DNA of 64,000 bases, taken from IMG/VR virus record IMGVR_UViG_3300023174_000036, positions 292,313-356,312 of that record; one strand, given 5' to 3'. The notes under the pieces were generated by a model. That model saw only the letters and a list, made by a program, of their open reading frames with translations. It ran no database searches and was not told where the DNA came from. Each line of letters begins with the position of its first letter. Within the stretch, counting starts at the first letter, position 1. The position numbers and the translations under genes were made by a program. Shown here piece after piece: positions 1 through 64,000 of the stretch.

Positions 1-1089
1 TTTGCGTGGCGCCTTGCCAAACAGTTTCTCAACTGCTTCTTGTACTTTAGGCATACGTGTTTGTCCGCCAACTAGGATAACTTCATCAATGTCAGCGGAA
101 GTCACTTTAGCGTCCTTCATAGCAATCTTACATGGCTCAATTGATCGCTCGATAAGTTGCTCAACCATTGATTCAAACTTAGCACGACTAATAGTTACAT
201 TCATGTGCTTAGGACCGCTTGCATCTGCGGTAATGTACGGCAAGTTAACACTGGTACTTGCTGTGCTAGACAACTCAATCTTGGCTTTCTCAGCTGATTC
301 TTTCAAGCGTTGCAGAGCCAACATGTCTTTCTTCAAATCAATGCCAGAATCTTTCTTAAACTCGTCAACCAAATGATCCATGATAACTTGGTCAAAGTCT
401 TCACCACCTAGGAATGTGTCGCCGTTTGTGCTTAGTACTTCGATTTGTTTATCGCCGTCGATATTCGCGATTTCAATGATCGAGATGTCGAAAGTACCAC
501 CACCAAGGTCGTAAACAGCAATTTTCCTATCTCTTTTATCAGCTTTATCAACGCCATAAGCAAGAGCTGCCGCAGTAGGCTCATTAATAATACGGAGTAC
601 TTCCAAACCGGCAATGCGGCCAGCATCTTTAGTTGCTTGTCTTTGGCTGTCGTTAAAGTACGCAGGAACTGTGATAACTGCTTGGGTAACTTCATGACCT
701 AAATAGTCCTCCGCGGTCTTTTTCATTTTACGCAACACTTCAGCTGACACTTGCTGTGGTGCAAGTTTCTCGCCGTTAGCTTCGATCCACGCATCACCGT
801 TGTCAGCTTTGATGATTGAATAAGGCATTAGATCAATATCTTTTTGCACAGCTGATTCGTCAAACTTGCGGCCAATGAGACGCTTGCTTGCGTAGATTGT
901 GTTTTTGGGGTTTGTGACTGATTGTCGTTTTGCTGTGGCACCTACTAGAATTTCTTTTTCTGTATATGCAACGATTGATGGTGTTGTTCTAGCACCTTCG
1001 CTGTTTGGGATTACTTTAGCAACTCCGCCTTCTAGGATTGCTACACAGCTATTTGTTGTACCTAAATCGATACCGATGATTTTGCTCAT
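1..1089 (-). CDS. dnaK: Hsp70 chaperone DnaK (3' end runs off the window; missing from the ORF track)
   Basis: Manual translation from ATG 1089: [17 protein letters not shown]...[18 protein letters not shown]...[15 protein letters not shown]...[17 protein letters not shown]...[11 protein letters not shown]; AGGAG SD upstream. Confidence 0.97.
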
Positions 1090-1155
1090 AATTTTCTCCT
1101 TTAAATTAAGCAAGAATATGTAAAACCCTTACGGCGTTTTACAAATTTATTTATC

Positions 1156-1440
1156 TCAGATATTCTCTAAATTCTGAATATTTGACCATTTTTTTAGTTT
1201 TTCAATCTTAGCTTCTTGGGCACGTTCAATGTTAGTATAGCTAACAATATCCATGCTTTGTAAGATATCAATCATGGCCAGCATATCGCCCAATTCTTCT
1301 TCAAGATGTTCTCTGTTAGTTTTGGGCTTTCCTGGTTTGAAATTATCTAGTCCAAAGCGGCTGATTTTACTTACCGCTTGTATAACTTCAGCACATTCTT
1401 CTTGGAGAATATCCATTACTTCTTTAGTTTGACTGTCCAT
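1156..1440 (-). CDS. MazG-like NTP pyrophosphohydrolase
   Basis: EECAEV...EEELGDML motif. Confidence 0.8.
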   Translation of the reverse strand: MDSQTKEVMDILQEECAEVIQAVSKISRFGLDNFKPGKPKTNREHLEEELGDMLAMIDILQSMDIVSYTNIERAQEAKIEKLKKWSNIQNLENI

Positions 1441-1443
1441 ATA

Positions 1444-2028
1444 TTACCTTTGATTTGCAAATGGTGCGATATAATCGCCTGCACTGGTTGTGCTAGTGCG
1501 TAGTGTATTGTAGACATTTTGAATACCCACTGCTTGATTCCAAGCATCTTCCAATGCATGGTGGGCAGTAACTGGTGGGCGTTGTGGGTTGATACCTAAA
1601 TCAAATGCTGTACGCACATCACGCACTTCCCAAAATTTCCAAGGAATAGCACGATTAATTTTGCGGTAAACATGCTCGCAAATGATGATATCAAAGCAAC
1701 TGCCATTTGCCCAAACACGTTTAGCACCCCAACAGAATTTATACAAGCGAGCAAATGCTTCTTCTATATCAAGTCTGTCAGTAGGATCAAAAGCCGCATC
1801 CTGGGCTTCTTTGCTTTGGCTAGCCCACCAAGCAATAGTATCATCGTTAGTGGTTAGTCCAATTCGGTCACAGCTATCTGTGTCTACCTTACAATAAAAA
1901 CTATCCATTTTTGGCTCTTGTAATTCTCTGCCGAACGGATCAAATTTTACTGCGCCGATTGTAAGTATGGTTGCATCTGGAGTAGTGTTAAGCGTCTCCA
2001 AATCAATCATAACGTCTGTATTTGCCAT
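1444..2028 (-). CDS. DEDDh 3'-5' exonuclease (ExoVIII/RNase T-like)
   Basis: MIDLETL, WANGSCFD, RDVRT, HHALEDA. Confidence 0.85.
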   Translation of the reverse strand: MANTDVMIDLETLNTTPDATILTIGAVKFDPFGRELQEPKMDSFYCKVDTDSCDRIGLTTNDDTIAWWASQSKEAQDAAFDPTDRLDIEEAFARLYKFCWGAKRVWANGSCFDIIICEHVYRKINRAIPWKFWEVRDVRTAFDLGINPQRPPVTAHHALEDAWNQAVGIQNVYNTLRTSTTSAGDYIAPFANQR

Positions 2029-2081
2029 TTAAGTTCTTTCTTTATTAGGAACTTAAATTATAGCATAACACAGACGTTATG

Positions 2082-2312
2082 TCAATACATTTTTTTAGGT
2101 AATTGTTGACTTTCGAGTTTCTTGCGCCAACGAGCTTTGGCCGCACCTTTTTTACGTTTGCGTTCTGTCGTTGGTTTTTCATAAAACTCATGCTTTCTAA
2201 GGTCGTCTAGAATACCTGCTTCCTCAATCTTTTTCTTAAATCTTCTCAAAGATTGATTAATATTTTCGTTATCTCTAACAGTAATCCCTGTGCCTTTACT
2301 CTTCTTCAACAT
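2082..2312 (-). CDS. rpsU: 30S ribosomal protein bS21
   Basis: [46 protein letters not shown]; start reassigned to ATG 2312 after GAGG. Confidence 0.92.
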
Positions 2313-2706
2313 CTGTGTCGTCCTCGTCTTGTTTGATTTTTTCAATAATCCAGTCTAAATTATAAATTCTATTTTTACTAATCAACTTATAAGGAATGGT
2401 ATCATCGTTAGTTATATAGTAAGAATTAGGATGAGCCAATAAAAATGTAATAAAGTGACTTGTGATTAAATCACAATTATCAACATCAATAATTATAACT
2501 TCAACTTGTTGTGCAATACTCAGTAACCAACCAATATCGTGATCGTCTTCGTCGTACACAAATACATTTACATCATCTAAAATCTGGCTTAAAATAATTT
2601 GAAACTGCTCTTTAACTTGAGTAGATGGTTTGATTAACAGATAGCTAAGGTTCATATTGAACAACTTATCCGGCGGTGTTATCAGGGTAATTTTTCCTAA
2701 GTTCAT
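2296..2706 (-). CDS. hypothetical protein
   Basis: 136-aa ORF overlapping neighbours in an operon-like arrangement. Confidence 0.7.
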
Positions 2707-3004
2707 ATATCCTTCTTGCGAAATATTCCAGTTTATCTTTTGGATAACTATTAAACCTTGGACCGTCTGTGTTAGTTTTCTCTAAGAAATCTGCCAATTC
2801 AGGTTCCGCGATATTATCTACTGCAACTTGTTCAAATGCACCTTGTGAATAATAAGTGTACAATTCGTCGATGGGTTTCATCTCGGGTCTTGCTATTATT
2901 CTATTCCAAATTGAGTTTGATTCTTGTTGTTCTTCGTTTTGTATGTAGCCTATTCTCGAGCCTTGATCTGTATCGTCCCTGTTTCGTCCTTGATCATGTA
3001 AGTC
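2666..3004 (-). CDS. probable -1 frameshift extension of the 2950-4200 protein (ORF track: 2666-2881)
   Basis: Frame is open from the A9G run at 3004-3013 to the stop at 2666. Confidence 0.6.
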   Translation of the reverse strand, partial: DLHDQGRNRDDTDQGSRIGYIQNEEQQESNSIWNRIIARPEMKPIDELYTYYSQGAFEQVAVDNIAEPELADFLEKTNTDGPRFNSYPKDKLEYFARRIYELRKNYPDNTAG

Positions 3005-4200
3005 TTTTTTTTTGACTCTTCTGATGCGGGCTCAATAACTTCTGTCAAATCAGGTTTGATTCTGTCACCTGTTACTTCTATGAAAGTATTGTCAGCAGTT
3101 ATTGTTTCAGGATGATAGCGTTTTGCCTCTTCTTGTTTTATAGCTTCATGTTCCAACTCGCGTTCAGCTTGTTCGATCATCTTGTTCCATTTTTCTAGCT
3201 CTGACTCTTCAGTGAATGGTACTGAAGGTTCCTCCGATGCTGTTATATCACCTCCTAGTGCAGTCAACGGTGTTTCGCTTGGAACTTCTGTGTGTGTGGG
3301 TTCTATGACAGTAGGTTCGATAACTATGCTATTTCCGCTCTCCGTAGTCAGGCTGTCATCCTCTGCTGATTCTTCTTTGGGAATATATTCTTGTGGTTGA
3401 GGTACAATGTCGTTAATACTTACAGGTACTGGTTCGACTTCTTCTTTCTTCCAACCAAAAGTCATCTGTGCGGCCAGCAACATGATAACTGCTAGCGGAT
3501 CAAACACAACAACAATAAGAACAATGATCCATGTTACTGCTTTTTCCAACATGTTTTCATCTGCGCCATGATCGCCGTAGATGAATTTAGCAATATATTT
3601 TATCGGACCAACTTCCGCTTCAACTTTTCGAACTTCGGCCGCAATTGGCGCACGTTCTTCGTTGAGTCCGGCGATTTTCTTTTGAGACTCTGCAATGTCT
3701 TGAGCGATGCGACTACGTTCTTTCTGCTGGGCTTTTCGAATGGCAACGGCTTTTTCTGCGCCCTTTTCATCCGAACTGCGACCCATAACTTGGTCCACCG
3801 ATTCATCAAGCTGTTTGAGCACTTTGCGATTAGCATCTATGTTTTCTTTTTCTGTTTTGATTTTTTCGTCGTATATGGCAATCTTACTTTGAACATCGCC
3901 GCTGACTAAATTTTGATCATTGTGTGCTTTACTTAGGAATCCAAAGATGCCCATCGATGTTATAATCATTAACACAATCACCGCAGTGATCATATAATAT
4001 TTTATAAAACGTGGAGCACGTTCCCAATTGGCTTTTAACCAAGAGGCACACACAAGTTTACCAACTTCCAAAGCTGAACCCATAATGATAATTGGAATTA
4101 CTGCCGCTGAAAATATTGCGGTAAGACCTACTACTGAGTAATAGATCGCTACCGCAGATATTGTTAAGCCAGTAAGAAGTAGTAACCAGGCTAAAATCAT
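2950..4200 (-). CDS. membrane protein with three N-terminal TM helices, a long coiled coil, a fourth TM helix and an acidic tail
   Basis: Hydrophobic segments and heptad-rich middle in the translation. Confidence 0.8.
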   Translation of the reverse strand: MILAWLLLLTGLTISAVAIYYSVVGLTAIFSAAVIPIIIMGSALEVGKLVCASWLKANWERAPRFIKYYMITAVIVLMIITSMGIFGFLSKAHNDQNLVSGDVQSKIAIYDEKIKTEKENIDANRKVLKQLDESVDQVMGRSSDEKGAEKAVAIRKAQQKERSRIAQDIAESQKKIAGLNEERAPIAAEVRKVEAEVGPIKYIAKFIYGDHGADENMLEKAVTWIIVLIVVVFDPLAVIMLLAAQMTFGWKKEEVEPVPVSINDIVPQPQEYIPKEESAEDDSLTTESGNSIVIEPTVIEPTHTEVPSETPLTALGGDITASEEPSVPFTEESELEKWNKMIEQAERELEHEAIKQEEAKRYHPETITADNTFIEVTGDRIKPDLTEVIEPASEESKKKTYMIKDETGTIQIKARE

Positions 4201-4209
4201 TCGATAATC

Positions 4210-4785
4210 TTAATCAAAAAGTGTTGCTTCGTCAATAATTGAAACTGCAACAGTTCCAAACTGTTGTGTGGCTGTTGCACCTGTTGTTGTTACTGTAAGA
4301 GACATTTGGGTGTCTTCTGCTGTGGCACCGTTGTATACACGAACGTTGGCAACAGTTACATCTCTAATGCCACGTGTAATTGCATCTCTAATGGCCAATG
4401 CAGTTGTAGTAATTGCGGTAGATCCATCGACTGCTGTTCCGCTAACAGTAATTAAAGCAGGTCTGTCATACGCAACTGTAAATGCCAAACTGGTTGCTTG
4501 AGCATCGCCGTTGGTTTCGGTAATGGTGATATCGCGAATTTGACAATCACCCAATCCTGTCAAACGATTAACTACGTTACGGAAACGCATGTTTCCTCTA
4601 GCACGGGCTTTGCCTTTGGCCAGTGTGGTTGGCAATGTGGCAAAACTGTCCGATGCGCTTGGAGTAACTCCACCGTTATCGTCGCTATCTGCGGTTGGGT
4701 AATATGTGCTATTACTCATTGTAATAGTGGCTCTATACATTTCAGCTTGTAGCTGATTTGCGTCGTTTTGAAATCCTGATGGCAT
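4210..4785 (-). CDS. probable virion structural protein
   Basis: Thr/Ala-rich, TAAATA late promoter plus AAGGAG SD. Confidence 0.55.
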   Translation of the reverse strand: MPSGFQNDANQLQAEMYRATITMSNSTYYPTADSDDNGGVTPSASDSFATLPTTLAKGKARARGNMRFRNVVNRLTGLGDCQIRDITITETNGDAQATSLAFTVAYDRPALITVSGTAVDGSTAITTTALAIRDAITRGIRDVTVANVRVYNGATAEDTQMSLTVTTTGATATQQFGTVAVSIIDEATLFD

Positions 4786-4817
4786 TTTATGTGCTCCTTA
4801 ATATCTAATATTTATCG

Positions 4818-5153
4818 TTACTTGAACACTATTAGTGCTAAAAGAGCGGCCTGAACAAAGAATCCAAACCCAATTGTAACAATGTTTAATACATCTTTTT
4901 GTATAGTGGCTTTGACAAAAAAGCAAAATAACCCACTCCATGCAAACAGTACCAAATCAACAGGAGGCATTTTCTCAGTTAATCCCGTTAATACTGCCAA
5001 TAAAGTTGGAAGTGTAGCAAGATGCATGAGAACCACAGCAATCCATCCCATGGTTTCTGCTGAAATGTTGGGTGCGTGTTCTTTGATGTTTTTAACTAAC
5101 AAATTTAAATCAAATGCATCGTGCGCAATTTTTTTAATGTGTTCAATATTCAT
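4818..5153 (-). CDS. small multi-TM membrane protein (holin-like or PQ-loop-like)
   Basis: Three hydrophobic helices; directly downstream of a cell-wall hydrolase. Confidence 0.5.
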   Translation of the reverse strand: MNIEHIKKIAHDAFDLNLLVKNIKEHAPNISAETMGWIAVVLMHLATLPTLLAVLTGLTEKMPPVDLVLFAWSGLFCFFVKATIQKDVLNIVTIGFGFFVQAALLALIVFK

Positions 5154-5161
5154 ACTAGTCC

Positions 5162-5692
5162 TTAATTATAAAAAATGTGACGGCCAATCTTGGCCACAGG
5201 TTGTTTGCCCCATTTTGGGTTAATATAATCGCCATGGAAATAAAGTGCATGTTTTATTGATGGCAATCTAAATCCTTCCAGCAATACTTTTTTGGCTACT
5301 TCCATACTTTCCGTGTACACCGGACCATTCATAGGCTTTTTAGCACTAGGGCCGTCACAATACCAACTGAATTGGCAAAGGACTTTTTCGTACACTACAT
5401 TCTTTTGATATACTACTTGGCAGATGTCCGACGGAAATTGTCCACTTTCTGCTCTATTGATTGTTACTTGAGCAACAGCTACTTTGCCTTCGAAAGACTC
5501 GTAACCTGCTTCATGGTATATGTTACGAGCAAGACAGTCTAGTTGTTTTTGTCTTAATTGTGCTGTAACTGGGCTCGCTTGTTCACGAGCTGATTTCAAG
5601 GTATCGAATTTATAATTAACTGCTCTATACCCTGCAAATACTACTAGCGATATTGCTAGTAAAAATACTACTGCTTTTATGATGCGTATCAT
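5162..5692 (-). CDS. SleB/Hydrolase_2 cell wall hydrolase with N-terminal anchor
   Basis: CLARNIYHEA..E...GKVAVAQVTINR, QFSW, ALYFH, KIGRHIFY. Confidence 0.9.
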   Translation of the reverse strand: MIRIIKAVVFLLAISLVVFAGYRAVNYKFDTLKSAREQASPVTAQLRQKQLDCLARNIYHEAGYESFEGKVAVAQVTINRAESGQFPSDICQVVYQKNVVYEKVLCQFSWYCDGPSAKKPMNGPVYTESMEVAKKVLLEGFRLPSIKHALYFHGDYINPKWGKQPVAKIGRHIFYN

Positions 5693-5860
5693 TTTATTTC
5701 TCCTTTACGCTGGATCACGGAATTGCTAGTCCCGCTGTTACAAATGGCTTCGATACATCTCCTTGTGCGTTAAAAGCCTACTGCTTAATTGCCCTAAAAC
5801 CTATTAGGGCAATATATAATTATCATCTGTGTACATGGTACAAAATACTAAGTTTATAGT

Positions 5861-6244
5861 TTAACGTCTCATACGACTAATGTCAACAGCTTGTTCATCG
5901 CTAAACACCGGTACTGCGTTGCTTTTATGCATGGTTGCAATGCCTTTAACCATTGTGCCTGTATAAACTTTGGATGGAGCAAGTGTAGCATTGCCACCTG
6001 TGTCTCTACTAGGAATATGTGACGTGCCACGACCTTCTGGAATAGACAAACTATAATGACCTTTTAAGGGTTCAGCTGTTAAGCCTCTCTTACGTTTTTT
6101 ATCCTCAGCTTCAATAGCCCAACGTTTTTGTAATTCTTTCCAAGACTCATCCAATTCTCTAGCCTTTCTGGCATGCTCTGCCGAAGCAAATTTCTTTTTA
6201 CCTTTTTTCTTGCCAGTGGTACTTAGCCACGGACCTTCTAAATG
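5861..6244 (-). CDS. conserved basic phage protein
   Basis: YTGTMVKGIATMHKSNAVPVF motif; sigma70 promoter upstream. Confidence 0.65.
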   Translation of the reverse strand, partial: HLEGPWLSTTGKKKGKKKFASAEHARKARELDESWKELQKRWAIEAEDKKRKRGLTAEPLKGHYSLSIPEGRGTSHIPSRDTGGNATLAPSKVYTGTMVKGIATMHKSNAVPVFSDEQAVDISRMRR

Positions 6245-6319
6245 CATACTCAAAATAATCTCCAAAAATAATAACGATACTAGTATTATACTAATAAAAT
6301 TCGACTAAGTCAAAGGTTG

Positions 6320-6646
6320 TTATACTCGAAATGATTCACCGCATCCACAACGATCTCGTTCGTTGGGATTGATGAAATCAAAACCTTCATTGAGTCCATT
6401 GCGAACCCAATCCATTGTCAAGCCATTTAGATAAGCTAGACTTTTGGCATCTATTAATACCACAAAGTCTTTTTGAGCAAAGTTGGTTACACCCACTTCG
6501 GCAGTGTACTCGTCCACGTATTCCATAGTGTAGGCCAATCCACTACAACCAGTGGTTCTTACACCTATACGAATACCAACACCCTTGCCGCGTTTGAGTA
6601 AATTTTGTTTTATTTTTTTAGACGCTGTGTCGGTTACGGTAATCAT
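6320..6646 (-). CDS. iscA: Fe-S cluster A-type carrier IscA
   Basis: GCSGLAY and CGCGESF motifs. Confidence 0.93.
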   Translation of the reverse strand: MITVTDTASKKIKQNLLKRGKGVGIRIGVRTTGCSGLAYTMEYVDEYTAEVGVTNFAQKDFVVLIDAKSLAYLNGLTMDWVRNGLNEGFDFINPNERDRCGCGESFRV

Positions 6647-7001
6647 TTACAGCCGCTTTGATAGCATCTTCTGCTAGAATAGAACAATGTATTTTAACTG
6701 GAGGCAATGCTAGTTCTTCTGCAATTTGACTGTTCTTGAGATTAATAGCATCATTGATGTGCATACCTTTGACCCACTCCGTAACCAAACTTGAACTGGC
6801 AATTGCTGAACCACAGCCGTATGTTTTGAATTTGGCATCAGTAATGATGCCATCTTCGTCTACTTTTATCTGTAGTTTCATTACATCGCCACATGCCGGA
6901 GCACCAACCATGCCAGTACCCACGGTGGGATCATCTTTTTCAAATGATCCCACATTGCGTGGATTTTCGTAGTGGTCGATTACTTTTTCTGAATATGCCA
7001 T
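6618..7001 (-). CDS. iscU: Fe-S cluster scaffold IscU
   Basis: MAYSEKVIDHYENPRNVG, GAPACGDVM, GCGSAIASSS, LPPVKIHCS. Confidence 0.96.
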   Translation of the reverse strand: MAYSEKVIDHYENPRNVGSFEKDDPTVGTGMVGAPACGDVMKLQIKVDEDGIITDAKFKTYGCGSAIASSSLVTEWVKGMHINDAINLKNSQIAEELALPPVKIHCSILAEDAIKAAVNDYRNRHSV

Positions 7002-7002
7002 A

Positions 7003-7314
7003 TTATTGTATACAGGTCCTAGTTCTAGTTATTGTGCCATCTGAGTGCTGGGTTTCCGTCCATACTGTACAGCTTGGTTGCGGAGTTACTGAATACACGG
7101 GTTGCGACTGTATGATAACTGGTTGTTGTACAACCACAGGAGGTTCATAGTAACGTGGACGATTTAACTCGTATCCAATTACTCCTCCAATAATCACAGG
7201 TGCAATCCAATTGTTATTATAGCCGCCGCGATAGTGTCCACCATGATGATGCCATTGTGCATTGGCCGTGCCTACCATTGCCAACATTGAGATTGCTAGT
7301 AATATCTGTTTCAT
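7003..7314 (-). CDS. secreted Gly/His/Pro-rich protein
   Basis: Signal peptide ending ANA; low-complexity body. Confidence 0.65.
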   Translation of the reverse strand: MKQILLAISMLAMVGTANAQWHHHGGHYRGGYNNNWIAPVIIGGVIGYELNRPRYYEPPVVVQQPVIIQSQPVYSVTPQPSCTVWTETQHSDGTITRTRTCIQ

Positions 7315-7362
7315 AATAGTCTCCAGGCTATACTAATATAACGCCTTAGGCGCTAGTTTCGT

Positions 7363-7482
7363 TTACTCTGCCTTCTTAAACATACCCATTACTTTTGCTT
7401 GAATATTTTTGGCAAAATTTGGCTGAGGAAAGTTCCAGCCGATAAAAGCACCCAGTGCTAACCAAAATAAAGTTTCTAACAT
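7363..7482 (-). CDS. 39-aa membrane peptide (not in ORF track)
   Basis: GGAGG SD; MLETLFWLALGAFIGWNFPQPNFAKNIQAKVMGMFKKAE. Confidence 0.7.
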   Translation of the reverse strand: MLETLFWLALGAFIGWNFPQPNFAKNIQAKVMGMFKKAE

Positions 7483-7520
7483 AATACACCTCCTAAAAAG
7501 AGCGTACTATATTTATCAAA

Positions 7521-7724
7521 TTATTTTGCAACTTTTGCTTCAGATCTTGCGTTCTTAACTGCGGTAACATCGTTACGAGTTTCTTTGCACAACTTGGCCA
7601 AATCTTGACAATGTTTACGTACACGGGTGCCGGCAGCGCCAACTTCCTTGTCATAAAACTTTTCGAAGTCTGCTTCCATTGCTTCTACGATCTTTGTAAA
7701 TTCTGCGTGTTTGTTTGTAGCCAT
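7521..7724 (-). CDS. histone H1-like Hc1 family protein
   Basis: DFEKFYDKEVGAAGTRVRKHCQDLAKLCKETR matches the Hc1 N-terminal domain pattern. Confidence 0.75.
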   Translation of the reverse strand: MATNKHAEFTKIVEAMEADFEKFYDKEVGAAGTRVRKHCQDLAKLCKETRNDVTAVKNARSEAKVAK

Positions 7725-7795
7725 TTTTAATAATCCTTTATATGAAGTACAGAGTACTTATACCTAGTGTACAAGGGTTAAAAATAAATGTCTAG

Positions 7796-8101
7796 TTAAT
7801 TGGCAATAACGTTTGGAGAACCGGCAGTAATGGCACCGGCATCGGTAGAATCGCCCACCCGAGCAACACCAATACCGCCAACAAACACATTACCCGAACC
7901 AGCATTGATAGCCGCGCCATGTGGTACACAATTCCTTCCACTTTTGATTGTGTGAGCGGCTGTGGGGTTACCAATGCATTCAACAGCAATACCATTTGCA
8001 AACACTTTGGCGCCAGCGCCAGTAGGACCAGTCACAGTTGTTGTACCGTCACAACCGTGACCTGTGGTAGTTGGATCTCCGTCTCTGGCTATTGCTGGCA
8101 T
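7796..8101 (-). CDS. PAAR-repeat baseplate spike tip protein
   Basis: MPAIARDGD..TGHGC, GSGNVFVGGIGVARVGD, GSPNV. Confidence 0.9.
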   Translation of the reverse strand: MPAIARDGDPTTTGHGCDGTTTVTGPTGAGAKVFANGIAVECIGNPTAAHTIKSGRNCVPHGAAINAGSGNVFVGGIGVARVGDSTDAGAITAGSPNVIAN

Positions 8102-8109
8102 AATACTAT

Positions 8110-8400
8110 TTATTTTAAAGCAATGCCGGTAGTATTTTGAATATACTGATCCGAAGCATCTTTAGCAGTTGGTGCTAGCACCATAATAGTTGAACGCGAA
8201 ATACTAACATTAGTATCCATTTCAACTGTAAACAAAAATGGCACAAGTGCAATACCTTTTTGACCTGCTGTTAACACCAATGGCTTATTCACTGTAACTG
8301 ACATTGGATTCTCGTCAACTAATTTAGCAACGATTTCTTCGCCTGCTGTTGTTTTGATTGTTACTACTTCGCCCGTTGCGATACCTTTATTGATTAGCAT
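8110..8400 (-). CDS. conserved phage protein (Sm-like fold suspected)
   Basis: TIKTTAGEEIVAK...YIQNTTGI. Confidence 0.55.
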   Translation of the reverse strand: MLINKGIATGEVVTIKTTAGEEIVAKLVDENPMSVTVNKPLVLTAGQKGIALVPFLFTVEMDTNVSISRSTIMVLAPTAKDASDQYIQNTTGIALK

Positions 8401-8402
8401 GT

Positions 8403-8645
8403 TTACCCTTTGAGTGTGTTAAAAAATTCTTCGTCTTTACCTGCAAGGCCTTGAAAGCCGCCAGGAAGGAGAACGCCATCCTTGAAAATTTGTGGAACAC
8501 TACGCAGTCCCTGATCCATCAAGAACTCACGTGCAGTTGGTTCATCTTCCATTTTAATAACTGTGAACGGAACATCTTTACTTTCTAATAATGCTTTGGC
8601 TCTGTCACAAAACGGACAGTTGTTTTTTGAATATACTGTGATCAT
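8403..8645 (-). CDS. glutaredoxin
   Basis: CPFC, RSVPQIF, GGF; adjacent to nrdB. Confidence 0.93.
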   Translation of the reverse strand: MITVYSKNNCPFCDRAKALLESKDVPFTVIKMEDEPTAREFLMDQGLRSVPQIFKDGVLLPGGFQGLAGKDEEFFNTLKG

Positions 8646-8654
8646 TGTTTTCTC

Positions 8655-9755
8655 TTATAATTCTGGTAATGCATCATACTCTAATGTCTCGCTCATTACA
8701 CCTAGTACGTAGTTAGTACTTTCGTTTTCTTGTAATGCAGTTTGTTTCTTGCTGGTATCACTGTGTTTGTTGAACCAAGGAATTGGTGTTGACTTTGGAG
8801 CACTTGATTGATATTTGATCCCAATTTGTTTAAGCGCATCAACTGCTGTGTAGTCCACAAAGTCACGAAGGATGTTTGCATTGAGTCCAATGACTGGCCC
8901 CATCTTGAACAGATAACTGGCCCAATCTTTTTCTTCACGAATCACATCCATGTACAGTGCGTAGACTTCTGCTTCACATTCTGTTTTGGCTTCAACAAAG
9001 CGTGGATCTTCTTTGACTACTTGATTGATCAAATACGCAGTCCAACCTTTGTGCAACAGTTCGTCTTGCAAGATCAAACTGATAATATTACCATTGCCAA
9101 TAAAGATTTTATTCTCAACCATGGCCAAACTAGTGGCAAACGATGTCATAAATCGAAACGCTTCCAAAGCATAGCTGGCATGCAATGCCATCCAAATGGC
9201 TCGAATATGTTCTTTCTCTGTGACTTCCATACCAAGTTCTTTACGACAATTAATTTGATGTAATGCATCGTAGTAATTACCCACACTACTAGCCATGTCA
9301 ATAATTTCTTTAGTGTCGTGGATTGTGTTGAACACATCCTTAGGCACGTTGTAAATGTTACGGATAATATGACTATAACTTTTGCTGTGAATATTGGTTT
9401 CAAAAAATCCCCAGTTGTACATCAATGCCTCAACTTCAGGCAAGCTACACACTGGTGTGAACACTTGTGTTGGCCCACGGCCTTGCAAACTATCCAACGC
9501 TGTTTGACGTAACAAGTTGCTGGTAAAAATATGTTTCACAGCATCACTTGCTTCTTTGAAGTCGTTTGAATCTTTGGTAAGACTTACTTCTTCCGGTTGC
9601 CAAAAGAAGCCACGTGCAGTAGCATCAAAGTCTGCAATCTTTTTGTATTTGACTTCTTCAAAGCGTTGGATAGTCACCGGACCTGCTGGATCCAGAAACA
9701 TCTTACGGCTTAGGTAGTCTGTTTTTGTTGTTAAGTTATATTGTGCGGTGCTCAT
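8655..9755 (-). CDS. nrdB: class Ia ribonucleotide reductase beta subunit
   Basis: FFWQPEEV, QTALDSLQGR, IHSKSY, LEAFRF, QDELLH, ALQENESTNY; start at the TAATG overlap, 9755. Confidence 0.95.
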   Translation of the reverse strand: MSTAQYNLTTKTDYLSRKMFLDPAGPVTIQRFEEVKYKKIADFDATARGFFWQPEEVSLTKDSNDFKEASDAVKHIFTSNLLRQTALDSLQGRGPTQVFTPVCSLPEVEALMYNWGFFETNIHSKSYSHIIRNIYNVPKDVFNTIHDTKEIIDMASSVGNYYDALHQINCRKELGMEVTEKEHIRAIWMALHASYALEAFRFMTSFATSLAMVENKIFIGNGNIISLILQDELLHKGWTAYLINQVVKEDPRFVEAKTECEAEVYALYMDVIREEKDWASYLFKMGPVIGLNANILRDFVDYTAVDALKQIGIKYQSSAPKSTPIPWFNKHSDTSKKQTALQENESTNYVLGVMSETLEYDALPEL

Positions 9756-10411
9756 TAATATTTTCCTGATGCAAGTACTATCTTGCAAATATGTTCTAAT
9801 CTTTCTATGTGCTCATATGCACGCCAAGGACTAGTGTCAATAGCAACAACTCCGTGTCCTTTGATGCCTACAATGTCATAGGCAATGTTTCCCATCTTGT
9901 CTAATTGTAACATCTTATGACACTGATCCGCAAGCTCTTGACTGATAGGAGGTACATCTCCCACATTGGGTGCAACCTTGGTATAACGATTCAATTCTGG
10001 AAACGCATCGCTAATAGTGCTGAGATCGATACCGGCATGCATTGCGGCAATACAGTAAGTAGGATGAACATGTACTACTACTCGAACTTCTCCACTGTGC
10101 TGGCCCATTTCTTTTTGTAAGCCAAAATGTAATGGAATCTCACCGCTGGGTACTAGATTTTTACTGATATCGGTATACGGCAAATCTCTCCAACTATAAC
10201 CAAAGATGCCTGTGCCGTTGCCACTATTGATAGTTCTATCAATTGCAATTTTTTTGAACTGATCAGGTTGTAGAGTTTGTTTACGTACACCGCTTGGTGT
10301 AATGTAAAAGTGATCACGGTCGTGATGACGAATACTCACGTTACCATCACGACTGGTAATCCAGTTACGCTTGTAAGCGTCTACCATTATGTCACATATT
10401 GTTTCTAACAT
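9755..10411 (-). CDS. class II aldolase/adducin family protein
   Basis: DGNVS, ITPSG, PSGEIPLH, VVHVHP, GHGVVA. Confidence 0.88.
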   Translation of the reverse strand: MLETICDIMVDAYKRNWITSRDGNVSIRHHDRDHFYITPSGVRKQTLQPDQFKKIAIDRTINSGNGTGIFGYSWRDLPYTDISKNLVPSGEIPLHFGLQKEMGQHSGEVRVVVHVHPTYCIAAMHAGIDLSTISDAFPELNRYTKVAPNVGDVPPISQELADQCHKMLQLDKMGNIAYDIVGIKGHGVVAIDTSPWRAYEHIERLEHICKIVLASGKY

Positions 10412-12732
10412 TACAGTTTACAAGACTCGCAGTCTTCCTCGCTATCAAAATCTATTGGCTCCAGCATTGTAGGAGCTTCTTCTGCTTTCATCTTACTGCC
10501 TGCTTTGTTAATCAAACTATAGTAAAATGTTTTTAAACCCCACATGTGTGCTTGCATCAAATTCTTAGCAATCAATGTGGTTGGCACTTTGCGATCTGCA
10601 AAATGTGCTGGATTATAGAATGTGTTGGTGCTGATACTTTGATCCACATATGCCGCAAGCACTGCACTGGTTTTCAAATAACCGTCACAGTCTTTTTGAT
10701 CCCACATCATTTGATACTTGTTCTTGAGTTTGTGATATTCTGGTACCACTTGCACAAACGATCCTGCTTTGGATTCTTTCACACTGATCAAGCTCATTGG
10801 CATTTCGATACCGTTAGTACTGTTGATAACAACGCTTGAACTTTCTACCGGAGCGATAGCCATCAGTGTAGCATTGCGAACACCGTACTGTTTCATATTG
10901 ACTCGTAGGGTTTCCCAATCTAGTTCTGGGGTAAAGTCAGCTAGTTCATTTACACCGTTGGCTCGTAACTCCCACGGAAACGTACCCTGGCCGTATCGTG
11001 TGTGTGAGCTATGCTGACAAGCACCACGCTCTCGGGCCAACTCAACTGTTGCTTCCGTTAAGTAAAACGCTTGATGTTCCATCCATGCTTTAACGTCTTG
11101 TAATGCATCTTTTTCGCCGTAGCGTAACCCACGCTTGGCATGCCAGTAGGCAAGGTTAGTAACACCAATGCCCAATGGTTGTATTTCATCATTGCTTAAC
11201 TTAGACTGGATAGATAAGAAGTCTTGGTAATCAAGTATGTTGCATAGACTACGCTGTAAAATGCGGCAAGCACGGCGCATGTCTTCTGGATTACGGAATG
11301 CTCCCCAGTTGATCGAGCCGAGTGTGCAAAGAGCAATGCGGCCATCAGCATCATCAAGACGCTTGAAAGATTTAGTAGGTAATAGTATTTCACAGCATAA
11401 GTTACTTTGGTAAATTGTATGATACTCTGGGTCGAATGGTCCTTGTTTCATTACATTGTCAATAAACACAAGATAGATACGTCCTGTATCAGTGCGCTCT
11501 TTCAGTATGCCCGACTTGAACACTTCTTCGGCTGACATTGTTTTCTTGCGAAAACCTTTTTGTTTTTCATATTTTACGTACAATTCTTCAAACAGTTGTG
11601 TATTTGCATAAAAGGCTTCGTACAAGTCAGGTACTTCATTGGGGTCAAAGAATGTTATGTCTTCTTTGTTTTTAAATCGTCTCCAGAAGAAAGCACTAAG
11701 CACAACCCCATAATCCATATGACGGACTCGGGTTTCTTCTGTTCCTTGGTTGTTTTTAAGAACAATAAGATCATCAAACTGATGATGCCAAATAGGATAG
11801 AATACAGTAGCACTTGCATTGCGAATACCTCCTTGTGAACATGATCGCAAATCACCAAACCATTTCTTCAAGAAAGGTATCATACCAGTGTGCATGATTT
11901 CGCCGCCGCGAATCGGGGAGCCCAATGGGCGTAAGCGACCGATTTCCAATCCGATCCCCGCACGTTTACTGGCATACTTGGCCATCATTTCGCCTGACGC
12001 GAAAATACTGTCCAAATCATCATCCGAGCGAATAAGAACGCAACTACTAAATTGCTTAGTAGGCGTACCAAGCCCTGCCAACACTGGCGTGGCCAATGTA
12101 AATAGTCCGTCACTTGCGGCATTGTAATACTCCTTAATGTAACGCATACGAGCTGTATTAGGCTCTTCTTTGTGAAAGATTGTTGCTGATGCAATCATGT
12201 ACCTAATTTGTGGAGTTTCGTAAGTTTGTTTAGTACTGCGGTTTTTAACAAGATACTTTTCAATCAATTGTTCAATGGCCGCATACGAATATGTTTCGTC
12301 CTTTTCGTGATCCAACATATCGTCCATTCGATTCCAATCTTCTTCGGTATACCATTCCAGAAGTTCACTGGTATACAAACCAGTTGCTACATTTTTCTGC
12401 ACAATGGAATATAAACTGGGAACTTCATAATGACCATACACATCTTTGCGTAGCATACTCAGTCGTTGTTTGCCTGCCACATATTGATAATTAGTGTGAC
12501 CAACATCTGGATTATTTTCTACATCAATAAGGTCTACTATAGCACGGAGTGTTATACCATCAATTTCTTCTGTAGTGATTCCATCATAGAAGTGAGGCTG
12601 TGCTTTGATTTCTATCATACTCTGACTGACGTCAGCTATACCTTTACAGACTTTGGCCACCTGCGCTTGCCATTTTTCAATGGTCAACGGTTCTTTTTCA
12701 CCGTTTCTTTTTATTACTGTAATTTTATTCAT
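10411..12732 (-). CDS. nrdA: class Ia ribonucleotide reductase alpha subunit
   Basis: ATP cone VIKRNG, QFSSC, SNLCCEI, APVESSS, KTFYY, C-terminal CESC. Confidence 0.97.
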   Translation of the reverse strand: MNKITVIKRNGEKEPLTIEKWQAQVAKVCKGIADVSQSMIEIKAQPHFYDGITTEEIDGITLRAIVDLIDVENNPDVGHTNYQYVAGKQRLSMLRKDVYGHYEVPSLYSIVQKNVATGLYTSELLEWYTEEDWNRMDDMLDHEKDETYSYAAIEQLIEKYLVKNRSTKQTYETPQIRYMIASATIFHKEEPNTARMRYIKEYYNAASDGLFTLATPVLAGLGTPTKQFSSCVLIRSDDDLDSIFASGEMMAKYASKRAGIGLEIGRLRPLGSPIRGGEIMHTGMIPFLKKWFGDLRSCSQGGIRNASATVFYPIWHHQFDDLIVLKNNQGTEETRVRHMDYGVVLSAFFWRRFKNKEDITFFDPNEVPDLYEAFYANTQLFEELYVKYEKQKGFRKKTMSAEEVFKSGILKERTDTGRIYLVFIDNVMKQGPFDPEYHTIYQSNLCCEILLPTKSFKRLDDADGRIALCTLGSINWGAFRNPEDMRRACRILQRSLCNILDYQDFLSIQSKLSNDEIQPLGIGVTNLAYWHAKRGLRYGEKDALQDVKAWMEHQAFYLTEATVELARERGACQHSSHTRYGQGTFPWELRANGVNELADFTPELDWETLRVNMKQYGVRNATLMAIAPVESSSVVINSTNGIEMPMSLISVKESKAGSFVQVVPEYHKLKNKYQMMWDQKDCDGYLKTSAVLAAYVDQSISTNTFYNPAHFADRKVPTTLIAKNLMQAHMWGLKTFYYSLINKAGSKMKAEEAPTMLEPIDFDSEEDCESCKL

Positions 12733-12949
12733 TATTGTCGAAACCTAACATTCATCTTGTAATTAACCTTACGAGGAAGTATTTAGTGAGAAAATCTTAT
12801 TCGAATATTCTTCTTCGTATACACCGTTTTATGGGTGTTTTAAGGCACTAACAAAATGACATTGGGCTAGAAAAGTCCTTATCATTAGCGTAAACTAAAT
12901 TATATACGCATTTTTTAAACTTGTCTAGCCCAACGGCGGAAATATTTGA

Positions 12950-14863
12950 TTATAGGTAGCTGGAATAAGAATAGTTAAAATAACCCTGATCAGTTTGGTT
13001 ACCCCAAGCAAGATTGGTGTAATAAATTCCAATTGATGTTGGTACTTGTCCTGGTGCGCCCGTGAATACAACACCGGCAGCATCAATAAACTGAGCTTTG
13101 AAATCCAATAACATTTGGTTATTACCAGACGGGTCAGTGCCAGCAAAGTTATAGTCATCACTCAACTGTAATTTGGCATTTAGAACATCAGCCACTATTT
13201 GAATAGTGCCTTGTCTAGTGAAATTTTGTGCTGTGCTTTTATAAAAATATTTGATAGTGTGTGTAATACTTTCTGTGGGAACTCCAAATGCATCAGTTGA
13301 ACATGGCAATCTAAAAGCCAAGTCAGCAGTGGTTCGATAACCTAAAATAATTTTATTAAACATTTGAGGAGCGTAACTACCATGTCCAGCAAACTCAGGC
13401 ACATACTGAGTAGTCAGCACCAAAGAAGTTGCCATCTCAATGTGTCTATCAGATATATCATTCACACTGCCGTTGCCATATGTGGCAAAATATATTTGCG
13501 GATATCGGGCGCTGAGACTACTGGTGCCACCGTCATTGCCTACATTTTTGTATATGCAATTTCTAGTGGTATTGTTAGTGCCAAGACCTAGATACACTGC
13601 ATGTCTTTTAATGTTGTTGAATCTGCAATTGGTAATATTGGTGTTGCGCGGTCCGTACTGTTGTCCCACGGTCTGTCCATCGGCACCTTCTCCAAACACA
13701 AAACTTTGATAACCGTTATCAAAGAAACAGTTTTCAAAATCGTTATCAATTATGTCTTGTTTTGCGTATACTGCGTATGTAAAGTTTGTAAATCGAATAT
13801 TTTTAAACAAGTTAGCAGAGCAAGTGACCAAACTGCTAAAACTGTTCAATGCAATACCAACGTTTTTAGTATTGGTTACTCCGCCCCAATCGCCTTGTAA
13901 ATTTAAATCCGTAAACTTACTGTCTTTGACACAGTTCAAAGTCAAACATCCGTTTTTACCAGTAGGTGCATGAATAGTCATGCCTTCTAATTCAATGTTA
14001 CGTGGTTGATTACTGTTGGTGGTTGATGAGATGATGGACGGATTTCCAACTGTTGATGTATCATTAACAAACTCTATGGCAGACTTGGTCAATGTAACAG
14101 TAAATGTTATGGCAGTTTGTGTGACTGTGGCGTTGGCGCTCAGCGTTACACTAACGTTGGGAACAACACTAACAATAGTAGCTCCAGCAGGAATTCCGTT
14201 GCCGGTTATCAATGCACCGACCATACGTGCATTTGCTCCGCTGGTAGTTAATAAAGACTGTCCATTAGTAGTTGCACCTGTAACAGTAGATACTGGATTA
14301 TAATATATGAAAGTCTTATCGGCGCCTGCACCTACTATGCTTGCATATGCCGGAACATATAATGTAGACGATATGTTATATACACCAGGTTGTAGTACCA
14401 ATGTTACTCTAGTTCGTTTGGCAATAACCGATGTACCTGACGATTTGGTAGTGGGATTTAAAAATAACTGATTGATAGCACGTTGTAGTGTAACAGTATC
14501 GTCCGCAACTCCATTGCCAGTTACACCAAAATCGTAAGCTGAAACAACATCATCTAATTTGTCTTGTAGTAATCGTGTAGTGGGATTATTGGCTGTGGGA
14601 CCAGTAGTTATGCTGGAATCGGTAGCATGATAAATGTGTTTGATAGTGTTAAGAATGTTGAATTGTGTTTCAAGATCCTTTTGCGTAAGAATTTTTGTAT
14701 TTCCTACTGCCGGACTGCCTTCGCTGACAGCTCCGTTGCCAATGTACAATTCCTGACTATCAATGGCCCACGCCATTTCGCCCGATGCCAATTGAGGTAG
14801 CCCAGTACCACTATTAATTTTACCGCGTCGAACTTGAATTCGACTAATTTGAACCACAGCCAT
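12950..14863 (-). CDS. virion structural protein with beta-helix (pectate-lyase-like) region
   Basis: MAVVQISRIQVRRG..LPQLASGEMAW, DFGVTGNGVADDT..LQRAI, repeated NCxF strands. Confidence 0.75.
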   Translation of the reverse strand: MAVVQISRIQVRRGKINSGTGLPQLASGEMAWAIDSQELYIGNGAVSEGSPAVGNTKILTQKDLETQFNILNTIKHIYHATDSSITTGPTANNPTTRLLQDKLDDVVSAYDFGVTGNGVADDTVTLQRAINQLFLNPTTKSSGTSVIAKRTRVTLVLQPGVYNISSTLYVPAYASIVGAGADKTFIYYNPVSTVTGATTNGQSLLTTSGANARMVGALITGNGIPAGATIVSVVPNVSVTLSANATVTQTAITFTVTLTKSAIEFVNDTSTVGNPSIISSTTNSNQPRNIELEGMTIHAPTGKNGCLTLNCVKDSKFTDLNLQGDWGGVTNTKNVGIALNSFSSLVTCSANLFKNIRFTNFTYAVYAKQDIIDNDFENCFFDNGYQSFVFGEGADGQTVGQQYGPRNTNITNCRFNNIKRHAVYLGLGTNNTTRNCIYKNVGNDGGTSSLSARYPQIYFATYGNGSVNDISDRHIEMATSLVLTTQYVPEFAGHGSYAPQMFNKIILGYRTTADLAFRLPCSTDAFGVPTESITHTIKYFYKSTAQNFTRQGTIQIVADVLNAKLQLSDDYNFAGTDPSGNNQMLLDFKAQFIDAAGVVFTGAPGQVPTSIGIYYTNLAWGNQTDQGYFNYSYSSYL

Positions 14864-14890
14864 GAGAATATCCTCTATATAGGATATTTA

Positions 14891-15607
14891 TCAGTTTTCT
14901 CTGTAGTACTGCTCCACCCTATTCCACCACTGCTTTTCCCAGTGAGCAAACATGTCTGGGGTAAGAATAAACTCCTGATAAGCCGGTTCTCCCCAAACCA
15001 TAGGTGTAATTTCGGGAGGTTTTACGCACATGAATACTACACCTTTGCGAATGTTGGTCTTATGTACTTCGTTATGAGCCAGCGCATAAGCCACCATTTG
15101 CAAGTAATAGTCTTCAATCCACTCTTCTTTTTTGGGTTTGTTGGTTTGTTTATGGTCCATGATTGCACCCTCATTCAAATGAAGTCCTACACAATCAGTA
15201 GTTCCCGCATATAAACCTGGATAATACAAACCAACTTCAACACCCCACACTTCGTTAACGTTTTTAAGTCCATGTTCGATAATGTGTTTGGCCATCTTGT
15301 GACTTTGCACACTGTATGGATTTGATCCTGGATCGTTGAGTGTGCCTTGCACAATGTAATCTTCCAAATACTTGTGCATACGTGTACCGCGGCTGGCAGC
15401 TTCGGTAACAATCTCAGTGGCTTTCTTTTCGCCCACAGATCGCCGCCATGCTTGTAAGGCGGCAACTTTTTCTGCTGGTTTGGTTTTGTCTAGTATTGTT
15501 GTAACGGATGGCAGTTTGCCACCGTCTGGCGTGGCGTATAAACGCTTGCCTTCTACACTTTCTCTGTTTAGGGGAGTGTAGTCATATCTTTCAGTTAATA
15601 AGGTCAT
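14891..15607 (-). CDS. PD-(D/E)XK exonuclease (Cas4/MGME1-like)
   Basis: LPSVTTIL, RGTRMH, YAGTTD, DHKQT, YYLQMVAYA. Confidence 0.85.
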   Translation of the reverse strand: MTLLTERYDYTPLNRESVEGKRLYATPDGGKLPSVTTILDKTKPAEKVAALQAWRRSVGEKKATEIVTEAASRGTRMHKYLEDYIVQGTLNDPGSNPYSVQSHKMAKHIIEHGLKNVNEVWGVEVGLYYPGLYAGTTDCVGLHLNEGAIMDHKQTNKPKKEEWIEDYYLQMVAYALAHNEVHKTNIRKGVVFMCVKPPEITPMVWGEPAYQEFILTPDMFAHWEKQWWNRVEQYYREN

Positions 15608-15644
15608 ACAGTATGTTAAACTATATGACCTTATTTGTCAATGC

Positions 15645-15997
15645 TTATTTGCCTAATTTGGTTGCACGTTTTGCCATTTTCTCAACTTCGCCGGTTTTTT
15701 CTCCGCCTTGTTGTTGTCTGTTTTGTTGATTATTGGTTTTTAACACAATGCCTTGACCATCAAATCGATCAATGAACTTTTTCAGTAATGGGCCTTCTTG
15801 TGGATCATCCCAACGGGCAACAAATGCATCATATGCTTCAGCATCACTGTCACCCAGTGTGGGCATGTCTCTATTGGCCAATTCAGTGTTTAATGTATCC
15901 CATCGAAGATTGCCTTCGATTCCGTTAGGGCCTTGATTGTTTGCGTCTGATTGAAGAACCCAAAGAATACGTTCTAAGGGTTCTATGTTCTCAATTA
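15645..15997 (-). CDS. probable -1 frameshift extension of the 15995-16990 protein (ORF track: 15645-15881)
   Basis: Open frame from the A10 run (15998-16007) with no canonical start codon until 15881. Confidence 0.65.
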
Positions 15998-16990
15998 TTT
16001 TTTTTTTGAAGCTAACAACATGCCCAACTTGCGGCTATAGTCAATGCTTTCACGCTTCTCACGACCCACTTCAGGTGCTGGAGGAGTTTCTTCTGCTGGT
16101 GCGGCGCCTGACATGTCAGCGGCCATGCCTGCCATTGCATCACCTCCCATGGAAGGCAATCCGCCTGTTGGTGCAGGTGCGCCCATTGTTGGTGCTTCAC
16201 CGCCTGATACTAAAGATAAGCCTGTTGATAGACCGGTTCTTGAAGTTTCTAATGCTGTGTATACTGCCTCTAATGCAGGTTTAACTGCATCTTGATATTG
16301 TTGTGCAACATCACTTCCTTGAGTTTCTCTTATAGAGTCCATTAGTTCAAGCAATTGTTCTGCTTTCATTGCGGCCACATCTTCTAGCCAGCCTGTAATA
16401 CGGTCTACCATGTCTTTTGTAGCCATGATGATTTCGGCCTTGTCTTCTTCGCCTTCAGCAAGAATATAACTTGCTTGTGATTCTGTTAAGTCGTAACGAA
16501 TTGATAATTCTGCTTTGAGTTCTGCGTTGTCGCTTTCGCCCAATGTCATTCGTTGAATTGCACTGTTGATCCAATTTGATGGAACTGAAAACCCTTTAGC
16601 ACGTTGTCCAATAATGGTTGCTTTGTATTGGTTAACACTTTCATTTTTCTTTTGTTTTTTCATTGTTTCTTCTTCGTCTTGTGATTCATCAAGATCGCAC
16701 TCACATGGCGCTTTGTGGCAATCACTGCATTTGCCTTCTTCGCGTTCCATGATTTCTTGATTGATAACATCAAGCAAAGCACGAGTCTTTTGATAAGCTG
16801 GACTTCCACTCAATGAGTCAAAACTTTCATTCATTTCGAGTTGGCTCATTTCAGTGCGTAGTTTGTTTTGCACGTCTGAAAGCTGAACATCGTTGAATTG
16901 TTCCAGTTTCAATTTGTATCCAAAGTTCTTAGCTAGACTTTCGTTGAGTCTTTTGCTAGTAACAGGTTTTGATAGTTCTCTAATTTGCAT
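15995..16990 (-). CDS. probable head-internal/scaffold-like protein
   Basis: Helical and acidic, many L/M-x-E sites, MQIREL N-terminus, late promoter. Confidence 0.6.
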   Translation of the reverse strand: MQIRELSKPVTSKRLNESLAKNFGYKLKLEQFNDVQLSDVQNKLRTEMSQLEMNESFDSLSGSPAYQKTRALLDVINQEIMEREEGKCSDCHKAPCECDLDESQDEEETMKKQKKNESVNQYKATIIGQRAKGFSVPSNWINSAIQRMTLGESDNAELKAELSIRYDLTESQASYILAEGEEDKAEIIMATKDMVDRITGWLEDVAAMKAEQLLELMDSIRETQGSDVAQQYQDAVKPALEAVYTALETSRTGLSTGLSLVSGGEAPTMGAPAPTGGLPSMGGDAMAGMAADMSGAAPAEETPPAPEVGREKRESIDYSRKLGMLLASKKK

Positions 16991-17029
16991 GATGGCGTCC
17001 TAAGATATCTTATTGTGTATTTATACTTT

Positions 17030-17485
17030 TCAGCTGGCGAAAGTCCATTTAAAAGACTGTGATATTTGATTCTTGTAATGATCCGACCTATCCTGACTGT
17101 ATTCCAACTTATTTAACAATATCAAATACCTATCATAATCAATAGACTTCTTGGCAATGTTGTTTTTGAATACTAGTGTATCACAATAATGCGTCCAATA
17201 GTGCCTATCCAACTGCTTGATACTGTTGAATTTATTAAGGTCTAATCGATGATATGCTTTTGCGGCCATAAGAGCACAGGTTTTGAGATAAAACTGTTCT
17301 ATGAATGGCCCGGATTTGTAATGTAGTGCCCAGTTTTTAAATTTGTCTAATTTAATTACAAATTCTTTATAAACAATGTCGCCGTTAGGCTGTATGCTTA
17401 TAGGCAGAGTTTTTGCAAGGTCTACTTCAAACTGTCCAGCAAGTTCTTTGATAAATTTAGGTTTGGGTTTATTTGATTTTTTCAT
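17030..17485 (-). CDS. hypothetical protein
   Basis: About 150-aa ORF in operon. Confidence 0.65.
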   Translation of the reverse strand: MKKSNKPKPKFIKELAGQFEVDLAKTLPISIQPNGDIVYKEFVIKLDKFKNWALHYKSGPFIEQFYLKTCALMAAKAYHRLDLNKFNSIKQLDRHYWTHYCDTLVFKNNIAKKSIDYDRYLILLNKLEYSQDRSDHYKNQISQSFKWTFAS

Positions 17486-17723
17486 TTGCAACTACACTAG
17501 GATCGTTCATTCCTATTTTAGTTATCAAACTCTTGCGTATCATGACCTGAACTTTGAATTGATCTTGCTCACTCAGCTGACTGAGTTTAACTGGTTGTTT
17601 TAAACGTGCTAAGAGTTTAGCTTCTTCACGGGTAGTCCAAATATCAAATCCGTCAAGGATATTGTATATTTTTTCGTTCTTTGGACTGTGTTCGTAGCCG
17701 TCTAAAAGTTCGCTTATTTTCAT
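17469..17723 (-). CDS. hypothetical protein with MKISEL leader
   Basis: ORF with ATGA overlap. Confidence 0.65.
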   Translation of the reverse strand: MKISELLDGYEHSPKNEKIYNILDGFDIWTTREEAKLLARLKQPVKLSQLSEQDQFKVQVMIRKSLITKIGMNDPSVVANEKIK

Positions 17724-18526
17724 CTTAAGCCTGCGATAGTTCTCATTTTTTCTAGTAACTCATCATCAGCTTGTTTGGCCGCAGTGTCTGCACTTGGCGT
17801 CACCGGCTTAATAGATTGTGGTCTATCCGATGGTTGCTGACTTGTTGGCATATTGTCTGCTTGAGCCGCTAGTGATTTTAAGTCGTCAATCATTTTTAAA
17901 AATTCTGGATCATTAAAAACCTGAGACATTTTTTGCATAGTCAACACTATATCAACATTACCATGCCCGTCTGGAACTATGAATTTCTTTGCAGATTCCA
18001 TATCAGCTGGACTTAGATCCGTATCGTTTTCACGTGCTGTTTGTGCCAACCCTGCCATAAACTCTTCAGGAGTCATACTGAAACTGTCGTCTTGATCTTC
18101 GTAATTATAACTGCCTGTCACATGTGGTTTCACACTGACATCTTTGATAAAGTCATCAGTAGGATCTCCGCCGATATCTTCTGCGGCCGCAAGTTCAACA
18201 TTCGCTCCTATTGCCGGACCCATTGGTTTATTAGGATCTTGATTGGCATCAGCTACTGCATCGGGATTCAAAGTAAACTTGTTAGGGTCAGTGGGATCAG
18301 CCATGACAGACGCTACTTTCTCTGGAGGCAGTATGAGTTGTGTGCCGTCTGGTTTGGCCAAAGTCAAACCAGTGTTGGGGTCGTTTTGTGTAACTTTGTA
18401 TGCTTCACCATCTTCGTTGACATCAGCTTGAGGCATGCCGGGTTTGGTAGTTTGTTGTTGTGGCTTTTTGGTATAGAGCTTGGCTCTGTGGCCTTTTTTA
18501 TGTTCTACAATATCTTTAATCTTCAT
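17720..18526 (-). CDS. acidic probable head-internal protein
   Basis: MKIKDIVE leader; C-terminal LEKMRTIAGL. Confidence 0.6.
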   Translation of the reverse strand: MKIKDIVEHKKGHRAKLYTKKPQQQTTKPGMPQADVNEDGEAYKVTQNDPNTGLTLAKPDGTQLILPPEKVASVMADPTDPNKFTLNPDAVADANQDPNKPMGPAIGANVELAAAEDIGGDPTDDFIKDVSVKPHVTGSYNYEDQDDSFSMTPEEFMAGLAQTARENDTDLSPADMESAKKFIVPDGHGNVDIVLTMQKMSQVFNDPEFLKMIDDLKSLAAQADNMPTSQQPSDRPQSIKPVTPSADTAAKQADDELLEKMRTIAGLR

Positions 18527-19223
18527 CTTGTTCCCCGAGGCTTAGTTGTTTGCTTTGTAAGTGATCAATGCGTTTGCGCAATTTGTCTATCTGTCCCCTG
18601 GAACGCAATAGCTTAAATGCCAAATTCTCAATGCTGTATTCGCCGCCAGATTCTAATCCAGCTTTGCGTAAACGATAGATGTGATCCATTGTTTCTTCAG
18701 CAGTATTTAAGTCATTTGACCGTAGAGATTGGTTTATCTTTCCTGCGTAGTTGCGGGCTTTCTTTTTGATTTCTTTAGGATCTACATCAGGAGTAAGTTC
18801 TTTAGGCTCACTCAGCCATTTGCTGTCTAATACACTATAAATGCCTGCGCTATGATGTGGCTCTGCGGCATCTTGCACATACACTTCTACAGGTATATCT
18901 TTAAGTGTAATTCGGTATTGGCTGTTGTACTGATTTTTCTTAGCATTGAACAGCTCCTTGAGATCTGGATGATCCTTGGGCATGTTGGCTATCAAGTGTA
19001 GATCTATGTCGCTGTGCTTGCTGTAACCAAAGCTGGCATTGCTGCCGCTGATGGTAATGTCAGTAAGATCCAAATTGGGTATGTTGATGTAGTCTATAAA
19101 GTGCTTGGCAATTTGTAGCAGTTTATAACGGATTTCCAGTTTGAGTTCGGTGCCGTCCCACAGGCTGGGGTTTAGCTTGTTGTGCGTGGGTGCAAATTCT
19201 GATTGAGTTTCTTGAGCATACAT
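18516..19223 (-). CDS. Pol-beta superfamily nucleotidyltransferase
   Basis: ISGSNASFGYSKHSDIDLH, VEVYVQD, GEYSIENLAFKLLR. Confidence 0.8.
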   Translation of the reverse strand: MYAQETQSEFAPTHNKLNPSLWDGTELKLEIRYKLLQIAKHFIDYINIPNLDLTDITISGSNASFGYSKHSDIDLHLIANMPKDHPDLKELFNAKKNQYNSQYRITLKDIPVEVYVQDAAEPHHSAGIYSVLDSKWLSEPKELTPDVDPKEIKKKARNYAGKINQSLRSNDLNTAEETMDHIYRLRKAGLESGGEYSIENLAFKLLRSRGQIDKLRKRIDHLQSKQLSLGEQDED

Positions 19224-19242
19224 GGTACTGTATTTAACAGAA

Positions 19243-19590
19243 TCACAAGCCTAGGAACTTTAATACATGTGGAAAATTAATAGCGTTGATCCAACCAGCA
19301 CCTGCGGCAAATGCCAAACCTACCATGGCATACATGGTGTATTTGTTTTTGATCTTTTCTAAGCTGGTGATTTTGTCAGCTAGTTCTGCATGTTGCGTGT
19401 TACTGGCTGTGGCCATTTCACACAGTTTTGTGTCTAGCAAATCACGAGTGTTGTCTAGACAGTCGTGCATTTCTTTGACGCCTACTTTGAGTTCGTCAAG
19501 TTTTTCTTCTATTTGATGTACTTTGGTTTCAACTACTGCTACACGCTCTGGTAACAGTGCTAACTGTGCTACTGCTTCTTTTGTGGCCAT
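19243..19590 (-). CDS. coiled-coil protein with C-terminal TM helix (holin/XhlA-like)
   Basis: Heptads followed by MYAMVGLAFAAGAGWI. Confidence 0.55.
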   Translation of the reverse strand: MATKEAVAQLALLPERVAVVETKVHQIEEKLDELKVGVKEMHDCLDNTRDLLDTKLCEMATASNTQHAELADKITSLEKIKNKYTMYAMVGLAFAAGAGWINAINFPHVLKFLGL

Positions 19591-19700
19591 TATTAGGCTT
19601 CTCCAATGTTATAAGTCAGGGACTCGCTCCGAGTCATGTGCCTAGTGTATGATTGAATGCCTAAGTGTTTACGTGGATAAATTGCCTACAATGTTATTTA

Positions 19701-20102
19701 TTACTTTTGATGAAAAACAATGTTTTTGTTTTGGCCTTCGGTGACAAACACAGCAAAACGTTGTTCCATGAGTTCGTCAAGACCTGATATGTAGGGCACA
19801 CCGTTGAAATCGTCTTTGAGATATCCTACTGCGTCATCATCTTTCTGATATAAGAAATCACGCTCTGTACTGAAATCAAAACGCCACACTTTGACAACGT
19901 CTTCCATGTCAAATCCTATTACAGTACCTTTGACTGTGGTTGCTATGGGTTTTTGCACATACGAAATGTTAGCTCGCATGCCAAGTGTTTGTACTACTGA
20001 ACTAAAATTTTGTTCTTTCCAACGTAAGGATTCTTTACCAGCTTCATGACGATATTGTCCTGTGCTGGTTATGTCTATCAATGTGTATAGTTTATATTCC
20101 AT
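19701..20102 (-). CDS. hypothetical late protein
   Basis: YTLIDITSTG N-terminus; TAAATA 4 nt before ATG. Confidence 0.65.
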   Translation of the reverse strand: MEYKLYTLIDITSTGQYRHEAGKESLRWKEQNFSSVVQTLGMRANISYVQKPIATTVKGTVIGFDMEDVVKVWRFDFSTERDFLYQKDDDAVGYLKDDFNGVPYISGLDELMEQRFAVFVTEGQNKNIVFHQK

Positions 20103-20119
20103 GCAGTATTTAACAGTCG

Positions 20120-20147
20120 TAAAAAAGCCTACTATAAAAGTAGGCTT
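20120..20147 (-). terminator. intrinsic terminator
   Basis: AAGCCTACT/AGTAGGCTT hairpin plus U-tract on the minus strand. Confidence 0.7.
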
Positions 20148-20177
20148 AGTCTTCCCATCCCTGAGAATTAAAACAAA

Positions 20178-20585
20178 TTACAGTGTTGTACCAATTGCAA
20201 TTGTTGGAATTGAGATTGTAGTTGCGGCACTTGCATTTAAAGCGGCATTGATTGCGGCTTCTGCTAAACCAAAACCTGTACCTTGTGTATTACCACTGTC
20301 AGCACCGTTTGCTGTATCTGCGGCGATAACAGCAATAAAGCCTGTAGCTACTGGTGCGTATACTGCATAAACTTCTACAAAGTTTTGTAATGTACGAACT
20401 GCTTTGCTGTACAAACTTGCTGGTAGTGTGTAAGACAATGAGCTGGTAGCGCCGTCTTGATAACGCATGTCGTTTGAACCGCCTGTTACTAACACTTTAA
20501 TTACTGTTAGTTCACGAGTACCAAACTGTGTGCTTTCTGTTGTTTTTAGCCAATTGGCTGATGTTGTTGAGTCTACTGATGGCAT
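20178..20585 (-). CDS. probable small virion (decoration-type) protein
   Basis: Ala/Thr-rich, strong AGGAG SD, own terminator. Confidence 0.55.
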   Translation of the reverse strand: MPSVDSTTSANWLKTTESTQFGTRELTVIKVLVTGGSNDMRYQDGATSSLSYTLPASLYSKAVRTLQNFVEVYAVYAPVATGFIAVIAADTANGADSGNTQGTGFGLAEAAINAALNASAATTISIPTIAIGTTL

Positions 20586-20666
20586 AATATTTCTCCTCTA
20601 TATGCTTTTTAGAACACCCTCTGTGTCCTTTGTATATTTATTTACCTATTTTGGTAAAAACCTGCT

Positions 20667-21593
20667 TTAAATGCTAACGATTTGACGAATAGCTTTGAAC
20701 CAATCCACTGACCCTTCTTTGAGGAAACGTTCTGGGTATTTCTTCTGCATATCGCCTTTGAACTGTGCTAAACGTGGGTTGTCTATGCCTTGTGGAATGT
20801 GTTGCAGTATACGTTCCACTGTGGCTAACCAGTCCTGATTGGCAGATGGATCATTGAACAAGCGTTGTGCTATCTTATGTACATCACGCTCCAACACTTC
20901 GCCATTGGCACGACTTTTCAGTGCGCCGCCCATGCCGTAGTACAAGAACGCTTTTTCAAGATGATTGGGAATACTGTTGGCCAAGCTGGACAGCGCCATT
21001 TGCTGGTCTTGTCCGTCATATTGATAGTCTTGTGAGTATTCGTGTTCGTGATGTTTAACTGTGGTGGCCGCATGTTCTGTAGTTGGAAAATCCACTTGAT
21101 AATAAGCCGCAACTTCAGTACCCAGTGCTGGCACGTTAACAGTATAGCCTGCTGGAATTCCAAGGTGTACTTGCTCGCCAGTCTGTGTTACACTGTCAAA
21201 ACTTTGGCTGAGATACTGTGCCAATGCGCTACGGATTGCACCGTCGTCAGCATCTGCTTCTAAACCTAACTTAGGAGCAATTTCTTTACTGCTGATATGA
21301 ATGTCTATATCGCCAGCAGTTGTTTTGACACTGCCCATTTTGTAGTAAGGATGGTTTGGATGCCACGAACCTGCTGATCCGCTGGTCCAGTGTCCTTTGG
21401 TGCCAAGTGCATCCAACACTGGCTGTACTTGTTGTACAATAGCATCGTAAGCCTTGCGTGGAATACGCACAATAACACCTTTGATGTTTTGTGGATCTAT
21501 CTTCTTTTTTGGTTTGGCAGTAGGGCCTAATCGTGCGGCATTGATTTCTTCAACGCCATATAGCCCTGCTGGTTCTAATGCAAATCCGCTCAT
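20667..21593 (-). CDS. second nucleotidyltransferase-like protein
   Basis: SGSAG...TAGDIDIH...YYQVDF. Confidence 0.65.
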   Translation of the reverse strand: MSGFALEPAGLYGVEEINAARLGPTAKPKKKIDPQNIKGVIVRIPRKAYDAIVQQVQPVLDALGTKGHWTSGSAGSWHPNHPYYKMGSVKTTAGDIDIHISSKEIAPKLGLEADADDGAIRSALAQYLSQSFDSVTQTGEQVHLGIPAGYTVNVPALGTEVAAYYQVDFPTTEHAATTVKHHEHEYSQDYQYDGQDQQMALSSLANSIPNHLEKAFLYYGMGGALKSRANGEVLERDVHKIAQRLFNDPSANQDWLATVERILQHIPQGIDNPRLAQFKGDMQKKYPERFLKEGSVDWFKAIRQIVSI

Positions 21594-21841
21594 TCTTTAC
21601 TCTCTTGTATGCGCTTGATGCCACGTTTGAATTTGCTGGCATCAGCTGTTCTAATGCTGTTGATGAATCTGCGCTCTAACTCAGCGGCCGTTTCGATATC
21701 ATAGCTGGCCCTAATCTGCTCCAATAAGTTCACAGCACTTTGGATGATGTTGGAACCGCGGCTTTCGATAACCAAGTCAGTGTCTCGGTTAATGCCTAAA
21801 TCGCTTAATTCCTGTAAAATACTTCTTGTTGTTTTGCGCAT
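21590..21841 (-). CDS. conserved hypothetical protein
   Basis: MRKTTRSILQEL...ELERRFINSIR. Confidence 0.7.
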   Translation of the reverse strand: MRKTTRSILQELSDLGINRDTDLVIESRGSNIIQSAVNLLEQIRASYDIETAAELERRFINSIRTADASKFKRGIKRIQESKE

Positions 21842-21986
21842 ATATGATCTTCCAAGTGTATTTATAGTATACTATGCTTGATTAATAATATCAAATAACT
21901 TGGTAAATGTTGCAGTGCCATGTATACTTGCTAAATACTCAGTAGAAACCATGAGTAGCTACACACTTAACACACAGGAAAGTAAA

Positions 21987-22163
21987 ATGAAATACCTATC
22001 AGAAAAGATGCAGTCTATACTGGAACGTCTATCCGAAATGTTCCCAGGTAGCAGTTATCAATCAAGTCTAGATGCTTATCTAGCAGACAAAGGCATTACC
22101 GATGCCGCACAGTTGGAAAATTACATCCGACAATTCAACTCCCAAAAGGAACGATTTCTATGA
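21987..22163 (+). CDS. small DUF3563-like protein
   Basis: LDAYLADKGITDAAQLENYIRQF; AGGA SD. Confidence 0.5.
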   Translation: MKYLSEKMQSILERLSEMFPGSSYQSSLDAYLADKGITDAAQLENYIRQFNSQKERFL

Positions 22164-22401
22164 AAAACACATTAACTAAAATTGGCAATTTTTTTGTTGC
22201 TTGGGCAGAGGCCCTACACGAATACCGTAACCGTAAAGGATACCGTAATGGTGGATATTATTGAACGATTACAGCATTACGAACACAAATATGGCGAAAA
22301 AACAGCCGCAATAGCTATTGTTGCCATTGTAGTTTATCTAGTTATAGCACAGTAATCTTGCACCGTAAGGTGTAAATACATACACACAGGAGGTCTTATA
22401 G

Positions 22402-22830
22402 ATGACTACTAAGTTTTCACACGTTAAAGGTTCTGAGGTAGAATTTAAGGGTGGCGGATTACGCGACTTTTTTCTATACAAAGATCTTGGCGTAGCAGAT
22501 GCAACACACGGGCGTGTGCTTGCTCATATTACCAAAGCTAACTTACCTCCAGAAGGTTCAGGCGGTACTGGCTGGCACATTCACGTGGCTGAGTTCCAAA
22601 TCGTTTACATGTTAAAGGGTTGGGCCAAGTTCATGTATGAGGACAAAATCCATCTAGTTGAAGCAGGCGACTGCGTACAGCAACAGCCAGGTATTGTACA
22701 CTATCTATACGACTACAGTCCAGACATGGAGTATTTGGAAATCATTACTCCAGCTGATTACGGCACAGAGCCAGCTGAAGGCCCTTGCACTATACCAGAT
22801 CCCCAACCTTGGCATAAAATTTTAGACTGA
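22402..22830 (+). CDS. cupin domain protein
   Basis: GWHIHVAEFQIVYMLKGW...GDCVQQQPGIVH. Confidence 0.88.
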   Translation: MTTKFSHVKGSEVEFKGGGLRDFFLYKDLGVADATHGRVLAHITKANLPPEGSGGTGWHIHVAEFQIVYMLKGWAKFMYEDKIHLVEAGDCVQQQPGIVHYLYDYSPDMEYLEIITPADYGTEPAEGPCTIPDPQPWHKILD

Positions 22831-22831
22831 T

Positions 22832-23407
22832 ATGACACTTGTTTACATCCATGGCGCCAGTGCCACAAGCGAAAGTTTTAACTATATTAGGGGCAAGTTG
22901 GGAAAAGGCATAGACATTAACTACGATAGTCGAAATGGGTTTGAAAATAACTTAAATGAAATGCAAGCTCAATTAGAAGGCGTTAACGACATTGCATTTA
23001 TAGCACATAGCTTGGGCGGAGTATATGCCATACATCTGGCCAATGCCATACCCACACAGGTATTGGGTGCTGTTACACTGAGTACACCCTATGGAGGTGC
23101 TGAAGTGGCTGAAATGGTCAAATACTTCTTGCCGTTCAGTAGACTGATGCGCGACATTGGACCCAGTTCATGGGCCATGAAACAGGCTGATCGGATCAAG
23201 ATACAGCATCCGTGGACTAACATTGTTACTGTCAAAGGCCAAAGCCCATTCATGCATGAACCCAACGATGGTGTGGTAACCATAGCCAGTCAACGGCATC
23301 ATGAGGACATGGAACTGATAGAAGTGGACTACAACCACTACGAAGTGGTGTTGGCAGAATCAGTGGTCAAGATCATTAAAGAAAGAGTAAAGAAATTTAA
23401 GAAATAA
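22832..23407 (+). CDS. alpha/beta hydrolase (esterase/lipase)
   Basis: YIHGA, AHSLGG nucleophile elbow, STPYGG, NDGVV, NHYEV. Confidence 0.88.
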   Translation: MTLVYIHGASATSESFNYIRGKLGKGIDINYDSRNGFENNLNEMQAQLEGVNDIAFIAHSLGGVYAIHLANAIPTQVLGAVTLSTPYGGAEVAEMVKYFLPFSRLMRDIGPSSWAMKQADRIKIQHPWTNIVTVKGQSPFMHEPNDGVVTIASQRHHEDMELIEVDYNHYEVVLAESVVKIIKERVKKFKK

Positions 23408-23502
23408 CTCATTCAGCTTTACACACAGTTTTGTATACTGTATAATAAATACATGGACAGCAATAGTGCTGTTGAACACAAACATACACACAGGAGATTA
23501 AT

Positions 23503-23745
23503 ATGTTTACATCATTTGACACAATCATCGACACCGTTCAAGGTGCTCAAACTAAGTTCGTAGAAACTTACGTTACAGACAAAAAGATCCAAGCAGAGCT
23601 AGTTAAGCTAACAGAAGCACAAGCCAAGTTTGCAAAAGGATCTTACCAAACTACTCTAAGCATTGCTGAAGCTGTATTTAAAACAACCAACGACGCTGTT
23701 CAAAGCCAAGTTAAGAAAGCAACTGCCAAAAAGGAAACTGCGTAA
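23503..23745 (+). CDS. amphipathic helical protein (phasin-like?)
   Basis: Helical A/K/T/Q-rich 80 aa; strong SD. Confidence 0.5.
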   Translation: MFTSFDTIIDTVQGAQTKFVETYVTDKKIQAELVKLTEAQAKFAKGSYQTTLSIAEAVFKTTNDAVQSQVKKATAKKETA

Positions 23746-24014
23746 TGTCTGAATTCAATACACCAAAACTACCAGAAGTTAAATTCAGCAAGAACGGTTA
23801 CGAGATCCGCACAGACGTGTTGGCTATGGCCAAAGACGCTGTTATGGAAGAATACCACTCAAAGTTCCGCGGTTGGGAAATGTCAGTTGCTCGTGATGAA
23901 AAGACTGGACAAGTTGTAACCCGAGTAGGTATGCCAGAGTTTCCAGGTCTAGACAAGATCATGGAAGCCGCTGAAAAGTTCTATGGGTTTGTTAATACAG
24001 GCACAAAGAAGTAA
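23745..24014 (+). CDS. conserved phage hypothetical protein
   Basis: KNGYEIRTDVLAMAK...AEKFYGFV. Confidence 0.7.
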   Translation: MSEFNTPKLPEVKFSKNGYEIRTDVLAMAKDAVMEEYHSKFRGWEMSVARDEKTGQVVTRVGMPEFPGLDKIMEAAEKFYGFVNTGTKK

Positions 24015-24057
24015 TACATTAGCATAGCTAGTTCGCCAGAATAGCGTAACATTCACT

Positions 24058-24080
24058 AGCACCTTCGGGTGCTTTTATTT
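24058..24080 (+). terminator. intrinsic terminator
   Basis: AGCACC-TTCG-GGTGCT followed by TTTATTT. Confidence 0.85.
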
Positions 24081-24172
24081 TGGTTAAATGAATTGTCAAC
24101 TAAGTGTAACTCTAAGGCGTTGTATATATGTAGGGATAGAAATTCCTACACTAACCTAAAGGAAACTTTAAA

Positions 24173-24376
24173 ATGAAAGCTATCGCAACCGTAATCGCAA
24201 CTTTGTTTGCCGCAACTGTATTTGCCGCTGAGCCAGCTAAGGCACCAGCAACTCCTGCTTCAGCACCAGCTAAAGTGGAAGCCAAGAAGGACGAAAAGAA
24301 GCCTGTCAAAAGCGAGCCTGCTAAGAAAGACGCACCTAAAGCAGACGCAAAGCCAACTGCCCCAGCCGCTAAGTAA
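24173..24376 (+). CDS. secreted Ala/Lys/Pro-rich peptide
   Basis: Signal peptide ending VFA; low-complexity basic tail. Confidence 0.75.
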   Translation: MKAIATVIATLFAATVFAAEPAKAPATPASAPAKVEAKKDEKKPVKSEPAKKDAPKADAKPTAPAAK

Positions 24377-24553
24377 TCGCAGTTTAGATGACAATGATGA
24401 CCTCATAATAGACGATGAGGTCACATTTGGTCGTAATAGACGAGCTGAACAGTTTGGAAAACTGGTACATGATTACGATGACAAAGCACCGTTAAGTGAT
24501 TATGTGTTAGCCAGACTGGCTCAAGCTAGAGAATTAGCAATGGCCGCATATAG

Positions 24554-24581
24554 AAAAGCCCACGCATAAGTGGGCTTTTTT
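24554..24581. terminator. bidirectional terminator between convergent genes
   Basis: AAAAGCCCAC-GCATAA-GTGGGCTTTTTT. Confidence 0.8.
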
Positions 24582-24582
24582 G

Positions 24583-24993
24583 TTATTCTACTGATTCTTT
24601 ATCAAAGTAGTCTGGATGCTGTTTGCCCCAGTTGCGCATGATTACGGCGGCCTGTGCGTTAGCATCATTTTCTTGTGGTGATCCAGTCGAGCCTGCGTCA
24701 TCGTCAGCCAGCTCATCATTCAAGTCTTGTTTGAAGTGTACCATTTCGTGTGCCAATGTTCTACAGATATCGTTGATGTGACGATTCTTCACAGTAATAG
24801 TGATGTGTTCAGCACCTGGCTGATATCCACCAAATGATTTGCGTTCCACACTTTGCTTTGAATCAAACACAAAGTCAAACTTTGGCAGTGTTTTGAGTTC
24901 CAAGTGTTCAGCGGCAAAGCGCACAAAGTCCAATAGGATTGGATACGTATCCTTTTTACCAAGGCCTTCAGTGAGTATTTCTTTAACTTTCAT
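24583..24993 (-). CDS. HExxH zincin-like protein with capsid-targeting-like leader
   Basis: RTLAHEMVH...ENDANA; MKVKEILTE. Confidence 0.7.
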   Translation of the reverse strand: MKVKEILTEGLGKKDTYPILLDFVRFAAEHLELKTLPKFDFVFDSKQSVERKSFGGYQPGAEHITITVKNRHINDICRTLAHEMVHFKQDLNDELADDDAGSTGSPQENDANAQAAVIMRNWGKQHPDYFDKESVE

Positions 24994-25007
24994 ATGTATA
25001 TTTAGCG

Positions 25008-28000
25008 TTATGCGCCGCGCACCATTACGCCACTGAAATACGAAATTGTGGATCCAGCTGTGGTAGTTTTATTACTGCCACTAGTCTGTTGGATCCGAAT
25101 ATGAAAACTATCTGTAGTACCATTGGCATAGGCTATGTCAGATACCTGCATTGAATACCAATTTGCACCTTGTTCTGTGCCGCCTTCGTTAGTGCCACGA
25201 GCATATTCGTTGGCGTTTTTGTAAAGCACAATCATAATTTCGCCAGTGCTAGCCGGGCCGTCAATACGAACAGTAGCATTGAATTGATAGTAGCCTTCTA
25301 TTGTAGGTGTAAATGTATTACTGGTAAAACAGTTGTCAGTGTCAAAGTTTTCAGCGCCAAATGTTACTGTTAGCTGACTGCCTGATGAAAGAGTTTGCGC
25401 TGTAGATACATACGCTCTAAATGCTGGGCCGTTGACTGCTTTCTTACCGCTTACTTGATAATCTCCGCTAATACTTAAATTACCAGTATTACTTAAAATT
25501 AATAGAGTTGATGAGTAATCACTATTGACAATCTCTACAGCGCCTGTGCTACTCAATCGGAATGTCTTACTACCGTTAGTAACACCGCTGGTAGTATTAG
25601 TAACTTTTAAGAAGTCAAAGTATCCAGTGCCACCCTGTGTGTCTTTACCTGTGGCTAATATTGCTTGTCCAGTTGTTGACGCTGGCGTATAGGTCACATT
25701 TACAGGCGAAGATGAACTGTTGGTAACAGCTAGGCTTGTTAGTGTTCCAACTGATGTTAAACTACTATTTACTACTGTTGAATTTAATGTTACGCCAGTT
25801 AGTGTACCTGCCGCGGCTGTAACTGTAATAGCCGCAGAGCCATCAAAGTTAACACCGTTGATAGCACGAGCTGTTGCTAGTTTAGTTGCTGTTGCGGCAT
25901 TACCAGTGTAGGCAGTTGTCTGTGTCGTAGTGTCTGGAAATGTGATCTTGGTTGTATCAAATGTCCAACTGACAGTTGAACCTAATTCTGGCAAGCCAGT
26001 AGATAATGAAATACTGGCATTGCCACTTGCGGCACTGATTGCTGTTCTAAAAGGATCGCCTGGAGCAGGTGTTGAGTTAATCCAAAGTACACTGCCATTA
26101 ATACTGCCTGCTATTGTATTAGTGACTGTTAAGTTAGTTAATGTGCCAACACTAGTCAAACTACTTGTAACCACAGCTGGGGCAAGTACGGTTCCTGATA
26201 AAGCATTGGCATCAACAAAGCTGGCGGCCGATGAAATTACGCTGGCAAAACTTCTTAAGTCCCATACGGAAACAATAGTAGCTTTGGGAGTATTACTATA
26301 ACTTGTCTTAGTTTGATAAACAACTTTATACAGTGGACGGAATTCTACAACAGGAAAACCTGTTAAGTTCAAGTCATTCCACTCAATGGCTTCGGCATCA
26401 TTTTGATTAGCGTGTTGCGTTTGACTTATAACTCCCATCACTGGATAGTTTATATTGTTGGTGGCAATGATAAATGTAACACCAAACTTGTTGTTGTCAA
26501 TATCAGGAGTTGACCAAGTGCCTGCTGTGTTTAAGTTATATACTGGACGAACTGATCCTCTCTTTAACGGAAAGGTAGTTGGATTATCTCTTACCCAGCC
26601 AGTTGTTCCAGACAGATAGAATATTGGTATTTGACTTGGGCCCGTTAGATCTTGTTCCCAAGTGTTGGCAGTAGGTGTGTTAGTGCTGACAACATCCACT
26701 TGTAAATCTTCATCAAAGAATGTGCCCGAGGCAATGTCTAGTTGTATGTGCGTGTTAAGACTGCCATTGCCACCAAGTATATAATTACTAGCACCAAAGC
26801 CGTTGGCAATGGCCGCGCCACGTGTGCGGTGTAGGTATTCATGTGTTTGCCAATCTAAAACAATGCCGTGTCGTTCGTCAGCCACCATAGGTGCTTTGCC
26901 AGTGCCTGAGTTCCAATAGACATAAGCGGTAGGGGCTTGGTTAGGCCAATCAAAGTATGTTGTTTGATATTGTAATGCGCCTGCGGCATCAAAGTAAATG
27001 TAGTACAAGCCAGTTGTATTAGGAATAGTCACAGTACGAGTTGTGCTGATAACAAACTTAGCACCTTTGACCCAAACATTATAAGAACCGCTTACTGGAC
27101 TAATTGTAAATGTTCTTGTTGAATCATTAAACGAAATGGTTGACTGACTCTTATCAGCGTGTCCCATTGGTTCTGTTGTAGCAGAGAACACTTCCTGGAT
27201 TGGTCCAATGTCTGGTATAGTTGGTTTGTTCTTGATAAAGTCTAAACTGGCATTGTTAGACTGTGTCCAATCACTTTGTATCTGAGCGGCTGGAATAGTG
27301 GGCTTGTTGGTTAAGTCAGTATATGATCCACTGAATGGTGCGGCTACACTGATAACACCTGCGTTGATAGTTATATTGCTACCAATCTTGACACCACCCA
27401 ATATTGTGTCAGTTGCTGTTGGTAAAGTGTAAGCACTGGGTATTGTTGGCTTGTCTGTTAAGTCATTATAGCTACCCGAGAACAATGTGGGCTTGCCAGT
27501 TAGACTGGCGTATGCTCCATCAAACAACGTTGGCTTGTTAGTTAAGTCAGTATAGCTTCCACTGAACAATGCTGGTTTGTTTAGTATCTGTGCTAGTCCA
27601 GAACTGGCATTCCAATCACTATTAACTTGTGCGGCTGGTATTGTAGGCTTGTTAGTTAAGTCAGTATAGCTTCCACTGAACAATGCTGGTTTGTTTAGTA
27701 TCTGTGCTAGTCCAGAACTGGCATTCCAATCACTATTAACTTGTGCGGCTGGTATTGTAGGCTTGTTAGTTAAGTCAGTATAGCTTCCACTGAACAATGC
27801 TGGTTTATTAGATAGGTCAGTATAGCTTCCACTGAATCCGCTGATAACTTGATTGTTGATGGTAATAGTAGTGCCATCAATTTTCACACCACCCTTGACT
27901 GTGGTGCTGGCTGTGGGTAATGTGTAGTCGCCGCCACCTGTGCCGCCACCGCCAATAATAGTGCCGCCGGGGGTATCGTCTAACTGTATACGGAATGTGT

Positions 28001-28103
28001 TGGTTTCTGAATCGTACCAGATACGATTGAGCTGGCCGATGCGAGTATCGCCATCTGTGCGAGTTTTATAACTGGTGAATAGTTTTTGTATGAATTCCGA
28101 CAT
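25008..28103 (-). CDS. tail fibre/virion fibre with internal repeats and C1q/TNF-like C-terminal domain
   Basis: SGSYTDLTNKP repeats, ATKLATARAINGVNFDGS, PAFRAY...FTPTIEGYYQF...YFSGVMV. Confidence 0.8.
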   Translation of the reverse strand: MSEFIQKLFTSYKTRTDGDTRIGQLNRIWYDSETNTFRIQLDDTPGGTIIGGGGTGGGDYTLPTASTTVKGGVKIDGTTITINNQVISGFSGSYTDLSNKPALFSGSYTDLTNKPTIPAAQVNSDWNASSGLAQILNKPALFSGSYTDLTNKPTIPAAQVNSDWNASSGLAQILNKPALFSGSYTDLTNKPTLFDGAYASLTGKPTLFSGSYNDLTDKPTIPSAYTLPTATDTILGGVKIGSNITINAGVISVAAPFSGSYTDLTNKPTIPAAQIQSDWTQSNNASLDFIKNKPTIPDIGPIQEVFSATTEPMGHADKSQSTISFNDSTRTFTISPVSGSYNVWVKGAKFVISTTRTVTIPNTTGLYYIYFDAAGALQYQTTYFDWPNQAPTAYVYWNSGTGKAPMVADERHGIVLDWQTHEYLHRTRGAAIANGFGASNYILGGNGSLNTHIQLDIASGTFFDEDLQVDVVSTNTPTANTWEQDLTGPSQIPIFYLSGTTGWVRDNPTTFPLKRGSVRPVYNLNTAGTWSTPDIDNNKFGVTFIIATNNINYPVMGVISQTQHANQNDAEAIEWNDLNLTGFPVVEFRPLYKVVYQTKTSYSNTPKATIVSVWDLRSFASVISSAASFVDANALSGTVLAPAVVTSSLTSVGTLTNLTVTNTIAGSINGSVLWINSTPAPGDPFRTAISAASGNASISLSTGLPELGSTVSWTFDTTKITFPDTTTQTTAYTGNAATATKLATARAINGVNFDGSAAITVTAAAGTLTGVTLNSTVVNSSLTSVGTLTSLAVTNSSSSPVNVTYTPASTTGQAILATGKDTQGGTGYFDFLKVTNTTSGVTNGSKTFRLSSTGAVEIVNSDYSSTLLILSNTGNLSISGDYQVSGKKAVNGPAFRAYVSTAQTLSSGSQLTVTFGAENFDTDNCFTSNTFTPTIEGYYQFNATVRIDGPASTGEIMIVLYKNANEYARGTNEGGTEQGANWYSMQVSDIAYANGTTDSFHIRIQQTSGSNKTTTAGSTISYFSGVMVRGA
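27532..27806. repeat. perfect 114-bp (38-aa) tandem repeat, about 2.4 copies
   Basis: Identical DNA units encoding PALFSGSYTDLTNKPTIPAAQVNSDWNASSGLAQILNK. Confidence 0.9.
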
Positions 28104-28124
28104 GAAATACCCTAGTTAGAGTAT

Positions 28125-28406
28125 TTATCGGCTAATAAGTTGTTTGATTGCTTGGAGTAAGCTGTCGTCGGCAGATTTAGTTTCACTGCCAATATTATCG
28201 TCCTGCGTCATTTTGTCAATAACAGGGCTTTCTTTACCTAATTCGGCTTTGTGTAACTCTAAATGCTGTTGTAACGGAGGAACCATTACAGGATTTGATT
28301 GAAACTCTGGCTCGTTTTGTTCTTGGCCTGTTGAAATTTCAGGCTCGCCATCACCATTAATCTTAATGTTGATTGGAATATTAATAGTGAATTCTTTTGC
28401 TCTCAT
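28125..28406 (-). CDS. small protein with MRAKEF leader
   Basis: MVPPLQQHLELHK motif; late promoter. Confidence 0.65.
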   Translation of the reverse strand: MRAKEFTINIPINIKINGDGEPEISTGQEQNEPEFQSNPVMVPPLQQHLELHKAELGKESPVIDKMTQDDNIGSETKSADDSLLQAIKQLISR

Positions 28407-28439
28407 GCTAGTATTTATTAGAATCCGTTAGTGGCCATA

Positions 28440-29360
28440 TTATACGCCCCACTTACTGCTGAGGTAGTCTTCTAGAGCTATGATCTCATCATCTGTTAAG
28501 GCACGGTTGTAGGCTATCTGTTCAGCAAGGTCGCCGTCGGTTGCACTCATAGTTTCAACATAGGTCGCTGTAGTTGTAAGAGTTCCGCTTGGTGGTGTTC
28601 CACCGTTGGTTACTGTTATGTTTGTCTTAGCCCATCTAAATGTACATCTACTGGCCACAGCCGCTGTGCTGTCATAGCGCATTGTGATAATCTTCCAAGT
28701 GCCATCAGGGTCTATGTTATTAGCTACTGAGGCTGAACCTACAGGGGTATAGAATTGGTAAGCTGAATTAGATAGGTATCTAACTCCAGTTAAACTGCTT
28801 TGTGCAGAGTTGGTTATCATAAACAGGGCAGGATTAAATCCCACTGTGCTAACTGTTTTGGCCAACATAACCACAGTCCATCCGGTGATATTGTCAAAGG
28901 CCTCAGTGGTAAATCTAATATTATCGTATGAGCCAGCTGTGGCAAATCTAATCACAGGATAACCGTTGAGTGTATCGCCCACACCGTTCTGTACAGTTGG
29001 CTCTCGTCCGGCACTACTTCCCGCACCATTTGTGCCGGTCGCTCTGTTAGTTAAGGCTGTAACAGTAGTTCCGTCTGAGAATGTTCCACCGTTGATAGTT
29101 GATGCTAGAGCTGTGTCGTACCATATAGACAATCCTGAGAATAAGTTTGGAGTTTCTGATGATGCCCAAGGACGTCCAACAACTAACCCGCCACTATTAA
29201 TATTATCTACAACATCATTACCTGAATACTTAGTGGGCAGTTCTGATATATCGTAAACTGATCTACGCCCAGTTGCGGCGCGGTCAGTAGCGGCCAAGTC
29301 TAGTTTAGCTTTTTGACGCAACTCTTTAGTTGCTAGTTCTGATATTCCGTTTGCGGCCAT
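28440..29360 (-). CDS. virion protein with LamG/ConA-like C-terminal domain
   Basis: WYD..., GDLAEQIAYNRALTDDEIIALEDYLSSKWG. Confidence 0.75.
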   Translation of the reverse strand: MAANGISELATKELRQKAKLDLAATDRAATGRRSVYDISELPTKYSGNDVVDNINSGGLVVGRPWASSETPNLFSGLSIWYDTALASTINGGTFSDGTTVTALTNRATGTNGAGSSAGREPTVQNGVGDTLNGYPVIRFATAGSYDNIRFTTEAFDNITGWTVVMLAKTVSTVGFNPALFMITNSAQSSLTGVRYLSNSAYQFYTPVGSASVANNIDPDGTWKIITMRYDSTAAVASRCTFRWAKTNITVTNGGTPPSGTLTTTATYVETMSATDGDLAEQIAYNRALTDDEIIALEDYLSSKWGV

Positions 29361-29361
29361 A

Positions 29362-30363
29362 TTATAATCCGTAGTAGCTCTTGGTTGTATTATAGTTGCT
29401 CAACATTTCTGCATCTGTTAGTGCGCCGTTGTAGATCTGTATAGCACCAATACCACCTTGCATGTTTGGATCTGGAGGATTGCCCCAGTTTGACTTGCCA
29501 ATATAGCATAAGGTTCGTGTGATGTTTACTGGCTTGCCGGTTACACCTGATCCGTACGGTTGTCCATCTATGTAGATTTTAGCAAGCCCTTGACTGAGGT
29601 TGCCTACAGTGTTGAGTGTAAATGTGGCACAGATCTGATGCCAGACGTTTAATAATACTGTACTGGAGCCTGGGTAAGTTGATTGAAACTGTGATCCTTC
29701 AATATAGATGCCGGGCTTGCCTGTACCTCCATACGTGTTGGATAACAAGATGTTGTTAGAGCCAGCGCCATTACCAAAGTCTATGATTCGGTTCCAGTTT
29801 AATACTGCGCTGACATAAACCCAACTCTGTATGGTAAATGAGTTACCATCAAAATAAACGTTAGGCACACATTGAGCGTAATTAGCATCACCGCCTGGGA
29901 ACACAGCACAACTTTGTCCGCCTACTGTTCCATAGGCCACTGAGCCATAGATGGTAGCATCATTGTGATTGCTGGTTAGATCGTACCAAGTACCTGGACT
30001 GGCAGTTCTTGCTAGACTGTTGGTATTTCGACTGTCCAAGTTCAAGATTAAGGTAGCACCACTGGAACTGGTTTCAATAACTGTAATAGCAGTATCTGGA
30101 TTAGTTGTTGACCAAGGACGGCCTTTAACTAGCCCACCTGTGTTGACATTGTTAGTTATGGCATTGACGTTATATTTTGTTGGTAATAATGTTGTATCTA
30201 ACGTATTAGCGGCTCTGTAATAGTTCTTTGTTGCATCTGTACTGCCACTAATTGTGCCATCACGGGCCACAACTTTGCCCTGTCTTTTGGCAGTGGCTTT
30301 GGCCAATTTGGCTTCTTGCTTTAATTGTTTATTTGCTAGCGTTGATATCCCGTTTGCGGCCAT
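29362..30363 (-). CDS. virion protein with LamG/ConA-like C-terminal domain (paralogue)
   Basis: TWYDLT, FTIQSWV, WHQICATF, IYNGALTDAEMLSNY. Confidence 0.8.
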   Translation of the reverse strand: MAANGISTLANKQLKQEAKLAKATAKRQGKVVARDGTISGSTDATKNYYRAANTLDTTLLPTKYNVNAITNNVNTGGLVKGRPWSTTNPDTAITVIETSSSGATLILNLDSRNTNSLARTASPGTWYDLTSNHNDATIYGSVAYGTVGGQSCAVFPGGDANYAQCVPNVYFDGNSFTIQSWVYVSAVLNWNRIIDFGNGAGSNNILLSNTYGGTGKPGIYIEGSQFQSTYPGSSTVLLNVWHQICATFTLNTVGNLSQGLAKIYIDGQPYGSGVTGKPVNITRTLCYIGKSNWGNPPDPNMQGGIGAIQIYNGALTDAEMLSNYNTTKSYYGL

Positions 30364-30415
30364 TATTATAATCCTCTAGCAATATTTAGCGTTTATTATG
30401 CTGGATAAATATTGT

Positions 30416-30634
30416 ATGAATCGTATTATAAACATTGCAATAAGCCTAGCACCCATGCCCTTGTTTGTGGCAGGAGCGGTGTATTCTTATCTAAATCCCA
30501 GTATGTGTGGAGCTGCCAATGAAATGCTACTGATGTGGATTGTAATGGCGGCAGCGCATGTTTCGCCTTGGATCATGTATTTGGAACAGCGACGTTATCG
30601 CAAAATCCAACACTTGCCCCATAAACAGCAGTGA
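30416..30634 (+). CDS. small two-TM membrane protein
   Basis: Hydrophobic; start 4 nt after TAAATA. Confidence 0.6.
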   Translation: MNRIINIAISLAPMPLFVAGAVYSYLNPSMCGAANEMLLMWIVMAAAHVSPWIMYLEQRRYRKIQHLPHKQQ

Positions 30635-30822
30635 TAGTGACCCGCCAACACTGCTTGAGCTTCCCAGTACAAATTATCTAACAGATCAAAGCGGCCAGTC
30701 ATCCACACAATTTCATCCACTTGCACAGTGCCTCGGACTCCTTGGATATACACACGCCAATAATTGCCTTGAGGGTCTTGTCGCCACTTGTAAGGCTCAA
30801 CAGTTTCCCATTCCATATGACG

Positions 30823-32598
30823 TTATGGTAGGCTTGAGATCTGTTTGACGGTGATAACACCTATCATGCCACCATGTAATTGGCAGAGATATCCGTAAGC
30901 ACCTGAGATGTTCTGTGGTATCTGCCAGTACAATGTTCCTGAAGTTTTGCCTTGAGCATTAGTTCCAGTACTCACAGTGCCGTCAGTGGCCACGTGAATC
31001 AAGCCAGTGTCATAATTGGCTCCGCTGAATCTAATCAAGAACGGATGACCACTCACGTTGAGATTGAACGCAATGGTAGTTCCGCTGATAGCATACAAGG
31101 TAGGATTATTACCCGAGTACTGATTGTTGAACAAGTATGCAGTGGAACCACTGTTGGTCACATCCAAACGTGTGATAGCTGGAATTACGCTGGAGGCCGC
31201 TACAGGAGTGAAACCCAATGCAGTGGTAACGGCACTGGAGTTGATGCCAGTTATGTATCCAGCACCATTTGTCAATTGATTGTTATTGGTGGGTATTGCT
31301 GATGTGAGCGCATAACCTGTCAGTGCTGAACTTGTTATGTAACTGTTTGGGTTGGCATTGCTGTAAGGAGTGAAACCCAATGCAGTGGTAACAGCACTGG
31401 AGTTGATGCCAGTTATGTATCCAGCACCATTTGTCAATTGATTGTTATTGGTGGGTATTGCTGATGTGAGCGCATAGCCCGTTAATGCTGAACTTGTTAT
31501 GTAACTGTTTGGGTTGGCATTGCTGTAAGGTGTGAATCCCAATGCAGTGGTAACCTGAGTGCTGGTCAAAGTATTTGCACTGATGCTGGTCACTGTGGCT
31601 GCATTGCCTGACACACTGCCAGTAATGGTATTGGTCACTGTGAGATTAGTCAATGTACCCACACTGGTCAAACTGCTGGACACCACATTCGCGGCCAGTA
31701 CTGTACCAGTCAGTGTGCCGGCCGCGGCAATTCCTCCGGCAGCAATTTGTTGCCAAACTGTGCCACTGTACAACACAAAATCACCTGCAGAAAATGTTAT
31801 ATTACCAGCTCCAAAATTCACTGTGCCGCCCACGCTCACAGCATATTGAAATCCAGCTGTGCCTGTACCGTTGACCAAAGTAGGAGAGTTAGTGCTGGCA
31901 TTCCACGTGCCTTTGTACACAACAGCGCCAGCACCTGTGGCTGCAATTACGCCTGAACCATTTATTGTGATAGTTGACCCATCCACTTTTACACCGCCCA
32001 ACACACTGGTAGTAGCAGTAGGTAATGTGTAAGTGGTGTAGTTTGCCACCAATTGATTACTGCCATTCAATGTTATAGTACTACCATCTATTTTGACACC
32101 ACCCAGCACTGACGTACTTGCAGTGGGTAATGTGTAAGTGGTGTAGTTTGCCACCAATTGATTACTGCCATTCAATGTTATAGTACTACCATCTATTTTG
32201 ACACCACCCAGCACTGATGTACTTGCAGTGGGCAATGAATAGTTAATATAGTTTGCCACCAATTGATTATTGCCATTCAATGTTATAGTGCTACCATCTA
32301 TTTTGACACCACCCAGCACTGATGTGCTAGCAGTGGGCAAGGTATAATTTGAACCGCCGCCTGAAGATACTAACTGCCCGCTACCGTTGATTGTAATGGT
32401 ACTGCCATCAATCTTAACTCCGCCCAACACTGAAGTTGAAGCCGCTGGCAGTGTGTATGATGTAATTTTATTGTTTACATACGTGGCCAATGCGCTTGCA
32501 GACACAGTCTTGTTGGCTCCACTATCTAAAACTGGAATTCTTGTTGCATCTACTGGATTAGCCAGTACAGGTAGTTGTGATATCTTTATATTTGCCAT
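30823..32598 (-). CDS. virion fibre with tandem repeats and C-terminal cupredoxin-like domain
   Basis: MANIKISQLP; about 5 copies of YTLPTASTSVLGGVKIDGSTIT; two 54-aa repeats; GHPF...YLCQLHGGM. Confidence 0.78.
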   Translation of the reverse strand: MANIKISQLPVLANPVDATRIPVLDSGANKTVSASALATYVNNKITSYTLPAASTSVLGGVKIDGSTITINGSGQLVSSGGGSNYTLPTASTSVLGGVKIDGSTITLNGNNQLVANYINYSLPTASTSVLGGVKIDGSTITLNGSNQLVANYTTYTLPTASTSVLGGVKIDGSTITLNGSNQLVANYTTYTLPTATTSVLGGVKVDGSTITINGSGVIAATGAGAVVYKGTWNASTNSPTLVNGTGTAGFQYAVSVGGTVNFGAGNITFSAGDFVLYSGTVWQQIAAGGIAAAGTLTGTVLAANVVSSSLTSVGTLTNLTVTNTITGSVSGNAATVTSISANTLTSTQVTTALGFTPYSNANPNSYITSSALTGYALTSAIPTNNNQLTNGAGYITGINSSAVTTALGFTPYSNANPNSYITSSALTGYALTSAIPTNNNQLTNGAGYITGINSSAVTTALGFTPVAASSVIPAITRLDVTNSGSTAYLFNNQYSGNNPTLYAISGTTIAFNLNVSGHPFLIRFSGANYDTGLIHVATDGTVSTGTNAQGKTSGTLYWQIPQNISGAYGYLCQLHGGMIGVITVKQISSLP

Positions 32599-32638
32599 TA
32601 TATTGTCCCCTACCAATATTTAGCTTAAATAGCTTACT

Positions 32639-33838
32639 ATGATTAATCACAAACCCTTTGAAGATCTAATACAAAACCTAAAAGATTCAGGAAAATATCG
32701 TGTTTTTAACGATATCGTACGTGAAAACGGCAAGTTTCCTAATGCCATTTGGTACGGACCATACAACATCAAAAACATAGTGAACTGGTGCTCAAACGAT
32801 TATTTGGGTATGGGCCAGCACAAAGTGGTGCTGGATGCCATGCACACAGCACTGGACCATACTGGTTCGGGTTCTGGCGGTACTCGCAACATTGGCGGTA
32901 CCAGTCACTATCACGTGGCTCTGGAGCATGAGTTGGCAACGCTACACAAGAAAGAAAAGGCAGTGTTGTTTAGTTCAGCTTATGTGGCCAACGAATGGAC
33001 GCTGATTGCACTGGCTAAGATTATCCCCAACATTGAATACATCAGCGATGCCAATAATCACAACAGTATTATCATAGGTATTAGTCATAGTAAGGCAAAG
33101 AAAGTTGTGTTCAAACACAACGACTTAGAAGATCTAGAACAGAAACTCAAGATTAGTTTTGCACAAGGCAATACACCTTGCGTGGTATTTGAATCAGTTT
33201 ACAGCATGGATGGCGATGTGGGACACATCAAAGAAATATGTAGATTAGCTGAAAAGTACAAAGCTATAACATACATTGATGAAGTTCATGCTGTGGGCTT
33301 GTATGGTGCAACCGGTGGTGGCAAAGTAGAAGAGCTTGGACTTGAAAACAAAATTGACATAGTCAATGGTACCTTGGGAAAGGCCTACGGAGTTCAAGGC
33401 GGTTACATTGCCTGTGACCGGATTGTGGCTGATGCTATTCGCAGTGTGGCCGCCGGCTTTATCTTTACAACGTCAATGAGTCCAGTAACATGTGCTGGTG
33501 CAATGGGCGCAATCAAATATTTAAAAGCACATCCTGAGATCCGCGAGCGTCATCAAGAACGTGCCGCCACATTAAAACGCAGATTAAAAGAAGCATGTAT
33601 TCCTGTCATGGAGTCAAGTACTAGTCATATTGTGCCAGTATTTGTTGGCGATGCTAAACGTGCTAAAGCCATGAGCGATGCACTGTTAAATGACTATAAC
33701 ATTTATGTACAGGCTATCAACTATCCCACAGTTGATGTGGGAACGGAGCGGTTGCGATTTGCACCTACTCCGTTTCATGATGATGGAATGATTGAAGACT
33801 TAGTTGAAGCATTAACTAAGTTATTTAATACAAACTGA
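32639..33838 (+). CDS. hemA: 5-aminolevulinate synthase (PLP-dependent, Shemin pathway)
   Basis: [69 protein letters not shown]. Confidence 0.93.
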
Positions 33839-34055
33839 TCAGTTGTGTAACACCAAACACTAGAGCCGCGGTAGCTTGTTGATCTGCGGCGCCTTCTTCT
33901 AATTTCTCTGTACTGATCAAATCTTGTAAGATTTCTTTGGCTTCGCTTGGACTCAGTTGTCCAGCACCCACAGCTTCATGTACTTGTAATGCATATTGGG
34001 CACGTTCTGCGGCCCACGGATGACCACTATTCATTAGTTCTGCTAGTACGCTCAT
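33825..34055 (-). CDS. hypothetical protein
   Basis: TAATG-coupled to the upstream lipoprotein. Confidence 0.65.
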
Positions 34056-34438
34056 TAGAATCTCCCTTGTACTGAACCTGTTAAGATTTCAGTTTGTTGT
34101 TTAATAATTTTTACTTTGAGGTCGCAATACAATGGACTTACTGGACCAGTTTTCAAACGATCTTGATACTCTTTAACTGTTGTTGTCAATGTACTTGTTA
34201 ACTTGCTAATATCTCTTGTTGGTTTAGTCTTGGCGTAAATGTCAAACCACTCTACATTTAACGACAATGCATTTAACTGTGCGGCTTGGTCGCCTTTACA
34301 ATCAAAGTGATTAACTTGTACTTGTATGTCTGTAATTACTTTTGCTTGGTTAACGTCCCAACGACTTGGAATCTTTTCCATTATGCCGGCACAGCCTGTT
34401 AAACTTAAAAATGCTATAATTGTTATTAGTTTTTTCAT
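34055..34438 (-). CDS. lipoprotein
   Basis: Lipobox LTGC after hydrophobic signal. Confidence 0.75.
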   Translation of the reverse strand: MKKLITIIAFLSLTGCAGIMEKIPSRWDVNQAKVITDIQVQVNHFDCKGDQAAQLNALSLNVEWFDIYAKTKPTRDISKLTSTLTTTVKEYQDRLKTGPVSPLYCDLKVKIIKQQTEILTGSVQGRF

Positions 34439-34845
34439 TTTGCTTCATCATCCGTAATTGGTCCACCGACTACCCAAGCATCGCATGTGCGTAAGCTGGC
34501 ACATTTGAATTTTAAAAACTGGCAATAGCCTAAATCACCTGCACCTATTGTTGCTTTGGCATCTACATCGCCTATGCCTTTTTCTATACAGTCTAGAACT
34601 TTTGACGTTTGATCAAATGCCGCGCAGTTGCCGCATCTTGATTGTTTAACTGATTCTATATCATCAGTGTTCCATTTGTCAGCAATGCGTTGCCAGTATT
34701 CGTCATTGGGCAGTTGTGGATTCAATGGACCGTAGTTGTTTTCATCAATGGCCTTCTGACGATTCTTTAAATTCAGTTCAATGTCCTGTGTTGCGGGTGG
34801 ACAGCCTTTTTCCAAAGCTTCAATTAGTGTTATAAAGTTTCTCAT
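34435..34845 (-). CDS. Cys-rich conserved phage protein
   Basis: CPPATQDI, CGNCAAF, GYC..KFKCAS.RTCDAW. Confidence 0.7.
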   Translation of the reverse strand: MRNFITLIEALEKGCPPATQDIELNLKNRQKAIDENNYGPLNPQLPNDEYWQRIADKWNTDDIESVKQSRCGNCAAFDQTSKVLDCIEKGIGDVDAKATIGAGDLGYCQFLKFKCASLRTCDAWVVGGPITDDEAK

Positions 34846-35771
34846 TTGTGTTTAGCTCTTCCTGCTTTCATGTTAGCTAGCCAATGTGCCAGCTGTCCTT
34901 TACGTCCGCCTTGTTTGGCAGTTTTACGTAATGAACTTATACTTGCTTTAGTATTAATGCCGTGGCGTTTGGCATCTCCCTTGTCTTGTGGATTACGTCC
35001 ATCAGCAAAGTTCTCATCTCGTTTGGTATATACTTGCTGTGCTTTTCTATCAATTTCGCCACGTTCTATTTTATCAGGGTCTTTGGCTTTTTCTTTTTCA
35101 AAGTACTTACGCATTTCTTCCGAAGACACTTTGGGTTTCTTAGCTACCTTTGTTGGTGTTGTTAAGAAACCCATTATACCTTCGTTTGTTCTATGATATT
35201 CGCTTGCTTCGCCTTCTAGACTAACGTGCCAAGCATAGAACTTAGTCTGCGGATACTCATCTTTGAGTTCCACAAACGATTCTAAGTTAGGCACAGCATC
35301 ATCATACATGATAGCTTTTGTATAATGTCCTTGGTCCATTAACTTACGAATAATAATCTTTTTCTTTTCTTCTGTTTGCATTTTGCCGGTCATGTTGCCC
35401 GCACGGTACACATGCACTTTGCCCATGTCTACTCCATACTTGCGGAATGTATCAAGAAATAGTTCTTTATCGTCAAAGTCAGCACGGGCAGTTACCATTA
35501 CCACTTTGTTACCTGTGGCAATGTCATGCTTTAACTGATCCATCATTGGTATAATTGGTTTACTGTTATGAAAGAAATCGTGTGCGTTGCGAAAGTTTTC
35601 AAAGTCAAAAGTTTCGCCGGGTTGTAGTTTGTAGTGTGTGAAGTCGTGACTATTGAGTTCTTTAATAACTTGACCATCTTTGATTACATTTACTTTTGTC
35701 TGGGTATGAACAAGAGTGTCATCTATATCAAAGATAACCAATTTCTTTGGCTGAAACTCTTGTGCTCTCAC
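34842..35771 (-). CDS. HAD-family phosphatase fused to basic C-terminal modules
   Basis: FDIDDT, VTAR, K, MYDD; MRAQEF leader. Confidence 0.78.
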   Translation of the reverse strand: MRAQEFQPKKLVIFDIDDTLVHTQTKVNVIKDGQVIKELNSHDFTHYKLQPGETFDFENFRNAHDFFHNSKPIIPMMDQLKHDIATGNKVVMVTARADFDDKELFLDTFRKYGVDMGKVHVYRAGNMTGKMQTEEKKKIIIRKLMDQGHYTKAIMYDDAVPNLESFVELKDEYPQTKFYAWHVSLEGEASEYHRTNEGIMGFLTTPTKVAKKPKVSSEEMRKYFEKEKAKDPDKIERGEIDRKAQQVYTKRDENFADGRNPQDKGDAKRHGINTKASISSLRKTAKQGGRKGQLAHWLANMKAGRAKHK

Positions 35772-36473
35772 TTAGCAATTCCATTTACGCAGTGCTAGAG
35801 CTTTGCGTGTTGGCTTACCGTTGGGTTTTTTCATTGGGCCTTTGACTCCGCCCATTCTAGCACAGAATGATTTACGACGCTTGGCTGCTTTACTGCCTGA
35901 TTTTAGTTTGCTGGGTTTTGTTGTTACGGCCATTTGCAGTTTGCTACCTGGATTCTCTCTGCGATAGCTGGCAACACCTTTGGCATTTAGGCCGCCTTTC
36001 TTACTCTTACCTGCACTCCTACGCCAGGCAGCAGATTCGTCTAGTAATTCGTGATCATCAACTGATTCAAAGTCTTCCCAAATTTGTTCTGTATCAACAC
36101 CATGTGCTTCTGCAAGTGCTTCTACCATTTCTTCAATTATGTCAAACAGTTGGTTAGGATCTATACTTTCATTGGGCACACAGTTGCGTACCTGGCCGCC
36201 ATTCTTGCCTTTCTTAGTGCCAGCGGCATGATGTCCTGGCCAGCATTTGGTTACACCGTTTGAATCTTTGGCACCTTTTTTGATTTCATTCAGTGTGCCG
36301 TGCGATTGGCACATGCCGCAATCTTCACAAACCATCTCCATTTCAACGGATTCCGTGTGCTTCTTTTTGCCAGCACAATGAGCCTTTTGACTAAAGCCTT
36401 TAGGGTGTGAGCAGTTAATACTTTTCTTGTACTTTTGACTCCATCCTTCAGTAATAAATTCAGTTGCTCTCAT
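35772..36473 (-). CDS. modular basic head-internal protein
   Basis: MRATEFITE leader; several short Cys/Lys-rich modules. Confidence 0.7.
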   Translation of the reverse strand: MRATEFITEGWSQKYKKSINCSHPKGFSQKAHCAGKKKHTESVEMEMVCEDCGMCQSHGTLNEIKKGAKDSNGVTKCWPGHHAAGTKKGKNGGQVRNCVPNESIDPNQLFDIIEEMVEALAEAHGVDTEQIWEDFESVDDHELLDESAAWRRSAGKSKKGGLNAKGVASYRRENPGSKLQMAVTTKPSKLKSGSKAAKRRKSFCARMGGVKGPMKKPNGKPTRKALALRKWNC

Positions 36474-36611
36474 GATTTGTTAAGTCCTTTATAGTCAGTG
36501 GAATACCCGCCATTCCGCAACCAAACAACGCCAAGCCATTATATAGGGCTATAAGGATTTCTTTTAGAATCGGTTCCATCGTCTTCTGGCCACACTGGAT
36601 ATTTATCGGGT

Positions 36612-37427
36612 TCAGTCAGCTTTGCCACATTTTGCTCTTTTTGCGTTTGTTAATGCTCCAAAATCAACTGGCCATTCTTGCCCTGGCGCTAGTTCAACAG
36701 CACCAGCTGGAAATTTATAGTCAACTCCTGCTAGTTTTTCTATTTCTACAATGGGCTTGCGGAACACAGTAAGGTCATTGCCCAAATTAACGTAAGGTTT
36801 GGTATGTGGAAATACCCATCCAGCAATTTGTCGAGTTTGATTGTTAATTACAATTTTGTAGTAGCCATGCGGAACAATAACTCCGGCGCCAATTGTAGGA
36901 TCACCAGCGCCATATAATGCTCCCACGAATACGGTATAACTCTGGTTGGTTTGAACTGCCCAACCTCGGACGGATGTCTCCAACAATTTCCAAATTCCCC
37001 TGTTTAAAGAGCCGTGTTGAGGGTACATGTTTGTCATTAAAAAACTTTCATATTCCACTTGTTGGCTCCAGCTTAGGTCGCCGTCTGGAGCGGCATGTCC
37101 TTTGTCGTAACCAGTGCCAGCATAGTCATCTGGTCTAGCACCAGTTCCGCCTAGACTTTGATCAGCTACAAATGCATTGGTGCGTGGAAAACAACCCAAT
37201 GCGTTTTGTGGCAACAGTGTGTAAGCCACATAAACTGGAATCTTTACTGGAGCATCATATGCCACTAGATACGCTTCTCTGCAAATAGGTTGTGCTGTGC
37301 GGGCTGTTTGAGCAAAGCCGTAAGGGCTGTGGACAGCGCAGGCTTGTACGGGTAATGGAGCACGTTGCTCCCAGGCTTGGGCCAATCCTGCTGTAAACAG
37401 CAAGATCAAAGCTAATAATCGTTTCAT
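36612..37427 (-). CDS. secreted DNA/RNA non-specific endonuclease (NucA/Serratia type)
   Basis: Signal peptide; YDKGHAAP, TNMYPQ..LNRGIWKLLE, VPHGYYK. Confidence 0.9.
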   Translation of the reverse strand: MKRLLALILLFTAGLAQAWEQRAPLPVQACAVHSPYGFAQTARTAQPICREAYLVAYDAPVKIPVYVAYTLLPQNALGCFPRTNAFVADQSLGGTGARPDDYAGTGYDKGHAAPDGDLSWSQQVEYESFLMTNMYPQHGSLNRGIWKLLETSVRGWAVQTNQSYTVFVGALYGAGDPTIGAGVIVPHGYYKIVINNQTRQIAGWVFPHTKPYVNLGNDLTVFRKPIVEIEKLAGVDYKFPAGAVELAPGQEWPVDFGALTNAKRAKCGKAD

Positions 37428-37463
37428 GTAGTACCTCTTTAAGTACTACTATTTATGATTAAA

Positions 37464-38138
37464 TTATTGTATTATTGAGATGATTTCTTTAGCTATTTGT
37501 TGGTGCCACAAGTGTCCTGGATGCTGTCTGTCCAATGCAAAATCTAGGAATTCGCTGTGATTTTTCATAACTCTATGGTCAGTCACTGGCGAGTATTCGA
37601 AGTTCCAAGATTCAGCACCACCAAACACTTTCTTGAGATTTTTACTGTCTAAATAAAGTGCGGCATGATCCATATACAAGCAATTGGTAATTGACAAATG
37701 CCGATCACTGTGTGTTTTGTAAAAATTGTGTGCAATTTCCAATTGTTGATTGATTGATAAATTTGATTTATCTGATTGATACTTCATCAAGTCAGCACCA
37801 ACAGGATGTTTTAATATCTTTAAAGAGTCTTCAGCCATCCAAGGTTGTACGTTGATAAAATCATTATTTTCCAATATTAACGTTGCTGTTCCTAGCGATG
37901 GCCATTGCACCAATACTATATCAGTGGACTCAAATCTAAAATTTAATATTTTTAAAAGTACATCTAATGCGCCAGAGCCTGGACTACTGAGATTAATGCA
38001 CTCACATGTCAATTGTTCTGCCACTAAATTAGGGTAAGCAAACTTGCTTGGTGTTGAGCCTGGAGAATAAGGAGGAGTAAAGCAGTCTTCTAATCCATGC
38101 CCAAACATTTCGCTAGGTCCAAATGCTATTATTCTCAT
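37464..38138 (-). CDS. SGNH-like hypothetical protein
   Basis: AFGPSEMFG, INLSSPGSG, DRQHPG. Confidence 0.55.
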   Translation of the reverse strand: MRIIAFGPSEMFGHGLEDCFTPPYSPGSTPSKFAYPNLVAEQLTCECINLSSPGSGALDVLLKILNFRFESTDIVLVQWPSLGTATLILENNDFINVQPWMAEDSLKILKHPVGADLMKYQSDKSNLSINQQLEIAHNFYKTHSDRHLSITNCLYMDHAALYLDSKNLKKVFGGAESWNFEYSPVTDHRVMKNHSEFLDFALDRQHPGHLWHQQIAKEIISIIQ

Positions 38139-38140
38139 AA

Positions 38141-38575
38141 TTAAAAACTGTTATTGAACCAGCCTATCTTACGGCCTTCTGCAATACGCTTGTCATGTTC
38201 TTCTACACTGCCTGGAAAACGCCATGCCCATACAGCTACCAACAACATGAATATGCCTGTGTAGACTACACCTTTAACTGGCACAGTAAAGCTCATGATA
38301 ATCAAACTAGTGCTCATCATGGCCAGCATAAAATATTTCATCTTTGTAGGGAACACACGTTTTTCTCCCCAGTTGGTTAGAAACGGGCCAAAGATCTTGT
38401 GGTTATACAACCAGGCATGCATTTTAGGCGATCCTTTGGCAAAGCAATAGGCCGCAAATACTACAAAGCAACTGTAAGGTATGCCTGGTGTGATTAACCC
38501 CACATAGGCCATGCCTAGGCTTAAAAAGCCTAGGACTTTCCATAAAAATTGTTTTACTTTAGATATTGTAACCAT
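38141..38575 (-). CDS. YbaN/DUF454 family inner-membrane protein
   Basis: GFLSLGMAYVGLITPGIP..F...AAYCFAKGSPKMHAWL..HKIFGP. Confidence 0.85.
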   Translation of the reverse strand: MVTISKVKQFLWKVLGFLSLGMAYVGLITPGIPYSCFVVFAAYCFAKGSPKMHAWLYNHKIFGPFLTNWGEKRVFPTKMKYFMLAMMSTSLIIMSFTVPVKGVVYTGIFMLLVAVWAWRFPGSVEEHDKRIAEGRKIGWFNNSF

Positions 38576-39066
38576 TCGGTATGCCTTACGTTGAACTCTT
38601 GCTTCTTGCGCTTATTTACAAGATTGTAGTAGTCTGGCTTGTAAGGTTTGACTCTTGGCTTGATACCCAGTTTGTCGCTCTTGTGGCTGTTGCATGGTCC
38701 ACAGGCAGTTACACAGTTATCCCATGTGGTCTTACCGCCTTTAGATACTGGCAACACATGATCTAATGTAGCAACTTTGCGTTCTATTTCGCAACCGCAA
38801 TACTGGCATTGTCCATCGTCACGCAGGTATACATTGGATCTACTAAATCTAACTGTAGTTTTGATTTTCATGTAGTCGCGCAGAATGATTACGCTGGGCA
38901 CTGGTGTTTCCCAACGTGCTGAACGTACTACCCAATTGTCGTGCCAATGCAATACAACAGCCTTATCCAAGACCATGTATTTGATTGACTCTTGCCAATT
39001 GATTGTGCTTAACGGTAGTACACTAACTGGTAAACCGTCAGCGTTGAGAACTAAACAGTCTGACAT
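38554..39066 (-). CDS. HNH endonuclease
   Basis: LVLNAD, RDDGQCQYCG, TLDHVLPVSKGG...NCVTACGPCN. Confidence 0.92.
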   Translation of the reverse strand: MSDCLVLNADGLPVSVLPLSTINWQESIKYMVLDKAVVLHWHDNWVVRSARWETPVPSVIILRDYMKIKTTVRFSRSNVYLRDDGQCQYCGCEIERKVATLDHVLPVSKGGKTTWDNCVTACGPCNSHKSDKLGIKPRVKPYKPDYYNLVNKRKKQEFNVRHTEWLQYLK

Positions 39067-39135
39067 TTCTTTTCTTCTAAATGGGGTTATTACAGAAACA
39101 ATTATAACTTCACTTTGTATTTAAGTCAAGATCGA

Positions 39136-39684
39136 TTACAATAATATGTTTTGGGCAAATTCTAAACCGCTTTGGTCCAATGCACTGCACCATTGTTCTT
39201 GTTGATCGCTACCAAAAATTAAATTTAAATTTGATTTGGTCAAACACCAACTATTTTCTTTGGTCCACGGTGCTTTGCCTTCGATTTCACTGTCCAACTG
39301 TCCCACAGCCCATCCGCACATACCAAGGAATATTCTATAGTATTCGGGCCTGTCCCCTGATGCTAGTCTGTGTATCATATCACCAGTACTGCTAAGTGAT
39401 AGTTCATTGGATATGCGCAATGTATTTGAAGTACGCCATTCGCTTGAATGAAGCATGGTTAGGCTCTGACTGTTTACTGGGCCACCTACATAGATATAAC
39501 CGGGCAAATCTATGTCACAGTTCATCTGCTGGCCAAACTCAACAATACTCAGAGTGCTACGTTTGTTTAGTACAAACCCTACACTGCCTGCGGCGTGATG
39601 TTCAGTGACAGCAATTACAGTTTTATGCCAGAAATTGTTTTTTACTGCGGGTGGGGCGATTAATAAGGTACCTGCTAGATTCAT
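39136..39684 (-). CDS. YqgE/AlgH family protein
   Basis: GTLLIA, GFVLNK, GGPV, FLGMCGWAVGQLDSEI. Confidence 0.88.
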   Translation of the reverse strand: MNLAGTLLIAPPAVKNNFWHKTVIAVTEHHAAGSVGFVLNKRSTLSIVEFGQQMNCDIDLPGYIYVGGPVNSQSLTMLHSSEWRTSNTLRISNELSLSSTGDMIHRLASGDRPEYYRIFLGMCGWAVGQLDSEIEGKAPWTKENSWCLTKSNLNLIFGSDQQEQWCSALDQSGLEFAQNILL

Positions 39685-39707
39685 GTAGGTATTTATTTGT
39701 GCTTAAA

Positions 39708-41024
39708 TTAAGCAGATTTTTTATCTGTTCCTGAACCAAATAAACGCATTGCACTTTCAGCAAATCCCAATCTTTCAGGATAACTTTTTGGACTGGCCAC
39801 TTCATATTTGTTCATAATAATCTCAACACATTTTGCAAGATTATTTTTGTTAGCTTCTAATTCAGGCAATACGTGTTTGTATTTTCCAGTCAGCTCATGC
39901 CATGTGAAATCTAATTGCAATTCAAGATCATGCCATTTCTTTTTAAGTTTCTTTGCAAAATTAGCAAGATTTTGTAGCCTATCCATGCGCCATTGCACGA
40001 TACCTCTGGCATTTTCGTTTTTGTTGTGTGCGGCGGTATTAACTCTTGACTCAGTGTAAATATTTCCAACAAATGCCGCACACTGATTATCATTAAGTCC
40101 TTTGCCTTTGAAAAACTCAAATACATCGCTGGCCGAATCAACATTTCTTATTTCATATTTGCCTGAAGATCGTTTCTTGATTGGTGCAGGTGATGGTGCT
40201 GTATCTGGCTTTACATCTGGCTTTACATCTTGTTTGGGAGCTATTGCAGTACTACCACTTGATGGAATTGATATAACATCACCAGGATAAATTCGATCAG
40301 GGTTTTTAATTTGTTTATTGGCGGCAATCAAATCTGCCAATGCAACACCGTGAGCTTTGGCTATCTTAGTAAGATTGTCTCCAGATACCACAGTGTAATC
40401 GCCAGTAGAAACTTTTGGAGATTGATTTGGTTTAACAACATCAGGAGTAATTATGTCGGCTTTTGCAACATTAGAACCAGCCGCTAGCAATTTTTTATAA
40501 CCGCCATATGGGTGAATGCCATCGCCTTTTCCACTATGCATACCCGAGTCGTAGTCTTCTAATGGGCCAAGAAAAGTTGCGCCAAACGATTGTGCCATTG
40601 ATTCCAATCGTTCGTTAACTCCGGTTAAATCAACTCGATATTTTTTGCCGCCGGTCCAACTTGTTCCTGGAAATGCTATTGACTTAGTACTACCTGTTCC
40701 TACCAGTGCTACTGTTGCACCTGCAGCCTTGAGAGCTTTCAATTGGTCTTCAACTGGTTCCAATCCGCCATTACCTGTTTTTTTAATTCCACCTTCTAAT
40801 TCAATAGGAGAACTATTACTTGCTCCACTACTTAAGATAACAGTGGCACCTTTGGCTTTTCCAGATTTAATAAATGCATTAACTCGTTTTAAAACTTCAA
40901 CGGTGGATATGCCACCTTTTGCATAAGGCTCGCTGCCTCCAATACCAACAGCAATGCTATCACCTATGATAACAACAGACTGTTTATTTTCTTTTAAAAC
41001 TAATTTAAATTCTGTAAATCTCAT
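39708..41024 (-). CDS. SGNH-like + LysM + phage tail lysozyme-like protein
   Basis: IIGDSIAVG...DGIHP; YTVVSGDNLTKIA...NPDRIYPG; GNIYTES...GIVQW...QLDF. Confidence 0.82.
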   Translation of the reverse strand: MRFTEFKLVLKENKQSVVIIGDSIAVGIGGSEPYAKGGISTVEVLKRVNAFIKSGKAKGATVILSSGASNSSPIELEGGIKKTGNGGLEPVEDQLKALKAAGATVALVGTGSTKSIAFPGTSWTGGKKYRVDLTGVNERLESMAQSFGATFLGPLEDYDSGMHSGKGDGIHPYGGYKKLLAAGSNVAKADIITPDVVKPNQSPKVSTGDYTVVSGDNLTKIAKAHGVALADLIAANKQIKNPDRIYPGDVISIPSSGSTAIAPKQDVKPDVKPDTAPSPAPIKKRSSGKYEIRNVDSASDVFEFFKGKGLNDNQCAAFVGNIYTESRVNTAAHNKNENARGIVQWRMDRLQNLANFAKKLKKKWHDLELQLDFTWHELTGKYKHVLPELEANKNNLAKCVEIIMNKYEVASPKSYPERLGFAESAMRLFGSGTDKKSA

Positions 41025-42007
41025 CGTTGATTCTTCCTTGTGCCGTAGTCGGGCAAAGGCCCACCATACTTACGTCCCTTAATCTTTTTGCCGCCAACAG
41101 TCACACGTACTTTACGTTTACCAGCAGTAATTAAATGACTCTTCTCGCCGTCCCTTGCCCGGAGTCCTTGACTTTTACAACTGGCTAATTGGCTTGCACC
41201 TAACTCGTGATCAGGTTTGCCACCAGTACATAATGCACGACTTGCTTTGCCTTCTTCTGCCAAGTCATCTGGAGTATCAACACTTGCTACATATTGATCA
41301 GCATTGCCTTCAATATCCGCTTCAGCTCTTTTGTTTAGACTGGATGGTATACCTTTCTTTAATTTTTCAATATAGGCCTTAAATGCCGAAATACGTTCTG
41401 TTAATCCATTGGTGCCGCCATTAACTCTAACTGATACACCATGTATGTCGTTGGCGCGATAGTTGGGTCTGATAAATGTATTCCAGAACCACAATGCTGA
41501 ATCAGCGGCAACTTGTTTATTTGTTGCAACTAATTCAGGATTCTTAACAATATTTTTGCAGGAAGGAACTGCGGCCGCACATTTGGTATAATTCTCTCTA
41601 CCAGTCAAGTGCATGAATCCTCTGCCTTTGAATAAAGGTCCGTCGCCTCTGTATTTGTTACCAAGTATTAGTTTGCCTTCGTATGCAGAACCATCTGCCC
41701 ATTCTTCTAAACTAGTGAACCCAGCTGTTTCAACTTTGGACTGTGCCATAAAGTTAGCTAACTGTACGCCTTTGATGCCATCGGCTTTGGCTTTGGATTC
41801 AATGTATGCACCTAAGCCTTTAGGTTCCAATGCAACATGTATTGGCGGAGTTCCAGCAGGACGTTGAGGTTTAGCGTTATTAGGTTTAGGTGCGGGTGTG
41901 GCATTTTTAGACTGCGCCGTTAACCGGTTTGCTAAGTCGCCGATTGGATCCACGGTGTCTCTGGTAGGCCCATCTCTTTCAAATAAAATAAAATCTTTAG
42001 CTCTCAT
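41021..42007 (-). CDS. GH19 chitinase/lysozyme-like protein with basic C-terminal module
   Basis: FMAQSKVETAGF, FKGRGFMHLTGRENY, SALWFW, VNGGTNGLTER. Confidence 0.87.
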   Translation of the reverse strand: MRAKDFILFERDGPTRDTVDPIGDLANRLTAQSKNATPAPKPNNAKPQRPAGTPPIHVALEPKGLGAYIESKAKADGIKGVQLANFMAQSKVETAGFTSLEEWADGSAYEGKLILGNKYRGDGPLFKGRGFMHLTGRENYTKCAAAVPSCKNIVKNPELVATNKQVAADSALWFWNTFIRPNYRANDIHGVSVRVNGGTNGLTERISAFKAYIEKLKKGIPSSLNKRAEADIEGNADQYVASVDTPDDLAEEGKASRALCTGGKPDHELGASQLASCKSQGLRARDGEKSHLITAGKRKVRVTVGGKKIKGRKYGGPLPDYGTRKNQR

Positions 42008-42391
42008 TTAGACCCCGTATTGATTACGTTTTGGTTTGGATACAGGACTAACTGTATTAACATCTGTTTCTGTACTCTTACTACTGGCAATACGGGTAGC
42101 TTTAACTCCCATTAGTTTATCTGCAAGTCTAATAGTTTCTTCATCGTCGGGAGAAAATGTTATTAATGATAAGTTTTCTGCCCATGCACTTTCCTGATCA
42201 AAATCTATATCATGATCCTTGTTGGCTCTTGCCGCCGCTATTGCCATACCATAACGATATTGCATGTAAGGGTCTGTGTTACGCAAGTCTCGTTGTACAA
42301 ACGCACCAGGCAAACTGTTAGATACTTGTGCATCCACTTTGCCAAATTTACCGTGTAGTTTAGTTTCTGGAAGGAATTCTTTAGCTCGCAT
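42008..42391 (-). CDS. hypothetical protein with MRAKEF leader
   Basis: NTDPYMQYRYG, VNTVSPV..PKRNQYGV. Confidence 0.7.
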   Translation of the reverse strand: MRAKEFLPETKLHGKFGKVDAQVSNSLPGAFVQRDLRNTDPYMQYRYGMAIAAARANKDHDIDFDQESAWAENLSLITFSPDDEETIRLADKLMGVKATRIASSKSTETDVNTVSPVSKPKRNQYGV

Positions 42392-43038
42392 TATGCTGTG
42401 TTCCTCATAGGGTCTACTGGTCTACCAGCAACATGTGTTTCCCAATGTAAATGCGGTCCAGTGCTGTGTCCAGTATTGCCTGACAACGCAATCACTTCTC
42501 CAGCAGTAACCTGATCATTGGTTTGAACTAAAATTTTAGAAAGATGGAAGAATTTATGCACAACTCCGTCAGCATCCAGTATTACATAGTTGCCTTCACC
42601 ACTTTTCGAACTGCCAGCGCCGGTAACTACTCCATCCGCTGGCGCAACTACCTTGGTACCTGTAGGTACTGAAAAATCTGTACCGTTATGATTGCGGGCC
42701 GAGCCTACACTAGTTCTGTAACCGAATGGACTAGATACTGGCCCTTCAACTGGTACAATTGATGGTTCTTGTTTGCTTAATATCCTGCGAGCTGGGCGAT
42801 TCTTTTTTTCGTATGATTTAATTGCAAGAGGATCTGGTTTTTGAGTGTCTTTAGGATCTATGCCCTTGGCATAAGCATCTATAGCGGCTTGGGTATAAGG
42901 ACCTACAATGCCGTCTACACCGTCTCCATTGGGTCCGTACGGACCTAGATCATAGCCCAGATCTCGCAACTTTTCCTGAGTTTTTACAACGGCAGGGTCA
43001 CTAGTGGCTTCTAAAATAAGGAATTCTTTTGCTCTCAT
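42391..43038 (-). CDS. PG-binding domain + M23 metallopeptidase
   Basis: DGIVGPYT; HNGTD, HLS, GNTGHSTGPHLH. Confidence 0.9.
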   Translation of the reverse strand: MRAKEFLILEATSDPAVVKTQEKLRDLGYDLGPYGPNGDGVDGIVGPYTQAAIDAYAKGIDPKDTQKPDPLAIKSYEKKNRPARRILSKQEPSIVPVEGPVSSPFGYRTSVGSARNHNGTDFSVPTGTKVVAPADGVVTGAGSSKSGEGNYVILDADGVVHKFFHLSKILVQTNDQVTAGEVIALSGNTGHSTGPHLHWETHVAGRPVDPMRNTA

Positions 43039-43859
43039 AATTTATATTTATCAAGCCATTCCTCCAAAGTGATCCAACGCTGGGTTCCTATGCTGTCTTC
43101 TAACTTAGATGTGTCTGAACAAGTGTATGTTTGATAGCTGGATTTGAGAATTTCAGGCATTTCTATGTATTCTATGGAAGAATCATACTTTCTACTGATT
43201 AAATCTGCAACATGTTGAAAACTAATAGCTTTACCAGTTCCAATGTTCCATACACCAGAATCTTTGACACGTTTGATATATTCTACGTGTACCCTACAGA
43301 TATCCTCAACAGCAATAAAATCACGTAGGTAATTATCACTGTTGTGAAATAGTTTAATCTTACCAGACTCTGCTTGTTTGCTGAATTGGCTTACAGGACT
43401 GCCTTGATTACCTTTGTGTTCTTCTTGGTTGCCGTACACATTAAAATATCGGAAACCTTGTACTATATTGCCGCCTTGGTGTTGCTTGTGATAATATTCA
43501 CACAGGTACTTGCTCCATGCGTATGGCGTACGGGGATCTGGCATTGCTGTTTCTTTAAAGTCTGTGCCAAATCCGTAAACACTTGCACTACTGCTGTATT
43601 GAAAATTAACGCCGTATGTTTTACAAGCATTGAACAACTGTCTAGTAAAGTCTACATTTTGTCGCATTACTTTATCTAAATCGCGTTCTGTTGTACTGCT
43701 GATTGCACCTATATGTATTACCCAATCTTGTTCCATTACACTGGGCATGTTGCTGTCACCCCATTCATATAGATCCACACTCCAGTCTGTGTTGTCGTAG
43801 ATGTACTGCACTAAATTTTGTCCTATGAATCCTTTGTAACCAGTTACCAATACTCTCAT
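43035..43859 (-). CDS. hldD: ADP-L-glycero-D-manno-heptose 6-epimerase-like (copy 1)
   Basis: TGYKGFIG, GAISSTTE, YSSSASVYG, YAWSK, FRYFNVYG..EEHKG, YQTYTCSD. Confidence 0.85.
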   Translation of the reverse strand: MRVLVTGYKGFIGQNLVQYIYDNTDWSVDLYEWGDSNMPSVMEQDWVIHIGAISSTTERDLDKVMRQNVDFTRQLFNACKTYGVNFQYSSSASVYGFGTDFKETAMPDPRTPYAWSKYLCEYYHKQHQGGNIVQGFRYFNVYGNQEEHKGNQGSPVSQFSKQAESGKIKLFHNSDNYLRDFIAVEDICRVHVEYIKRVKDSGVWNIGTGKAISFQHVADLISRKYDSSIEYIEMPEILKSSYQTYTCSDTSKLEDSIGTQRWITLEEWLDKYKL

Positions 43860-44596
43860 TGTATTTCCTCTAGTGTAGGAGCATGTACTCCAAAATGTTG
43901 TACAGTAACCGCACTTGCCTTGATGGCAAAGTTAATTGACTGTAGCAAGTTTTTTGTGTTGATATATTGATATGCAAATGCCGCAAGGAATGTATCTCCT
44001 GCACCTGTAACATCACTGACTTCTACATTGGGAGCAGGACATGTAATATCATGATGCAGTACACTTGCACCACTTGCCCCATGTGTAACAATCAATCCAG
44101 AACATTCGCTAGTAATCTTACTGTATTCTAAATCATTAATCTTTACCCATGCGCCTTGCATACGGGCTAAGTCTGTTTTCTTTGTATCAACAAATACAGG
44201 AATTTTAGTTGCAATCAGTTCCTCTATTAGTTCGTAAGTCACTGTGCCTTTATTGTAATCGCTGACTATAATAGCATCATATACATTGGGTATAGCTGTA
44301 GCAAATGTTAATGGATCAGACTTAATGTCATTGTCAATACGAACAATCTGTTGTTTGCTACGTGCATCAATAATTCTAGTCTTGGTACTAGTTTCGCCGT
44401 GCAAATAATTAACATAGCAACCCAATGCTTCCAAATTATTGGCCACATTGCCGGCCATGCCGTCACGGGTTTCTGTGTAAGTAGGAACAAATACCGGAAC
44501 CGGAGCTTCTGGACTTAGTCTGTCTATTGTGCCGTATTGGTAGATGTCTTTACAGTTGTCACCTACTAATAATATTTTGAATTGTGTTTGTTGTTG
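43856..44596 (-). CDS. heptose-7-phosphate kinase (RfaE/HldE domain I, PfkB family)
   Basis: RLSPEAPVPV, GMAGNVA.NL, SDYNKG, DVTGAGDTF. Confidence 0.88.
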   Translation of the reverse strand, partial: QQQTQFKILLVGDNCKDIYQYGTIDRLSPEAPVPVFVPTYTETRDGMAGNVANNLEALGCYVNYLHGETSTKTRIIDARSKQQIVRIDNDIKSDPLTFATAIPNVYDAIIVSDYNKGTVTYELIEELIATKIPVFVDTKKTDLARMQGAWVKINDLEYSKITSECSGLIVTHGASGASVLHHDITCPAPNVEVSDVTGAGDTFLAAFAYQYINTKNLLQSINFAIKASAVTVQHFGVHAPTLEEIQ

Positions 44597-44960
44597 AGTA
44601 TTCGCCGACTCTGTCATAATAAATTACCTGTTTGCAATATTGTTCTGCGGTGGATTTCTTATCGTGCTTCCAGTCACTGCCTTTAACATAGACATCTGGT
44701 TTGTATAATTCCATTAGTTTAACTAGTTCTTCTGTACTGTCAAAGAACACAACAATATCCACAGCTTTGAGATTACTCAACATTATCTTTCGATCTGTTT
44801 GATTGTTGATTGGACGCTTATCGCCTTTGAGTTCTTTGACTCGTCTATCTGTATCGATAGCTACAACTAACCAATCTCCATAACTACGTGCGGTGTTTAA
44901 CAAGGCAACGTGTCCCGGATGTAACACATCAAATGTACCATTGACCATTACTGTTGTCAT
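44559..44960 (-). CDS. heptose-1-phosphate adenylyltransferase (RfaE/HldE domain II)
   Basis: NGTFDVLHPGH, LKGDKRPIN, VKGSDW, YSTT. Confidence 0.88.
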   Translation of the reverse strand: MTTVMVNGTFDVLHPGHVALLNTARSYGDWLVVAIDTDRRVKELKGDKRPINNQTDRKIMLSNLKAVDIVVFFDSTEELVKLMELYKPDVYVKGSDWKHDKKSTAEQYCKQVIYYDRVGEYSTTNTIQNIISR

Positions 44961-45371
44961 TTATGACTTTCGTTTACGATTAGTTCGTTTGACAGCTGGC
45001 GCAGTGCTTGCTGGTTTGGCTTGACTATCACCGGGCATCACTCGGTAGTTGTCTTCCACACTGTCAGGAGTACTGACTTCAATTATGATACCTTGTTTGA
45101 TACAGATCAACTGATGCGGCTCCAGTGGAAAGTTTCTCCAAGTATCACCTTCATTAAGTATCTTGCTGTGCATACTTGCATCTTTGGTATCGATATACTT
45201 TACTTCAAACTGGCCTTCTAACACAAACCAAGTTTCGTCTTTCTCATCATGAAAGTGCATACTGAACTTTGCACCTTGTTTGAAGTACATGAGTTTACCG
45301 CAATATAAATCGTTGGTGGCAAATATCAGTTCGCCGCCCCATCCTTTTTCAACTTGTCCTTCAAGTCTCAT
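44961..45371 (-). CDS. cupin sugar isomerase-like protein
   Basis: KGWGGELI, SMHFH..KDETW, EVSTPDSVEDNYR. Confidence 0.75.
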   Translation of the reverse strand: MRLEGQVEKGWGGELIFATNDLYCGKLMYFKQGAKFSMHFHDEKDETWFVLEGQFEVKYIDTKDASMHSKILNEGDTWRNFPLEPHQLICIKQGIIIEVSTPDSVEDNYRVMPGDSQAKPASTAPAVKRTNRKRKS

Positions 45372-46185
45372 AATGTAACCACTCGAATACGTTTAACCAT
45401 TTTCTTTTTCCTATTGTCTCTTTTAGTTTAGTAAGATCTGCTTGCGTCTTCCAACGCATAGACTTGGCATACTCAGCACTTACAGGTTCAAATTCAATAG
45501 AGACCTTTTCCTGCTCTGCTATTTCTTCCGCAATATCTAAGAAACTGTGTGACAGTCCAGTACCTACATTCCATATGCCCGAACCATTCACTGTTTTTAT
45601 AAAATCTATCTGTAGTCGACACACATCTCCGACCCATGTCCAATCACGTTTTACTGTTTCGGCATTTTCCCAAACTGTGATCTTGCCTTCCTTACGAGCT
45701 TGTTCTCTCCATTTGTGTATAACATTGGACCGCTTGTCACGCAGGTGCATGTACTTGCCGTACACATTGAAGTATCTAAATCCCTGCACCATCACATGTT
45801 GCTCTTGTTGGAACACCCAACGATCAAATAGATATTTGCTCCATGCGTAAGGTGTATCGGGTTTGCACGGAGCATACTCGCTGAAGTCTTTGGTGTCACC
45901 GTACACACTACTTGAACTGGCATATTGCAAGTGTACGCCATGTCTATTACATTCTTCAAACAGCCATTGGCTAAACTCATAATTTTGTATCATGACTGCA
46001 TCAATATCCTTGGCAGTCATATCGGCTACGGCGCCCAAATGTATGACCCAGTCATACTCAATTACATTTGGTTTGCTTTTTGGATCCCAGTCCCATCCTT
46101 CAACTTGCCATCCTTCTTCAGCATGGCACCAGTCCATCATGTTTCGGCCAATGAACCCTTTGTAGCCCGTTATCAAAATCTTCAT
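45361..46185 (-). CDS. hldD: ADP-heptose 6-epimerase-like (copy 2)
   Basis: TGYKGFIG, YASSSSVYG, YAWSKYLFD, FRYFNVYG. Confidence 0.8.
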   Translation of the reverse strand: MKILITGYKGFIGRNMMDWCHAEEGWQVEGWDWDPKSKPNVIEYDWVIHLGAVADMTAKDIDAVMIQNYEFSQWLFEECNRHGVHLQYASSSSVYGDTKDFSEYAPCKPDTPYAWSKYLFDRWVFQQEQHVMVQGFRYFNVYGKYMHLRDKRSNVIHKWREQARKEGKITVWENAETVKRDWTWVGDVCRLQIDFIKTVNGSGIWNVGTGLSHSFLDIAEEIAEQEKVSIEFEPVSAEYAKSMRWKTQADLTKLKETIGKRKWLNVFEWLHYET

Positions 46186-46208
46186 GTTAACCCTTTAACG
46201 CTAGGTAT

Positions 46209-46382
46209 TTATTGAGCGTTGTCTTCTTGGGACTTTTTTGTTTGGTAACGATATTCGCGTTTTAGCCAATATTTGTATTGGTCCCAATAACGCTGTTTGG
46301 TGACAGGACGTTCGTGGTATTCCATGTTCTCGTCACAATTTTGTAACCAAAGCTCGTGTACCCAATGTCTGAAATTTGTCAT
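46209..46382 (-). CDS. conserved small phage protein
   Basis: FRHWVHELWLQNCDE...YKYWLKREYR; start reassigned. Confidence 0.6.
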   Translation of the reverse strand: MTNFRHWVHELWLQNCDENMEYHERPVTKQRYWDQYKYWLKREYRYQTKKSQEDNAQ

Positions 46383-46489
46383 ATGCAAATTGTCCTTGTT
46401 TGTATTGTGTACTCGGGGATTTCTATATAACTCAGCCCAACCAAAAAGATAGCTGTGGCCAGTAGAAAGCCCAAGAAAAAGTTTTTCAT
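46379..46489 (-). CDS. 36-aa membrane peptide (not in ORF track)
   Basis: MKNFFLGFLLATAIFLVGLSYIEIPEYTIQTRTICI; ATGA overlaps on both sides. Confidence 0.55.
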   Translation of the reverse strand: MKNFFLGFLLATAIFLVGLSYIEIPEYTIQTRTICI

Positions 46490-46836
46490 GCCAATTCCAA
46501 TTCCTTAATGTGTTTGCAATTGCCTCGGAATGTATAACCTGGGCAAGTACAAGTATTCTCATCCAAGTCAACAATGTACTTTTGGCCTTTGCTACCTGTT
46601 ACTTCTTTTATGTTGCTAGGAGTAAGCACATTCATACTCATATTAAACATAGTATCACTGACCCGCTCAAACTTTCGGCCACTGCGACTAAAACCTTTGA
46701 TTGGATTTTTAAACCAAAATGGTTCAGTTGTGCCGTAACGAATGTAGGCAACCATTTTGTCGCCGTCCAGTAGATATGTGTGATTGACCGCAGTTTTGCC
46801 ATCTGCCCAAACTGTGATTTCTTTAACTGCTTCCAT
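46486..46836 (-). CDS. SWIM zinc-finger protein
   Basis: GSKGQKYIV...CTCPGYTFRGNCKH. Confidence 0.8.
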   Translation of the reverse strand: MEAVKEITVWADGKTAVNHTYLLDGDKMVAYIRYGTTEPFWFKNPIKGFSRSGRKFERVSDTMFNMSMNVLTPSNIKEVTGSKGQKYIVDLDENTCTCPGYTFRGNCKHIKELELA

Positions 46837-46867
46837 GAGTAACCCCGGGTGTGTTGTACTTGTAGTT

Positions 46868-46947
46868 ATTATATAACATATCTTCTTGATAGTCAAAAGG
46901 TTTGTTAGCCAAATTAGATTGACTAAGAACAATAGCTAATATATAAT
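46868..46947. promoter_or_regulatory. divergent sigma70 promoter pair at the strand switch
   Basis: Minus: TTGACT(46896)-17-TATAAT(46873); plus: TTGACT(46919)-17-TATAAT(46942). Confidence 0.85.
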
Positions 46948-47032
46948 AGCGACATGTACAGCAGTTCCGCTGTGCATATGGTCGTGTAAGACCGAACAAA
47001 TGGGCAAGATGCCCGCAAAAAAGGAAACTAAA

Positions 47033-48196
47033 ATGACAGCACTAACTCACGCTCAAATTGTCAATGGGCGATATCTCAACAGCACCTCTAACTTCATATC
47101 GTTACAGCAACGACTAAATGAAGCATTGAAATTTGCTCCAATGTTTGCTCCAATGTTGGTAGCAGTGGTGGACGAATTCAAACGCAGACATTCTGAATGG
47201 CAACAATTTAAAGATTTGGAACTGTGTAAGGCTATTCAGGTCAATATGGATAAAATCCTTATTGATACTACAATGCAACGTAGTTTGAATATGCGACACA
47301 TTTTGAATATTCTGCAGAACTTCCGTAGTACAATGACTATGGCTATTCAAGTATATGTAGACGAAAACAAACCTGGTTATTATATTGCATGGGATGGACA
47401 GCACACTGCCATTGCACTCTACATTATCCTTACCAAAGTGTTTGGTGAGCAAACAGCAAAGGCAATGATTCCAGTTGTTGTTTATAATGTCAAGCACAAA
47501 TTAGAAATCCGTCGTAACTTTATTTTGTTGAACGGCGAAGCCAAACAAGAATTAGATTTTATTGACATCTATTGCCAGATGGTAAATGGTGCCAAAGTTG
47601 ACGGCGCTACTGATACTGAATGGACAGACACAGCACTCAAGAACGATTACCTTGCGGCCGCAGGCTTGTTTGCCACACACAGCAAATTGGGCGATGACGA
47701 CCAGCCTGGTGCATTTACCTTGCTGGCTGACACACTGATGAGCAAGAGCTTGAAGACTCGCAAGCATCCAGAAGTTACTCGTATGTTTGCACGTTATTGG
47801 AGTTTCTTAAATGAACAGCGTCCTGTAGAACCCAAGGAAGCTAGACAGTTGTATGAGTATTTCAATCTTTGCTATGAACAGGATATTGATGTAGACGACA
47901 CATACCTGTTGGAGTTTGTTAACTTTACCAAACAAAACTTTGCCGCTGACTTTAGTCCGTCTAGTCCGTTTTGGGATAAGGTACAAACAGCATATAAGAA
48001 TTGGTACAGAGCCGCTAACAAGAACAGCACCGATGTTGATTCCAACGGTGATGTAATTGTTAGAGGATTTACAACAGAAATGCGTACAGGCATTCCGTTT
48101 TTGATTGCTCAACTCAAGAAGAGTACCAAACTCAAAGTGCCCAAGTTTATTCCCAACAATGGCTTTACTGTAGTTAACAAAGCGGACTTGTGGTAA
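47033..48196 (+). CDS. ParB/Srx-like (DGQH) domain protein
   Basis: ILIDTTMQR...IQVY...YIAWDGQHT; AAGGA SD. Confidence 0.65.
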   Translation: MTALTHAQIVNGRYLNSTSNFISLQQRLNEALKFAPMFAPMLVAVVDEFKRRHSEWQQFKDLELCKAIQVNMDKILIDTTMQRSLNMRHILNILQNFRSTMTMAIQVYVDENKPGYYIAWDGQHTAIALYIILTKVFGEQTAKAMIPVVVYNVKHKLEIRRNFILLNGEAKQELDFIDIYCQMVNGAKVDGATDTEWTDTALKNDYLAAAGLFATHSKLGDDDQPGAFTLLADTLMSKSLKTRKHPEVTRMFARYWSFLNEQRPVEPKEARQLYEYFNLCYEQDIDVDDTYLLEFVNFTKQNFAADFSPSSPFWDKVQTAYKNWYRAANKNSTDVDSNGDVIVRGFTTEMRTGIPFLIAQLKKSTKLKVPKFIPNNGFTVVNKADLW

Positions 48197-48197
48197 T

Positions 48198-48665
48198 ATG
48201 ACTACACTACGTGATCCTAGCAAAGACAAGTTAAAGGGTCAAAGTGTCCTCAAGGAACAGATTCGACACAATCGAATCTGTTGCATGGACGGATGTAAAA
48301 ATCCTCTGTCCATGTTTGAGGGCCCTGGCAGTGACATCTTATGTAGAGAACACAGCCTCAAACTTGTTGAATATGGTGGCCCTGGTAAGATTGATAGACT
48401 GCACACATTACATCGTAAATGGATTTGTGATGATTGCGGTATAGATGTATCTGAACAGGTTAGACTAAAATATCCCACACTGGAAACAACTAGCCCTGTG
48501 CTGTTTAATAGACTGTGTCGTAATCGTATTATCGGCGACCATCAAGTTAGACAAGCAGATGGCGGTGATGACTCTGAAGAGAATATTCGATCCTTGTGTT
48601 TGAATTGTAACTCGGATAAGACTATTATCAATGAAGATTGGCGCAAAGGAACTGAACCAAAATGA
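48198..48665 (+). CDS. Zn-binding HNH nuclease
   Basis: CDDCG, GDHQVRQADGGDDSEENIRSLCLNCN. Confidence 0.8.
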   Translation: MTTLRDPSKDKLKGQSVLKEQIRHNRICCMDGCKNPLSMFEGPGSDILCREHSLKLVEYGGPGKIDRLHTLHRKWICDDCGIDVSEQVRLKYPTLETTSPVLFNRLCRNRIIGDHQVRQADGGDDSEENIRSLCLNCNSDKTIINEDWRKGTEPK

Positions 48666-50926
48666 TATACATTAACTTAACGATACGCAATCCTTGGAGT
48701 GATCGTTTTGAGCACATTCGTGCTTGGTCAGGGCCCTTGTCCAAAAACAAGTATTGGGAAATAGAATGTTATCGCTCAGATACCATAGCTGAAGTAGAAT
48801 GTAAGTTCACAGTTCAAGAAGATCATGCGGGACTTACTGTTGGCTTAGGGCTGTTCAGTTACACCATTCGAGCGCAAGTGTACGATACTCGCCACTGGGA
48901 CTATGACAAACATGCCTACAGTCAATCTAACAGTTAGCCAATGGCAACGCATTAGAAAAGAGATGCACAATGAGCATCCAAAAACTGTGTTCATGTTGCG
49001 TGGCAAGATGAAACAAGTATTGGGTTTTACTGTGCGTGAACACAATGAATGGGTTATCAAACCAGATGGCGGATACGTCGAACACTCGATTAGGCTAGAC
49101 TTTTATAATGAAAGAAAGTACACTATGTTTCTATTGAAGTATAGTGAGTTTATCAACAGGGCCGACTAACATGAGAGACATAATCGAAATTAAACTAGAA
49201 AATTTAGGACTAGATCCCAAAGACTACAAACAGCTTGAAGACGAAGATTTGTTGGAGTTCTTTTTGAACACATTTGATCTAAAGAGTCCGGTTAAAAACG
49301 ATTCTGAGTTGATCAAAGAAAACGAACGTATGCGAGAAGAGCTGAGAAAACTGTTTGGCGTTGAGCGTCCGTTTGTCTGTGGTACTGCTGGTGGCACGGG
49401 TGCTGACGGCATGGCTGATTATGTGCTAGTGTGCCCTGCTTATGGTGCAGATGGTGCGGCCATGTACAAAAAGTACAAAGACTACTCAGCACCGGAATAT
49501 TGATATGAAACATGTAGAAGTTGGCATGTGGAGACTTCCAGGCTTGTCTTTTGAGGCAGGTGAACTAACTCCCGAACTAAATGAAGAAATGATTGCTTGG
49601 GCCACAGCCGAAGGTGTGGGTATGAGCATGACTGAGAACTTGTGGAGCTTCAAAAAAGAAGCACATAGAGAATGGTTTATCTTACGTTGGATTGATAGTA
49701 TTCCAAAAATTAAGGAAGATTAAATGTACAAGACAATTTATACAGAAGTTGAAGTGGATGTGGACTTGGGCGACTTTGATGCAGAAGACCTAATTGAAGA
49801 ATTAGAAAGCCGTGGTTCGGGTGTTATGGGCTACGGCGACGGCAAGGAAGTGTTGCAAGCAATTTACGAAAAGCGTAGACTAGGCCAAGACTATCAAACA
49901 GAACTACAAACTCTAATCTATCTTGGACTTGGCCGTATTGTATGACTAATGAGATCACTGTGGATATGCTGGACCACACCATTGTGTGGTGTGAGCAAAA
50001 TGCATTTTGGGGCAAAGGTTCTGCCATACAGCGTATGCAGGATTTCTACTTTGAAAAAACTCGTGCCAGTGTAACTGAAGATTGGCCTGAAAGTTTTACA
50101 TTGCAGGAACTAGCTGACACCTTGGGTATAGAACAAGTGCGTTACAGGATTTACTACAGCGAAGACAACCTCACATTAAGACTGTTTGTGTTCCGGCCTC
50201 ATTGTGTTTGGGACGAACAAAAAATCATGTTGGACTTGGGGTTTGTGGTTGCCCAAGAAGGTGATGCGGACAACATACCCAACAAACCTGTAGAGGCAGT
50301 GGAACAATGAACTTAGCTGAGTATTTTGAACAGCATCGTCCTAAACCTCGATACAAGTTTGGCGATAGAGTAGAAGGCAAGTACAAAGGCGTGCCTTATG
50401 TTGGTACTGCATATGGAGATAATATGCGTAATGAAACAGAAGGACCTATGGTGAGTATACATTTGGACTTGCCTATGAAGATTGGTGCAGAGTGGCACAC
50501 TTACATTCGTGTCACATACAAAGACATTAAAGGACTTCGAACATGATTAAAAACCTAGTAGGTGGCCCGGGTGTAGTGGTATCTGGTGGTAACACTACAC
50601 CTCAGTATATCAATCAAAACAACAGCAATCCCATGCAGGGCATGATTCGTATATGGGGCAGTGACTTTCAAGTGTTTGATGGCAATGGCTGGCAAATGTT
50701 GGCCACAGGATATCCCAGTGTGAGTTTGGATCCAGAAACACAGGATCTGTTGTTATGGGCACGTACACAACGCACACTTGAACGCAATCGTGCTACATTA
50801 ATTGAAAACAATCCTGTTCTTGAAAAAGCATACAAGGCCGTACTACGTGCAGAACAAAACTTTGACATACTCAGCAAGTTTGTTGAAAACGACTTAGATG
50901 CAGAACTAAGAGAGATAGCACCATGA
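48662..50926 (+). CDS. run of eight small overlapping hypothetical genes (48662-48937, 48914-49169, 49171-49503, 49505-49723, 49724-49945, 49942-50310, 50307-50546, 50543-50926)
   Basis: ATGA/TAATG-coupled ORFs on the plus strand. Confidence 0.65.
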
Positions 50927-51417
50927 TTATATATTTAGACATGGATGATGTAGTAGCCGATTGGCACACTGCCGCACAAGAATTTTTAAAGATGCGTTGG
51001 AACAAAGACAATGAACGTATTCCGCAAGAGGATTGGGACAAGATTAAAATGAACGCTAGATTCTATCGTCATTTGCCATTAAAAGAAAATGCACACGATC
51101 TTGTACAATATTGTCGTGATGCTGTTAGTAAAGGACGAGCAGATGGAATGGCGTTTTTATCTGCACTTCCACGCAACAACGATATGCAGTTTGCGGCACA
51201 GGATAAAGTATGGTGGGCACATGAACACTTTGAAGGCATTCCAGTATTCCTCGGTCCATACAGCTATGACAAGTGGAAACATTGTAAGCCAGGTGATATA
51301 TTAATTGATGACCGTACCAGCAACTGTGAAGAATGGATCGCGGCTGGTGGCCGCTCACACATTTATAAAACTTGGGAGGCTTGCAAGCCATGGCTGGAAC
51401 ACACCCTTGGACAATAG
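50923..51417 (+). CDS. 5'(3')-deoxyribonucleotidase (NT5C, HAD)
   Basis: IYLDMDDVVAD, KVWW, DILIDDR..NCEEW..AGG. Confidence 0.88.
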   Translation: MIIYLDMDDVVADWHTAAQEFLKMRWNKDNERIPQEDWDKIKMNARFYRHLPLKENAHDLVQYCRDAVSKGRADGMAFLSALPRNNDMQFAAQDKVWWAHEHFEGIPVFLGPYSYDKWKHCKPGDILIDDRTSNCEEWIAAGGRSHIYKTWEACKPWLEHTLGQ

Positions 51418-51428
51418 ATTTAACTGAA

Positions 51429-52308
51429 TGGATGCCCAGCCCTAAAATCAAATGGCAACGATTGCCAGGACTTAAACTGCAAGCCTATGTAGATGACATC
51501 CTACCTAGAGGATTTGAGCGAGGCTTGAATGAGTCTGATATGGATCCTGTACAGGCATGGACAGATGAATGTCGCTGTGGAGTACGCATGAGCTTTAATG
51601 TTTGGAAGTTTAAGAGTGAAAAGCAAATCACCATGTTTTTAATTAGGTGGACATCATGAAATATAACTATGGTTATTCTAACAACGTCAAACACAACGAC
51701 AGTGCTGGAGACTTGGAGTATTTTATTTCTAAGTTTGATTGTCGAATTGAAGACAGCCGCGAGTATAATCAGTATCGGAGACAAGCGCCTGCTTACCACC
51801 GCGACTTCTATGACACTGACAGTTTTAAAATGGAAACTGAGATACTGCCTATGAAAGCCATACACTTAACTTCAACCAATCTAGCAAGATTAGTGGCAGA
51901 GCAGGAACACATGCAACAGCTGGGTGCCGATGCCGAGTATGGCAAGAAATGCTGGGCCGATGAACGTAAGGATCGTATGGTGCGTGATGAGAATCCCGCA
52001 GTGGCCAAAGCATATCGTAACTATCAAATGCTGTTGGAGTTAGCACGTAAATGAATAACTTAGAACAAGAAATGCTGGATTCTGCTGGCAGTAGAATGGC
52101 CGCTGAGATAGACTTTCAAATTCTTGCAGACATGCTTTGTCAAATAGGCTGGCGTAAAATTATACTCAAACCCATGACCTGGGAAGATGGCTATGATATC
52201 GATGCATGGACTGCCCAGCACATTAAAGGTCCTTTTGAAACTATGGGACTAGTGTGGGTATTTGAACGAGAAGAAGATGCCAACTGGTTTGCACTGAGGT
52301 GGTTGTAA
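51429..52308 (+). CDS. three small hypothetical genes (about 51429-51659, 51656-52054, 52051-52308)
   Basis: Coupled ORFs; two end in F.(L/I)RW. Confidence 0.6.
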
Positions 52309-52323
52309 ACTATTAAATAGTAG

Positions 52324-53136
52324 ATGAAAAAATTATTACTATCGATCCTTATCTGTTACAGCACAGCGGCACACGCAGGTGGTGCTTATGCATTGTATGA
52401 TTACGATCAGCACGAATATCAAGTGTCGTTCAACACTTACGAAGTACGCCCCATTGCCAGTATTACCAAACTGTTCACTGCTGTCACTATATTGCGTAGC
52501 GGTGTGGAACTAACGGAAAAAGTCCGAGTAAAAGGTAAGAGTGGAGGTCGTTTCCCCAACGGTATGATGGTATCTCGCCATGATCTAATGAAGGCCATGA
52601 TGATCAGCAGTGATAATAGAGCAGCCGAAACTTTGGCCAATACTTATCCAGGTGGCTTTGACCAGTTCATCAAAGATGCAAACACCTACATAAAAGGTCG
52701 TGGTTTAATAAACACCAGCATTGAAGAGCCCACGGGTCTAAGTAAGAACAATGTAAGCACAGCAACTGAACTAATCAGTTTTATTGGTGCAATTAAAGAC
52801 AACGAAGCACTGAAATCATATTCAGACGAAAAAACTGCTGACATATTGATACCACGAGGTAAAAAGCAAGTGCATATCAAATTGCACAACACCAACCCCA
52901 GCATCTTTAAGTTTGACAACATATTGATCAGCAAGACCGGTTACACTGATCCAGCAGGCCGTTGTGTGGTCATGCTGGTTGAAAAGGGTAAGAAGTATTA
53001 TGGCATTGTGGTATTGGGACAGAAGAATGTTAATGAACGTAGTGAATTGGCCAACGGGTTGATTACCAAACCACCTTTGCCTTCCAAACCCGTTTCAAAA
53101 GAAGTTGATCCTATTGTGTTTGATTTGGCTATGTAA
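52324..53136 (+). CDS. peptidase S11 D-Ala-D-Ala carboxy/endopeptidase (PBP7/DacA-like)
   Basis: Signal peptide; ASITK, SDN, KTG; PTGL..NVSTA. Confidence 0.9.
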   Translation: MKKLLLSILICYSTAAHAGGAYALYDYDQHEYQVSFNTYEVRPIASITKLFTAVTILRSGVELTEKVRVKGKSGGRFPNGMMVSRHDLMKAMMISSDNRAAETLANTYPGGFDQFIKDANTYIKGRGLINTSIEEPTGLSKNNVSTATELISFIGAIKDNEALKSYSDEKTADILIPRGKKQVHIKLHNTNPSIFKFDNILISKTGYTDPAGRCVVMLVEKGKKYYGIVVLGQKNVNERSELANGLITKPPLPSKPVSKEVDPIVFDLAM

Positions 53137-55443
53137 TGGCGATAATAACCAAAACTAACTCGGGTTTTATGGCAGAACCAAAAGATATCGAAACCCACGA
53201 TGTTATGGTGTTTGGTGACCAGGCCTACAAAATTCACACTGTGGTTGTACACCGTTTTCGAATGGGCGATGTGGAAGATCCAGACTTGTATGCCGCTGAA
53301 CCGTTGTACCAATGGCAACAAAGTGAAATGGGACAATGGGTCATGTCTCGTGCGGTAGACACTCCGGAATGGCATAGACAAATGGATCAAATGCAATACC
53401 ATATGCAATATGCTGTTGTAGCCAAACTCAAAGATATCGATTATACCTTTTGGACTCTCAAATGGGGAAATGACGTTGACAAGCAGGAGTAAAGCTGTTA
53501 TAATTACTGTACGATAAACTAGCAGTAAACAGCAATGAAAAAAATCTACTACGAAAAGATTGGACGCAAATATGTGCCAGTTAGTGAGTACGATAACGAC
53601 TTTCTGGACAGCTTTACCCGAGGCACTCATTTGGTTATGAGCTACCCCGGAGGCTCAAGCCGCCGCTACAACATTGATCCTAACTATGCCGCTATGATAG
53701 CCGCTGGTCGTGTGGCTGAAGATGCTATTTGCAAGGCTATTAGTAAGGCCAGCGAACTACGTCCCAAACAAACTCCCATTACCCCAGGCCAGAAGCGAGC
53801 ATGGGAACGATTAGCCAAAGAGTTTGGTGACGATCTTTGCACACTGAATGGACTCAGTGTTCATGACTGTGCAGAAGCAGGTGTAAAGGCTATGATGTTG
53901 GAAGCAGATAAACTCATGGCCAATCCCATTGTTCGTAAAGCCTACGAACGTTTCCTTTTTGTTGCTGAACTAACGAAAGAACACAATGAGCAAAGCAAAA
54001 CATAAACCATATCAATGGATTGATGGAGAGACTGCTGATCGCATTACCAGTCTTAACCTAAAAGACTATCGTGCATATCTCAAAAAAGAATTAAAACAAT
54101 GGAAGAAGAATCCCAAGAGTGATTCAAACCCTGACGGTTATTGGCTACATCCAGAAGATGTGGGCCTGAATGTACAAACCATTGCGGCATTAGATTTGAT
54201 TATTAGTCATTTTGTAGTAACGGAGGATGAACATGAGTGAACAAGTATTATGCAAGGATTGCAAGCACAGTTTTAGGAAACTATCAGAGTTTCCGCAATG
54301 GGGCACTGGAATTGAATTGCGGTGTCGTTTAAACTATATTGAAAATGAAGTTGTAGAAAATCGCGTAACAGGCAATACTGTCAGGCCGCCTTACTATGAA
54401 CGATGTTCACTTACTCGAATGGATTATCTGAGCAAGGATCGTAATGAAACCTGCGGTAAAGATGGCAAATGGTGGACTCCTCAAAATAAAAAGGACTTGT
54501 TTAAGTTTATTAAACATGTAAGTGTATGAGTGGTTGGAACACAATTCAAAGAATTCGAAATCTTGAAGAGAAAATCGATCTCCTTGGCTTCAAGTTCAGC
54601 AAAAGCAAGCACGGTGATTGGACAGACAGTCACGGTGCCTTAAGCCTTGTGCCAAAAGATGCAGATGCACTACCAATGTACAGCCGCGATGCGGAACTGT
54701 TCGTGGGCAGTATTGAACGATTGGAAGATTGGCTTGCTGGAGTACAGTGGGCACGTGACTACGACCGCATGTGTAAGATCAGCACGGATAAGACTCGTGC
54801 GGCCGCAGAACAAAAGGAACGCAACAGGCAACTGATGCGCACATTAAAAGAAGGTAAGAGAATTGAAGGAGTAGTGGAATGACATTGGATTCAGCAAGTA
54901 ACTTTTTGGCCTGTACTATATTGGTGTGTTTGGGAATTGCCTGTTTGGCAGTACTCGTAGTGTTCTTAAATAACCTGTTTCATAGGTACTGGAACCCAAT
55001 AACTTGGAACCTTTATAGCTTTTTGGGCACAAAACACTATGATTTCCCGCATGATGCATTAAATAATACTACCAATCAAAAGGATCAAAATGGAAAATCT
55101 ATTTGAACTACTAATTGCAGGCGCAGTGGGCTATTACATAGGCTCTTGGGTTAAAGAACAGATCATGCTGGTACGCATGGTTCGCAATGCCAAAGACATT
55201 ATCAAGTATTTGGAACATGCCCAAAAGGTACTTGAAGAAGTGGAAGTTGAAGGCCTGCCTGAAGATGCTATCGAAGTTGAAGTTGAGCGGGTCAATGGAT
55301 TTGTCTACGCTTACAACAAAATGACTGGCGAATTTTTGGCACAGGCACAGAGTCTACACCAAGTAATGACCTTGGCGGCCAAACGATATCCTGGCAAGAA
55401 GTTTTGGCATCCTGAACTCACTGAAGATAGCCGAACAGCTTGA
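53136..55443 (+). CDS. run of hypothetical genes (53136-53492, 53535-54005, 53986-54240, 54233-54529, 54526-54882, 54879-55106, 55090-55443)
   Basis: Coupled ORFs; sigma70 promoter TTGACA(53476)-17-TATAAT(53499). Confidence 0.65.
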
Positions 55444-55513
55444 GTTTCATCTTTACCTGTAGTATACTAAGTCTAACTAGTGGATACTAGTAAAACTTAA
55501 AAGAGGAAATATT

Positions 55514-55786
55514 ATGAAATTCATTTCAAAAGAAACTAAGACCTACAAATTGTTCAATGCATTGTACAATGGTGAAAAAGTAACTGGTGCTCAAGCTGAA
55601 AAGCGTTTTGGCATCAAGAACATTGCTGCCGAAGCAAGCCGTATTCGTCAATCAGGTTATGCTGTTTACAGCCGTAGCCGTGTGGCTGGTAACGGTGTTA
55701 CTGTTACTGAATACGAAATGGGCAATGCCAGCCGCGAAATTATCGCACTTGGCTACAAAGCCAAAGCAATGGGCATCACACTTTAA
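55514..55786 (+). CDS. winged-HTH DNA-binding protein
   Basis: VTGAQAEKRFGIKNIAAEASRIRQSGYAVY; high-expression codon usage; terminator at 55807-55830. Confidence 0.7.
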   Translation: MKFISKETKTYKLFNALYNGEKVTGAQAEKRFGIKNIAAEASRIRQSGYAVYSRSRVAGNGVTVTEYEMGNASREIIALGYKAKAMGITL

Positions 55787-55861
55787 TTTTTAAAGTGCAA
55801 TCCGAAAGCTCGCTTAGGCGGGCTTTTTTATTGACTAAATATTTGTCAGGAGGACTCAACC

Positions 55862-56020
55862 ATGAAACAGAAAAAACTTTTAGTTAAACTGTACAGGGCT
55901 TGCGTCGACCATGATACAGAAACGGTTTCCGAACTGCGTAAAAAAGAGTTCGCTAAGATACTGAAACACAAGGCCGAAGGCAAACCATTTACAACAAAAT
56001 GGACGCTGGTGCAAATTTAA
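55862..56020 (+). CDS. 52-aa basic protein (not in ORF track)
   Basis: AGGAGG SD; [14 protein letters not shown]... Confidence 0.6.
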
Positions 56021-56064
56021 CACAACTGTAACATTACACACCCGATACTACGATAAATATTGCT

Positions 56065-56949
56065 ATGCAAAAAACTTATCGTAGTATTTTTGTGAGTGAC
56101 GTCCACTTGGGTACAAGAGACTGCAAGGCGGAACAACTCAATAATTTCCTCAAACACAATTCATGTGATACTCTCTACCTCGTTGGTGATATCATCGATG
56201 CTTGGAAAATACAACAAAACAAATGGCGTTGGAAACAAAGTCATACCAATGTGGTACGCAGAGTACTGGGTCATGCCAAACGCGGAACCCGTGTGGTATT
56301 CATAGCTGGTAATCACGATGAATTTCTGCGTCCCATGATACCATATGGATTCTCGTTTGGGCTTGTTGAAATACACAATCAAATAGAACACATAGGTGCA
56401 GACGGCAAGCATTATCTAGTCACACATGGTGACTTGTTTGACGGCATAACAAGATTGGCGCCTTGGATAAGTTTTTTAGGAGACAAAGCATATGATATCA
56501 TTTTATCGCTTAATAGCAAATTCAATTGGCTACGTCATCGTCTTGGTTTTGGGTACTTTAGTCTTAGTCAATATCTCAAACATAGAGTAAAACGTGCTGT
56601 GGACTTTATGTTCAAGTTTGAGGAAAATCTTGCCAACTACTGTAAAAAGCGTGGCTTTGACGGAGTAATATGTGGACACATACATCACGCAGAGATCAAA
56701 GAGATCAATGGTGTTGTGTACATGAATGATGGTGATTGGGTAGAATCATGCACAGCCCTAGTGGAACATTGGAACGGGCAGTGGGAGATAATTACTTGGA
56801 CACAGGAGAAGGATGATGTGGTTACTGATCCTAATAGCAGTACACGTGAACGATCCAACAGATCAGCCGGGAAGAGTGGAACTACAGTTCGCGGATCAAA
56901 AAACCTGCGAGCAGGCCCTAAGCACACTCAAGTGGCAACTAAAGTTTAA
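56065..56949 (+). CDS. LpxH-like metallophosphoesterase, PlcP (phospholipase C) type
   Basis: YRSIFVSDVHLG, LVGDIIDAW, GNHDEFLR, HGDLFD, LGDKAYD, GVICGHIHHA, NDGDWVESCTAL. Confidence 0.85.
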   Translation: MQKTYRSIFVSDVHLGTRDCKAEQLNNFLKHNSCDTLYLVGDIIDAWKIQQNKWRWKQSHTNVVRRVLGHAKRGTRVVFIAGNHDEFLRPMIPYGFSFGLVEIHNQIEHIGADGKHYLVTHGDLFDGITRLAPWISFLGDKAYDIILSLNSKFNWLRHRLGFGYFSLSQYLKHRVKRAVDFMFKFEENLANYCKKRGFDGVICGHIHHAEIKEINGVVYMNDGDWVESCTALVEHWNGQWEIITWTQEKDDVVTDPNSSTRERSNRSAGKSGTTVRGSKNLRAGPKHTQVATKV

Positions 56950-56992
56950 AAGTTTCAAGGTAGAAGGCAAATGTCTAAGACAATCCTCATAA
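56813..56992 (+). CDS. 59-aa overlapping protein (not in ORF track)
   Basis: GGAG SD; MMWLLILIAVHVNDPTDQPGRVELQFADQKTCEQAL...KCLRQSS. Confidence 0.6.
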   Translation: MMWLLILIAVHVNDPTDQPGRVELQFADQKTCEQALSTLKWQLKFKSFKVEGKCLRQSS

Positions 56993-57987
56993 TAACAGAC
57001 AATTTAAAGGATCAAATCAATGGCGTGGTTACCACCTACAAAAATATTGAGGCGTGTGCAACTCGTGACGGTTATAACGTTGTGGTGCTGGATCCCGGGT
57101 GGTTCAGCTACATTGATTGCCCTGGCTACAACGAAGTCAAGATTGCCTATCCCAGGAACTTGGGCAAGAAGATTGAGGAGATATCTCCGGATTATATCCA
57201 TATCGCCACAGAGGGTCCTCTTGGTCTGTGGGCTAGAGCATATCTTTCATTGGGTGATATTCGCCACAATACCGCTTATCATACTAAGTTTCCTGAAGGG
57301 TTGAAAAAGCTGTTTGGCATACCTGAAAGCCTAACGTGGCGTTTTGTACGTTGGTTCCACAAGCATTCAGGCAAGGTCTTGACCACAACACCCAGCATGG
57401 TTCGTGAACTCAAGTCGCATGGCTTTGGGGGTGAAGTTATACCCTGGACCCGTGGCGTGGATCGTGATATCTTTAACCCCAGCTATCGAGTCAAGACTGT
57501 GGTAAACGGTCCCGTATTGTTGTGTGTCAGCAGGGTCAGCAAGGAAAAGAATCTAGAAGCCTTCTTTGAATTGGACTACCCAGGTGCCAACAAGATCATG
57601 GTGGGCGATGGCCCCATGTTGGACACTTATCGAAAGGCCTACCCTGACGTCATGTTCACAGGCTTTAGGACTGGAGTGGACCTAGCACGTTACTATGCCA
57701 TGGCAGATGTGTTTGTGTTCCCCAGTCAGTGGGAAACGTTTGGCATTGTTATGATAGAAGCCATGGCCTGTGGCACACCTGTAGCCGCTTACCCATGCCA
57801 GGGTCCAGAGGATGTGATTGATGAGGGTGTAACTGGCTGTTTAAATGACGAGCTCAAGCAGGCTGTGAAAGATGCCTTAATGTTGAGCCGACAGCAGGTT
57901 TGGGAAGGCAGTGCCCGTTGGACTTGGCAAGAAGCGTGGCACATATTCCGTGACAATCTAGTGGAAATGAAATCGGGTACAAGATAA
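56971..57987 (+). CDS. GT4 glycosyltransferase (Agt-like glycolipid synthase)
   Basis: QINGVVTT, IHIATEGPLG, YHTKFPE, WTRGVD, RVSKEKN, ETFGIVMIEAMACG. Confidence 0.88.
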   Translation: MSKTILIITDNLKDQINGVVTTYKNIEACATRDGYNVVVLDPGWFSYIDCPGYNEVKIAYPRNLGKKIEEISPDYIHIATEGPLGLWARAYLSLGDIRHNTAYHTKFPEGLKKLFGIPESLTWRFVRWFHKHSGKVLTTTPSMVRELKSHGFGGEVIPWTRGVDRDIFNPSYRVKTVVNGPVLLCVSRVSKEKNLEAFFELDYPGANKIMVGDGPMLDTYRKAYPDVMFTGFRTGVDLARYYAMADVFVFPSQWETFGIVMIEAMACGTPVAAYPCQGPEDVIDEGVTGCLNDELKQAVKDALMLSRQQVWEGSARWTWQEAWHIFRDNLVEMKSGTR

Positions 57988-58088
57988 GGTATCGCTGGAA
58001 TTCGTAACCAGCACTAAAGGGCCCCGGCTCTTTTTTTATGGCTATTCACTTCTTGCATACGCCACAAGGCGGCCTGTATAATTACAGT

Positions 58089-58764
58089 ATGCTTGATAAT
58101 ATATTTAAACCCACCCTGGATTGGATACGCGATGACTACACCAGTAATAGAATACGTTTTTGTCTTGAGAGCCTTGCTTGGGCTATCTCTATTGGTTGTA
58201 GTATCACTATGGCCACAACTGTGCCCACACCTCCCTTACTTGTCTTGTACCCAATTTGGATTACAGGTTGTGCTATATACGCTTGGTGCGCTTTTAGTCG
58301 GCGTTCCTTTGGTATGTTGGCTAATTATGTGCTTCTTACCACAATCGACACTGTGGGATTGATAAGGATGCTATGATAACAGATGCCGAACTAGACACCC
58401 TGATAAACCAATTGGATGCTGTGTTGTTACAGTATAACCATTGCCCAGCCCATGAAGTAGCGGGCGCATTACTCAGCAGAATAACCTTGTTAATGACCAT
58501 GGATCCCTCAGTGGGCAAGCACATGCTGAAGTTTGTGTGGGAGAAACTGGACGAAATTGAACAAGCCAATCCGGGAGGTATGATATGATTGATATGAAAC
58601 TCAGCAAGTACTGGGTGGGCTCAAACCATCATGAATTTGAACTGATGGCAGTGTACACAGAGTCGGATACCAAATGGGCACGTTATAGAGACATCTTGAA
58701 CGACAAAGAGTACAACTGTAGACTTGAAGCGTTTTTGGCGAGATTCAGCCCCAGCGTAGATTAA
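58089..58764 (+). CDS. three small genes (58089-58376 membrane protein; 58373-58588; 58585-58764)
   Basis: ATGA-coupled ORFs. Confidence 0.6.
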
Positions 58765-58984
58765 CACACCGCGAAGCGGCTGCGAAAAAATTTTTGAGCA
58801 CCCTGTAGTCTATAACCATTCACAAGCCAATGCACAGGCCTCGGCTTGTTCTGGGCGTGGATAACCAAACACATTGACTAACCAACTGAAGTCCCGTATA
58901 CTGTGTACATGAACTTGACTCATGTTGCTTTCTTCTTACTGTTGACTATCATTGTGATAGACATACTAACACGATTAGGCTAAC

Positions 58985-59212
58985 ATGGGTCGACTCATAA
59001 TAGTGTTGATAGCAGTGTGCCAATTGACAGGCTGTGCGGCATACACAGTGGCCAATACTGTCACTTACATAGCAACGGATAAGAGCATGATGGATCATGG
59101 GTCTAGCACACTGGTGAAAGCCGATTGTGATGCAGTTCGCGTGGTACAAAAAGGCACTTATTATTGTGAAGTTCGTGATGTAAGCACTACGTATAATAGG
59201 AACGCATTCTAG
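58985..59212 (+). CDS. small lipoprotein
   Basis: Lipobox LTGC. Confidence 0.65.
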   Translation: MGRLIIVLIAVCQLTGCAAYTVANTVTYIATDKSMMDHGSSTLVKADCDAVRVVQKGTYYCEVRDVSTTYNRNAF

Positions 59213-59335
59213 TATGAAAGAGCTGATTCTGCGTATATGTGACAATGAGTTACTGTATACACTAGCATTGATATATGTATGCACTATGGCATTCACTATA
59301 AGCTTCTTGACAGCATACTTGATAGCGTAAGCTAT

Positions 59336-59671
59336 AAGACCCCGCTGTGACTGCTAGCACACTAAGCTATCAAGTCTAATTTGGGTCGGGGCACTAATAG
59401 TGTGTCTGCTAACAACGCTAGACTCAGTCGGTCTTCCCGTATGTAGAAGCGTATGCCCACGGCCATTACTGTGTATGAGTAACTACAATAGCCCAGTTGA
59501 TCCATGACATCTGGATCCACCGTATAAGAATCAAAACAGTATAAGCGCATAGTGTATATAGCAAAAGACCCCGCTGTGGGTTCATGGGTTTCCAACATGA
59601 GCGCACTGTGAACGCTTCGCTGTGCCGGAACTATACGCTAGTACACACTCGACTGAAAAGACCCCGCTGTG
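59336..59671 (+). repeat. three direct copies of AAGACCCCGCTGTG
   Basis: At 59336-59349, 59565-59578 and 59658-59671. Confidence 0.85.
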
Positions 59672-60002
59672 AGGTATAGTGATTTGGGGGTTTTTGTGTG
59701 GGAATAGTGAGTAACCATTAAAACTATGCCTCTCTGCCCCACTCGCAACCGATTTTTTCTACCCTATGCCCACGGTTGCCCGAGCAGAATATGACTCATA
59801 ATCCAGAATCTGTTGCACTTTGTCACACAATTCAACACTTTTTGACACTTTTCTAGACCAGCTCCCTCACTGTATAGCTCTATACGCAAGCGGGTGGCAG
59901 TCTACTCACACTATTCCAACAGTTCCTATACACTATATACAGTCTAGCACGGTGAAAGATAGTGTTCACTGTTAAATACTATGTCAAGACCGGAGGTGTA
60001 CA

Positions 60003-60263
60003 ATGGCAAGAGGTATAGCACAAATACGTTTTCCTACTCATCAAGCGTATATAAGTCAAACAGAAGATGGGTTAGTATGCTTTAAACACAATGACCGTAG
60101 CTGTGATATGGAAGTATTCCCATTAGATAATAACATAGCGGCCAGTGACTATCTACTAGAGCCATTAAAAAACTATGAATATCACATAGCATGGAGTGAG
60201 GAATCCGAGATGGCAAAGGAACTGTGGACTCCTATTGTGTGTAGGCGGTCCAATCAGATTTAA
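60003..60263 (+). CDS. hypothetical protein
   Basis: TAAATA promoter plus GGAGG SD. Confidence 0.6.
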   Translation: MARGIAQIRFPTHQAYISQTEDGLVCFKHNDRSCDMEVFPLDNNIAASDYLLEPLKNYEYHIAWSEESEMAKELWTPIVCRRSNQI

Positions 60264-60289
60264 ACAGTCAAAAGAGGCCGGACTCAGTC

Positions 60290-60437
60290 CAACCAAAACC
60301 CGCATTGTCAAGCGGGTTTTCTTTTTTGAGTAGCGCAAAAACAACACCAAAAGTCGTCACCGTTCTAGTTAGTTGGCGCACACTAACTTAATACCTTTCG
60401 CCGCAGTCGCCGTCCACCCCCACTATGTTCGAACGAT
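60290..60437 (-). ncRNA. candidate small RNA
   Basis: TTGACA(60472)-17-TATAAT(60449); internal stems; terminator-like hairpin 60295-60320; no credible ORF. Confidence 0.5.
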
Positions 60438-60562
60438 GCTTATATTATACGTCTTTTAAGCCGTGCTGTCAACAGGGTCTTTCCCTAGTGTTGTGAAAAA
60501 GCCACGGGGCGAGTGCGGGGCGTTTGGTTGACTGCCTCGAGCTTCTGCGCTATAATTATGGC

Positions 60563-60889
60563 ATGAAGACAAAAAGAACTGCCCGCAAAGACTCAAACTA
60601 CATCATCTACGAAGCCGTTTCGGAGCGTGGAGAAAACTACATTGGCCTAACCCGCAAGGGAGATGTCACAGTAGCCAAGGCTGTGAAAGAACGCTGGCGC
60701 AAGCATCTAAGCCGTGCCCGTAACGAAAACAGACTGTGGGCACTCTACATCTACTTGAAGTCGGGTGGATTAGACATGGCTTGGGAGCATAAGGTCATCA
60801 CTGTGATTAGGGGTCGTGCTGAGGCTTATGCATACGAGCGTAGCCTAGTCAAAGAGCTTGGCCCTTCACTAAACGATCAATATCAATAA
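60563..60889 (+). CDS. GIY-YIG-like nuclease
   Basis: YIIYE...ENYIGLT...RWRKH...E...LN; apparently leaderless. Confidence 0.75.
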   Translation: MKTKRTARKDSNYIIYEAVSERGENYIGLTRKGDVTVAKAVKERWRKHLSRARNENRLWALYIYLKSGGLDMAWEHKVITVIRGRAEAYAYERSLVKELGPSLNDQYQ

Positions 60890-60958
60890 CCCAGCGGTTG
60901 ACTGGGTCTTTGATTCCTGCTATAATTATGGCATACACTAACAAACAAGGAGCGAACC

Positions 60959-61663
60959 ATGTTTAAATTGCTTTCAACGGCGAACCCCAAAATCCAAAAA
61001 GGAACGAAACTTGGATACCTATCATTCATCTTACACCTTGCCCCAGCTGATCTCAGCGGACGCGAGACCTGCCCTAAGCGTACTCCAGGCTGTACCGCCG
61101 CTTGCCTTAACACTGCCGGTCGCGGTGGCATGTTCAAGCGTGGGGAATCCACTAACACGATCCAGCGGGCACGTATACGTAAGACCAACGAGTTCTTCAA
61201 TAATCGCGAACAGTTCATGTTCGACTTATACCACGATATAGTCAAAGCCAAGAAGTTCGCTGACAAGCAGGGTTTGATTCCAGTGTTTCGTTTGAATGGC
61301 ACTAGCGATTTGAGCTGGGAGAAGTACACCGTAGGCACTACGGACATGAACTTGTTTCAATTGTTCCCCACTACCCAGTTCTATGACTACACTAAGATCT
61401 TGGGCCGTAAGGTTAGCCAATACCCCAACTACCACTTGACGTTCAGCAAGGCAGACGGCAATGACGCTGATGTTGCAGAAGCATTAATGCAGGGTATGTC
61501 AGTGGTTGCGGTATACGATGCTATCCCAGAGGGTGTTCCGTCAGCTGATGAAACAGACTTGCGCTTCTTAGACCCTAAGGGCATTATGCTTGGTTTGAAG
61601 GCTAAGGGTCGTGCTAAGAAGGACTACAGTGGGTTCGTAATCCGTTTGAAGGAGGTTGCATAA
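60959..61663 (+). CDS. Gp88-like protein (radical-SAM-like Cys motif)
   Basis: CPKRTPGCTAACL..AGRG, FRLNGTSD, FYDYTK, NYHLTFS, DLRFLD. Confidence 0.8.
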   Translation: MFKLLSTANPKIQKGTKLGYLSFILHLAPADLSGRETCPKRTPGCTAACLNTAGRGGMFKRGESTNTIQRARIRKTNEFFNNREQFMFDLYHDIVKAKKFADKQGLIPVFRLNGTSDLSWEKYTVGTTDMNLFQLFPTTQFYDYTKILGRKVSQYPNYHLTFSKADGNDADVAEALMQGMSVVAVYDAIPEGVPSADETDLRFLDPKGIMLGLKAKGRAKKDYSGFVIRLKEVA

Positions 61664-62958
61664 TGGCTCAAGTAGACGGCGTCACAGTTCGAATTGGTGA
61701 CTGGGTAGGCTTTAAGAGCGACATTGAGCAGAGTGGCCGTATTGTAGCCATCAAGCAGACCTATGCGGGTACGAGCTTGACACTGGAAAACGAGTGCGGG
61801 TTCAGTGGGGACTACATTGGCGGAGAAACAATAACCACAGAGCTAGCCAGGGATTGTTGGATAGACGGTTGACGTCAGACCCAAAAGGCAGTATAATTAA
61901 GACATAGACACACAAAGGAGCGATACTTATGTATGACATAGTCAAAAACCCAATTCCCCGTAGCGGATTGTTTGCTACGCCCACCCTGGATCAGATTGCC
62001 AATCAAATTGATGGCTTCCCAGCAGAGACCAAAGCCCAACTGTATTTGGTAATGCAATTGACTCTCAACGCTTGCCACAAGATTGTGGAAGACGAGATCC
62101 TTTCAAAAGAGGTATTTGCACAATGATGTTCACACTGGAAATCTACAAGAAGGATGCTCGCAAGAAAACAGGCGAGCGACTGGTTGGCAAGTACGACTAT
62201 GACCGTAAAGATCGTGAGGCCATGTTGCGTGAGAGCAATGAGCTTTATGATGCTTATCCACCCAAGTTGGGCTACAGGTTTGAAATACACGAGACTTATG
62301 TGAAGAAGCATAATTTAATGGGTGGGGGTGAGTTCCAGGAACGTTATGACACTCCTCACTATTGTAGCCCGGCAAGCGAATCTTATTGGAGCATGTGATG
62401 TTGACTACAGTACTTAAATGGGTAGGGACGATCCTTACAGTGGGTGGCGCATTAATGACAGCTATTGATGTGGACCCTTTGAACATCTACTTGTTCAATG
62501 CGGGTGCCCTGGCTTGGCTCGTTGCGGCCGTCCGTATGAAAGAGCTTTCATTGATTGTGGTTAATGGTGCTCTGTTGACAATCTACGTGATTGGCTTTAT
62601 ACTACGTATACCAACTTAAAAAGGAGCGAAGATGTTATCAATCAAAGAAGTGAATCAGGCGATCATGCTACAGACGTGGACGGACATTGAACTCCGTAGC
62701 ATGATTGATGCGGTACAGTGGAACAGGGCCCAGCTGGCCAAACGTGTCAAACGTTCAATCAGTGTAGGCGACAATGTAGAGTTCACGAGTAGCAAGACAG
62801 GCAGACTCACACGTGGGTTCGTAACCAAAGTGGCCATCAAGTATGTCACAGTGGACACTGGCATGGGCCTGTGGAGAGTGCCAGCGAACATGTTGTCAAA
62901 GGTTGAGGATGATCCAATGGATGACTTCAACTATGTGGGATCCAAGCATCACTATTAA
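61663..62958 (+). CDS. early small genes (61663-61872, 61929-62126, 62123-62398, 62398-62619 membrane, 62632-62958)
   Basis: AAGGAG SDs and coupled ORFs. Confidence 0.65.
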
Positions 62959-63012
62959 CCCGCCAAAGTGAATGGGAATTGACAGGGATCAGTTCATGTG
63001 CTATAATAAGCA

Positions 63013-63125
63013 CATGAACAGTTAGAAAGCAAGGCGATCCTCAAATGCAAGGACCCACGCAGAAATGCAAAAAGGGTCGTAGCCAAGGGATACGAAGAGA
63101 GTTTGGAGACTCTGCCTAAGCAAAA
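63013..63125 (+). ncRNA. structured leader/ncRNA 1
   Basis: AGGC/GCCT, GACCC/GGGTC, GCA-GAAA-TGC and AGAGT/ACTCT stems after a sigma70 promoter. Confidence 0.55.
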
Positions 63126-63141
63126 CAAAGAAGGAGCGAAT

Positions 63142-63282
63142 ATGTCAAAAGAGATGTATGAGATTCTAGCGCACCTAGACCGTGCCGCAGAGCTGATGTT
63201 TGAGTATGGCCTGAATGGCTATGCCGAAGATGTTGGCATCTTGATGGGCCAGCTAGAAGCAGATGCACTAGAAGTTGAGTAA
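63142..63282 (+). CDS. 46-aa acidic protein (not in ORF track)
   Basis: AAGGAGCGA SD; MSKEMYEILAHLDRAAELMFEYGLNGYAEDVGILMGQLEADALEVE. Confidence 0.7.
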   Translation: MSKEMYEILAHLDRAAELMFEYGLNGYAEDVGILMGQLEADALEVE

Positions 63283-63328
63283 TCCGTAGGGTTATTGACA
63301 AAATCTGTTTCATGTGCTATAATAAGCA

Positions 63329-63618
63329 CATGAACAGTTAGAAAAGAGTTAAAGGTTACCTACACCGTTAGGTACTACGATATCCCTAAGTGGCGGCGAC
63401 GGCTTCCGGGGACCGGAGTACATGAAACAGGAGCAATCCGGAGAAGCGGCGGAGTATGTAGGCAGTAATGACCGTGCAGGCCTATACGAGACGTTCGTAT
63501 AGGTAGACATAGATGTACAATGGTTCCGCTAGTTCTTTTCTAACTGATTAGGGGCGCTCAGGTGCAAGGCCGGTGCTTAAACGAGAGACTTACTTCTCAC
63601 GCCCAGTCGGTTCTACCA
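63329..63618 (+). ncRNA. large structured ncRNA 2
   Basis: 13-bp closing stem 63335-47/63534-46, several hairpins, own promoter, no ORF in track. Confidence 0.65.
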
Positions 63619-63718
63619 AGAATAACCATGTTGTCAACCAGGTTATTTTTTTAAGCGAGTTGACGTTTTGGTTCTTTTGCGTTATAATACATATACACAG
63701 ACACAAAAGGAACCCAAA

Positions 63719-63973
63719 ATGCTTACAAACTGCATAGCAAAAGCAAAGCTCGTTTTTAACAAAAATTTAAAAACATACAAACTCGTCGTAGCCTTTAACG
63801 CACACAAAACAATTAAGCCAAACGGGCAAGTCAAATATGCGTTCCCTACGCAAGCAAAATGCGCTTATGTTAGTGGAGACTTACTTGCAGAAAACTTGCA
63901 AGCAGAGTTAACAAAAGTACTACCTACAGTCTACAGCACACTACGCACAAACAGCGTAGAATTTGTAGAATAA
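63719..63973 (+). CDS. early hypothetical protein
   Basis: Promoter at 63660; AAGGA SD; start reassigned. Confidence 0.65.
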   Translation: MLTNCIAKAKLVFNKNLKTYKLVVAFNAHKTIKPNGQVKYAFPTQAKCAYVSGDLLAENLQAELTKVLPTVYSTLRTNSVEFVE

Positions 63974-64000
63974 CCCTACAGCCCGTAAGGGCTTTTTATA

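What the first reader, a model, noticed from the sequence alone, without database searches (positions are those of the whole stretch)
2666..4200. Programmed -1 frameshift candidate (A AAA AAG) extending a membrane coiled-coil protein
Seen on the minus strand: ...GAA GAG TCA AAA AAA AAG ACT... (A9G at 3013-3004). The zero frame stops 18 codons later. The -1 frame stays open (KKDLHDQGRNRDDTDQGSRIGYIQNEEQQESNSIWNRIIARPE-MKPIDEL...) and runs directly into ORF 2666-2881, which has no clear SD. Established: A AAA AAG is the highly shift-prone dnaX/IS heptamer, and A9 runs can also cause transcriptional slippage. Inference: two isoforms (416 aa and about 510 aa) of a protein that is not a classic tail-assembly chaperone.
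Basis: partly seen in the sequence, partly recalled or inferred. Interest (0 to 1): 0.68.

Follow-up and report, generated by a model that had tools for sequence, protein, structure and literature searches.

The report
Conserved A9 slippage site, phage membrane protein
A run of nine A's near the end of a jumbo-phage membrane-protein gene is frozen in about 80 related phages and is the only way to reach a conserved downstream domain, so the gene almost certainly makes a short and a long protein by programmed slippage, and a second gene in the same window does the same.

Summary
On the minus strand a 416-aa ORF (4200..2950) carries TCA AAA AAA AAG at 3015..3004. The -1 frame is open from there to 2669.

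Related phage contigs gave 82 distinct copies of this site. In 80 the long ORF sits in frame 0 and a conserved extension of about 110 aa sits in frame -1, both starting at the A-run. The run is A9 in 74, A8 in 4, A10 in 3 and A11 in 1.

No copy has a start codon between the run and the conserved motif that begins at the zero-frame stop. In 18 of 76 copies with a full-length extension frame there is no start codon anywhere downstream of that motif. Synonymous positions at the site are frozen, while other invariant Lys and Ser codons in the same genes vary freely.

This is therefore a genuine, conserved recoding site giving 416-aa and 511-aa isoforms. It is not an assembly error.

I lean towards RNA-polymerase slippage over ribosomal -1 frameshifting:
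- the ninth A is conserved at a wobble position outside the heptamer;
- there is no conserved stimulatory RNA structure or SD-like element;
- the phage encodes tRNA-Lys(CUU);
- A10 in-frame variants keep both tails.

A second gene (16990..15995) uses the same TC-A9-G cassette. The protein's function is unknown.

The parts
2950..4200 (-). Zero-frame ORF, 416 aa (short isoform), stop TAG at 2952..2950
   Evidence: 47 full-length homologues aligned.
3451..4200 (-). Residues 1-250: highly conserved membrane module, made of predicted transmembrane helices plus a long antiparallel coiled-coil hairpin
   Evidence: Many invariant columns. AF2 helices 2-57, 59-141, 145-213 and 215-248, with pLDDT above 90 at residues 110-180. 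Weak Tetraspanin and DUF4407 hits, both below cut-off. This part is also conserved in Pelagibacter phage Mosig and several jumbo phages.
3016..3450 (-). Residues 251-395: acidic, indel-rich, hypervariable linker, predicted disordered except for one helix at 334-361
3004..3015 (-). Slip cassette TCA AAA AAA AAG (A9 at 3013..3005). It contains the heptamer A_AAA_AAG in zero-frame phase.
   Evidence: Run length is 9 in 74 of 82 unique sites. The Lys codons are AAA 47/47, AAA 47/47 and AAG 46/47, and the Ser codon is TCA 42/47, whereas other invariant Lys and Ser columns mix codons.
2953..3003 (-). Dual-coding overlap. It encodes the zero-frame tail of the short isoform (17 aa, conserved pattern T-Y-M-x-K-D..G-x-I-Q-I-K) and, in the -1 frame, a variable linker.
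   Evidence: The substitution pattern is synonymous in the zero frame. AF2 gives a weak beta-hairpin at 401-413.
2669..3004 (-). -1 frame extension, 112 codons from GAC at 3004 (stop 2668..2666). It is specific to the 511-aa long isoform.
   Evidence: 45-98% identity over its whole length in related loci.
2927..2950 (-). Conserved motif G-Y-[IV]-Q-N-x-E-Q in the -1 frame, starting at the zero-frame stop and upstream of any start codon
   Evidence: Y, Q, N, E and Q are invariant in 56 sequences. 0 of 82 sites have ATG, GTG or TTG between the run and the motif.
2690..2914 (-). Small helical domain of the extension (residues 32-106 of the 113-aa segment)
   Evidence: AF2 on alignment A1, pLDDT 72-83. 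No known fold was matched.
2666..2881 (-). The ATG-ORF that a gene caller would annotate (71 aa). It is the distal part of the extension, not an independent gene.
   Evidence: Its ATG is not conserved: L, I, F, A, S or H occupy that column in homologues. A relative is annotated as a 65-aa stand-alone protein.
15645..16990 (-). Second recoding locus with the same cassette. A 331-aa ORF (16990..15995) ends TCA AAA AAA AAA TAA (A10 at 16007..15998). The -1 frame continues for 120 codons, 16007..15648.
   Evidence: All 61 unique homologous loci end TC/CC + A9 + G/A/C + TAA, followed by a conserved -1 extension.

Best explanation
The gene is expressed as two proteins that share residues 1-399. The short form (416 aa) ends in a conserved 17-aa tail. 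The long form (511 aa) continues in the -1 frame with a conserved motif and a small helical domain. The switch happens at the frozen TCA9G cassette. I think the main mechanism is transcriptional slippage. The RNA polymerase, probably the host's because this is a T4-type phage with no polymerase of its own detected, occasionally adds one extra A while copying the nine-T template run, and the A10 transcripts read straight into the extension. Ribosomal -1 slippage on A_AAA_AAG may contribute, and it would give the identical protein.

Shown: the site, its conservation, the lack of any alternative start, and the dual coding. Inferred: that slippage occurs, that it occurs at the RNA level, and the isoform ratio. 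The probability that a trans-frame long isoform is made by either mechanism is about 0.9. The confidence given here is for transcription being the main level.
For: Recoding in general:
- The frame 0 / frame -1 arrangement occurs in 80 of 82 distinct sites at 60-85% protein identity.
- The extension is conserved from its first residue.
- No site has a start codon before the motif, and 18 of 76 have none after it.
- Synonymous sites at the cassette are frozen, against mixed codons at 8 other invariant Lys columns and 10 conserved Ser columns.
- Rare in-frame natural fusions exist (L058/L060/L145, L298, L299, L020).

Transcription level specifically:
- The first A of the run is the wobble base of the preceding codon, outside the heptamer. 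It stays A even when that residue changes (TCA 70, CTA 4, CCA 4). The wobble base one codon further upstream varies freely.
- There is no conserved downstream RNA structure: the alifold consensus is empty and mean z is -0.1.
- An SD-like element upstream is present in only 8 of 63.
- The phage carries tRNA-Lys(CUU) next to tRNA-Lys(UUU). By established knowledge of E. coli dnaX, this should damp AAG-specific ribosomal slippage.
- At the second site the base after A9 varies (G 49, A 8, C 4) while A9 is constant.
- The A10 in-frame variants keep the short tail open in the other frame, which a -1 ribosomal shift could not reach.
- Nine is the run length at which slippage becomes significant in many bacteria, and it is the length used by Thermus dnaX (PMC1088944).
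Against: At both window sites the run is phased so that A_AAA_AAG is a perfect zero-frame heptamer, and G follows the run in most copies; both features are what ribosomal frameshifting would select. Four lineages have only A8 (TCT AAA AAA AAG), which keeps the heptamer but weakens a polymerase slip site. The host, and so its tRNA set and polymerase, is unknown. A very divergent phage RNA polymerase could have escaped the Pfam search.
Confidence: 0.52

Rival explanations
1. Classical programmed -1 ribosomal frameshifting. Two tRNA-Lys slip from AAA-AAG to AAA-AAA on the heptamer A_AAA_AAG, as in E. coli dnaX and many IS elements, and transcription is faithful.
For: The heptamer is in the correct phase at this site and at the second site. 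G after the run is kept in 79 of 82 sites here and 49 of 61 at site 2. The four A8 lineages retain the heptamer. At site 2 a zero-frame stop directly follows the heptamer in 61 of 61 loci. The -1 frame opens only 2-27 codons upstream of the site, as is typical of frameshift cassettes.
Against: There is no conserved 3' structure or 5' SD-like stimulator. Two A's outside the heptamer are conserved, one of them a wobble base. The phage encodes tRNA-Lys(CUU). The AAC and AAA variants at site 2 change the A-site codon but not the A9 run. A10 in-frame variants retain the short tail in the +1 direction.
Confidence: 0.33
2. DNA-level phase variation. Replication slippage changes the run between A9 and A10 in the phage population, so individual genomes encode either the short or the long protein.
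For: In-frame A10 genomes exist in several metagenomes (L058/L060/L145, L298, L299). Homopolymers are known to be mutable (PMC1088944).
Against: The consensus is A9 in 74 of 82 distinct sites, and in 74 of 74 metagenome contigs matching one flank set. Only 4 long in-frame proteins were found among 5.8 billion clusters. A switch that flipped often should give a mixed picture among assemblies.
Confidence: 0.06
3. No recoding. The downstream ORF is a separate small gene, translated from its own start or by reinitiation after the upstream stop, and the Lys run is conserved only as protein.
For: In the window an ATG at 2881 gives a 71-aa ORF. A relative is annotated as a 65-aa protein.
Against: That ATG is not conserved. 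The invariant motif lies upstream of it, and no start codon precedes the motif in any of 82 sites. 18 of 76 sites have no ATG, GTG or TTG anywhere after it. The Lys and Ser codons are frozen at synonymous positions. No SD is visible.
Confidence: 0.04
4. Assembly or sequencing error in a homopolymer, or a recently broken gene.
For: Homopolymers are error-prone. One extra A would fuse the frames.
Against: The same A9 and the same frame break are seen in dozens of independent assemblies of diverged phages. The zero-frame tail after the break is itself conserved under purifying selection.
Confidence: 0.02

Closest known systems
Thermus thermophilus dnaX (tau/gamma by transcriptional slippage at A9)
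   Same: A run of nine A's in the sense strand late in the gene, two products sharing an N-terminal part, and no RNA stimulator needed (PMC1088944).
   Different: There the templated frame gives the long protein and slippage gives shorter ones. Here the templated frame gives the short protein and slippage adds a domain. The protein family is unrelated, and this is a phage gene.
E. coli dnaX and IS-element A_AAA_AAG -1 ribosomal frameshift cassettes
   Same: The identical heptamer in the same phase, with a -1 frame outcome.
   Different: dnaX has an upstream SD-like element and a downstream hairpin. Neither is conserved here. Here the conserved run extends two A's beyond the heptamer.
Citrobacter rodentium tssM and Shigella spa13/mxiE (transcriptional frameshifting in secretion-system genes)
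   Same: A poly-A tract yields two length variants of a protein, and in tssM it is an inner-membrane protein whose C-terminal domain is added by slippage (PMC4256274 abstract; PMC5009743).
   Different: Those are bacterial chromosomal or plasmid genes in a few strains. Here the cassette is conserved across a broad phage clade and is used in at least two genes.
Phage lambda G/GT tail assembly chaperone frameshift
   Same: A phage gene pair in which a minority product carries a C-terminal extension from the -1 frame, conserved across many phages (PMC5009743).
   Different: A different slippery sequence and protein, and a different genomic place (not between the tail tube and tape-measure genes). 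This protein is membrane-embedded.
Pelagibacter phage Mosig hypothetical protein Mosig_00157 and jumbo-phage homologues (XacN1, RsoM2USA, SCTP-2, CM1)
   Same: The N-terminal 250-aa membrane/coiled-coil module, 24-46% identical.
   Different: In Mosig, the only one checked at the junction, there is no A-run, no frame break and no homologue of the extension domain. In the other phages only the N-terminal 55-70% of the protein aligns.

Membership tests
Programmed -1 ribosomal frameshift cassette (dnaX / IS type) | Slippery heptamer X_XXY_YYZ in zero-frame phase | tested here: met
   A_AAA_AAG sits within TCA AAA AAA AAG. It is kept in 78 of 82 sites, with A_AAA_AAA in a few.
Programmed -1 ribosomal frameshift cassette (dnaX / IS type) | -1 ORF that opens near the site, lacks its own start and is conserved as protein | tested here: met
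Programmed -1 ribosomal frameshift cassette (dnaX / IS type) | Conserved downstream hairpin or pseudoknot stimulator | tested here: not met
   The RNAalifold consensus of 61 sequences has no pairs. Mean z of single folds is -0.1.
Programmed -1 ribosomal frameshift cassette (dnaX / IS type) | Upstream SD-like stimulator | tested here: not met
   GGAG, GAGG or AGGA lies within 22 nt upstream in only 8 of 63 sequences.
Programmed -1 ribosomal frameshift cassette (dnaX / IS type) | AAG read only by tRNA-Lys(UUU), the basis of the heptamer's high shiftiness in E. coli | tested here: inconclusive
   The phage encodes both tRNA-Lys(UUU) and tRNA-Lys(CUU). The host's tRNA set is unknown.
Programmed transcriptional slippage (Thermus dnaX, IS630 of Roseiflexus, Shigella spa13, Citrobacter tssM) | Homopolymeric A or T run of about nine in the coding strand at the frame junction | tested here: met
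   A9 at 3013..3005. Runs of 9 or more in 78 of 82 sites.
Programmed transcriptional slippage (Thermus dnaX, IS630 of Roseiflexus, Shigella spa13, Citrobacter tssM) | Run length conserved at the nucleotide level beyond what the protein or a heptamer requires | tested here: met
   The wobble A of the preceding Ser, Leu or Pro codon is kept in all 78 sites with a run of 9 or more. Site 2 shows the same behaviour.
Programmed transcriptional slippage (Thermus dnaX, IS630 of Roseiflexus, Shigella spa13, Citrobacter tssM) | Heterogeneous run length in mRNA but not in DNA | not testable with these tools
Phage tail assembly chaperone G/GT pair | Small soluble chaperone gene pair located between the tail tube and tape-measure genes | tested here: not met
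   The neighbours are an exonuclease, an NTP pyrophosphohydrolase, an endolysin-like gene, NifU and RNR. The product is a 416-aa membrane protein.
Pfam DUF4407 / Tetraspanin | Score above the family's gathering threshold | tested here: not met
   Tetraspanin scores 21.7-23.2 bits against 32.1. DUF4407 scores 16-18.4 bits against 31.3. The architecture resembles these families, but membership is not shown.

The most novel reading that the evidence does not exclude
A clade of uncultured T4-type jumbo phages uses one fixed cassette (TC-A9-G) as a general expression device. RNA-polymerase slippage at this cassette sets the ratio of short and C-terminally extended proteins in at least two unrelated genes: a membrane protein and a virion-structural-like protein. 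A third gene may receive a programmed truncation. The ratios might respond to polymerase speed or NTP pools during infection. Programmed transcriptional slippage as a repeated, clade-wide strategy in dsDNA phages has not, to my knowledge, been described, and my paper searches found no such report.
Probability: 0.4. Interest if true: 0.78.

Novelty: new member of a known kind. Interest (0 to 1): 0.62.

Why it matters
Recoding in tailed phages is known almost only from tail chaperones and a few capsid genes. Here it is firmly conserved in a membrane protein, and in a second gene of the same genome, in abundant uncultured lake phages.

Gene callers split both loci. They report a truncated protein plus a small orphan ORF, or no ORF at all where the extension lacks a start codon. 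Hundreds of database entries are therefore mis-annotated and a conserved domain is hidden.

The pair of sites also offers a clean natural system for separating polymerase slippage from ribosomal slippage, because the same 12-mer occurs with natural A8, A10, A9C and in-frame variants.

Tried and rejected
No other route was tried.
- RNA stimulators: no downstream structure and no SD-like element.
- Function by sequence: Pfam, PHROGs and NCBIfam gave nothing above cut-off for either part.
- Function by fold, extension model: nothing in Foldseek PDB. BFVD returned only its own family, annotated as a 65-aa ORF. The best VIA-wide Z was 5.7, which is noise for helical bundles.
- Function by fold, 416-aa model: only generic coiled-coil hairpins, E of 0.03 or worse. 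The Atlas returned only viral hypothetical proteins.
- A role in lysis or peptidoglycan hydrolase control, suggested by the endolysin-like gene two genes upstream and the glucosaminidase neighbour in Mosig. I keep this only as a weak lead, because the neighbourhoods in XacN1, RsoM2USA and the immuto phage are not consistent with it.
- Alignment A2, mixing the in-frame L058 protein with fragments, was misaligned and was not used for folding.
- Mosig's downstream 65-aa ORF is not related to the extension.
- Paper searches found no report of this site.
- No complex prediction was run, since I claim no binding partner.

Full report
**What is there**

The window is the last 64 kb of a 356,312-bp IMG/VR virus record, CheckV 96% complete. 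The genome has a T4-type major capsid gene, 29 tRNA genes and 39.9% G+C.

On the minus strand an ORF runs from ATG 4200 to TAG 2952..2950 and encodes 416 aa. Near its end it reads GAA GAG TCA AAA AAA AAG ACT, with nine A's at 3013..3005 followed by G at 3004. The zero frame ends 17 sense codons later. The -1 frame is open from the run down to 2669 and contains the 71-aa ATG-ORF 2881..2666. The long product would be 399 + 112 = 511 aa.

**Is it real or an error?**

Searches of viral contigs with the 416-aa protein, with the -1 frame peptide and with an alignment of the latter gave 204 loci and 82 distinct copies of the site.

- In 80 copies the long upstream ORF and the downstream conserved peptide are in frames 0 and -1. 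The peptide match starts at the A-run itself.
- The run is A9 in 74, A8 in 4 (TCT AAA AAA AAG), A10 in 3 and A11 in 1.
- A pattern scan of metagenome contigs that allowed A8 to A11 between fixed flanks returned 74 contigs in 62 distinct contexts, and all had A9.
- These phages differ by 15-40% in protein sequence. Just upstream of the run lies a hypervariable, indel-rich linker.

An assembly error or a fresh pseudogene is therefore excluded.

**Is the downstream frame translated through the site?**

- The -1 peptide is conserved along its whole length. A motif G-Y-[IV]-Q-N-x-E-Q has five invariant residues in 56 sequences and begins exactly where the zero frame stops.
- No site has ATG, GTG or TTG between the run and this motif. 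18 of 76 have no such codon anywhere downstream of it.
- The window's ATG at 2881 is not conserved.
- The -1 frame is closed 2-27 codons upstream of the run.

The only conserved way to translate this domain is to enter the -1 frame at the run.

Natural in-frame fusions exist but are rare:
- L058/L060/L145, L298 and L299 have A10 followed by G.
- L020 has a 2-nt insertion.
- Only four long proteins with this C-terminal domain were found among 5.8 billion protein clusters.

**Selection at the nucleotide level**

This test used the 47 aligned full-length genes.

- Eight other invariant Lys columns mix AAA and AAG, with AAG in 4-26 of 47.
- The three Lys codons of the cassette are AAA 47/47, AAA 47/47 and AAG 46/47.
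- The Ser codon before them is TCA in 42 of 47, whereas ten other conserved Ser columns use three to six codons each.
- Where that residue has changed, the codon is CTA or CCA, so its wobble A is retained in all 78 sites with a run of nine or more.
- The wobble base one codon further upstream is free to vary: T 12, G 8, A 30, C 13.

**Both frames matter in the overlap**

The zero-frame tail of 16-19 aa follows the conserved pattern K-[TS]-Y-M-x-K-D..G-x-I-Q-[IV]-K. Its substitutions are synonymous in that frame. The short isoform is therefore a selected product too, not just a by-product.

**Which mechanism?**

Either mechanism yields the same protein.

*For RNA-polymerase slippage*
- Nine A's are conserved, rather than the seven bases of the heptamer, including a wobble base outside it.
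- There is no conserved downstream structure and no upstream SD-like element.
- The phage encodes tRNA-Lys(CUU) beside tRNA-Lys(UUU). From what is established for E. coli dnaX, this should reduce AAG-dependent ribosomal slippage. This is my knowledge, not tested here.
- The A10 in-frame variants keep the short tail open in the other frame, which a -1 ribosomal shift cannot reach.
- Nine is the length at which selection against slippage appears in many bacterial genomes, and it is the length used by Thermus dnaX (PMC1088944).

*For ribosomal -1 frameshifting*
- The run is phased as a perfect A_AAA_AAG heptamer.
- G follows the run in nearly all copies.
- The four A8 lineages keep the heptamer.

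I put transcription-level slippage at about 0.5, ribosomal frameshifting at about 0.33, and the two together at about 0.9. No RNAP beta-like or T7-like polymerase was found (the control for the latter was blank). By analogy with T4, the host polymerase would therefore be the slipping enzyme. This is an inference.

**A second site, and perhaps a third**

The whole genome has only four runs of nine or more A or T. The chance expectation at this base composition is about ten by my own estimate.

*Site 2.* One run lies in the window at 16007..15998 on the minus strand.
- A 331-aa acidic protein (weak PHROG hit 'virion structural protein') ends TCA AAA AAA AAA TAA.
- The -1 frame continues for 120 codons.
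- All 61 distinct homologous loci, at 56-100% identity, end in TC or CC + A9 + G (49), A (8) or C (4) + TAA.
- This is followed by a conserved -1 extension of 101-122 codons.
- The clade therefore uses the same cassette in two unrelated genes.

*Possible site 3.* A further A9 lies at genome 163015..163023, inside a 546-aa ORF and in another phase. It is conserved in the three homologues found, at 52-69% identity. That sample is too small to judge.

A scan of all runs of eight or more shows that only the two window sites combine an ending ORF with a long open alternative frame.

**What the protein is**

- Residues 1-250 are very strongly conserved. AF2 models them as membrane helices plus a long antiparallel coiled-coil hairpin, pLDDT above 90 at residues 110-180.
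- Pfam gives only sub-threshold Tetraspanin and DUF4407 hits.
- By the positive-inside rule, applied by eye, the hairpin would face the periplasm and the C-terminal part the cytoplasm. This is an inference.
- Residues 251-395 are acidic, disordered and hypervariable.
- The two isoforms differ only at the far C-terminus. One has a 17-aa tail modelled weakly as a beta-hairpin. The other has the motif plus a helical domain of about 75 aa, pLDDT 72-83, with no recognisable fold.
- The N-terminal module occurs in Pelagibacter phage Mosig and several jumbo phages. Mosig, the one I examined, has no slip site and no extension.
- Some lineages (L025, L036, L061, L079, L020) have an extension of only about 40 codons, which keeps the motif but lacks the helical domain.

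Function is unknown. My working model is a membrane-anchored scaffold whose cytoplasmic end exists in two versions at a ratio fixed by slippage, analogous in logic to tssM, dnaX or G/GT. A link to cell-wall hydrolases is only a weak lead.

**Comparison with the known, and novelty**

Mechanistically this is a known kind of event. Its closest relatives are Thermus dnaX (A9, transcriptional), E. coli dnaX and IS elements (A_AAA_AAG, ribosomal) and Citrobacter tssM (a poly-A tract giving two lengths of a membrane protein; PMC4256274).

It fails two features of the classical ribosomal cassette, the stimulators. It meets the testable features of a transcriptional slip site. It is not a tail-chaperone pair.

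I found no report of it in five paper searches and a reading of the PRFect paper. I rate it a new member of a known kind. What is unusual is that one cassette is reused in two genes across a large clade of uncultured phages.

**Limits**

The host is unknown. The counts are of distinct sequences, not independent lineages. The third site rests on three homologues.

Noticed in passing
window 15645-16990 (minus strand); A10 at 15998-16007: Second conserved slippage locus. A 331-aa acidic, virion-structural-like protein ends TCA AAA AAA AAA TAA, and the -1 frame continues for 120 codons. All 61 distinct homologous loci have TC/CC + A9 + G/A/C + TAA followed by a conserved -1 extension.
   Followed up: yes
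outside the window: L290:2016-2024 (genome 163015-163023, minus strand): A third A9 lies in frame inside a 546-aa ORF (..Y Q K K T..). It is conserved in the three homologues found, at 52-69% identity. Slippage here would truncate the protein after 5-7 codons, so this may be a programmed short form. The sample is too small to judge.
   Followed up: partly
outside the window: genome 264184-276020 and 1530-1689: 29 tRNA genes, including adjacent tRNA-Lys(UUU) and tRNA-Lys(CUU) at 274482-274636. This bears on how shifty AAG can be during infection.
   Followed up: partly
L058:4104-4113 (also L060, L145), L298:1437-1446, L299:1431-1440, L020:4232-4241: Rare relatives in which the long form is encoded in frame. 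Three have A10 + G and one has a 2-nt insertion after the run. All that were read keep the short tail open in the other frame. Whether these are true variants or homopolymer miscalls is unknown.
   Followed up: partly
L025, L036, L061, L079 (about 120 nt after the A-run); L020: Lineages whose -1 extension is only 39-42 codons. They keep the G-Y-V-Q-N-x-E-Q..L-W motif but lack the helical domain.
   Followed up: no
whole genome: There are only four A or T runs of nine or more in 356 kb, against about ten expected from base composition by my estimate. The three in clear coding context are all conserved in homologues. This suggests long runs are purged unless they are used.
   Followed up: partly
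window 5162-5692 (minus strand): A 176-aa protein with endolysin-family PHROG hits and a weak Rz-like spanin hit lies two genes upstream of the membrane protein. In Pelagibacter phage Mosig the homologue's direct neighbour is annotated as a glucosaminidase. The synteny is not consistent in other phages.
   Followed up: partly
window 1156-2028 and 6618-9788 (minus strand): The neighbourhood holds an exonuclease, an NTP pyrophosphohydrolase, a NifU-like Fe-S protein and the ribonucleotide reductase small subunit. This looks like an early or metabolic gene block rather than a structural module.
   Followed up: no

What the first reader, a model, noticed from the sequence alone, without database searches (positions are those of the whole stretch)
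15645..16990. Second -1 frameshift candidate: A10 run at the stop of a scaffold-like head protein
Seen on the minus strand: GCT TCA AAA AAA AAA TAA (A10, 16007-15998). The -1 frame continues IIENIEPLERILWVLQSDANNQGPNGIEGNLRWDTLNTELANRDMPT...KRATKLGK (about 117 codons). It has an in-frame TAG shortly upstream of the run and no ATG/GTG/TTG until 15881, so the first ~39 codons are reachable only by slippage or an unusual start. The junction KKIIE also recreates an I-x-E protease site. Inference: frameshifting sets a fixed minor ratio of a fusion whose C-terminal domain is cut free inside the head.
Basis: partly seen in the sequence, partly recalled or inferred. Interest (0 to 1): 0.68.

Follow-up and report, generated by a model that had tools for sequence, protein, structure and literature searches.

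The report
Conserved -1 slip site in jumbo phage
A late gene of an uncultured 356-kb freshwater jumbo phage ends in a run of nine or ten A's plus a stop codon that is invariant in dozens of diverged relatives, and a slip back by one base there is the only way to make a conserved, start-less 117-residue domain as a C-terminal extension: a new case of programmed frameshifting in a phage, not an assembly error.

Summary
On the minus strand, ORF 16990..15995 (331 aa) ends TCA AAA AAA AAA TAA. The -1 frame runs on for 117 codons to 15645, and its first ATG/GTG/TTG is at 15881.

In 79 related viral contigs (56 distinct junctions; upstream protein 56-100% identical) the downstream domain always lies in frame -1. 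The string [T/C]C-A9-[G/A/C]-TAA never varies, although neighbouring third codon positions do. The extension is conserved as protein from its first residue and folds confidently. Two independent DNA data sets reproduce A10, so it is not a homopolymer error.

More distant phages have the same two genes side by side, but there the second has its own ATG and there is no A run. A T4-type late promoter (TATAAATA) precedes the gene in 56 of 61 relatives.

Best reading: programmed -1 recoding that makes a 331-aa protein and a roughly 448-aa fusion. I favour ribosomal slippage on A_AAA_AAG/A next to the stop, helped by a downstream hairpin. Transcriptional slippage on the A run is not excluded.

"Scaffold" is not supported: a gp22-position gene sits in the head module about 227 kb away and is unrelated. 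The I-x-E cleavage idea and the product ratio are untested. An identical TCAAAAAAAAAG site, also conserved, lies in another gene at 3005-3013.

The parts
17018..17025 (-). TATAAATA, T4-type late promoter -10 element, 27 nt upstream of the ATG
   Evidence: Sequence. An exact TATAAATA lies 31-41 nt (motif start to ATG) upstream of the homologous ATG in 56 of 61 distinct relatives; the other five have C/GATAAATA. The whole genome has only 15 exact copies, about 10 of them 17-43 nt upstream of an ORF start.
16998..17001 (-). Shine-Dalgarno-like AGGA, 7 nt upstream of the ATG
   Evidence: TAGGA/TAGGGA is kept at this place in the relatives.
15995..16990 (-). Frame-0 gene: a 331-aa all-helical protein with a disordered Gly/Ala/Pro/Met linker (residues 265-310) and a basic C-terminal helix ending SKKK
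   Evidence: ORF list. Alignment of 53 homologues, mean column identity 60%. AlphaFold2 model, mean pLDDT 73.6. phrog_14154 'virion structural protein' matched by 49 of 53 members, best E 7e-12. More than 2300 metagenomic homologues; the 120 best listed are 252-342 aa (all but one 313-342) and none has the fused length.
15995..16009 (-). Recoding signal TC-A10-TAA (family consensus [T/C]CA AAA AAA AA[G/A/C] TAA): two overlapping X_XXY_YYZ heptamers followed directly by the frame-0 stop
   Evidence: Invariant in 56 distinct junctions: N is G in 44, A in 8, C in 4; the stop is always TAA. Controls on Lys, Ser and stop codon usage. A10 reproduced without indel by DNA contigs of two independent runs.
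15645..15998 (-). -1 frame extension of 117 codons plus stop: a winged-helix-like domain (residues 1-90) and a disordered basic tail ending MAKRATKLGK. It has no start codon of its own before codon 40
   Evidence: Translation. It lies in frame -1 in all 79 loci that hold both parts. Conserved from the first residues (E3, P7, L8, L12, Q16). AlphaFold2 pLDDT 85-96 over residues 31-90. Winged-helix domains top both fold searches, but weakly (best Z 5.2).
15955..15984 (-). Stem-loop AGAACCC..(AGAA CGTA TTCT)..GGGTTCT, beginning 10 nt after the stop codon; a candidate frameshift stimulator
   Evidence: The 70 nt downstream fold with mean z -3.0 in 54 relatives, against -0.8 for the 70 nt upstream. 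For the named 14-bp helix, 72.5% of cells are paired against 31-45% when the partner is slid, and no shuffle of 500 reaches the covariation score. At least 10 of 14 pairs form in 36 of 53 sequences; the spacing after the stop is 8-14 nt in 37 and 17-27 nt in 16.

Best explanation
This is a programmed -1 recoding site at the 3' end of a late phage gene.

Normal decoding ends at TAA and gives a 331-aa helical protein that ends SKKK. A fraction of expression events move back one base on the run C-A9/10. They read ...S-K-K-K-[V/I/L]-x-E... and continue for 117 codons, giving a fusion of about 448 aa. The extra part is a small winged-helix-like domain with a basic tail.

The route I think most likely is ribosomal slippage of tRNA-Lys on the overlapping heptamers A_AAA_AAA / A_AAA_AAG. 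It would be favoured by the adjacent frame-0 stop codon and, in most family members, by a stem-loop 8-14 nt further on. RNA polymerase stuttering on the A run, which adds one A to the mRNA, would give the identical protein and may contribute.

Shown: the anatomy, its conservation, the lack of any other way into the domain, the DNA run length, and the late-promoter context. Inferred: that the fusion is actually made, its proportion, which of the two slippage routes acts, and that both products are virion or assembly proteins that may be trimmed by the phage's T4-type prohead protease.
For: - Frame: in all 79 related loci with both parts, the domain is in frame -1 of the upstream gene.
- Motif: 14 of the 15 bases of [T/C]CAAAAAAAAA-N-TAA are identical in all 56 distinct junctions, the leading T/C in 54, and only N varies, while flanking third positions have majority-base frequencies of 0.34-0.61.
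- Codon controls: elsewhere in the same genes Lys is AAG 32% of the time, other KKK runs are broken up (27 of 28 have A runs of 6 or fewer), and the domain's own stop is TAA in only 42 of 61.
- No own start: the first start codon in the domain's frame lies 2 to 320 nt after the stop and is not conserved. Public gene calls begin at many different internal Met residues, profile positions 5 to 46.
- Coding from residue 1: E3, P7, L8, L12 and Q16 are 90% conserved or more. Helix 7-21 and strand 30-32 are part of the predicted fold.
- Out-groups with the same gene order have the two genes separate, with an ATG, an SD (AGGA) and no A run. In L171 the upstream homologue (E 1e-34) ends ILSGR*. L172 has an AGATGA overlap. 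So both the KKK tail and the A run are specific to the start-less clade.
- DNA: contigs from two independent studies cross the run with A10 and no indel.
- Downstream structure with covariation.
- A second gene of the same genome carries the same TCAAAAAAAAAG with a conserved -1 peptide. In three relatives that site is A8G, which still holds the A_AAA_AAG heptamer.
- Late promoter conserved in 56 of 61 relatives, and no promoter motif inside the gene.
Against: - No protein or ribosome data exist: the fusion has not been observed.
- The hairpin is absent or different in about a quarter of relatives, and its distance from the slip site varies (11-23 nt from the heptamer). That is looser than classic bacterial -1 signals.
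- No conserved upstream SD-like stimulator was seen.
- Conservation reaches beyond one heptamer (A9, not A6G), which is what transcriptional slippage would also require.
- The RNA data were assembled contigs only. One RNA contig stops exactly at the last A of the run, as a length branch would cause, but coverage is low.
- The -1 frame relation alone could be inherited from an ATGA-type overlap like that in the out-group L172.
Confidence: 0.85

Rival explanations
1. Transcriptional slippage is the main route. The RNA polymerase that transcribes late genes stutters on the template T9/T10 and adds one A to part of the mRNAs. Ordinary translation of those mRNAs then gives the same fusion.
For: - Nine A's are invariant, not just a heptamer: even the third base of the preceding Ser/Pro codon is always A.
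- N can be G, A or C, which does not matter for polymerase stuttering.
- The same A9 occurs in a second gene where no stop follows the run.
- A runs of 9 or more are otherwise almost absent from the genome.
- In RNA run X4 a contig ends exactly at 15998, the last A, which is where a graph branch between A10 and A11 would cut it. DNA contigs of similar depth cross the run.
- From established knowledge: A9 in Thermus dnaX and in IS elements works this way (review PMC5009743).
Against: - The downstream hairpin with covariation has no known role in polymerase slippage; the known stimulators lie upstream, where the mean z is only -0.8.
- Three relatives of the second site have A8G, which keeps the heptamer but shortens the run.
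- The invariant TAA directly after the run is not needed for stuttering.
- The other RNA contig (X16) carries A10 and runs 5 nt past the run.
- Contigs cannot show minor variants.
Confidence: 0.3
2. The domain is a separate protein made by termination-reinitiation or by a non-canonical start at the junction (ATA/ATT/GTA), as a leftover of the ATGA-type coupling seen in out-groups. No fusion is made.
For: - In out-groups the domain is an independent gene whose ATG overlaps or abuts the upstream stop, in one case in the same -1 register.
- A few relatives have ATG as the second -1 codon (L029, L060).
Against: - No start or near-cognate codon is conserved at the junction. Many relatives read GTA AAT GAA.
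- The SD present in the out-group is absent here.
- This does not explain why nine A's and TAA are invariant while other Lys runs in the same genes are broken up.
Confidence: 0.05
3. It is an artefact or a DNA-level variant. Either the true gene is one continuous ORF (A11 here) and the assemblies miscount the homopolymer, or the run is a phase-variable tract with in-frame and out-of-frame subpopulations.
For: Homopolymers are error-prone and mutable, and one extra A would fuse the frames.
Against: - Contigs of two independent DNA runs from different studies give A10 with no indel.
- All 79 loci from dozens of samples need the same -1 shift, and none is in frame.
- The 120 best of more than 2300 homologous gene calls are 252-342 aa (all but one 313-342), and none has the fused length.
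Confidence: 0.03

Closest known systems
E. coli dnaX tau/gamma -1 frameshift (A_AAA_AAG) and Thermus dnaX A9 transcriptional slippage
   Same: The slippery sequence is the same (A_AAA_AAG in 44 of 56 relatives). A stop lies close to the shift site and there is a downstream stem-loop. As with the two dnaX solutions, a run of nine A's leaves both the ribosomal and the polymerase routes open.
   Different: In dnaX the shift leads quickly to a stop and a shorter product; here it bypasses the stop and adds a 117-residue domain. No conserved upstream SD-like stimulator was found, and the hairpin spacing is longer and variable. The proteins are unrelated.
Phage lambda G/GT-type tail assembly chaperone frameshift (conserved in long-tailed phages)
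   Same: A conserved -1 shift near the 3' end of a late phage gene gives a short product and a C-terminally extended one. The shift is conserved across diverged phages while the sequences drift.
   Different: The gene is not between the tube and tape-measure genes; its neighbours are an exonuclease, a tail spike and ribonucleotide reductase. The products are about 331 and 448 aa rather than about 140 and 280. There is no homology. The slip site sits directly on the stop codon.
T7 gene 10A/10B, and Listeria phage PSA/A118 capsid and tail proteins extended by a frameshift at the 3' end
   Same: Recoding at the end of a structural gene adds a C-terminal extension to part of the copies.
   Different: Different slippery sequences and, for PSA, the opposite direction (+1). 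Here a virion role is only inferred. The added part is a domain that other phages encode as a separate gene.
T4 prohead core and internal proteins (gp22, IPs, Alt) processed by gp21 at L/I-x-E
   Same: The genome has a Peptidase_S77 (gp21-type) protease and a gp23-type capsid protein. The gene has a T4-type late promoter. The protein is helical and acidic and has conserved L/I-x-E motifs (L15-N-E17, I80-M-E82, and [V/I/L]-x-E at the junction).
   Different: There is no sequence or profile similarity to the genome's own gp22-position protein, and the gene is not in the head module. The number of L/I-x-E motifs is about what the composition predicts (my estimate, about 6 expected). Cleavage is untested.

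Membership tests
Programmed -1 ribosomal frameshift site | Slippery heptamer X_XXY_YYZ in the correct phase of the upstream frame | tested here: met
   TC[A AAA AAA] and [A AAA AAN] are in phase in the window and in all 56 distinct junctions.
Programmed -1 ribosomal frameshift site | Downstream -1 ORF that encodes conserved protein and has no initiation signal of its own | tested here: met
   The domain is conserved from residue 1. The first start codon is variable, 2-320 nt downstream. There is no SD.
Programmed -1 ribosomal frameshift site | Signal conserved at synonymous sites across diverged relatives | tested here: met
Programmed -1 ribosomal frameshift site | Stimulatory RNA structure 5-9 nt downstream, or an SD-like element upstream | tested here: inconclusive
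   A hairpin with covariation is present in about 70% of relatives, 8-14 nt after the stop in most but 17-27 nt in 16 of 53. No conserved upstream element was found.
Programmed -1 ribosomal frameshift site | Trans-frame protein detected | not testable with these tools
   The phage is uncultured and no proteome or ribosome profiling data exist for it.
Transcriptional slippage site | Homopolymeric A or T run of about 9 or more | tested here: met
   A10 here; A9 or A10 in all relatives.
Transcriptional slippage site | Run-length heterogeneity in RNA but not in DNA | tested here: inconclusive
   Only assembled contigs were available. DNA contigs cross the run unchanged. One RNA contig ends exactly at the run, and another carries A10.
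T4 gp22-type scaffolding core protein | Homology to gp22-family or gp22-position proteins, and a location between the prohead protease and the major capsid gene | tested here: not met
   The gp22-position gene is at genome 80667-81767, between the protease and the capsid protein. hhalign against it gives probability 0.4%. The gene studied lies at about 308 kb.
T4-type late gene | TATAAATA promoter element a short distance upstream of the gene | tested here: met
   Window 17025-17018; conserved in 56 of 61 relatives.
Lambda G/GT-type tail assembly chaperone | Position between the major tail/tube gene and the tape-measure gene, with small acidic G-like and T-like products | tested here: not met
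   The neighbours are small unknown ORFs, a PD-(D/E)XK exonuclease and a pectate-lyase-type spike. The products are two to three times larger.
Winged-helix domain (the -1 extension) | H1-S1-H2-H3-S2-S3 fold with a significant structural match | tested here: inconclusive
   The order of secondary-structure elements fits. Winged-helix domains lead both searches, but only at Foldseek E 0.3 and Z 5.2. Atlas TM is 0.38-0.45 to named winged-helix families.

The most novel reading that the evidence does not exclude
This phage lineage uses the 12-mer TCAAAAAAAAAG as a reusable recoding cassette in at least two unrelated late genes. It evolved the cassette by converting a translationally coupled gene pair (ATGA overlap in out-groups) into a slip-linked fusion. 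If the slippage is carried out by the late-transcription polymerase complex, it would be a transcription-level stoichiometry control specific to the late phase of a T4-like jumbo phage.
Probability: 0.25. Interest if true: 0.75.

Novelty: new member of a known kind. Interest (0 to 1): 0.6.

Why it matters
Outside the tail-chaperone genes, well-supported conserved frameshifts in tailed phages are few. This one comes with a large natural data set: more than 2300 homologues, 56 distinct junctions, and out-groups that lack the signal.

It changes the annotation of a widespread freshwater jumbo-phage family. The 60-120-aa ORFs called downstream are truncated pieces of a fusion.

It also gives a clean system for asking whether A9-type sites act on the ribosome or on the polymerase, and how a coupled gene pair turns into a frameshift fusion.

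Tried and rejected
- INPHARED phages: megablast and tblastn found no match for either part. The conserved core alone gave only E=2 hits. No cultured relative was found there.
- Pfam: nothing above threshold for either part.
- PDB sequence profiles: nothing.
- Foldseek PDB for the 331-aa model: only generic helical hits. The Atlas returned only its own family.
- RNAalifold on the junction alignment gave no consensus structure. I therefore named the helix by hand and tested it with controls.
- The protein-feature Atlas search of the domain gave scores of 0.81 or less, which is uninformative.
- Long out-group proteins that carry the domain (P0185 and others) have no Pfam or PHROG family.
- Counting L/I-x-E motifs as evidence for protease processing was rejected, because the count is about what the composition predicts.
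- A homopolymer error, a phase-variable tract and a non-canonical start were considered and rejected; see the rival explanations.
- Two literature searches for a described jumbo-phage frameshift of this kind found none.

Full report
**1. The observation**

The window is the last 64 kb of a 356,312-bp IMG/VR virus record, estimated 96% complete. On the minus strand, ORF 16990..15995 encodes 331 aa and ends GCT TCA AAA AAA AAA TAA. The A10 run is at 16007-15998.

The -1 frame reads ...TAG-PQVGHVVSFKKK-IIENIEPLERILWVLQSDANNQ...KRATKLGK-stop. There are 117 codons after the run, down to 15648. The first ATG/GTG/TTG in that frame is the TTG at 15881.

The run is the longest homopolymer in the genome, and only four runs of 9 or more exist in 356 kb.

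**2. Comparison with relatives**

Cultured phages gave nothing. IMG/VR gave 80 loci whose upstream protein is 56-100% identical.

- In all 79 loci that hold both parts, the downstream domain (30-60% identical outside the closest strains) lies in frame -1 of the upstream gene.
- The junction is the most conserved DNA in the region. In 56 distinct junctions the string [T/C]CA AAA AAA AA[G 44 / A 8 / C 4] TAA is invariant. Third codon positions on either side have majority-base frequencies of about 0.34-0.61.
- Controls from the same genes: Lys is AAG in 32% of codons, and 27 of 28 other KKK runs are interrupted so that no A run exceeds 6. The domain's own stop is TAA in only 42 of 61, against 61 of 61 at the junction.
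- The first possible start in the domain's frame lies anywhere from 2 to 320 nt after the stop.

**3. The start-less part is coding**

The extension is conserved from its first residues: [V/I/L]-x-E-x-x-[D/E]-P-L-x-x-x-L-x-x-x-Q-S. E3, P7, L8, L12 and Q16 are each conserved at 90% or more.

AlphaFold2 with this alignment gives a compact domain over residues 1-90, with pLDDT 85-96 for residues 31-90. Helix 7-21 and strand 30-32 both lie before the first start codon of the window. A disordered basic tail follows.

A profile search of 1.84 billion representatives found 440 relatives. Most are 60-120-aa gene calls that begin at the first Met available, at profile positions 5, 8, 10, 15, 28, 38, 46 and so on. 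That is the signature of a domain without its own start.

**4. Not an artefact**

Contigs of two independent DNA runs from different studies cross the run: X2 over 15428-16409 and X3 over 15013-16041. Neither shows a difference or an indel. None of the 79 loci is in frame, and none of the 120 best of more than 2300 homologous gene calls has the fused length.

**5. Out-groups**

In more distant phages with the same gene order (this pair, then a PD-(D/E)XK exonuclease, an Mtd_N/pectate-lyase spike, and ribonucleotide reductase), the domain has its own start.

- In L171 the upstream homologue is 460 aa (E 1e-34 over the C-terminal 164 residues) and ends ...RRLARILSGR-TAA. An SD (AGGA) and ATG AAG CTG TTC GAG follow. 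There is no A run and no KKK tail.
- In L172 the two genes overlap as AGATGA.
- In these lineages the domain stands alone (111-119 aa) or heads longer proteins of 261-771 aa.

So the A run, the Lys tail and the loss of the start go together in one clade. The conserved adjacency argues that the two products work together. The -1 register by itself could be inherited from an ATGA overlap. The evidence for slippage is the invariant run plus the missing start.

**6. Mechanism**

C-A9-N holds two overlapping heptamers in phase, A_AAA_AAA and A_AAA_AAG (or A/C). The second is the dnaX heptamer (established knowledge; review PMC5009743). The frame-0 stop follows at once.

The 70 nt downstream fold better than shuffles (mean z -3.0 in 54 sequences), while the 70 nt upstream do not (mean z -0.8). 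For a 14-bp helix that I named by hand (window 15984-15955), 72.5% of cells are paired against 31-45% with slid partners. Cells with compensatory changes number 40, against 15.5 expected, and no shuffle of 500 reaches the observed covariation score.

The helix is not universal. At least 10 of 14 pairs form in 36 of 53 sequences. It starts 8-14 nt after the stop in most and 17-27 nt in 16. I therefore call it a probable stimulator, not a proven one.

Transcriptional slippage stays open. Nine A's, not six, are invariant. The RNA data were contigs only: one RNA contig ends exactly at the last A of the run, as a length branch would cause, and another carries A10.

Favouring the ribosome are the hairpin, the invariant TAA, and the A8G variants at the second site, which keep the heptamer. 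Given that recoding occurs, my split is about 0.55 ribosomal, 0.3 transcriptional, and the rest both.

**7. What the proteins are**

*Upstream protein.* It is all-helical with a disordered Gly/Ala/Pro/Met linker (residues 265-310) and a basic C-terminal helix. It has no Pfam or PDB relative. phrog_14154 ('virion structural protein') matches 49 of 53 members, best E 7e-12.

A T4-type late promoter, TATAAATA, lies 27 nt before the ATG and is conserved in 56 of 61 relatives, with an SD between them. No such motif lies inside the gene.

The genome has a Peptidase_S77 prohead protease, a gp23-type capsid protein and, between them, a 366-aa gene in the gp22 position. That protein is unrelated to this one, and the head module is about 227 kb away. 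So 'scaffold' is not supported. 'Late, probably virion or assembly protein' is a reasonable inference.

*The extension.* It looks like a winged helix: the MCM8 WH domain at Z 5.2, then ORC2, Fur, Trans_reg_C and TrfA-type families. The scores are weak, so DNA binding is only a lead.

*Protease cleavage.* [V/I/L]-x-E is kept at the junction, and L15-N-E17 is kept even in the distant homologue. Cleavage by the protease is possible but untested.

**8. Second site**

The same TCAAAAAAAAAG lies at window 3013-3005 (minus strand) inside ORF 4200..2950 (416 aa). The -1 frame there is open for about 110 codons.

In 47 distinct relatives, C-A9-G is kept in 40 and A8-G in 3. A conserved -1 peptide (DLHDQG...GYVQNxEQ...W) follows the run, and there is no adjacent stop. 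The family therefore seems to use this cassette at least twice.

**9. Verdict**

The recoding interpretation is strongly supported (0.85). The scaffold, cleavage and ratio parts are not supported or untested. This is a new, well-conserved member of a known kind of system. No paper describing it was found.

Noticed in passing
window 3005-3013 (minus strand), ORF 4200..2950 and the -1 frame down to about 2680: A second TCAAAAAAAAAG lies inside a 416-aa gene with N-terminal membrane helices. The -1 frame is open for about 110 codons. In 47 distinct relatives the run is A9G in 40 and A8G in 3, and a conserved -1 peptide (DLHDQG..GYVQNxEQ..W) follows it. Here no stop codon adjoins the run. This is probably the scan's 'first candidate'.
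   Followed up: partly
L171:4617-7392, L172:1-407, and protein P0185 (771 aa): In more distant phages with the same gene order, the winged-helix-like domain has its own ATG. It stands alone (111-119 aa) or heads proteins of 261-771 aa. The upstream homologue there lacks the KKK tail and the A run. P0185 ends ESMEYMRLSIEYNKIKS, which resembles the ESIDYSRKLGML helix at the end of the window's 331-aa protein.
   Followed up: partly
window 16949-16935 (residues 14-18 of the 331-aa protein) and genome 80667-81767 (residues 305-309 of the gp22-position protein): Both proteins contain R-L-N-E-S in a similar 12-residue context (VTSKRLNESLAK and VKTERLNESFEK). This could be a shared recognition context for the T4-type prohead protease. 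It is not statistically significant as homology.
   Followed up: no
window 15600-15632 (minus strand): An inverted repeat, AAGGTCATA...TATGACCTT, lies just after the stop of the -1 extension and covers the ATG (15607) of the following PD-(D/E)XK exonuclease gene. It could be a terminator or a translational control hairpin.
   Followed up: no
window 16700-16730 (minus strand; residues 87-97): A Cys cluster, C-x2-C-x4-C-x-C (GKCSDCHKAPCEC), is present in about half of the family and replaced by a Lys-rich segment in the rest. The out-group homologue carries DUF3008 (PF11450) in this region.
   Followed up: no
window 15995-16017, as laid in runs X2 and X4: High-depth contigs (130-167x) from another, much more abundant relative match only the slip-site 23-mer and then diverge. 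The same motif is therefore present in the dominant phage of those lake samples.
   Followed up: no

What the first reader, a model, noticed from the sequence alone, without database searches (positions are those of the whole stretch)
15995..43038. Shared capsid-targeting-like N-terminal tag on about 13 unrelated proteins: a packaged enzyme cargo system
Seen: proteins of unrelated folds start with M-(R/K/Q)-x-x-(E/D)-(F/I/L)-x(1-5)-E or a close variant: MRAKEFLILE (M23, 43038), MRAKEFLPE (42391), MRAKDFILFE (GH19, 42007), MRFTEFKLVLKE (LysM/lysozyme, 41024), MRATEFITE (36473), MRAQEF (HAD, 35771), MRNFITLIE (34845), MRAKEF (28406), MKVKEILTE (HExxH, 24993), MKIKDIVE (18526), MKISEL (17723), MQIREL (16990), and more loosely MYAQETQSE (nucleotidyltransferase, 19223). 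Established: T4 internal proteins carry a 10-residue capsid targeting sequence (MKTYQEFIAE) that the gp21 prohead protease removes after (I/L)-x-E. Inference: this phage uses a portable tag to load three peptidoglycan hydrolases, a phosphatase, a metallopeptidase-like protein and possibly a nucleotidyltransferase into the head for injection.
Basis: partly seen in the sequence, partly recalled or inferred. Interest (0 to 1): 0.78.

Follow-up and report, generated by a model that had tools for sequence, protein, structure and literature searches.

The report
Capsid-targeting-like tag on jumbo-phage proteins
A giant T4-related phage from a metagenome puts a nine-residue address label, very like the one phage T4 uses to pack proteins into its head, on about a dozen unrelated proteins, including cell-wall-cutting enzymes; the same label is common in uncultured relatives, so it may allow a phage's packed, possibly injected, proteins to be predicted from sequence.

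Summary
Seven unrelated ORFs, all inside the window, begin with M-R-x-x-[E/D]-F. No internal Met of the 429 called proteins has this motif. Four more ORFs begin with an MK[I/V]x[E/D][I/L] variant that swaps with the strict form between orthologs. Five of the six ATG-start strict tags are followed by [L/I/V/F]-x-E.

- **T4-type head genes.** The window is the end of a 356-kb T4-type jumbo phage. It has a gp21-family prohead protease and a Gp23 capsid protein, which carries a conserved L-x-E-G site near its N-terminus.
- **Spread.** The tag reads MRAKEF[ILVF]xE in 66 of 80 proteins fetched from IMG/VR. These fall into 26 unrelated families. All four complete genomes tested encode the protease.
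- **Virion link.** In the cultured relative PA5oct, 6 of 10 proteins with the loose tag were detected in virions by mass spectrometry, against 93 of 461 overall (p = 0.006). One is a homolog of a window protein.

The best explanation is a T4-like capsid targeting sequence with a built-in protease site. Packing in the head, cleavage and injection of the enzymes are inferred, not shown. This is a new variant of a known kind.

The parts
42391..43038 (-). Strict tag MRAKEFLILE, then a PG_binding_1-like domain and an M23 peptidase (215 aa)
   Evidence: PSSM 23.2. The ortholog in G001 keeps the tag.
42008..42391 (-). Strict tag MRAKEFLPE on a 127-aa protein. It belongs to the most common MRAKEF cargo family (YR[FY]G...SPV.KPKRN.YGV); function unknown.
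   Evidence: AF2 model has low confidence over tag residues 7-13. No fold match.
41021..42007 (-). Strict tag MRAKDFILFE, then GH19 and a very basic C-terminal module of about 75 aa. In relatives this module also occurs as a stand-alone tagged mini-protein.
39708..41024 (-). Strict tag MRFTEFKLVLKE, then an N-terminal region with a GDS motif (possibly SGNH-like; motif only), LysM and Phage_lysozyme2 (438 aa)
35772..36473 (-). Strict tag MRATEFITE, then a Cys-rich region and a basic DUF6321 domain. DUF6321 is the 'T4-GC119 structural protein' domain of cyanomyoviruses.
34842..35771 (-). Strict tag (GTG start) V/M-RAQEF fused directly to a HAD phosphatase, with DxD at residues 15-17 and no nearby [LIV]xE. 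It has a basic C-terminal module.
28125..28406 (-). Strict tag MRAKEF on an acidic 93-aa protein with no nearby cleavage motif. It lies between a tail-fibre gene and a putative structural gene.
24583..24993 (-). Loose tag MKVKEILTE on a 136-aa HExxH protein. The ortholog in G001 starts MRAKEFLAE.
17720..18526 (-). Loose tag MKIKDIVE on a 268-aa protein. The PA5oct virion protein EST35_0238 starts VKIKDILVE.
17469..17723 (-). Loose tag MKISELLD on an 84-aa protein with no clear cleavage motif
15995..16990 (-). MQIRELSKP on a 331-aa protein. It is a homolog of the PA5oct virion protein EST35_0237 and matches a PHROG 'virion structural protein' family.
17018..17025 (-). TATAAATA (T4 late-promoter consensus), 35 nt upstream of the 16990 start
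   Evidence: The genome holds 15 copies, 13 of them within 120 nt upstream of a same-strand start.
21590..21866 (-). An 83-aa 'virion structural protein' (phrog_11854) preceded by TATAAATA. It heads the minus-strand cluster 21841-15995, which is syntenic with the PA5oct virion-protein cluster EST35_0230-0239.
34435..34845 (-). MRNFITLIE on a 136-aa protein. Membership is doubtful: it has L-I-E at residues 7-9 but lacks the [ED]-[F/I/L] core.
   Evidence: PSSM -2.6; no orthologs found.
18516..19223 (-). MYAQETQSE on a 235-aa protein. It is not a tag carrier and is not recognisable as a nucleotidyltransferase.

Best explanation
The shared N-terminus is a capsid targeting sequence of the T4 type.

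- **The signal.** It is a two-part signal of about nine residues with the consensus M-R-A-x-E-F-[I/L/V]-x-E. A looser form, M-K-[I/V]-x-[E/D]-[I/L]-x-x-E, appears to serve the same role.
- **Targeting (inferred).** The first part (basic residue, acidic residue, then Phe/Ile/Leu) would dock a newly made protein onto the scaffolding core of the assembling prohead.
- **Cleavage (inferred).** The [I/L/V]-x-E at the end would be cut after Glu by the phage's gp21-family prohead protease. That would free the mature protein inside the head.
- **Uncut carriers (inferred).** Proteins whose tag lacks the site (the HAD phosphatase and the 93-aa protein) would be packed uncut.
- **Cargo.** In this phage it comprises three peptidoglycan hydrolases, a HAD/PNK-like phosphatase, an HExxH protein, a basic DUF6321 protein, a member of an abundant 125-aa family of unknown function, and several conserved virion proteins.
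- **Basic tails.** Several cargo proteins also have very basic C-terminal modules, as expected for proteins that sit in packaged DNA.
- **Delivery (inferred).** The cargo would leave the head with the DNA at infection.

**Shown:** the motif itself, its N-terminal specificity, its portability across unrelated proteins, the presence of the protease and of matching sites in head proteins, and virion association of loose-tag proteins in PA5oct.
**Inferred:** docking, cleavage, head location and injection.
For: 1. **T4-type head machinery.** Peptidase_S77 protease (E = 6.5e-27) and Gp23 capsid protein. The gene order portal, small core protein, core protein, protease, scaffold, capsid protein matches T4's 20-67-68-21-22-23.
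2. **Similarity to T4.** The T4 CTS is MKTYQEFIAE. T4 propeptides read directly from the T4 record are gp24 MAKINELLRE and Alt MELITELFDE. In T4, targeting depends on residues 4 and 7 and processing on residues 8 and 10 (PMC9026906). The Phe and the I-x-E map onto F6, [ILV]7 and E9 here.
3. **Cleavage motif.** Five of six strict tags have [LIVF]xE ending at residues 8-13, against 38 of 413 other N-termini (p = 5e-5).
4. **Pattern across IMG/VR.** 66 of 80 MRAKEF proteins read MRAKEF[ILVF]xE. In 110 members of one family, residues 1-7 and 9 are nearly invariant while residue 8 (P2) has 2.0 bits of entropy.
5. **Same site type in head proteins.** The capsid protein has a conserved L-x-E-G at residues 16-19 in five phages. 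The protease N-terminus has [IV][IVL]E. The scaffold-like protein has 21 [LIV]xE sites, 5.7 per 100 aa against 1.26 genome-wide.
6. **Portability.** The IMG/VR MRAKEF proteins fall into 26 unrelated clusters. Strict and loose forms swap between orthologs, and the tag is gained or lost on DUF6321 proteins.
7. **Experimental link.** Six of 10 PA5oct CDSs with the loose tag carry the ESI-MS/MS virion note, against 93 of 461 overall (p = 0.006).
8. **Homologs and synteny in PA5oct.** EST35_0150 is a homolog of the G000 ORF in the gp67 position. EST35_0237 is a homolog of window ORF 15995-16990. The window cluster 15995-21841 is syntenic with the PA5oct virion-protein cluster.
9. **Structural context in the window.** Tail fibre, head-fibre-like and 'virion structural protein' families lie nearby. 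TATAAATA promoter-like sites are present.
10. **Not needed for lysis.** An untagged 209-aa GH19 paralog could serve as the endolysin.
11. **Basic tails.** C-terminal 60-aa charge is +11, +13 and +18 on three strict-tag proteins. Only 2.5% of other proteins reach +8.
12. **Flexible tag.** The tag region is low-confidence in the AF2 model.
Against: - There are no proteomic or N-terminal data for any strict-tag (MRAxEF) protein. No cultured phage examined carries that form.
- The PA5oct enrichment rests on 10 proteins. Virion mass spectrometry does not separate head from tail, and that list includes some likely contaminants.
- The tag is one residue shorter than the T4 CTS and lacks the equivalent of Tyr4.
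- Two strict tags have no cleavage motif.
- Peptidoglycan hydrolases packed inside a myovirus head have no obvious route to the periplasm.
- Transcription timing of the 46185-39708 operon is unknown. It has only a one-mismatch late-promoter match.
- The complex prediction gave no answer.
Confidence: 0.7

Rival explanations
1. The tag is a general virion-assembly or propeptide signal that is not specific to the head interior. It might mark tail, baseplate or decoration proteins, or be a chaperone-recognition motif. On this view the peptidoglycan hydrolases are tail-associated lysins.
For: - M23, Phage_lysozyme2 and GH19 domains occur mostly in tape-measure and tail-lysin proteins.
- Tagged genes sit beside tail-fibre genes.
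- PA5oct mass spectrometry does not localise proteins within the virion.
Against: - The conserved [ILV]-x-E is the gp21-type site. In T4 this protease acts only inside proheads.
- The same site type is conserved in the capsid protein, the protease and the scaffold.
- A homolog of the small core protein in the gp67 position carries the tag in PA5oct.
Confidence: 0.12
2. The tag is a removable inhibitory propeptide or a timing or degradation signal. It would keep lytic enzymes inactive, or mark proteins for a protease, without directing them into the particle.
For: A cleavage-type motif directly precedes catalytic or binding domains. Several carriers are potentially harmful hydrolases.
Against: - A nine-residue flexible extension is unlikely to inhibit folds as different as M23, GH19, HAD and a 125-aa helical protein.
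- Many carriers are not enzymes.
- Loose-tag proteins are found in PA5oct virions.
- Some tags lack the site altogether.
Confidence: 0.08
3. The shared sequence is mainly a DNA-level recombination cassette. A short conserved 5' coding stretch lets genes be swapped between phages, as proposed for T-even internal-protein loci, and it has no protein function of its own.
For: - Module shuffling is extensive among tagged proteins.
- The exact 18-nt string recurs in 120 or more IMG/VR stretches.
Against: - Upstream DNA is not conserved and the codons vary synonymously.
- The conservation pattern is at amino-acid level: P3 and P1 are fixed and P2 is free.
- The strict and loose forms differ in DNA but keep the same chemistry.
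- This role could coexist with targeting.
Confidence: 0.05
4. The motif reflects selection on the first codons for efficient translation initiation (A-rich and unstructured), not a protein signal.
For: Lys at position 2 is enriched genome-wide (64 observed against 27 expected). The tag codons are A-rich.
Against: - This does not explain the invariant Phe6 and Glu9 or the hydrophobic residue 7.
- It does not explain restriction to about 2-3% of genes, clustered in structural regions.
- It does not explain the enrichment in PA5oct virions.
Confidence: 0.03

Closest known systems
[quoted passage not shown]
   Same: - An N-terminal label of about 10 residues on otherwise unrelated proteins.
- The core E-F-[I/L]-x-E ends in the (L/I)-x-E protease site.
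- The phage has gp21-family protease, scaffold and Gp23-family capsid genes.
- Some cargo is strongly basic.
   Different: - It is one residue shorter and has no Tyr4 equivalent.
- It occurs in a distant jumbo-phage lineage (PA5oct and Rak2-like relatives), not the T-evens.
- There are about 11 carriers per genome, many of them multi-domain enzymes of 200-440 aa rather than small basic proteins.
- Some tags lack the cleavage site.
- Packaging has not been tested.
N-terminal propeptides of T4 gp24 (MAKINELLRE), Alt (MELITELFDE), gp67, gp68 and gp21
   Same: - Short N-terminal [acidic]-[L/F]-x-x-E propeptides on head proteins, read directly from the T4 record.
- Alt is a packaged and injected enzyme.
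- The loose form here (MKINEILKE, MKIKDIVE) resembles the gp24 propeptide.
   Different: The T4 propeptides differ from one another. Here a single consensus is reused almost verbatim on many proteins and across many genomes.
Ejection proteins of phiKZ-like and SPN3US giant phages with protease-removed propeptides
   Same: Many head-internal proteins in giant phages are processed by a gp21-related protease after x-x-E motifs.
   Different: Those propeptides are mostly 80-130 residues long and are not a short portable consensus. That lineage is unrelated to this phage.
Internal core or ejection proteins with cell-wall hydrolase domains in podoviruses (T7 gp16 type); from general knowledge, not tested here
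   Same: Peptidoglycan-degrading activity carried inside the capsid and released at infection.
   Different: Those are essential core-stack proteins with no short cleavable address tag. Here the host phage is a contractile-tail phage.

Membership tests
T4-type capsid targeting sequence / internal head proteins | Short (about 10 aa) sequence at the extreme N-terminus, shared by proteins that are otherwise unrelated | tested here: met
   - 7 strict and 4 loose carriers have no mutual similarity apart from the tag.
- IMG/VR MRAKEF proteins fall into 26 unrelated clusters.
- N-terminal against internal Met: p = 2.5e-5 to 8e-8.
T4-type capsid targeting sequence / internal head proteins | Sequence resemblance to the T4 CTS, including the aromatic targeting residues (Tyr4, Phe7) | tested here: inconclusive
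   E-F-[I/L]-x-E is identical to T4's E-F-I-A-E. However, the tag is one residue shorter and has no Tyr4 equivalent.
T4-type capsid targeting sequence / internal head proteins | Ends in a (L/I)-x-E site for the prohead protease | tested here: met
   - 5 of 6 strict tags, against 9% of other N-termini (p = 5e-5).
- 66 of 80 IMG/VR tags.
- P2 is variable while P3 and P1 are fixed.
- Not met for 35771 and 28406.
T4-type capsid targeting sequence / internal head proteins | Phage encodes a gp21-family prohead protease and T4-type scaffold and capsid proteins | tested here: met
   - PF03420 at 91.9 bits and PF07068 at 273.7 bits.
- 4 of 4 complete tag-bearing genomes have PF03420.
- A conserved L-x-E-G site is present in the capsid protein.
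T4-type capsid targeting sequence / internal head proteins | Tag is sufficient and necessary for incorporation into the prohead core; cargo is found in heads | not testable with these tools
   Indirect evidence only: 6 of 10 loose-tag proteins of PA5oct were detected in virions by ESI-MS/MS (p = 0.006).
T4-type capsid targeting sequence / internal head proteins | Tag is removed during head maturation and cargo is injected with the DNA | not testable with these tools
   No N-terminal or injection data exist. The PA5oct paper does not discuss processing and its supplements are not held.
Endolysins (lysis-cassette peptidoglycan hydrolases) | A single soluble or signal-anchored hydrolase used with a holin for lysis from within | tested here: inconclusive
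   - Three different hydrolases sit in one operon and all carry the tag.
- None has a signal or SAR sequence (direct reading of the sequence).
- A separate untagged 209-aa GH19 paralog exists at G000 178461-179090.
- No holin was searched for.
phiKZ/SPN3US-type ejection proteins | Long (about 80-130 aa) N-terminal propeptides in a phiKZ-related genome | tested here: not met
   The tag is about 9-12 residues long, and catalytic or binding domains start by residues 14-15. The capsid protein is of the T4/PA5oct type.

The most novel reading that the evidence does not exclude
MRAxEF[ILV]xE would be a sequence-readable address label used by a large, almost entirely uncultured clade of 340-525-kb T4-related jumbo phages. 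The label would load dozens of unrelated protein families into the capsid for delivery at infection. These include peptidoglycan hydrolases, a phosphatase, amidoligase-like and deaminase-like enzymes, and an abundant 125-aa family. A simple N-terminal motif scan would then enumerate the 'first-strike' injected proteome, including candidate anti-defence factors, of uncultured phages. It would also provide a second, orthogonal CTS for protein packaging in engineered phages.
Probability: 0.45. Interest if true: 0.8.

Novelty: new variant of a known kind. Interest (0 to 1): 0.66.

Why it matters
In T4 the CTS is the only known way to pick out proteins that travel inside the head and are injected ahead of gene expression. 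Those proteins include anti-restriction factors, and the CTS has been used to pack foreign proteins.

If the label found here works the same way, four things follow:
1. The mechanism extends from the T-even phages to a distant, environmentally abundant jumbo-phage lineage.
2. Injected cargo can be predicted directly from metagenomic sequence.
3. Cargo can be large enzymes, including cell-wall hydrolases. That raises a concrete question about where head-borne proteins are released.
4. PA5oct is a cultured, tractable system in which to test it.

I found no description of this motif in the searched literature.

Tried and rejected
- **Closest relatives.** Megablast of the region against cultured phages found nothing.
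- **Strict-tag pattern scans in relatives.** PA5oct, CBB, Vibrio phage 2.275.O and Phosso showed only chance-level matches that are not at ORF starts. The strict form is therefore absent from the cultured relatives examined.
- **The 127-aa family.** tblastn against cultured phages found nothing.
- **Complex prediction.** Protease plus residues 1-30 of the M23 protein returned 'no answer' (score 0.00). This counts neither for nor against.
- **Fold of the 127-aa protein.** AF2 model pLDDT 75.7, pTM 0.40. Foldseek against the PDB gave no match below E = 4.
- **Domain searches with no result.** Pfam and PHROGs found nothing for the 399-aa tag-bearing protein beside the head module, nor for the 160-172-kb cluster.
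- **PA5oct supplementary peptide tables.** These are not held, so N-terminal peptide coverage could not be checked.
- **Baseplate lysozyme.** PF00959 gave no match in the genome. The PF06714 search was uninformative because its controls did not ring.
- **Rejected: DNA repeat or promoter cassette.** Upstream DNA is unrelated.
- **Rejected: chance.**
- **Rejected: signal peptide or SAR domain.** The tag is charged and has at most four consecutive hydrophobic residues.

Full report
**What the window is.** The window is the last 64 kb of a single 356,312-bp IMG/VR virus record with 39.9% GC, estimated 96% complete. The genome encodes a gp21-family prohead protease (Peptidase_S77, 91.9 bits, G000 81781-82407) and a T4 Gp23-family major capsid protein (273.7 bits). 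The head-gene order is portal, small core protein, core protein, protease, scaffold-like protein, capsid protein. This is the same order as T4's 20-67-68-21-22-23. By capsid protein, the nearest cultured phages are Sinorhizobium phage Phosso (78%), Vibrio phage 2.275.O (73%), Pseudomonas phage PA5oct (72.5%) and the CBB/BF/Yen9-04 group (71%). The phage is therefore a T4-related jumbo phage of the PA5oct/Rak2-like assemblage.

**Checking the observation.**
- A strict form, [M/V]-R-x-[K/T/Q]-[E/D]-F, opens seven ORFs (43038, 42391, 42007, 41024, 36473, 35771, 28406). A six-frame scan finds it at no other credible start in the whole genome.
- Among 429 called proteins, MR..[ED]F occurs at 6 N-termini and at none of 2075 internal Met (p = 2.5e-5). 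The loose pattern [RK]..[ED][FILV] occurs at 14 N-termini against 5 internal Met (p = 8e-8).
- A weight matrix trained only on tags from related contigs scores the six ATG-start members at 16-24 bits. The maximum over 1866 internal-Met windows is 5.9.
- The 35771 gene starts with GTG. Its ortholog in a relative has ATG at the same place.
- The 50 nt upstream of the starts are unrelated, and the tag codons differ synonymously. Conservation is therefore at the protein level.
- Apart from the tag, the carriers in the window show no similarity to one another.
- Pfam and PHROGs confirm M23, GH19, LysM plus Phage_lysozyme2 and a HAD/PNK-like phosphatase, give a weak M91-like hit on an HExxH protein, and add DUF6321 for 36473.
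19223 (MYAQETQSE) does not fit the motif and is not recognisable as a nucleotidyltransferase. 34845 (MRNFITLIE) lacks the core and has no orthologs with which to test it.

**The loose form is the same signal.** Related IMG/VR contigs carry the tag on orthologs and on additional proteins, covering 5-10% of the genes in these fragments. Orthologs swap forms. The HExxH protein starts MKVKEILTEGL here and in G002 but MRAKEFLAEGL in G001. A DUF6321 protein starts MKINEIINEDWNKVN in one contig and MRATEFITEDWNKVN in another.

**A second, built-in element.** Five of the six ATG-start strict tags are followed by [L/I/V/F]-x-E ending at residues 8-13, against 38 of 413 other N-termini (Fisher p = 5e-5). 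I then scanned IMG/VR for the exact string ATGAGAGCNAAAGAATTY.
- In the 80 loci returned, 81 of 85 matches sit at ORF starts.
- 66 of the 80 complete proteins read MRAKEF[ILVF]xE. Position 7 is I, L or V in 67 and position 9 is Glu in 67.
- After masking the tag, these proteins fall into 26 unrelated clusters.
- The largest cluster has 44 members and includes window ORF 42008-42391. That family has 486 clusters at 90% identity in the protein collection, all unnamed.
- In 110 members of 127 aa, residues 1-7 and 9 are almost invariant, while residue 8 is among the most variable columns at 2.0 bits.

Fixed P3 and P1 with a free P2 is what recognition of (L/I)-x-E predicts.

**Link to the head protease.** The capsid proteins of this phage, PA5oct, 2.275.O, CBB and Phosso share L-x-E-G at residues 16-19 (ALLEG, ALTEG, KLTEG, KLVEG, ALCEG). 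The proteases share [I/V]-[I/V/L]-E near residue 18. The scaffold-like protein has 21 [LIV]xE sites, or 5.7 per 100 aa, against 1.26 genome-wide. All four complete tag-bearing IMG/VR genomes tested (338-525 kb) encode Peptidase_S77. Each of these complete genomes has 5-11 matches to the ATG-MG-N7-GA-N-TTY pattern, against 0-2 for the reversed control.

**Comparison with T4.**
- The T4 CTS is MKTYQEFIAE (bioRxiv 10.1101/2021.01.19.427310).
- It directs otherwise unrelated internal proteins into the scaffolding core (PMC3012670; PMC9958956; PMC5694885).
- Mutagenesis of IPIII placed targeting mainly at residues 4 and 7 and processing at residues 8 and 10. Asp10 blocked cleavage but not targeting (PMC9026906).
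- With a one-residue gap, MRATEFITE aligns to MKTYQEFIAE with identical M, E, F, I and E.
- T4 propeptides read directly from NC_000866 (gp24 MAKINELLRE, Alt MELITELFDE, gp21 ...LLIE, gp22 ...LIAE) resemble the loose form.
- The differences are that the tag here is one residue shorter and lacks a Tyr4 equivalent.

**Experimental anchor in a cultured relative.** The PA5oct GenBank record marks proteins detected in purified virions by ESI-MS/MS. The paper reports 93 such proteins among 461 coding regions and does not discuss propeptides (PMC7318152). I scanned PA5oct for annotated starts matching the same loose pattern and checked each in the annotation.
- Ten CDSs match.
- Six are virion proteins: EST35_0150 MKINDIITE, 0205 MKLFEVFTLYE, 0230 MRLDEIQSK, 0238 VKIKDILVE, 0380 VRLNEINLIE and 0381 MKILEFNLTE.
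- The hypergeometric p is 0.006. With the cleavage motif also required, 5 of 7 match (p = 0.0045).
- EST35_0150 lies between the portal and protease genes. It is homologous to the G000 ORF in the gp67 position at 83446-83685, which starts MILRELFY.
- EST35_0237, also a virion protein, is a homolog of window ORF 15995-16990.
- The PA5oct virion-protein cluster 0230-0239 lies next to the exonuclease ortholog, as the window cluster 15995-21841 does.
- PHROGs places 15995-16990 and 21590-21841 in 'virion structural protein' families and 25008-28103 among tail fibres.
- TATAAATA, the T4 late-promoter consensus, occurs 15 times in the genome. Thirteen copies lie within 120 nt upstream of a same-strand start. 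These include 16990, 21841 and a 399-aa protein beside the head module that begins MKVLDVILE.

**Other features of the cargo.**
- Three strict-tag proteins end in extremely basic modules. C-terminal 60-aa net charge is +11, +13 and +18, whereas only 2.5% of other proteins reach +8.
- These modules are shuffled among tagged proteins in relatives. In some relatives they occur as 'tag plus module' mini-proteins.
- DUF6321 is the domain of the cyanomyovirus 'T4-GC119 structural protein', which lies within the neck and terminase gene region (next to gp15/gp16 in P-SSM2). Those proteins lack this tag.
- Elsewhere in the clade the tag precedes LysM plus GH19, amidoligase-like domains and DUF6267.
- An untagged 209-aa GH19 paralog in the genome could be the endolysin.
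- The AF2 model of the 127-aa protein has its lowest confidence over tag residues 7-13.

**Interpretation.** The most economical reading is a T4-type capsid targeting sequence with an integral prohead-protease site, reused on many cargo proteins. The shown and inferred steps are separated in the Best explanation section.

Several points remain open:
- No strict-tag protein has ever been examined experimentally, and no cultured phage examined carries the strict form.
- Two strict tags lack a site.
- How head-borne peptidoglycan hydrolases would reach the cell wall from a contractile-tail phage is unexplained.
- The timing of the 46185-39708 operon is unknown.

The rivals are a general virion or tail signal, an inhibitory propeptide, a recombination cassette and a translation-initiation effect. 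Each explains part of the data. None explains the amino-acid-level P3/P1 pattern together with the protease, the matching sites in head proteins and the PA5oct virion enrichment.

**Novelty.** The mechanism is known from T4. CTS-like sequences in close T-even relatives are also known. I found no report of this motif ('MRAKEF' has 0 papers) or of CTS-type tags in this jumbo-phage lineage. I rate it a new variant of a known kind: a different consensus, a distant lineage, a broad environmental spread and an enzyme-rich cargo.

Noticed in passing
G000 169308-170402 (outside the window): A 364-aa protein starts MKLREMFEGE and has a GxFxPxHxGH nucleotidyltransferase-like motif (no Pfam hit). At residues 232-248 it holds an internal relic of the tag (LRAFQLAE...MLE), followed by a full copy of the 125-aa MRAKEF cargo domain. 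It looks like a fusion in which the tag became an internal linker, and possibly an internal cleavage site.
   Followed up: partly
G000 160491-171987 (outside the window): A run of 11 ORFs has no homologs in PA5oct or 2.275.O. Several have tag-like starts (MNFRELINK, MRITDVEPG, MKMHELDE, MKLREMFEGE, MRIRELLE). Two are homologous to MRAKEF-tagged proteins of other IMG/VR contigs. This may be a second cargo cluster.
   Followed up: partly
G000 89082-90281 (outside the window): A 399-aa protein of unknown family starts MKVLDVILE|G. It lies beside the head module and has a perfect TATAAATA 29 nt upstream.
   Followed up: partly
G003 48714-49427 (related IMG/VR contig; L047): A tagged 237-aa protein (MRFVEFDRSHD) has an HAE...PC..C motif typical of cytidine/dCMP deaminases. 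It carries the same basic C-terminal module as the window's HAD protein. The deaminase reading rests on the motif only.
   Followed up: no
window 6320-7001 (-) and 8403-8645 (-): The phage encodes Fe-S cluster assembly proteins (NifU_N/IscU-like at 181 bits and an IscA-type Fe-S_biosyn protein) and a glutaredoxin. They lie near a large ORF (10411-12732) that may be a ribonucleotide reductase subunit; that identity is a guess from its N-terminal sequence and was not checked with any tool.
   Followed up: partly
window 43035-46185 (-): A sugar-nucleotide gene set lies directly upstream of the tagged hydrolase genes, in the same orientation and with overlapping stops and starts. Pfam confirms one NAD-dependent epimerase (43035-43859), a PfkB kinase, a cytidylyltransferase-like protein (an HldE-like pair) and a cupin. 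A second epimerase-like ORF (45361-46185) is inferred only from its similar N-terminus.
   Followed up: partly
window 36612-37427 (-) and 34055-34438 (-): A DNA/RNA non-specific endonuclease (Endonuclease_NS) with a classical signal peptide, and a small protein with a lipoprotein-type signal, sit among the tagged genes.
   Followed up: no
window 1-1089 (-) / G000 291497-293401: A phage-encoded 634-aa protein starts with an N-terminus typical of Hsp70/DnaK. This is recognised from the sequence only and was not scanned. A DnaJ-like start (MTDYYQTLGV) occurs at G000 175426-176277.
   Followed up: no
window 12950-14863 (-) and 28440-30363 (-): A pectate-lyase-like protein with an Mtd_N domain is a probable tail spike. 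Two adjacent paralogs both start MAANGIS, one with a Laminin_G_3 lectin-like domain. A 591-aa protein has a head-fibre-like segment. The region is rich in receptor-binding and structural genes.
   Followed up: partly
whole genome G000: TATAAATA occurs 15 times, 13 of them 8-51 nt upstream of a same-strand start codon. This phage probably uses T4-type late promoters.
   Followed up: partly
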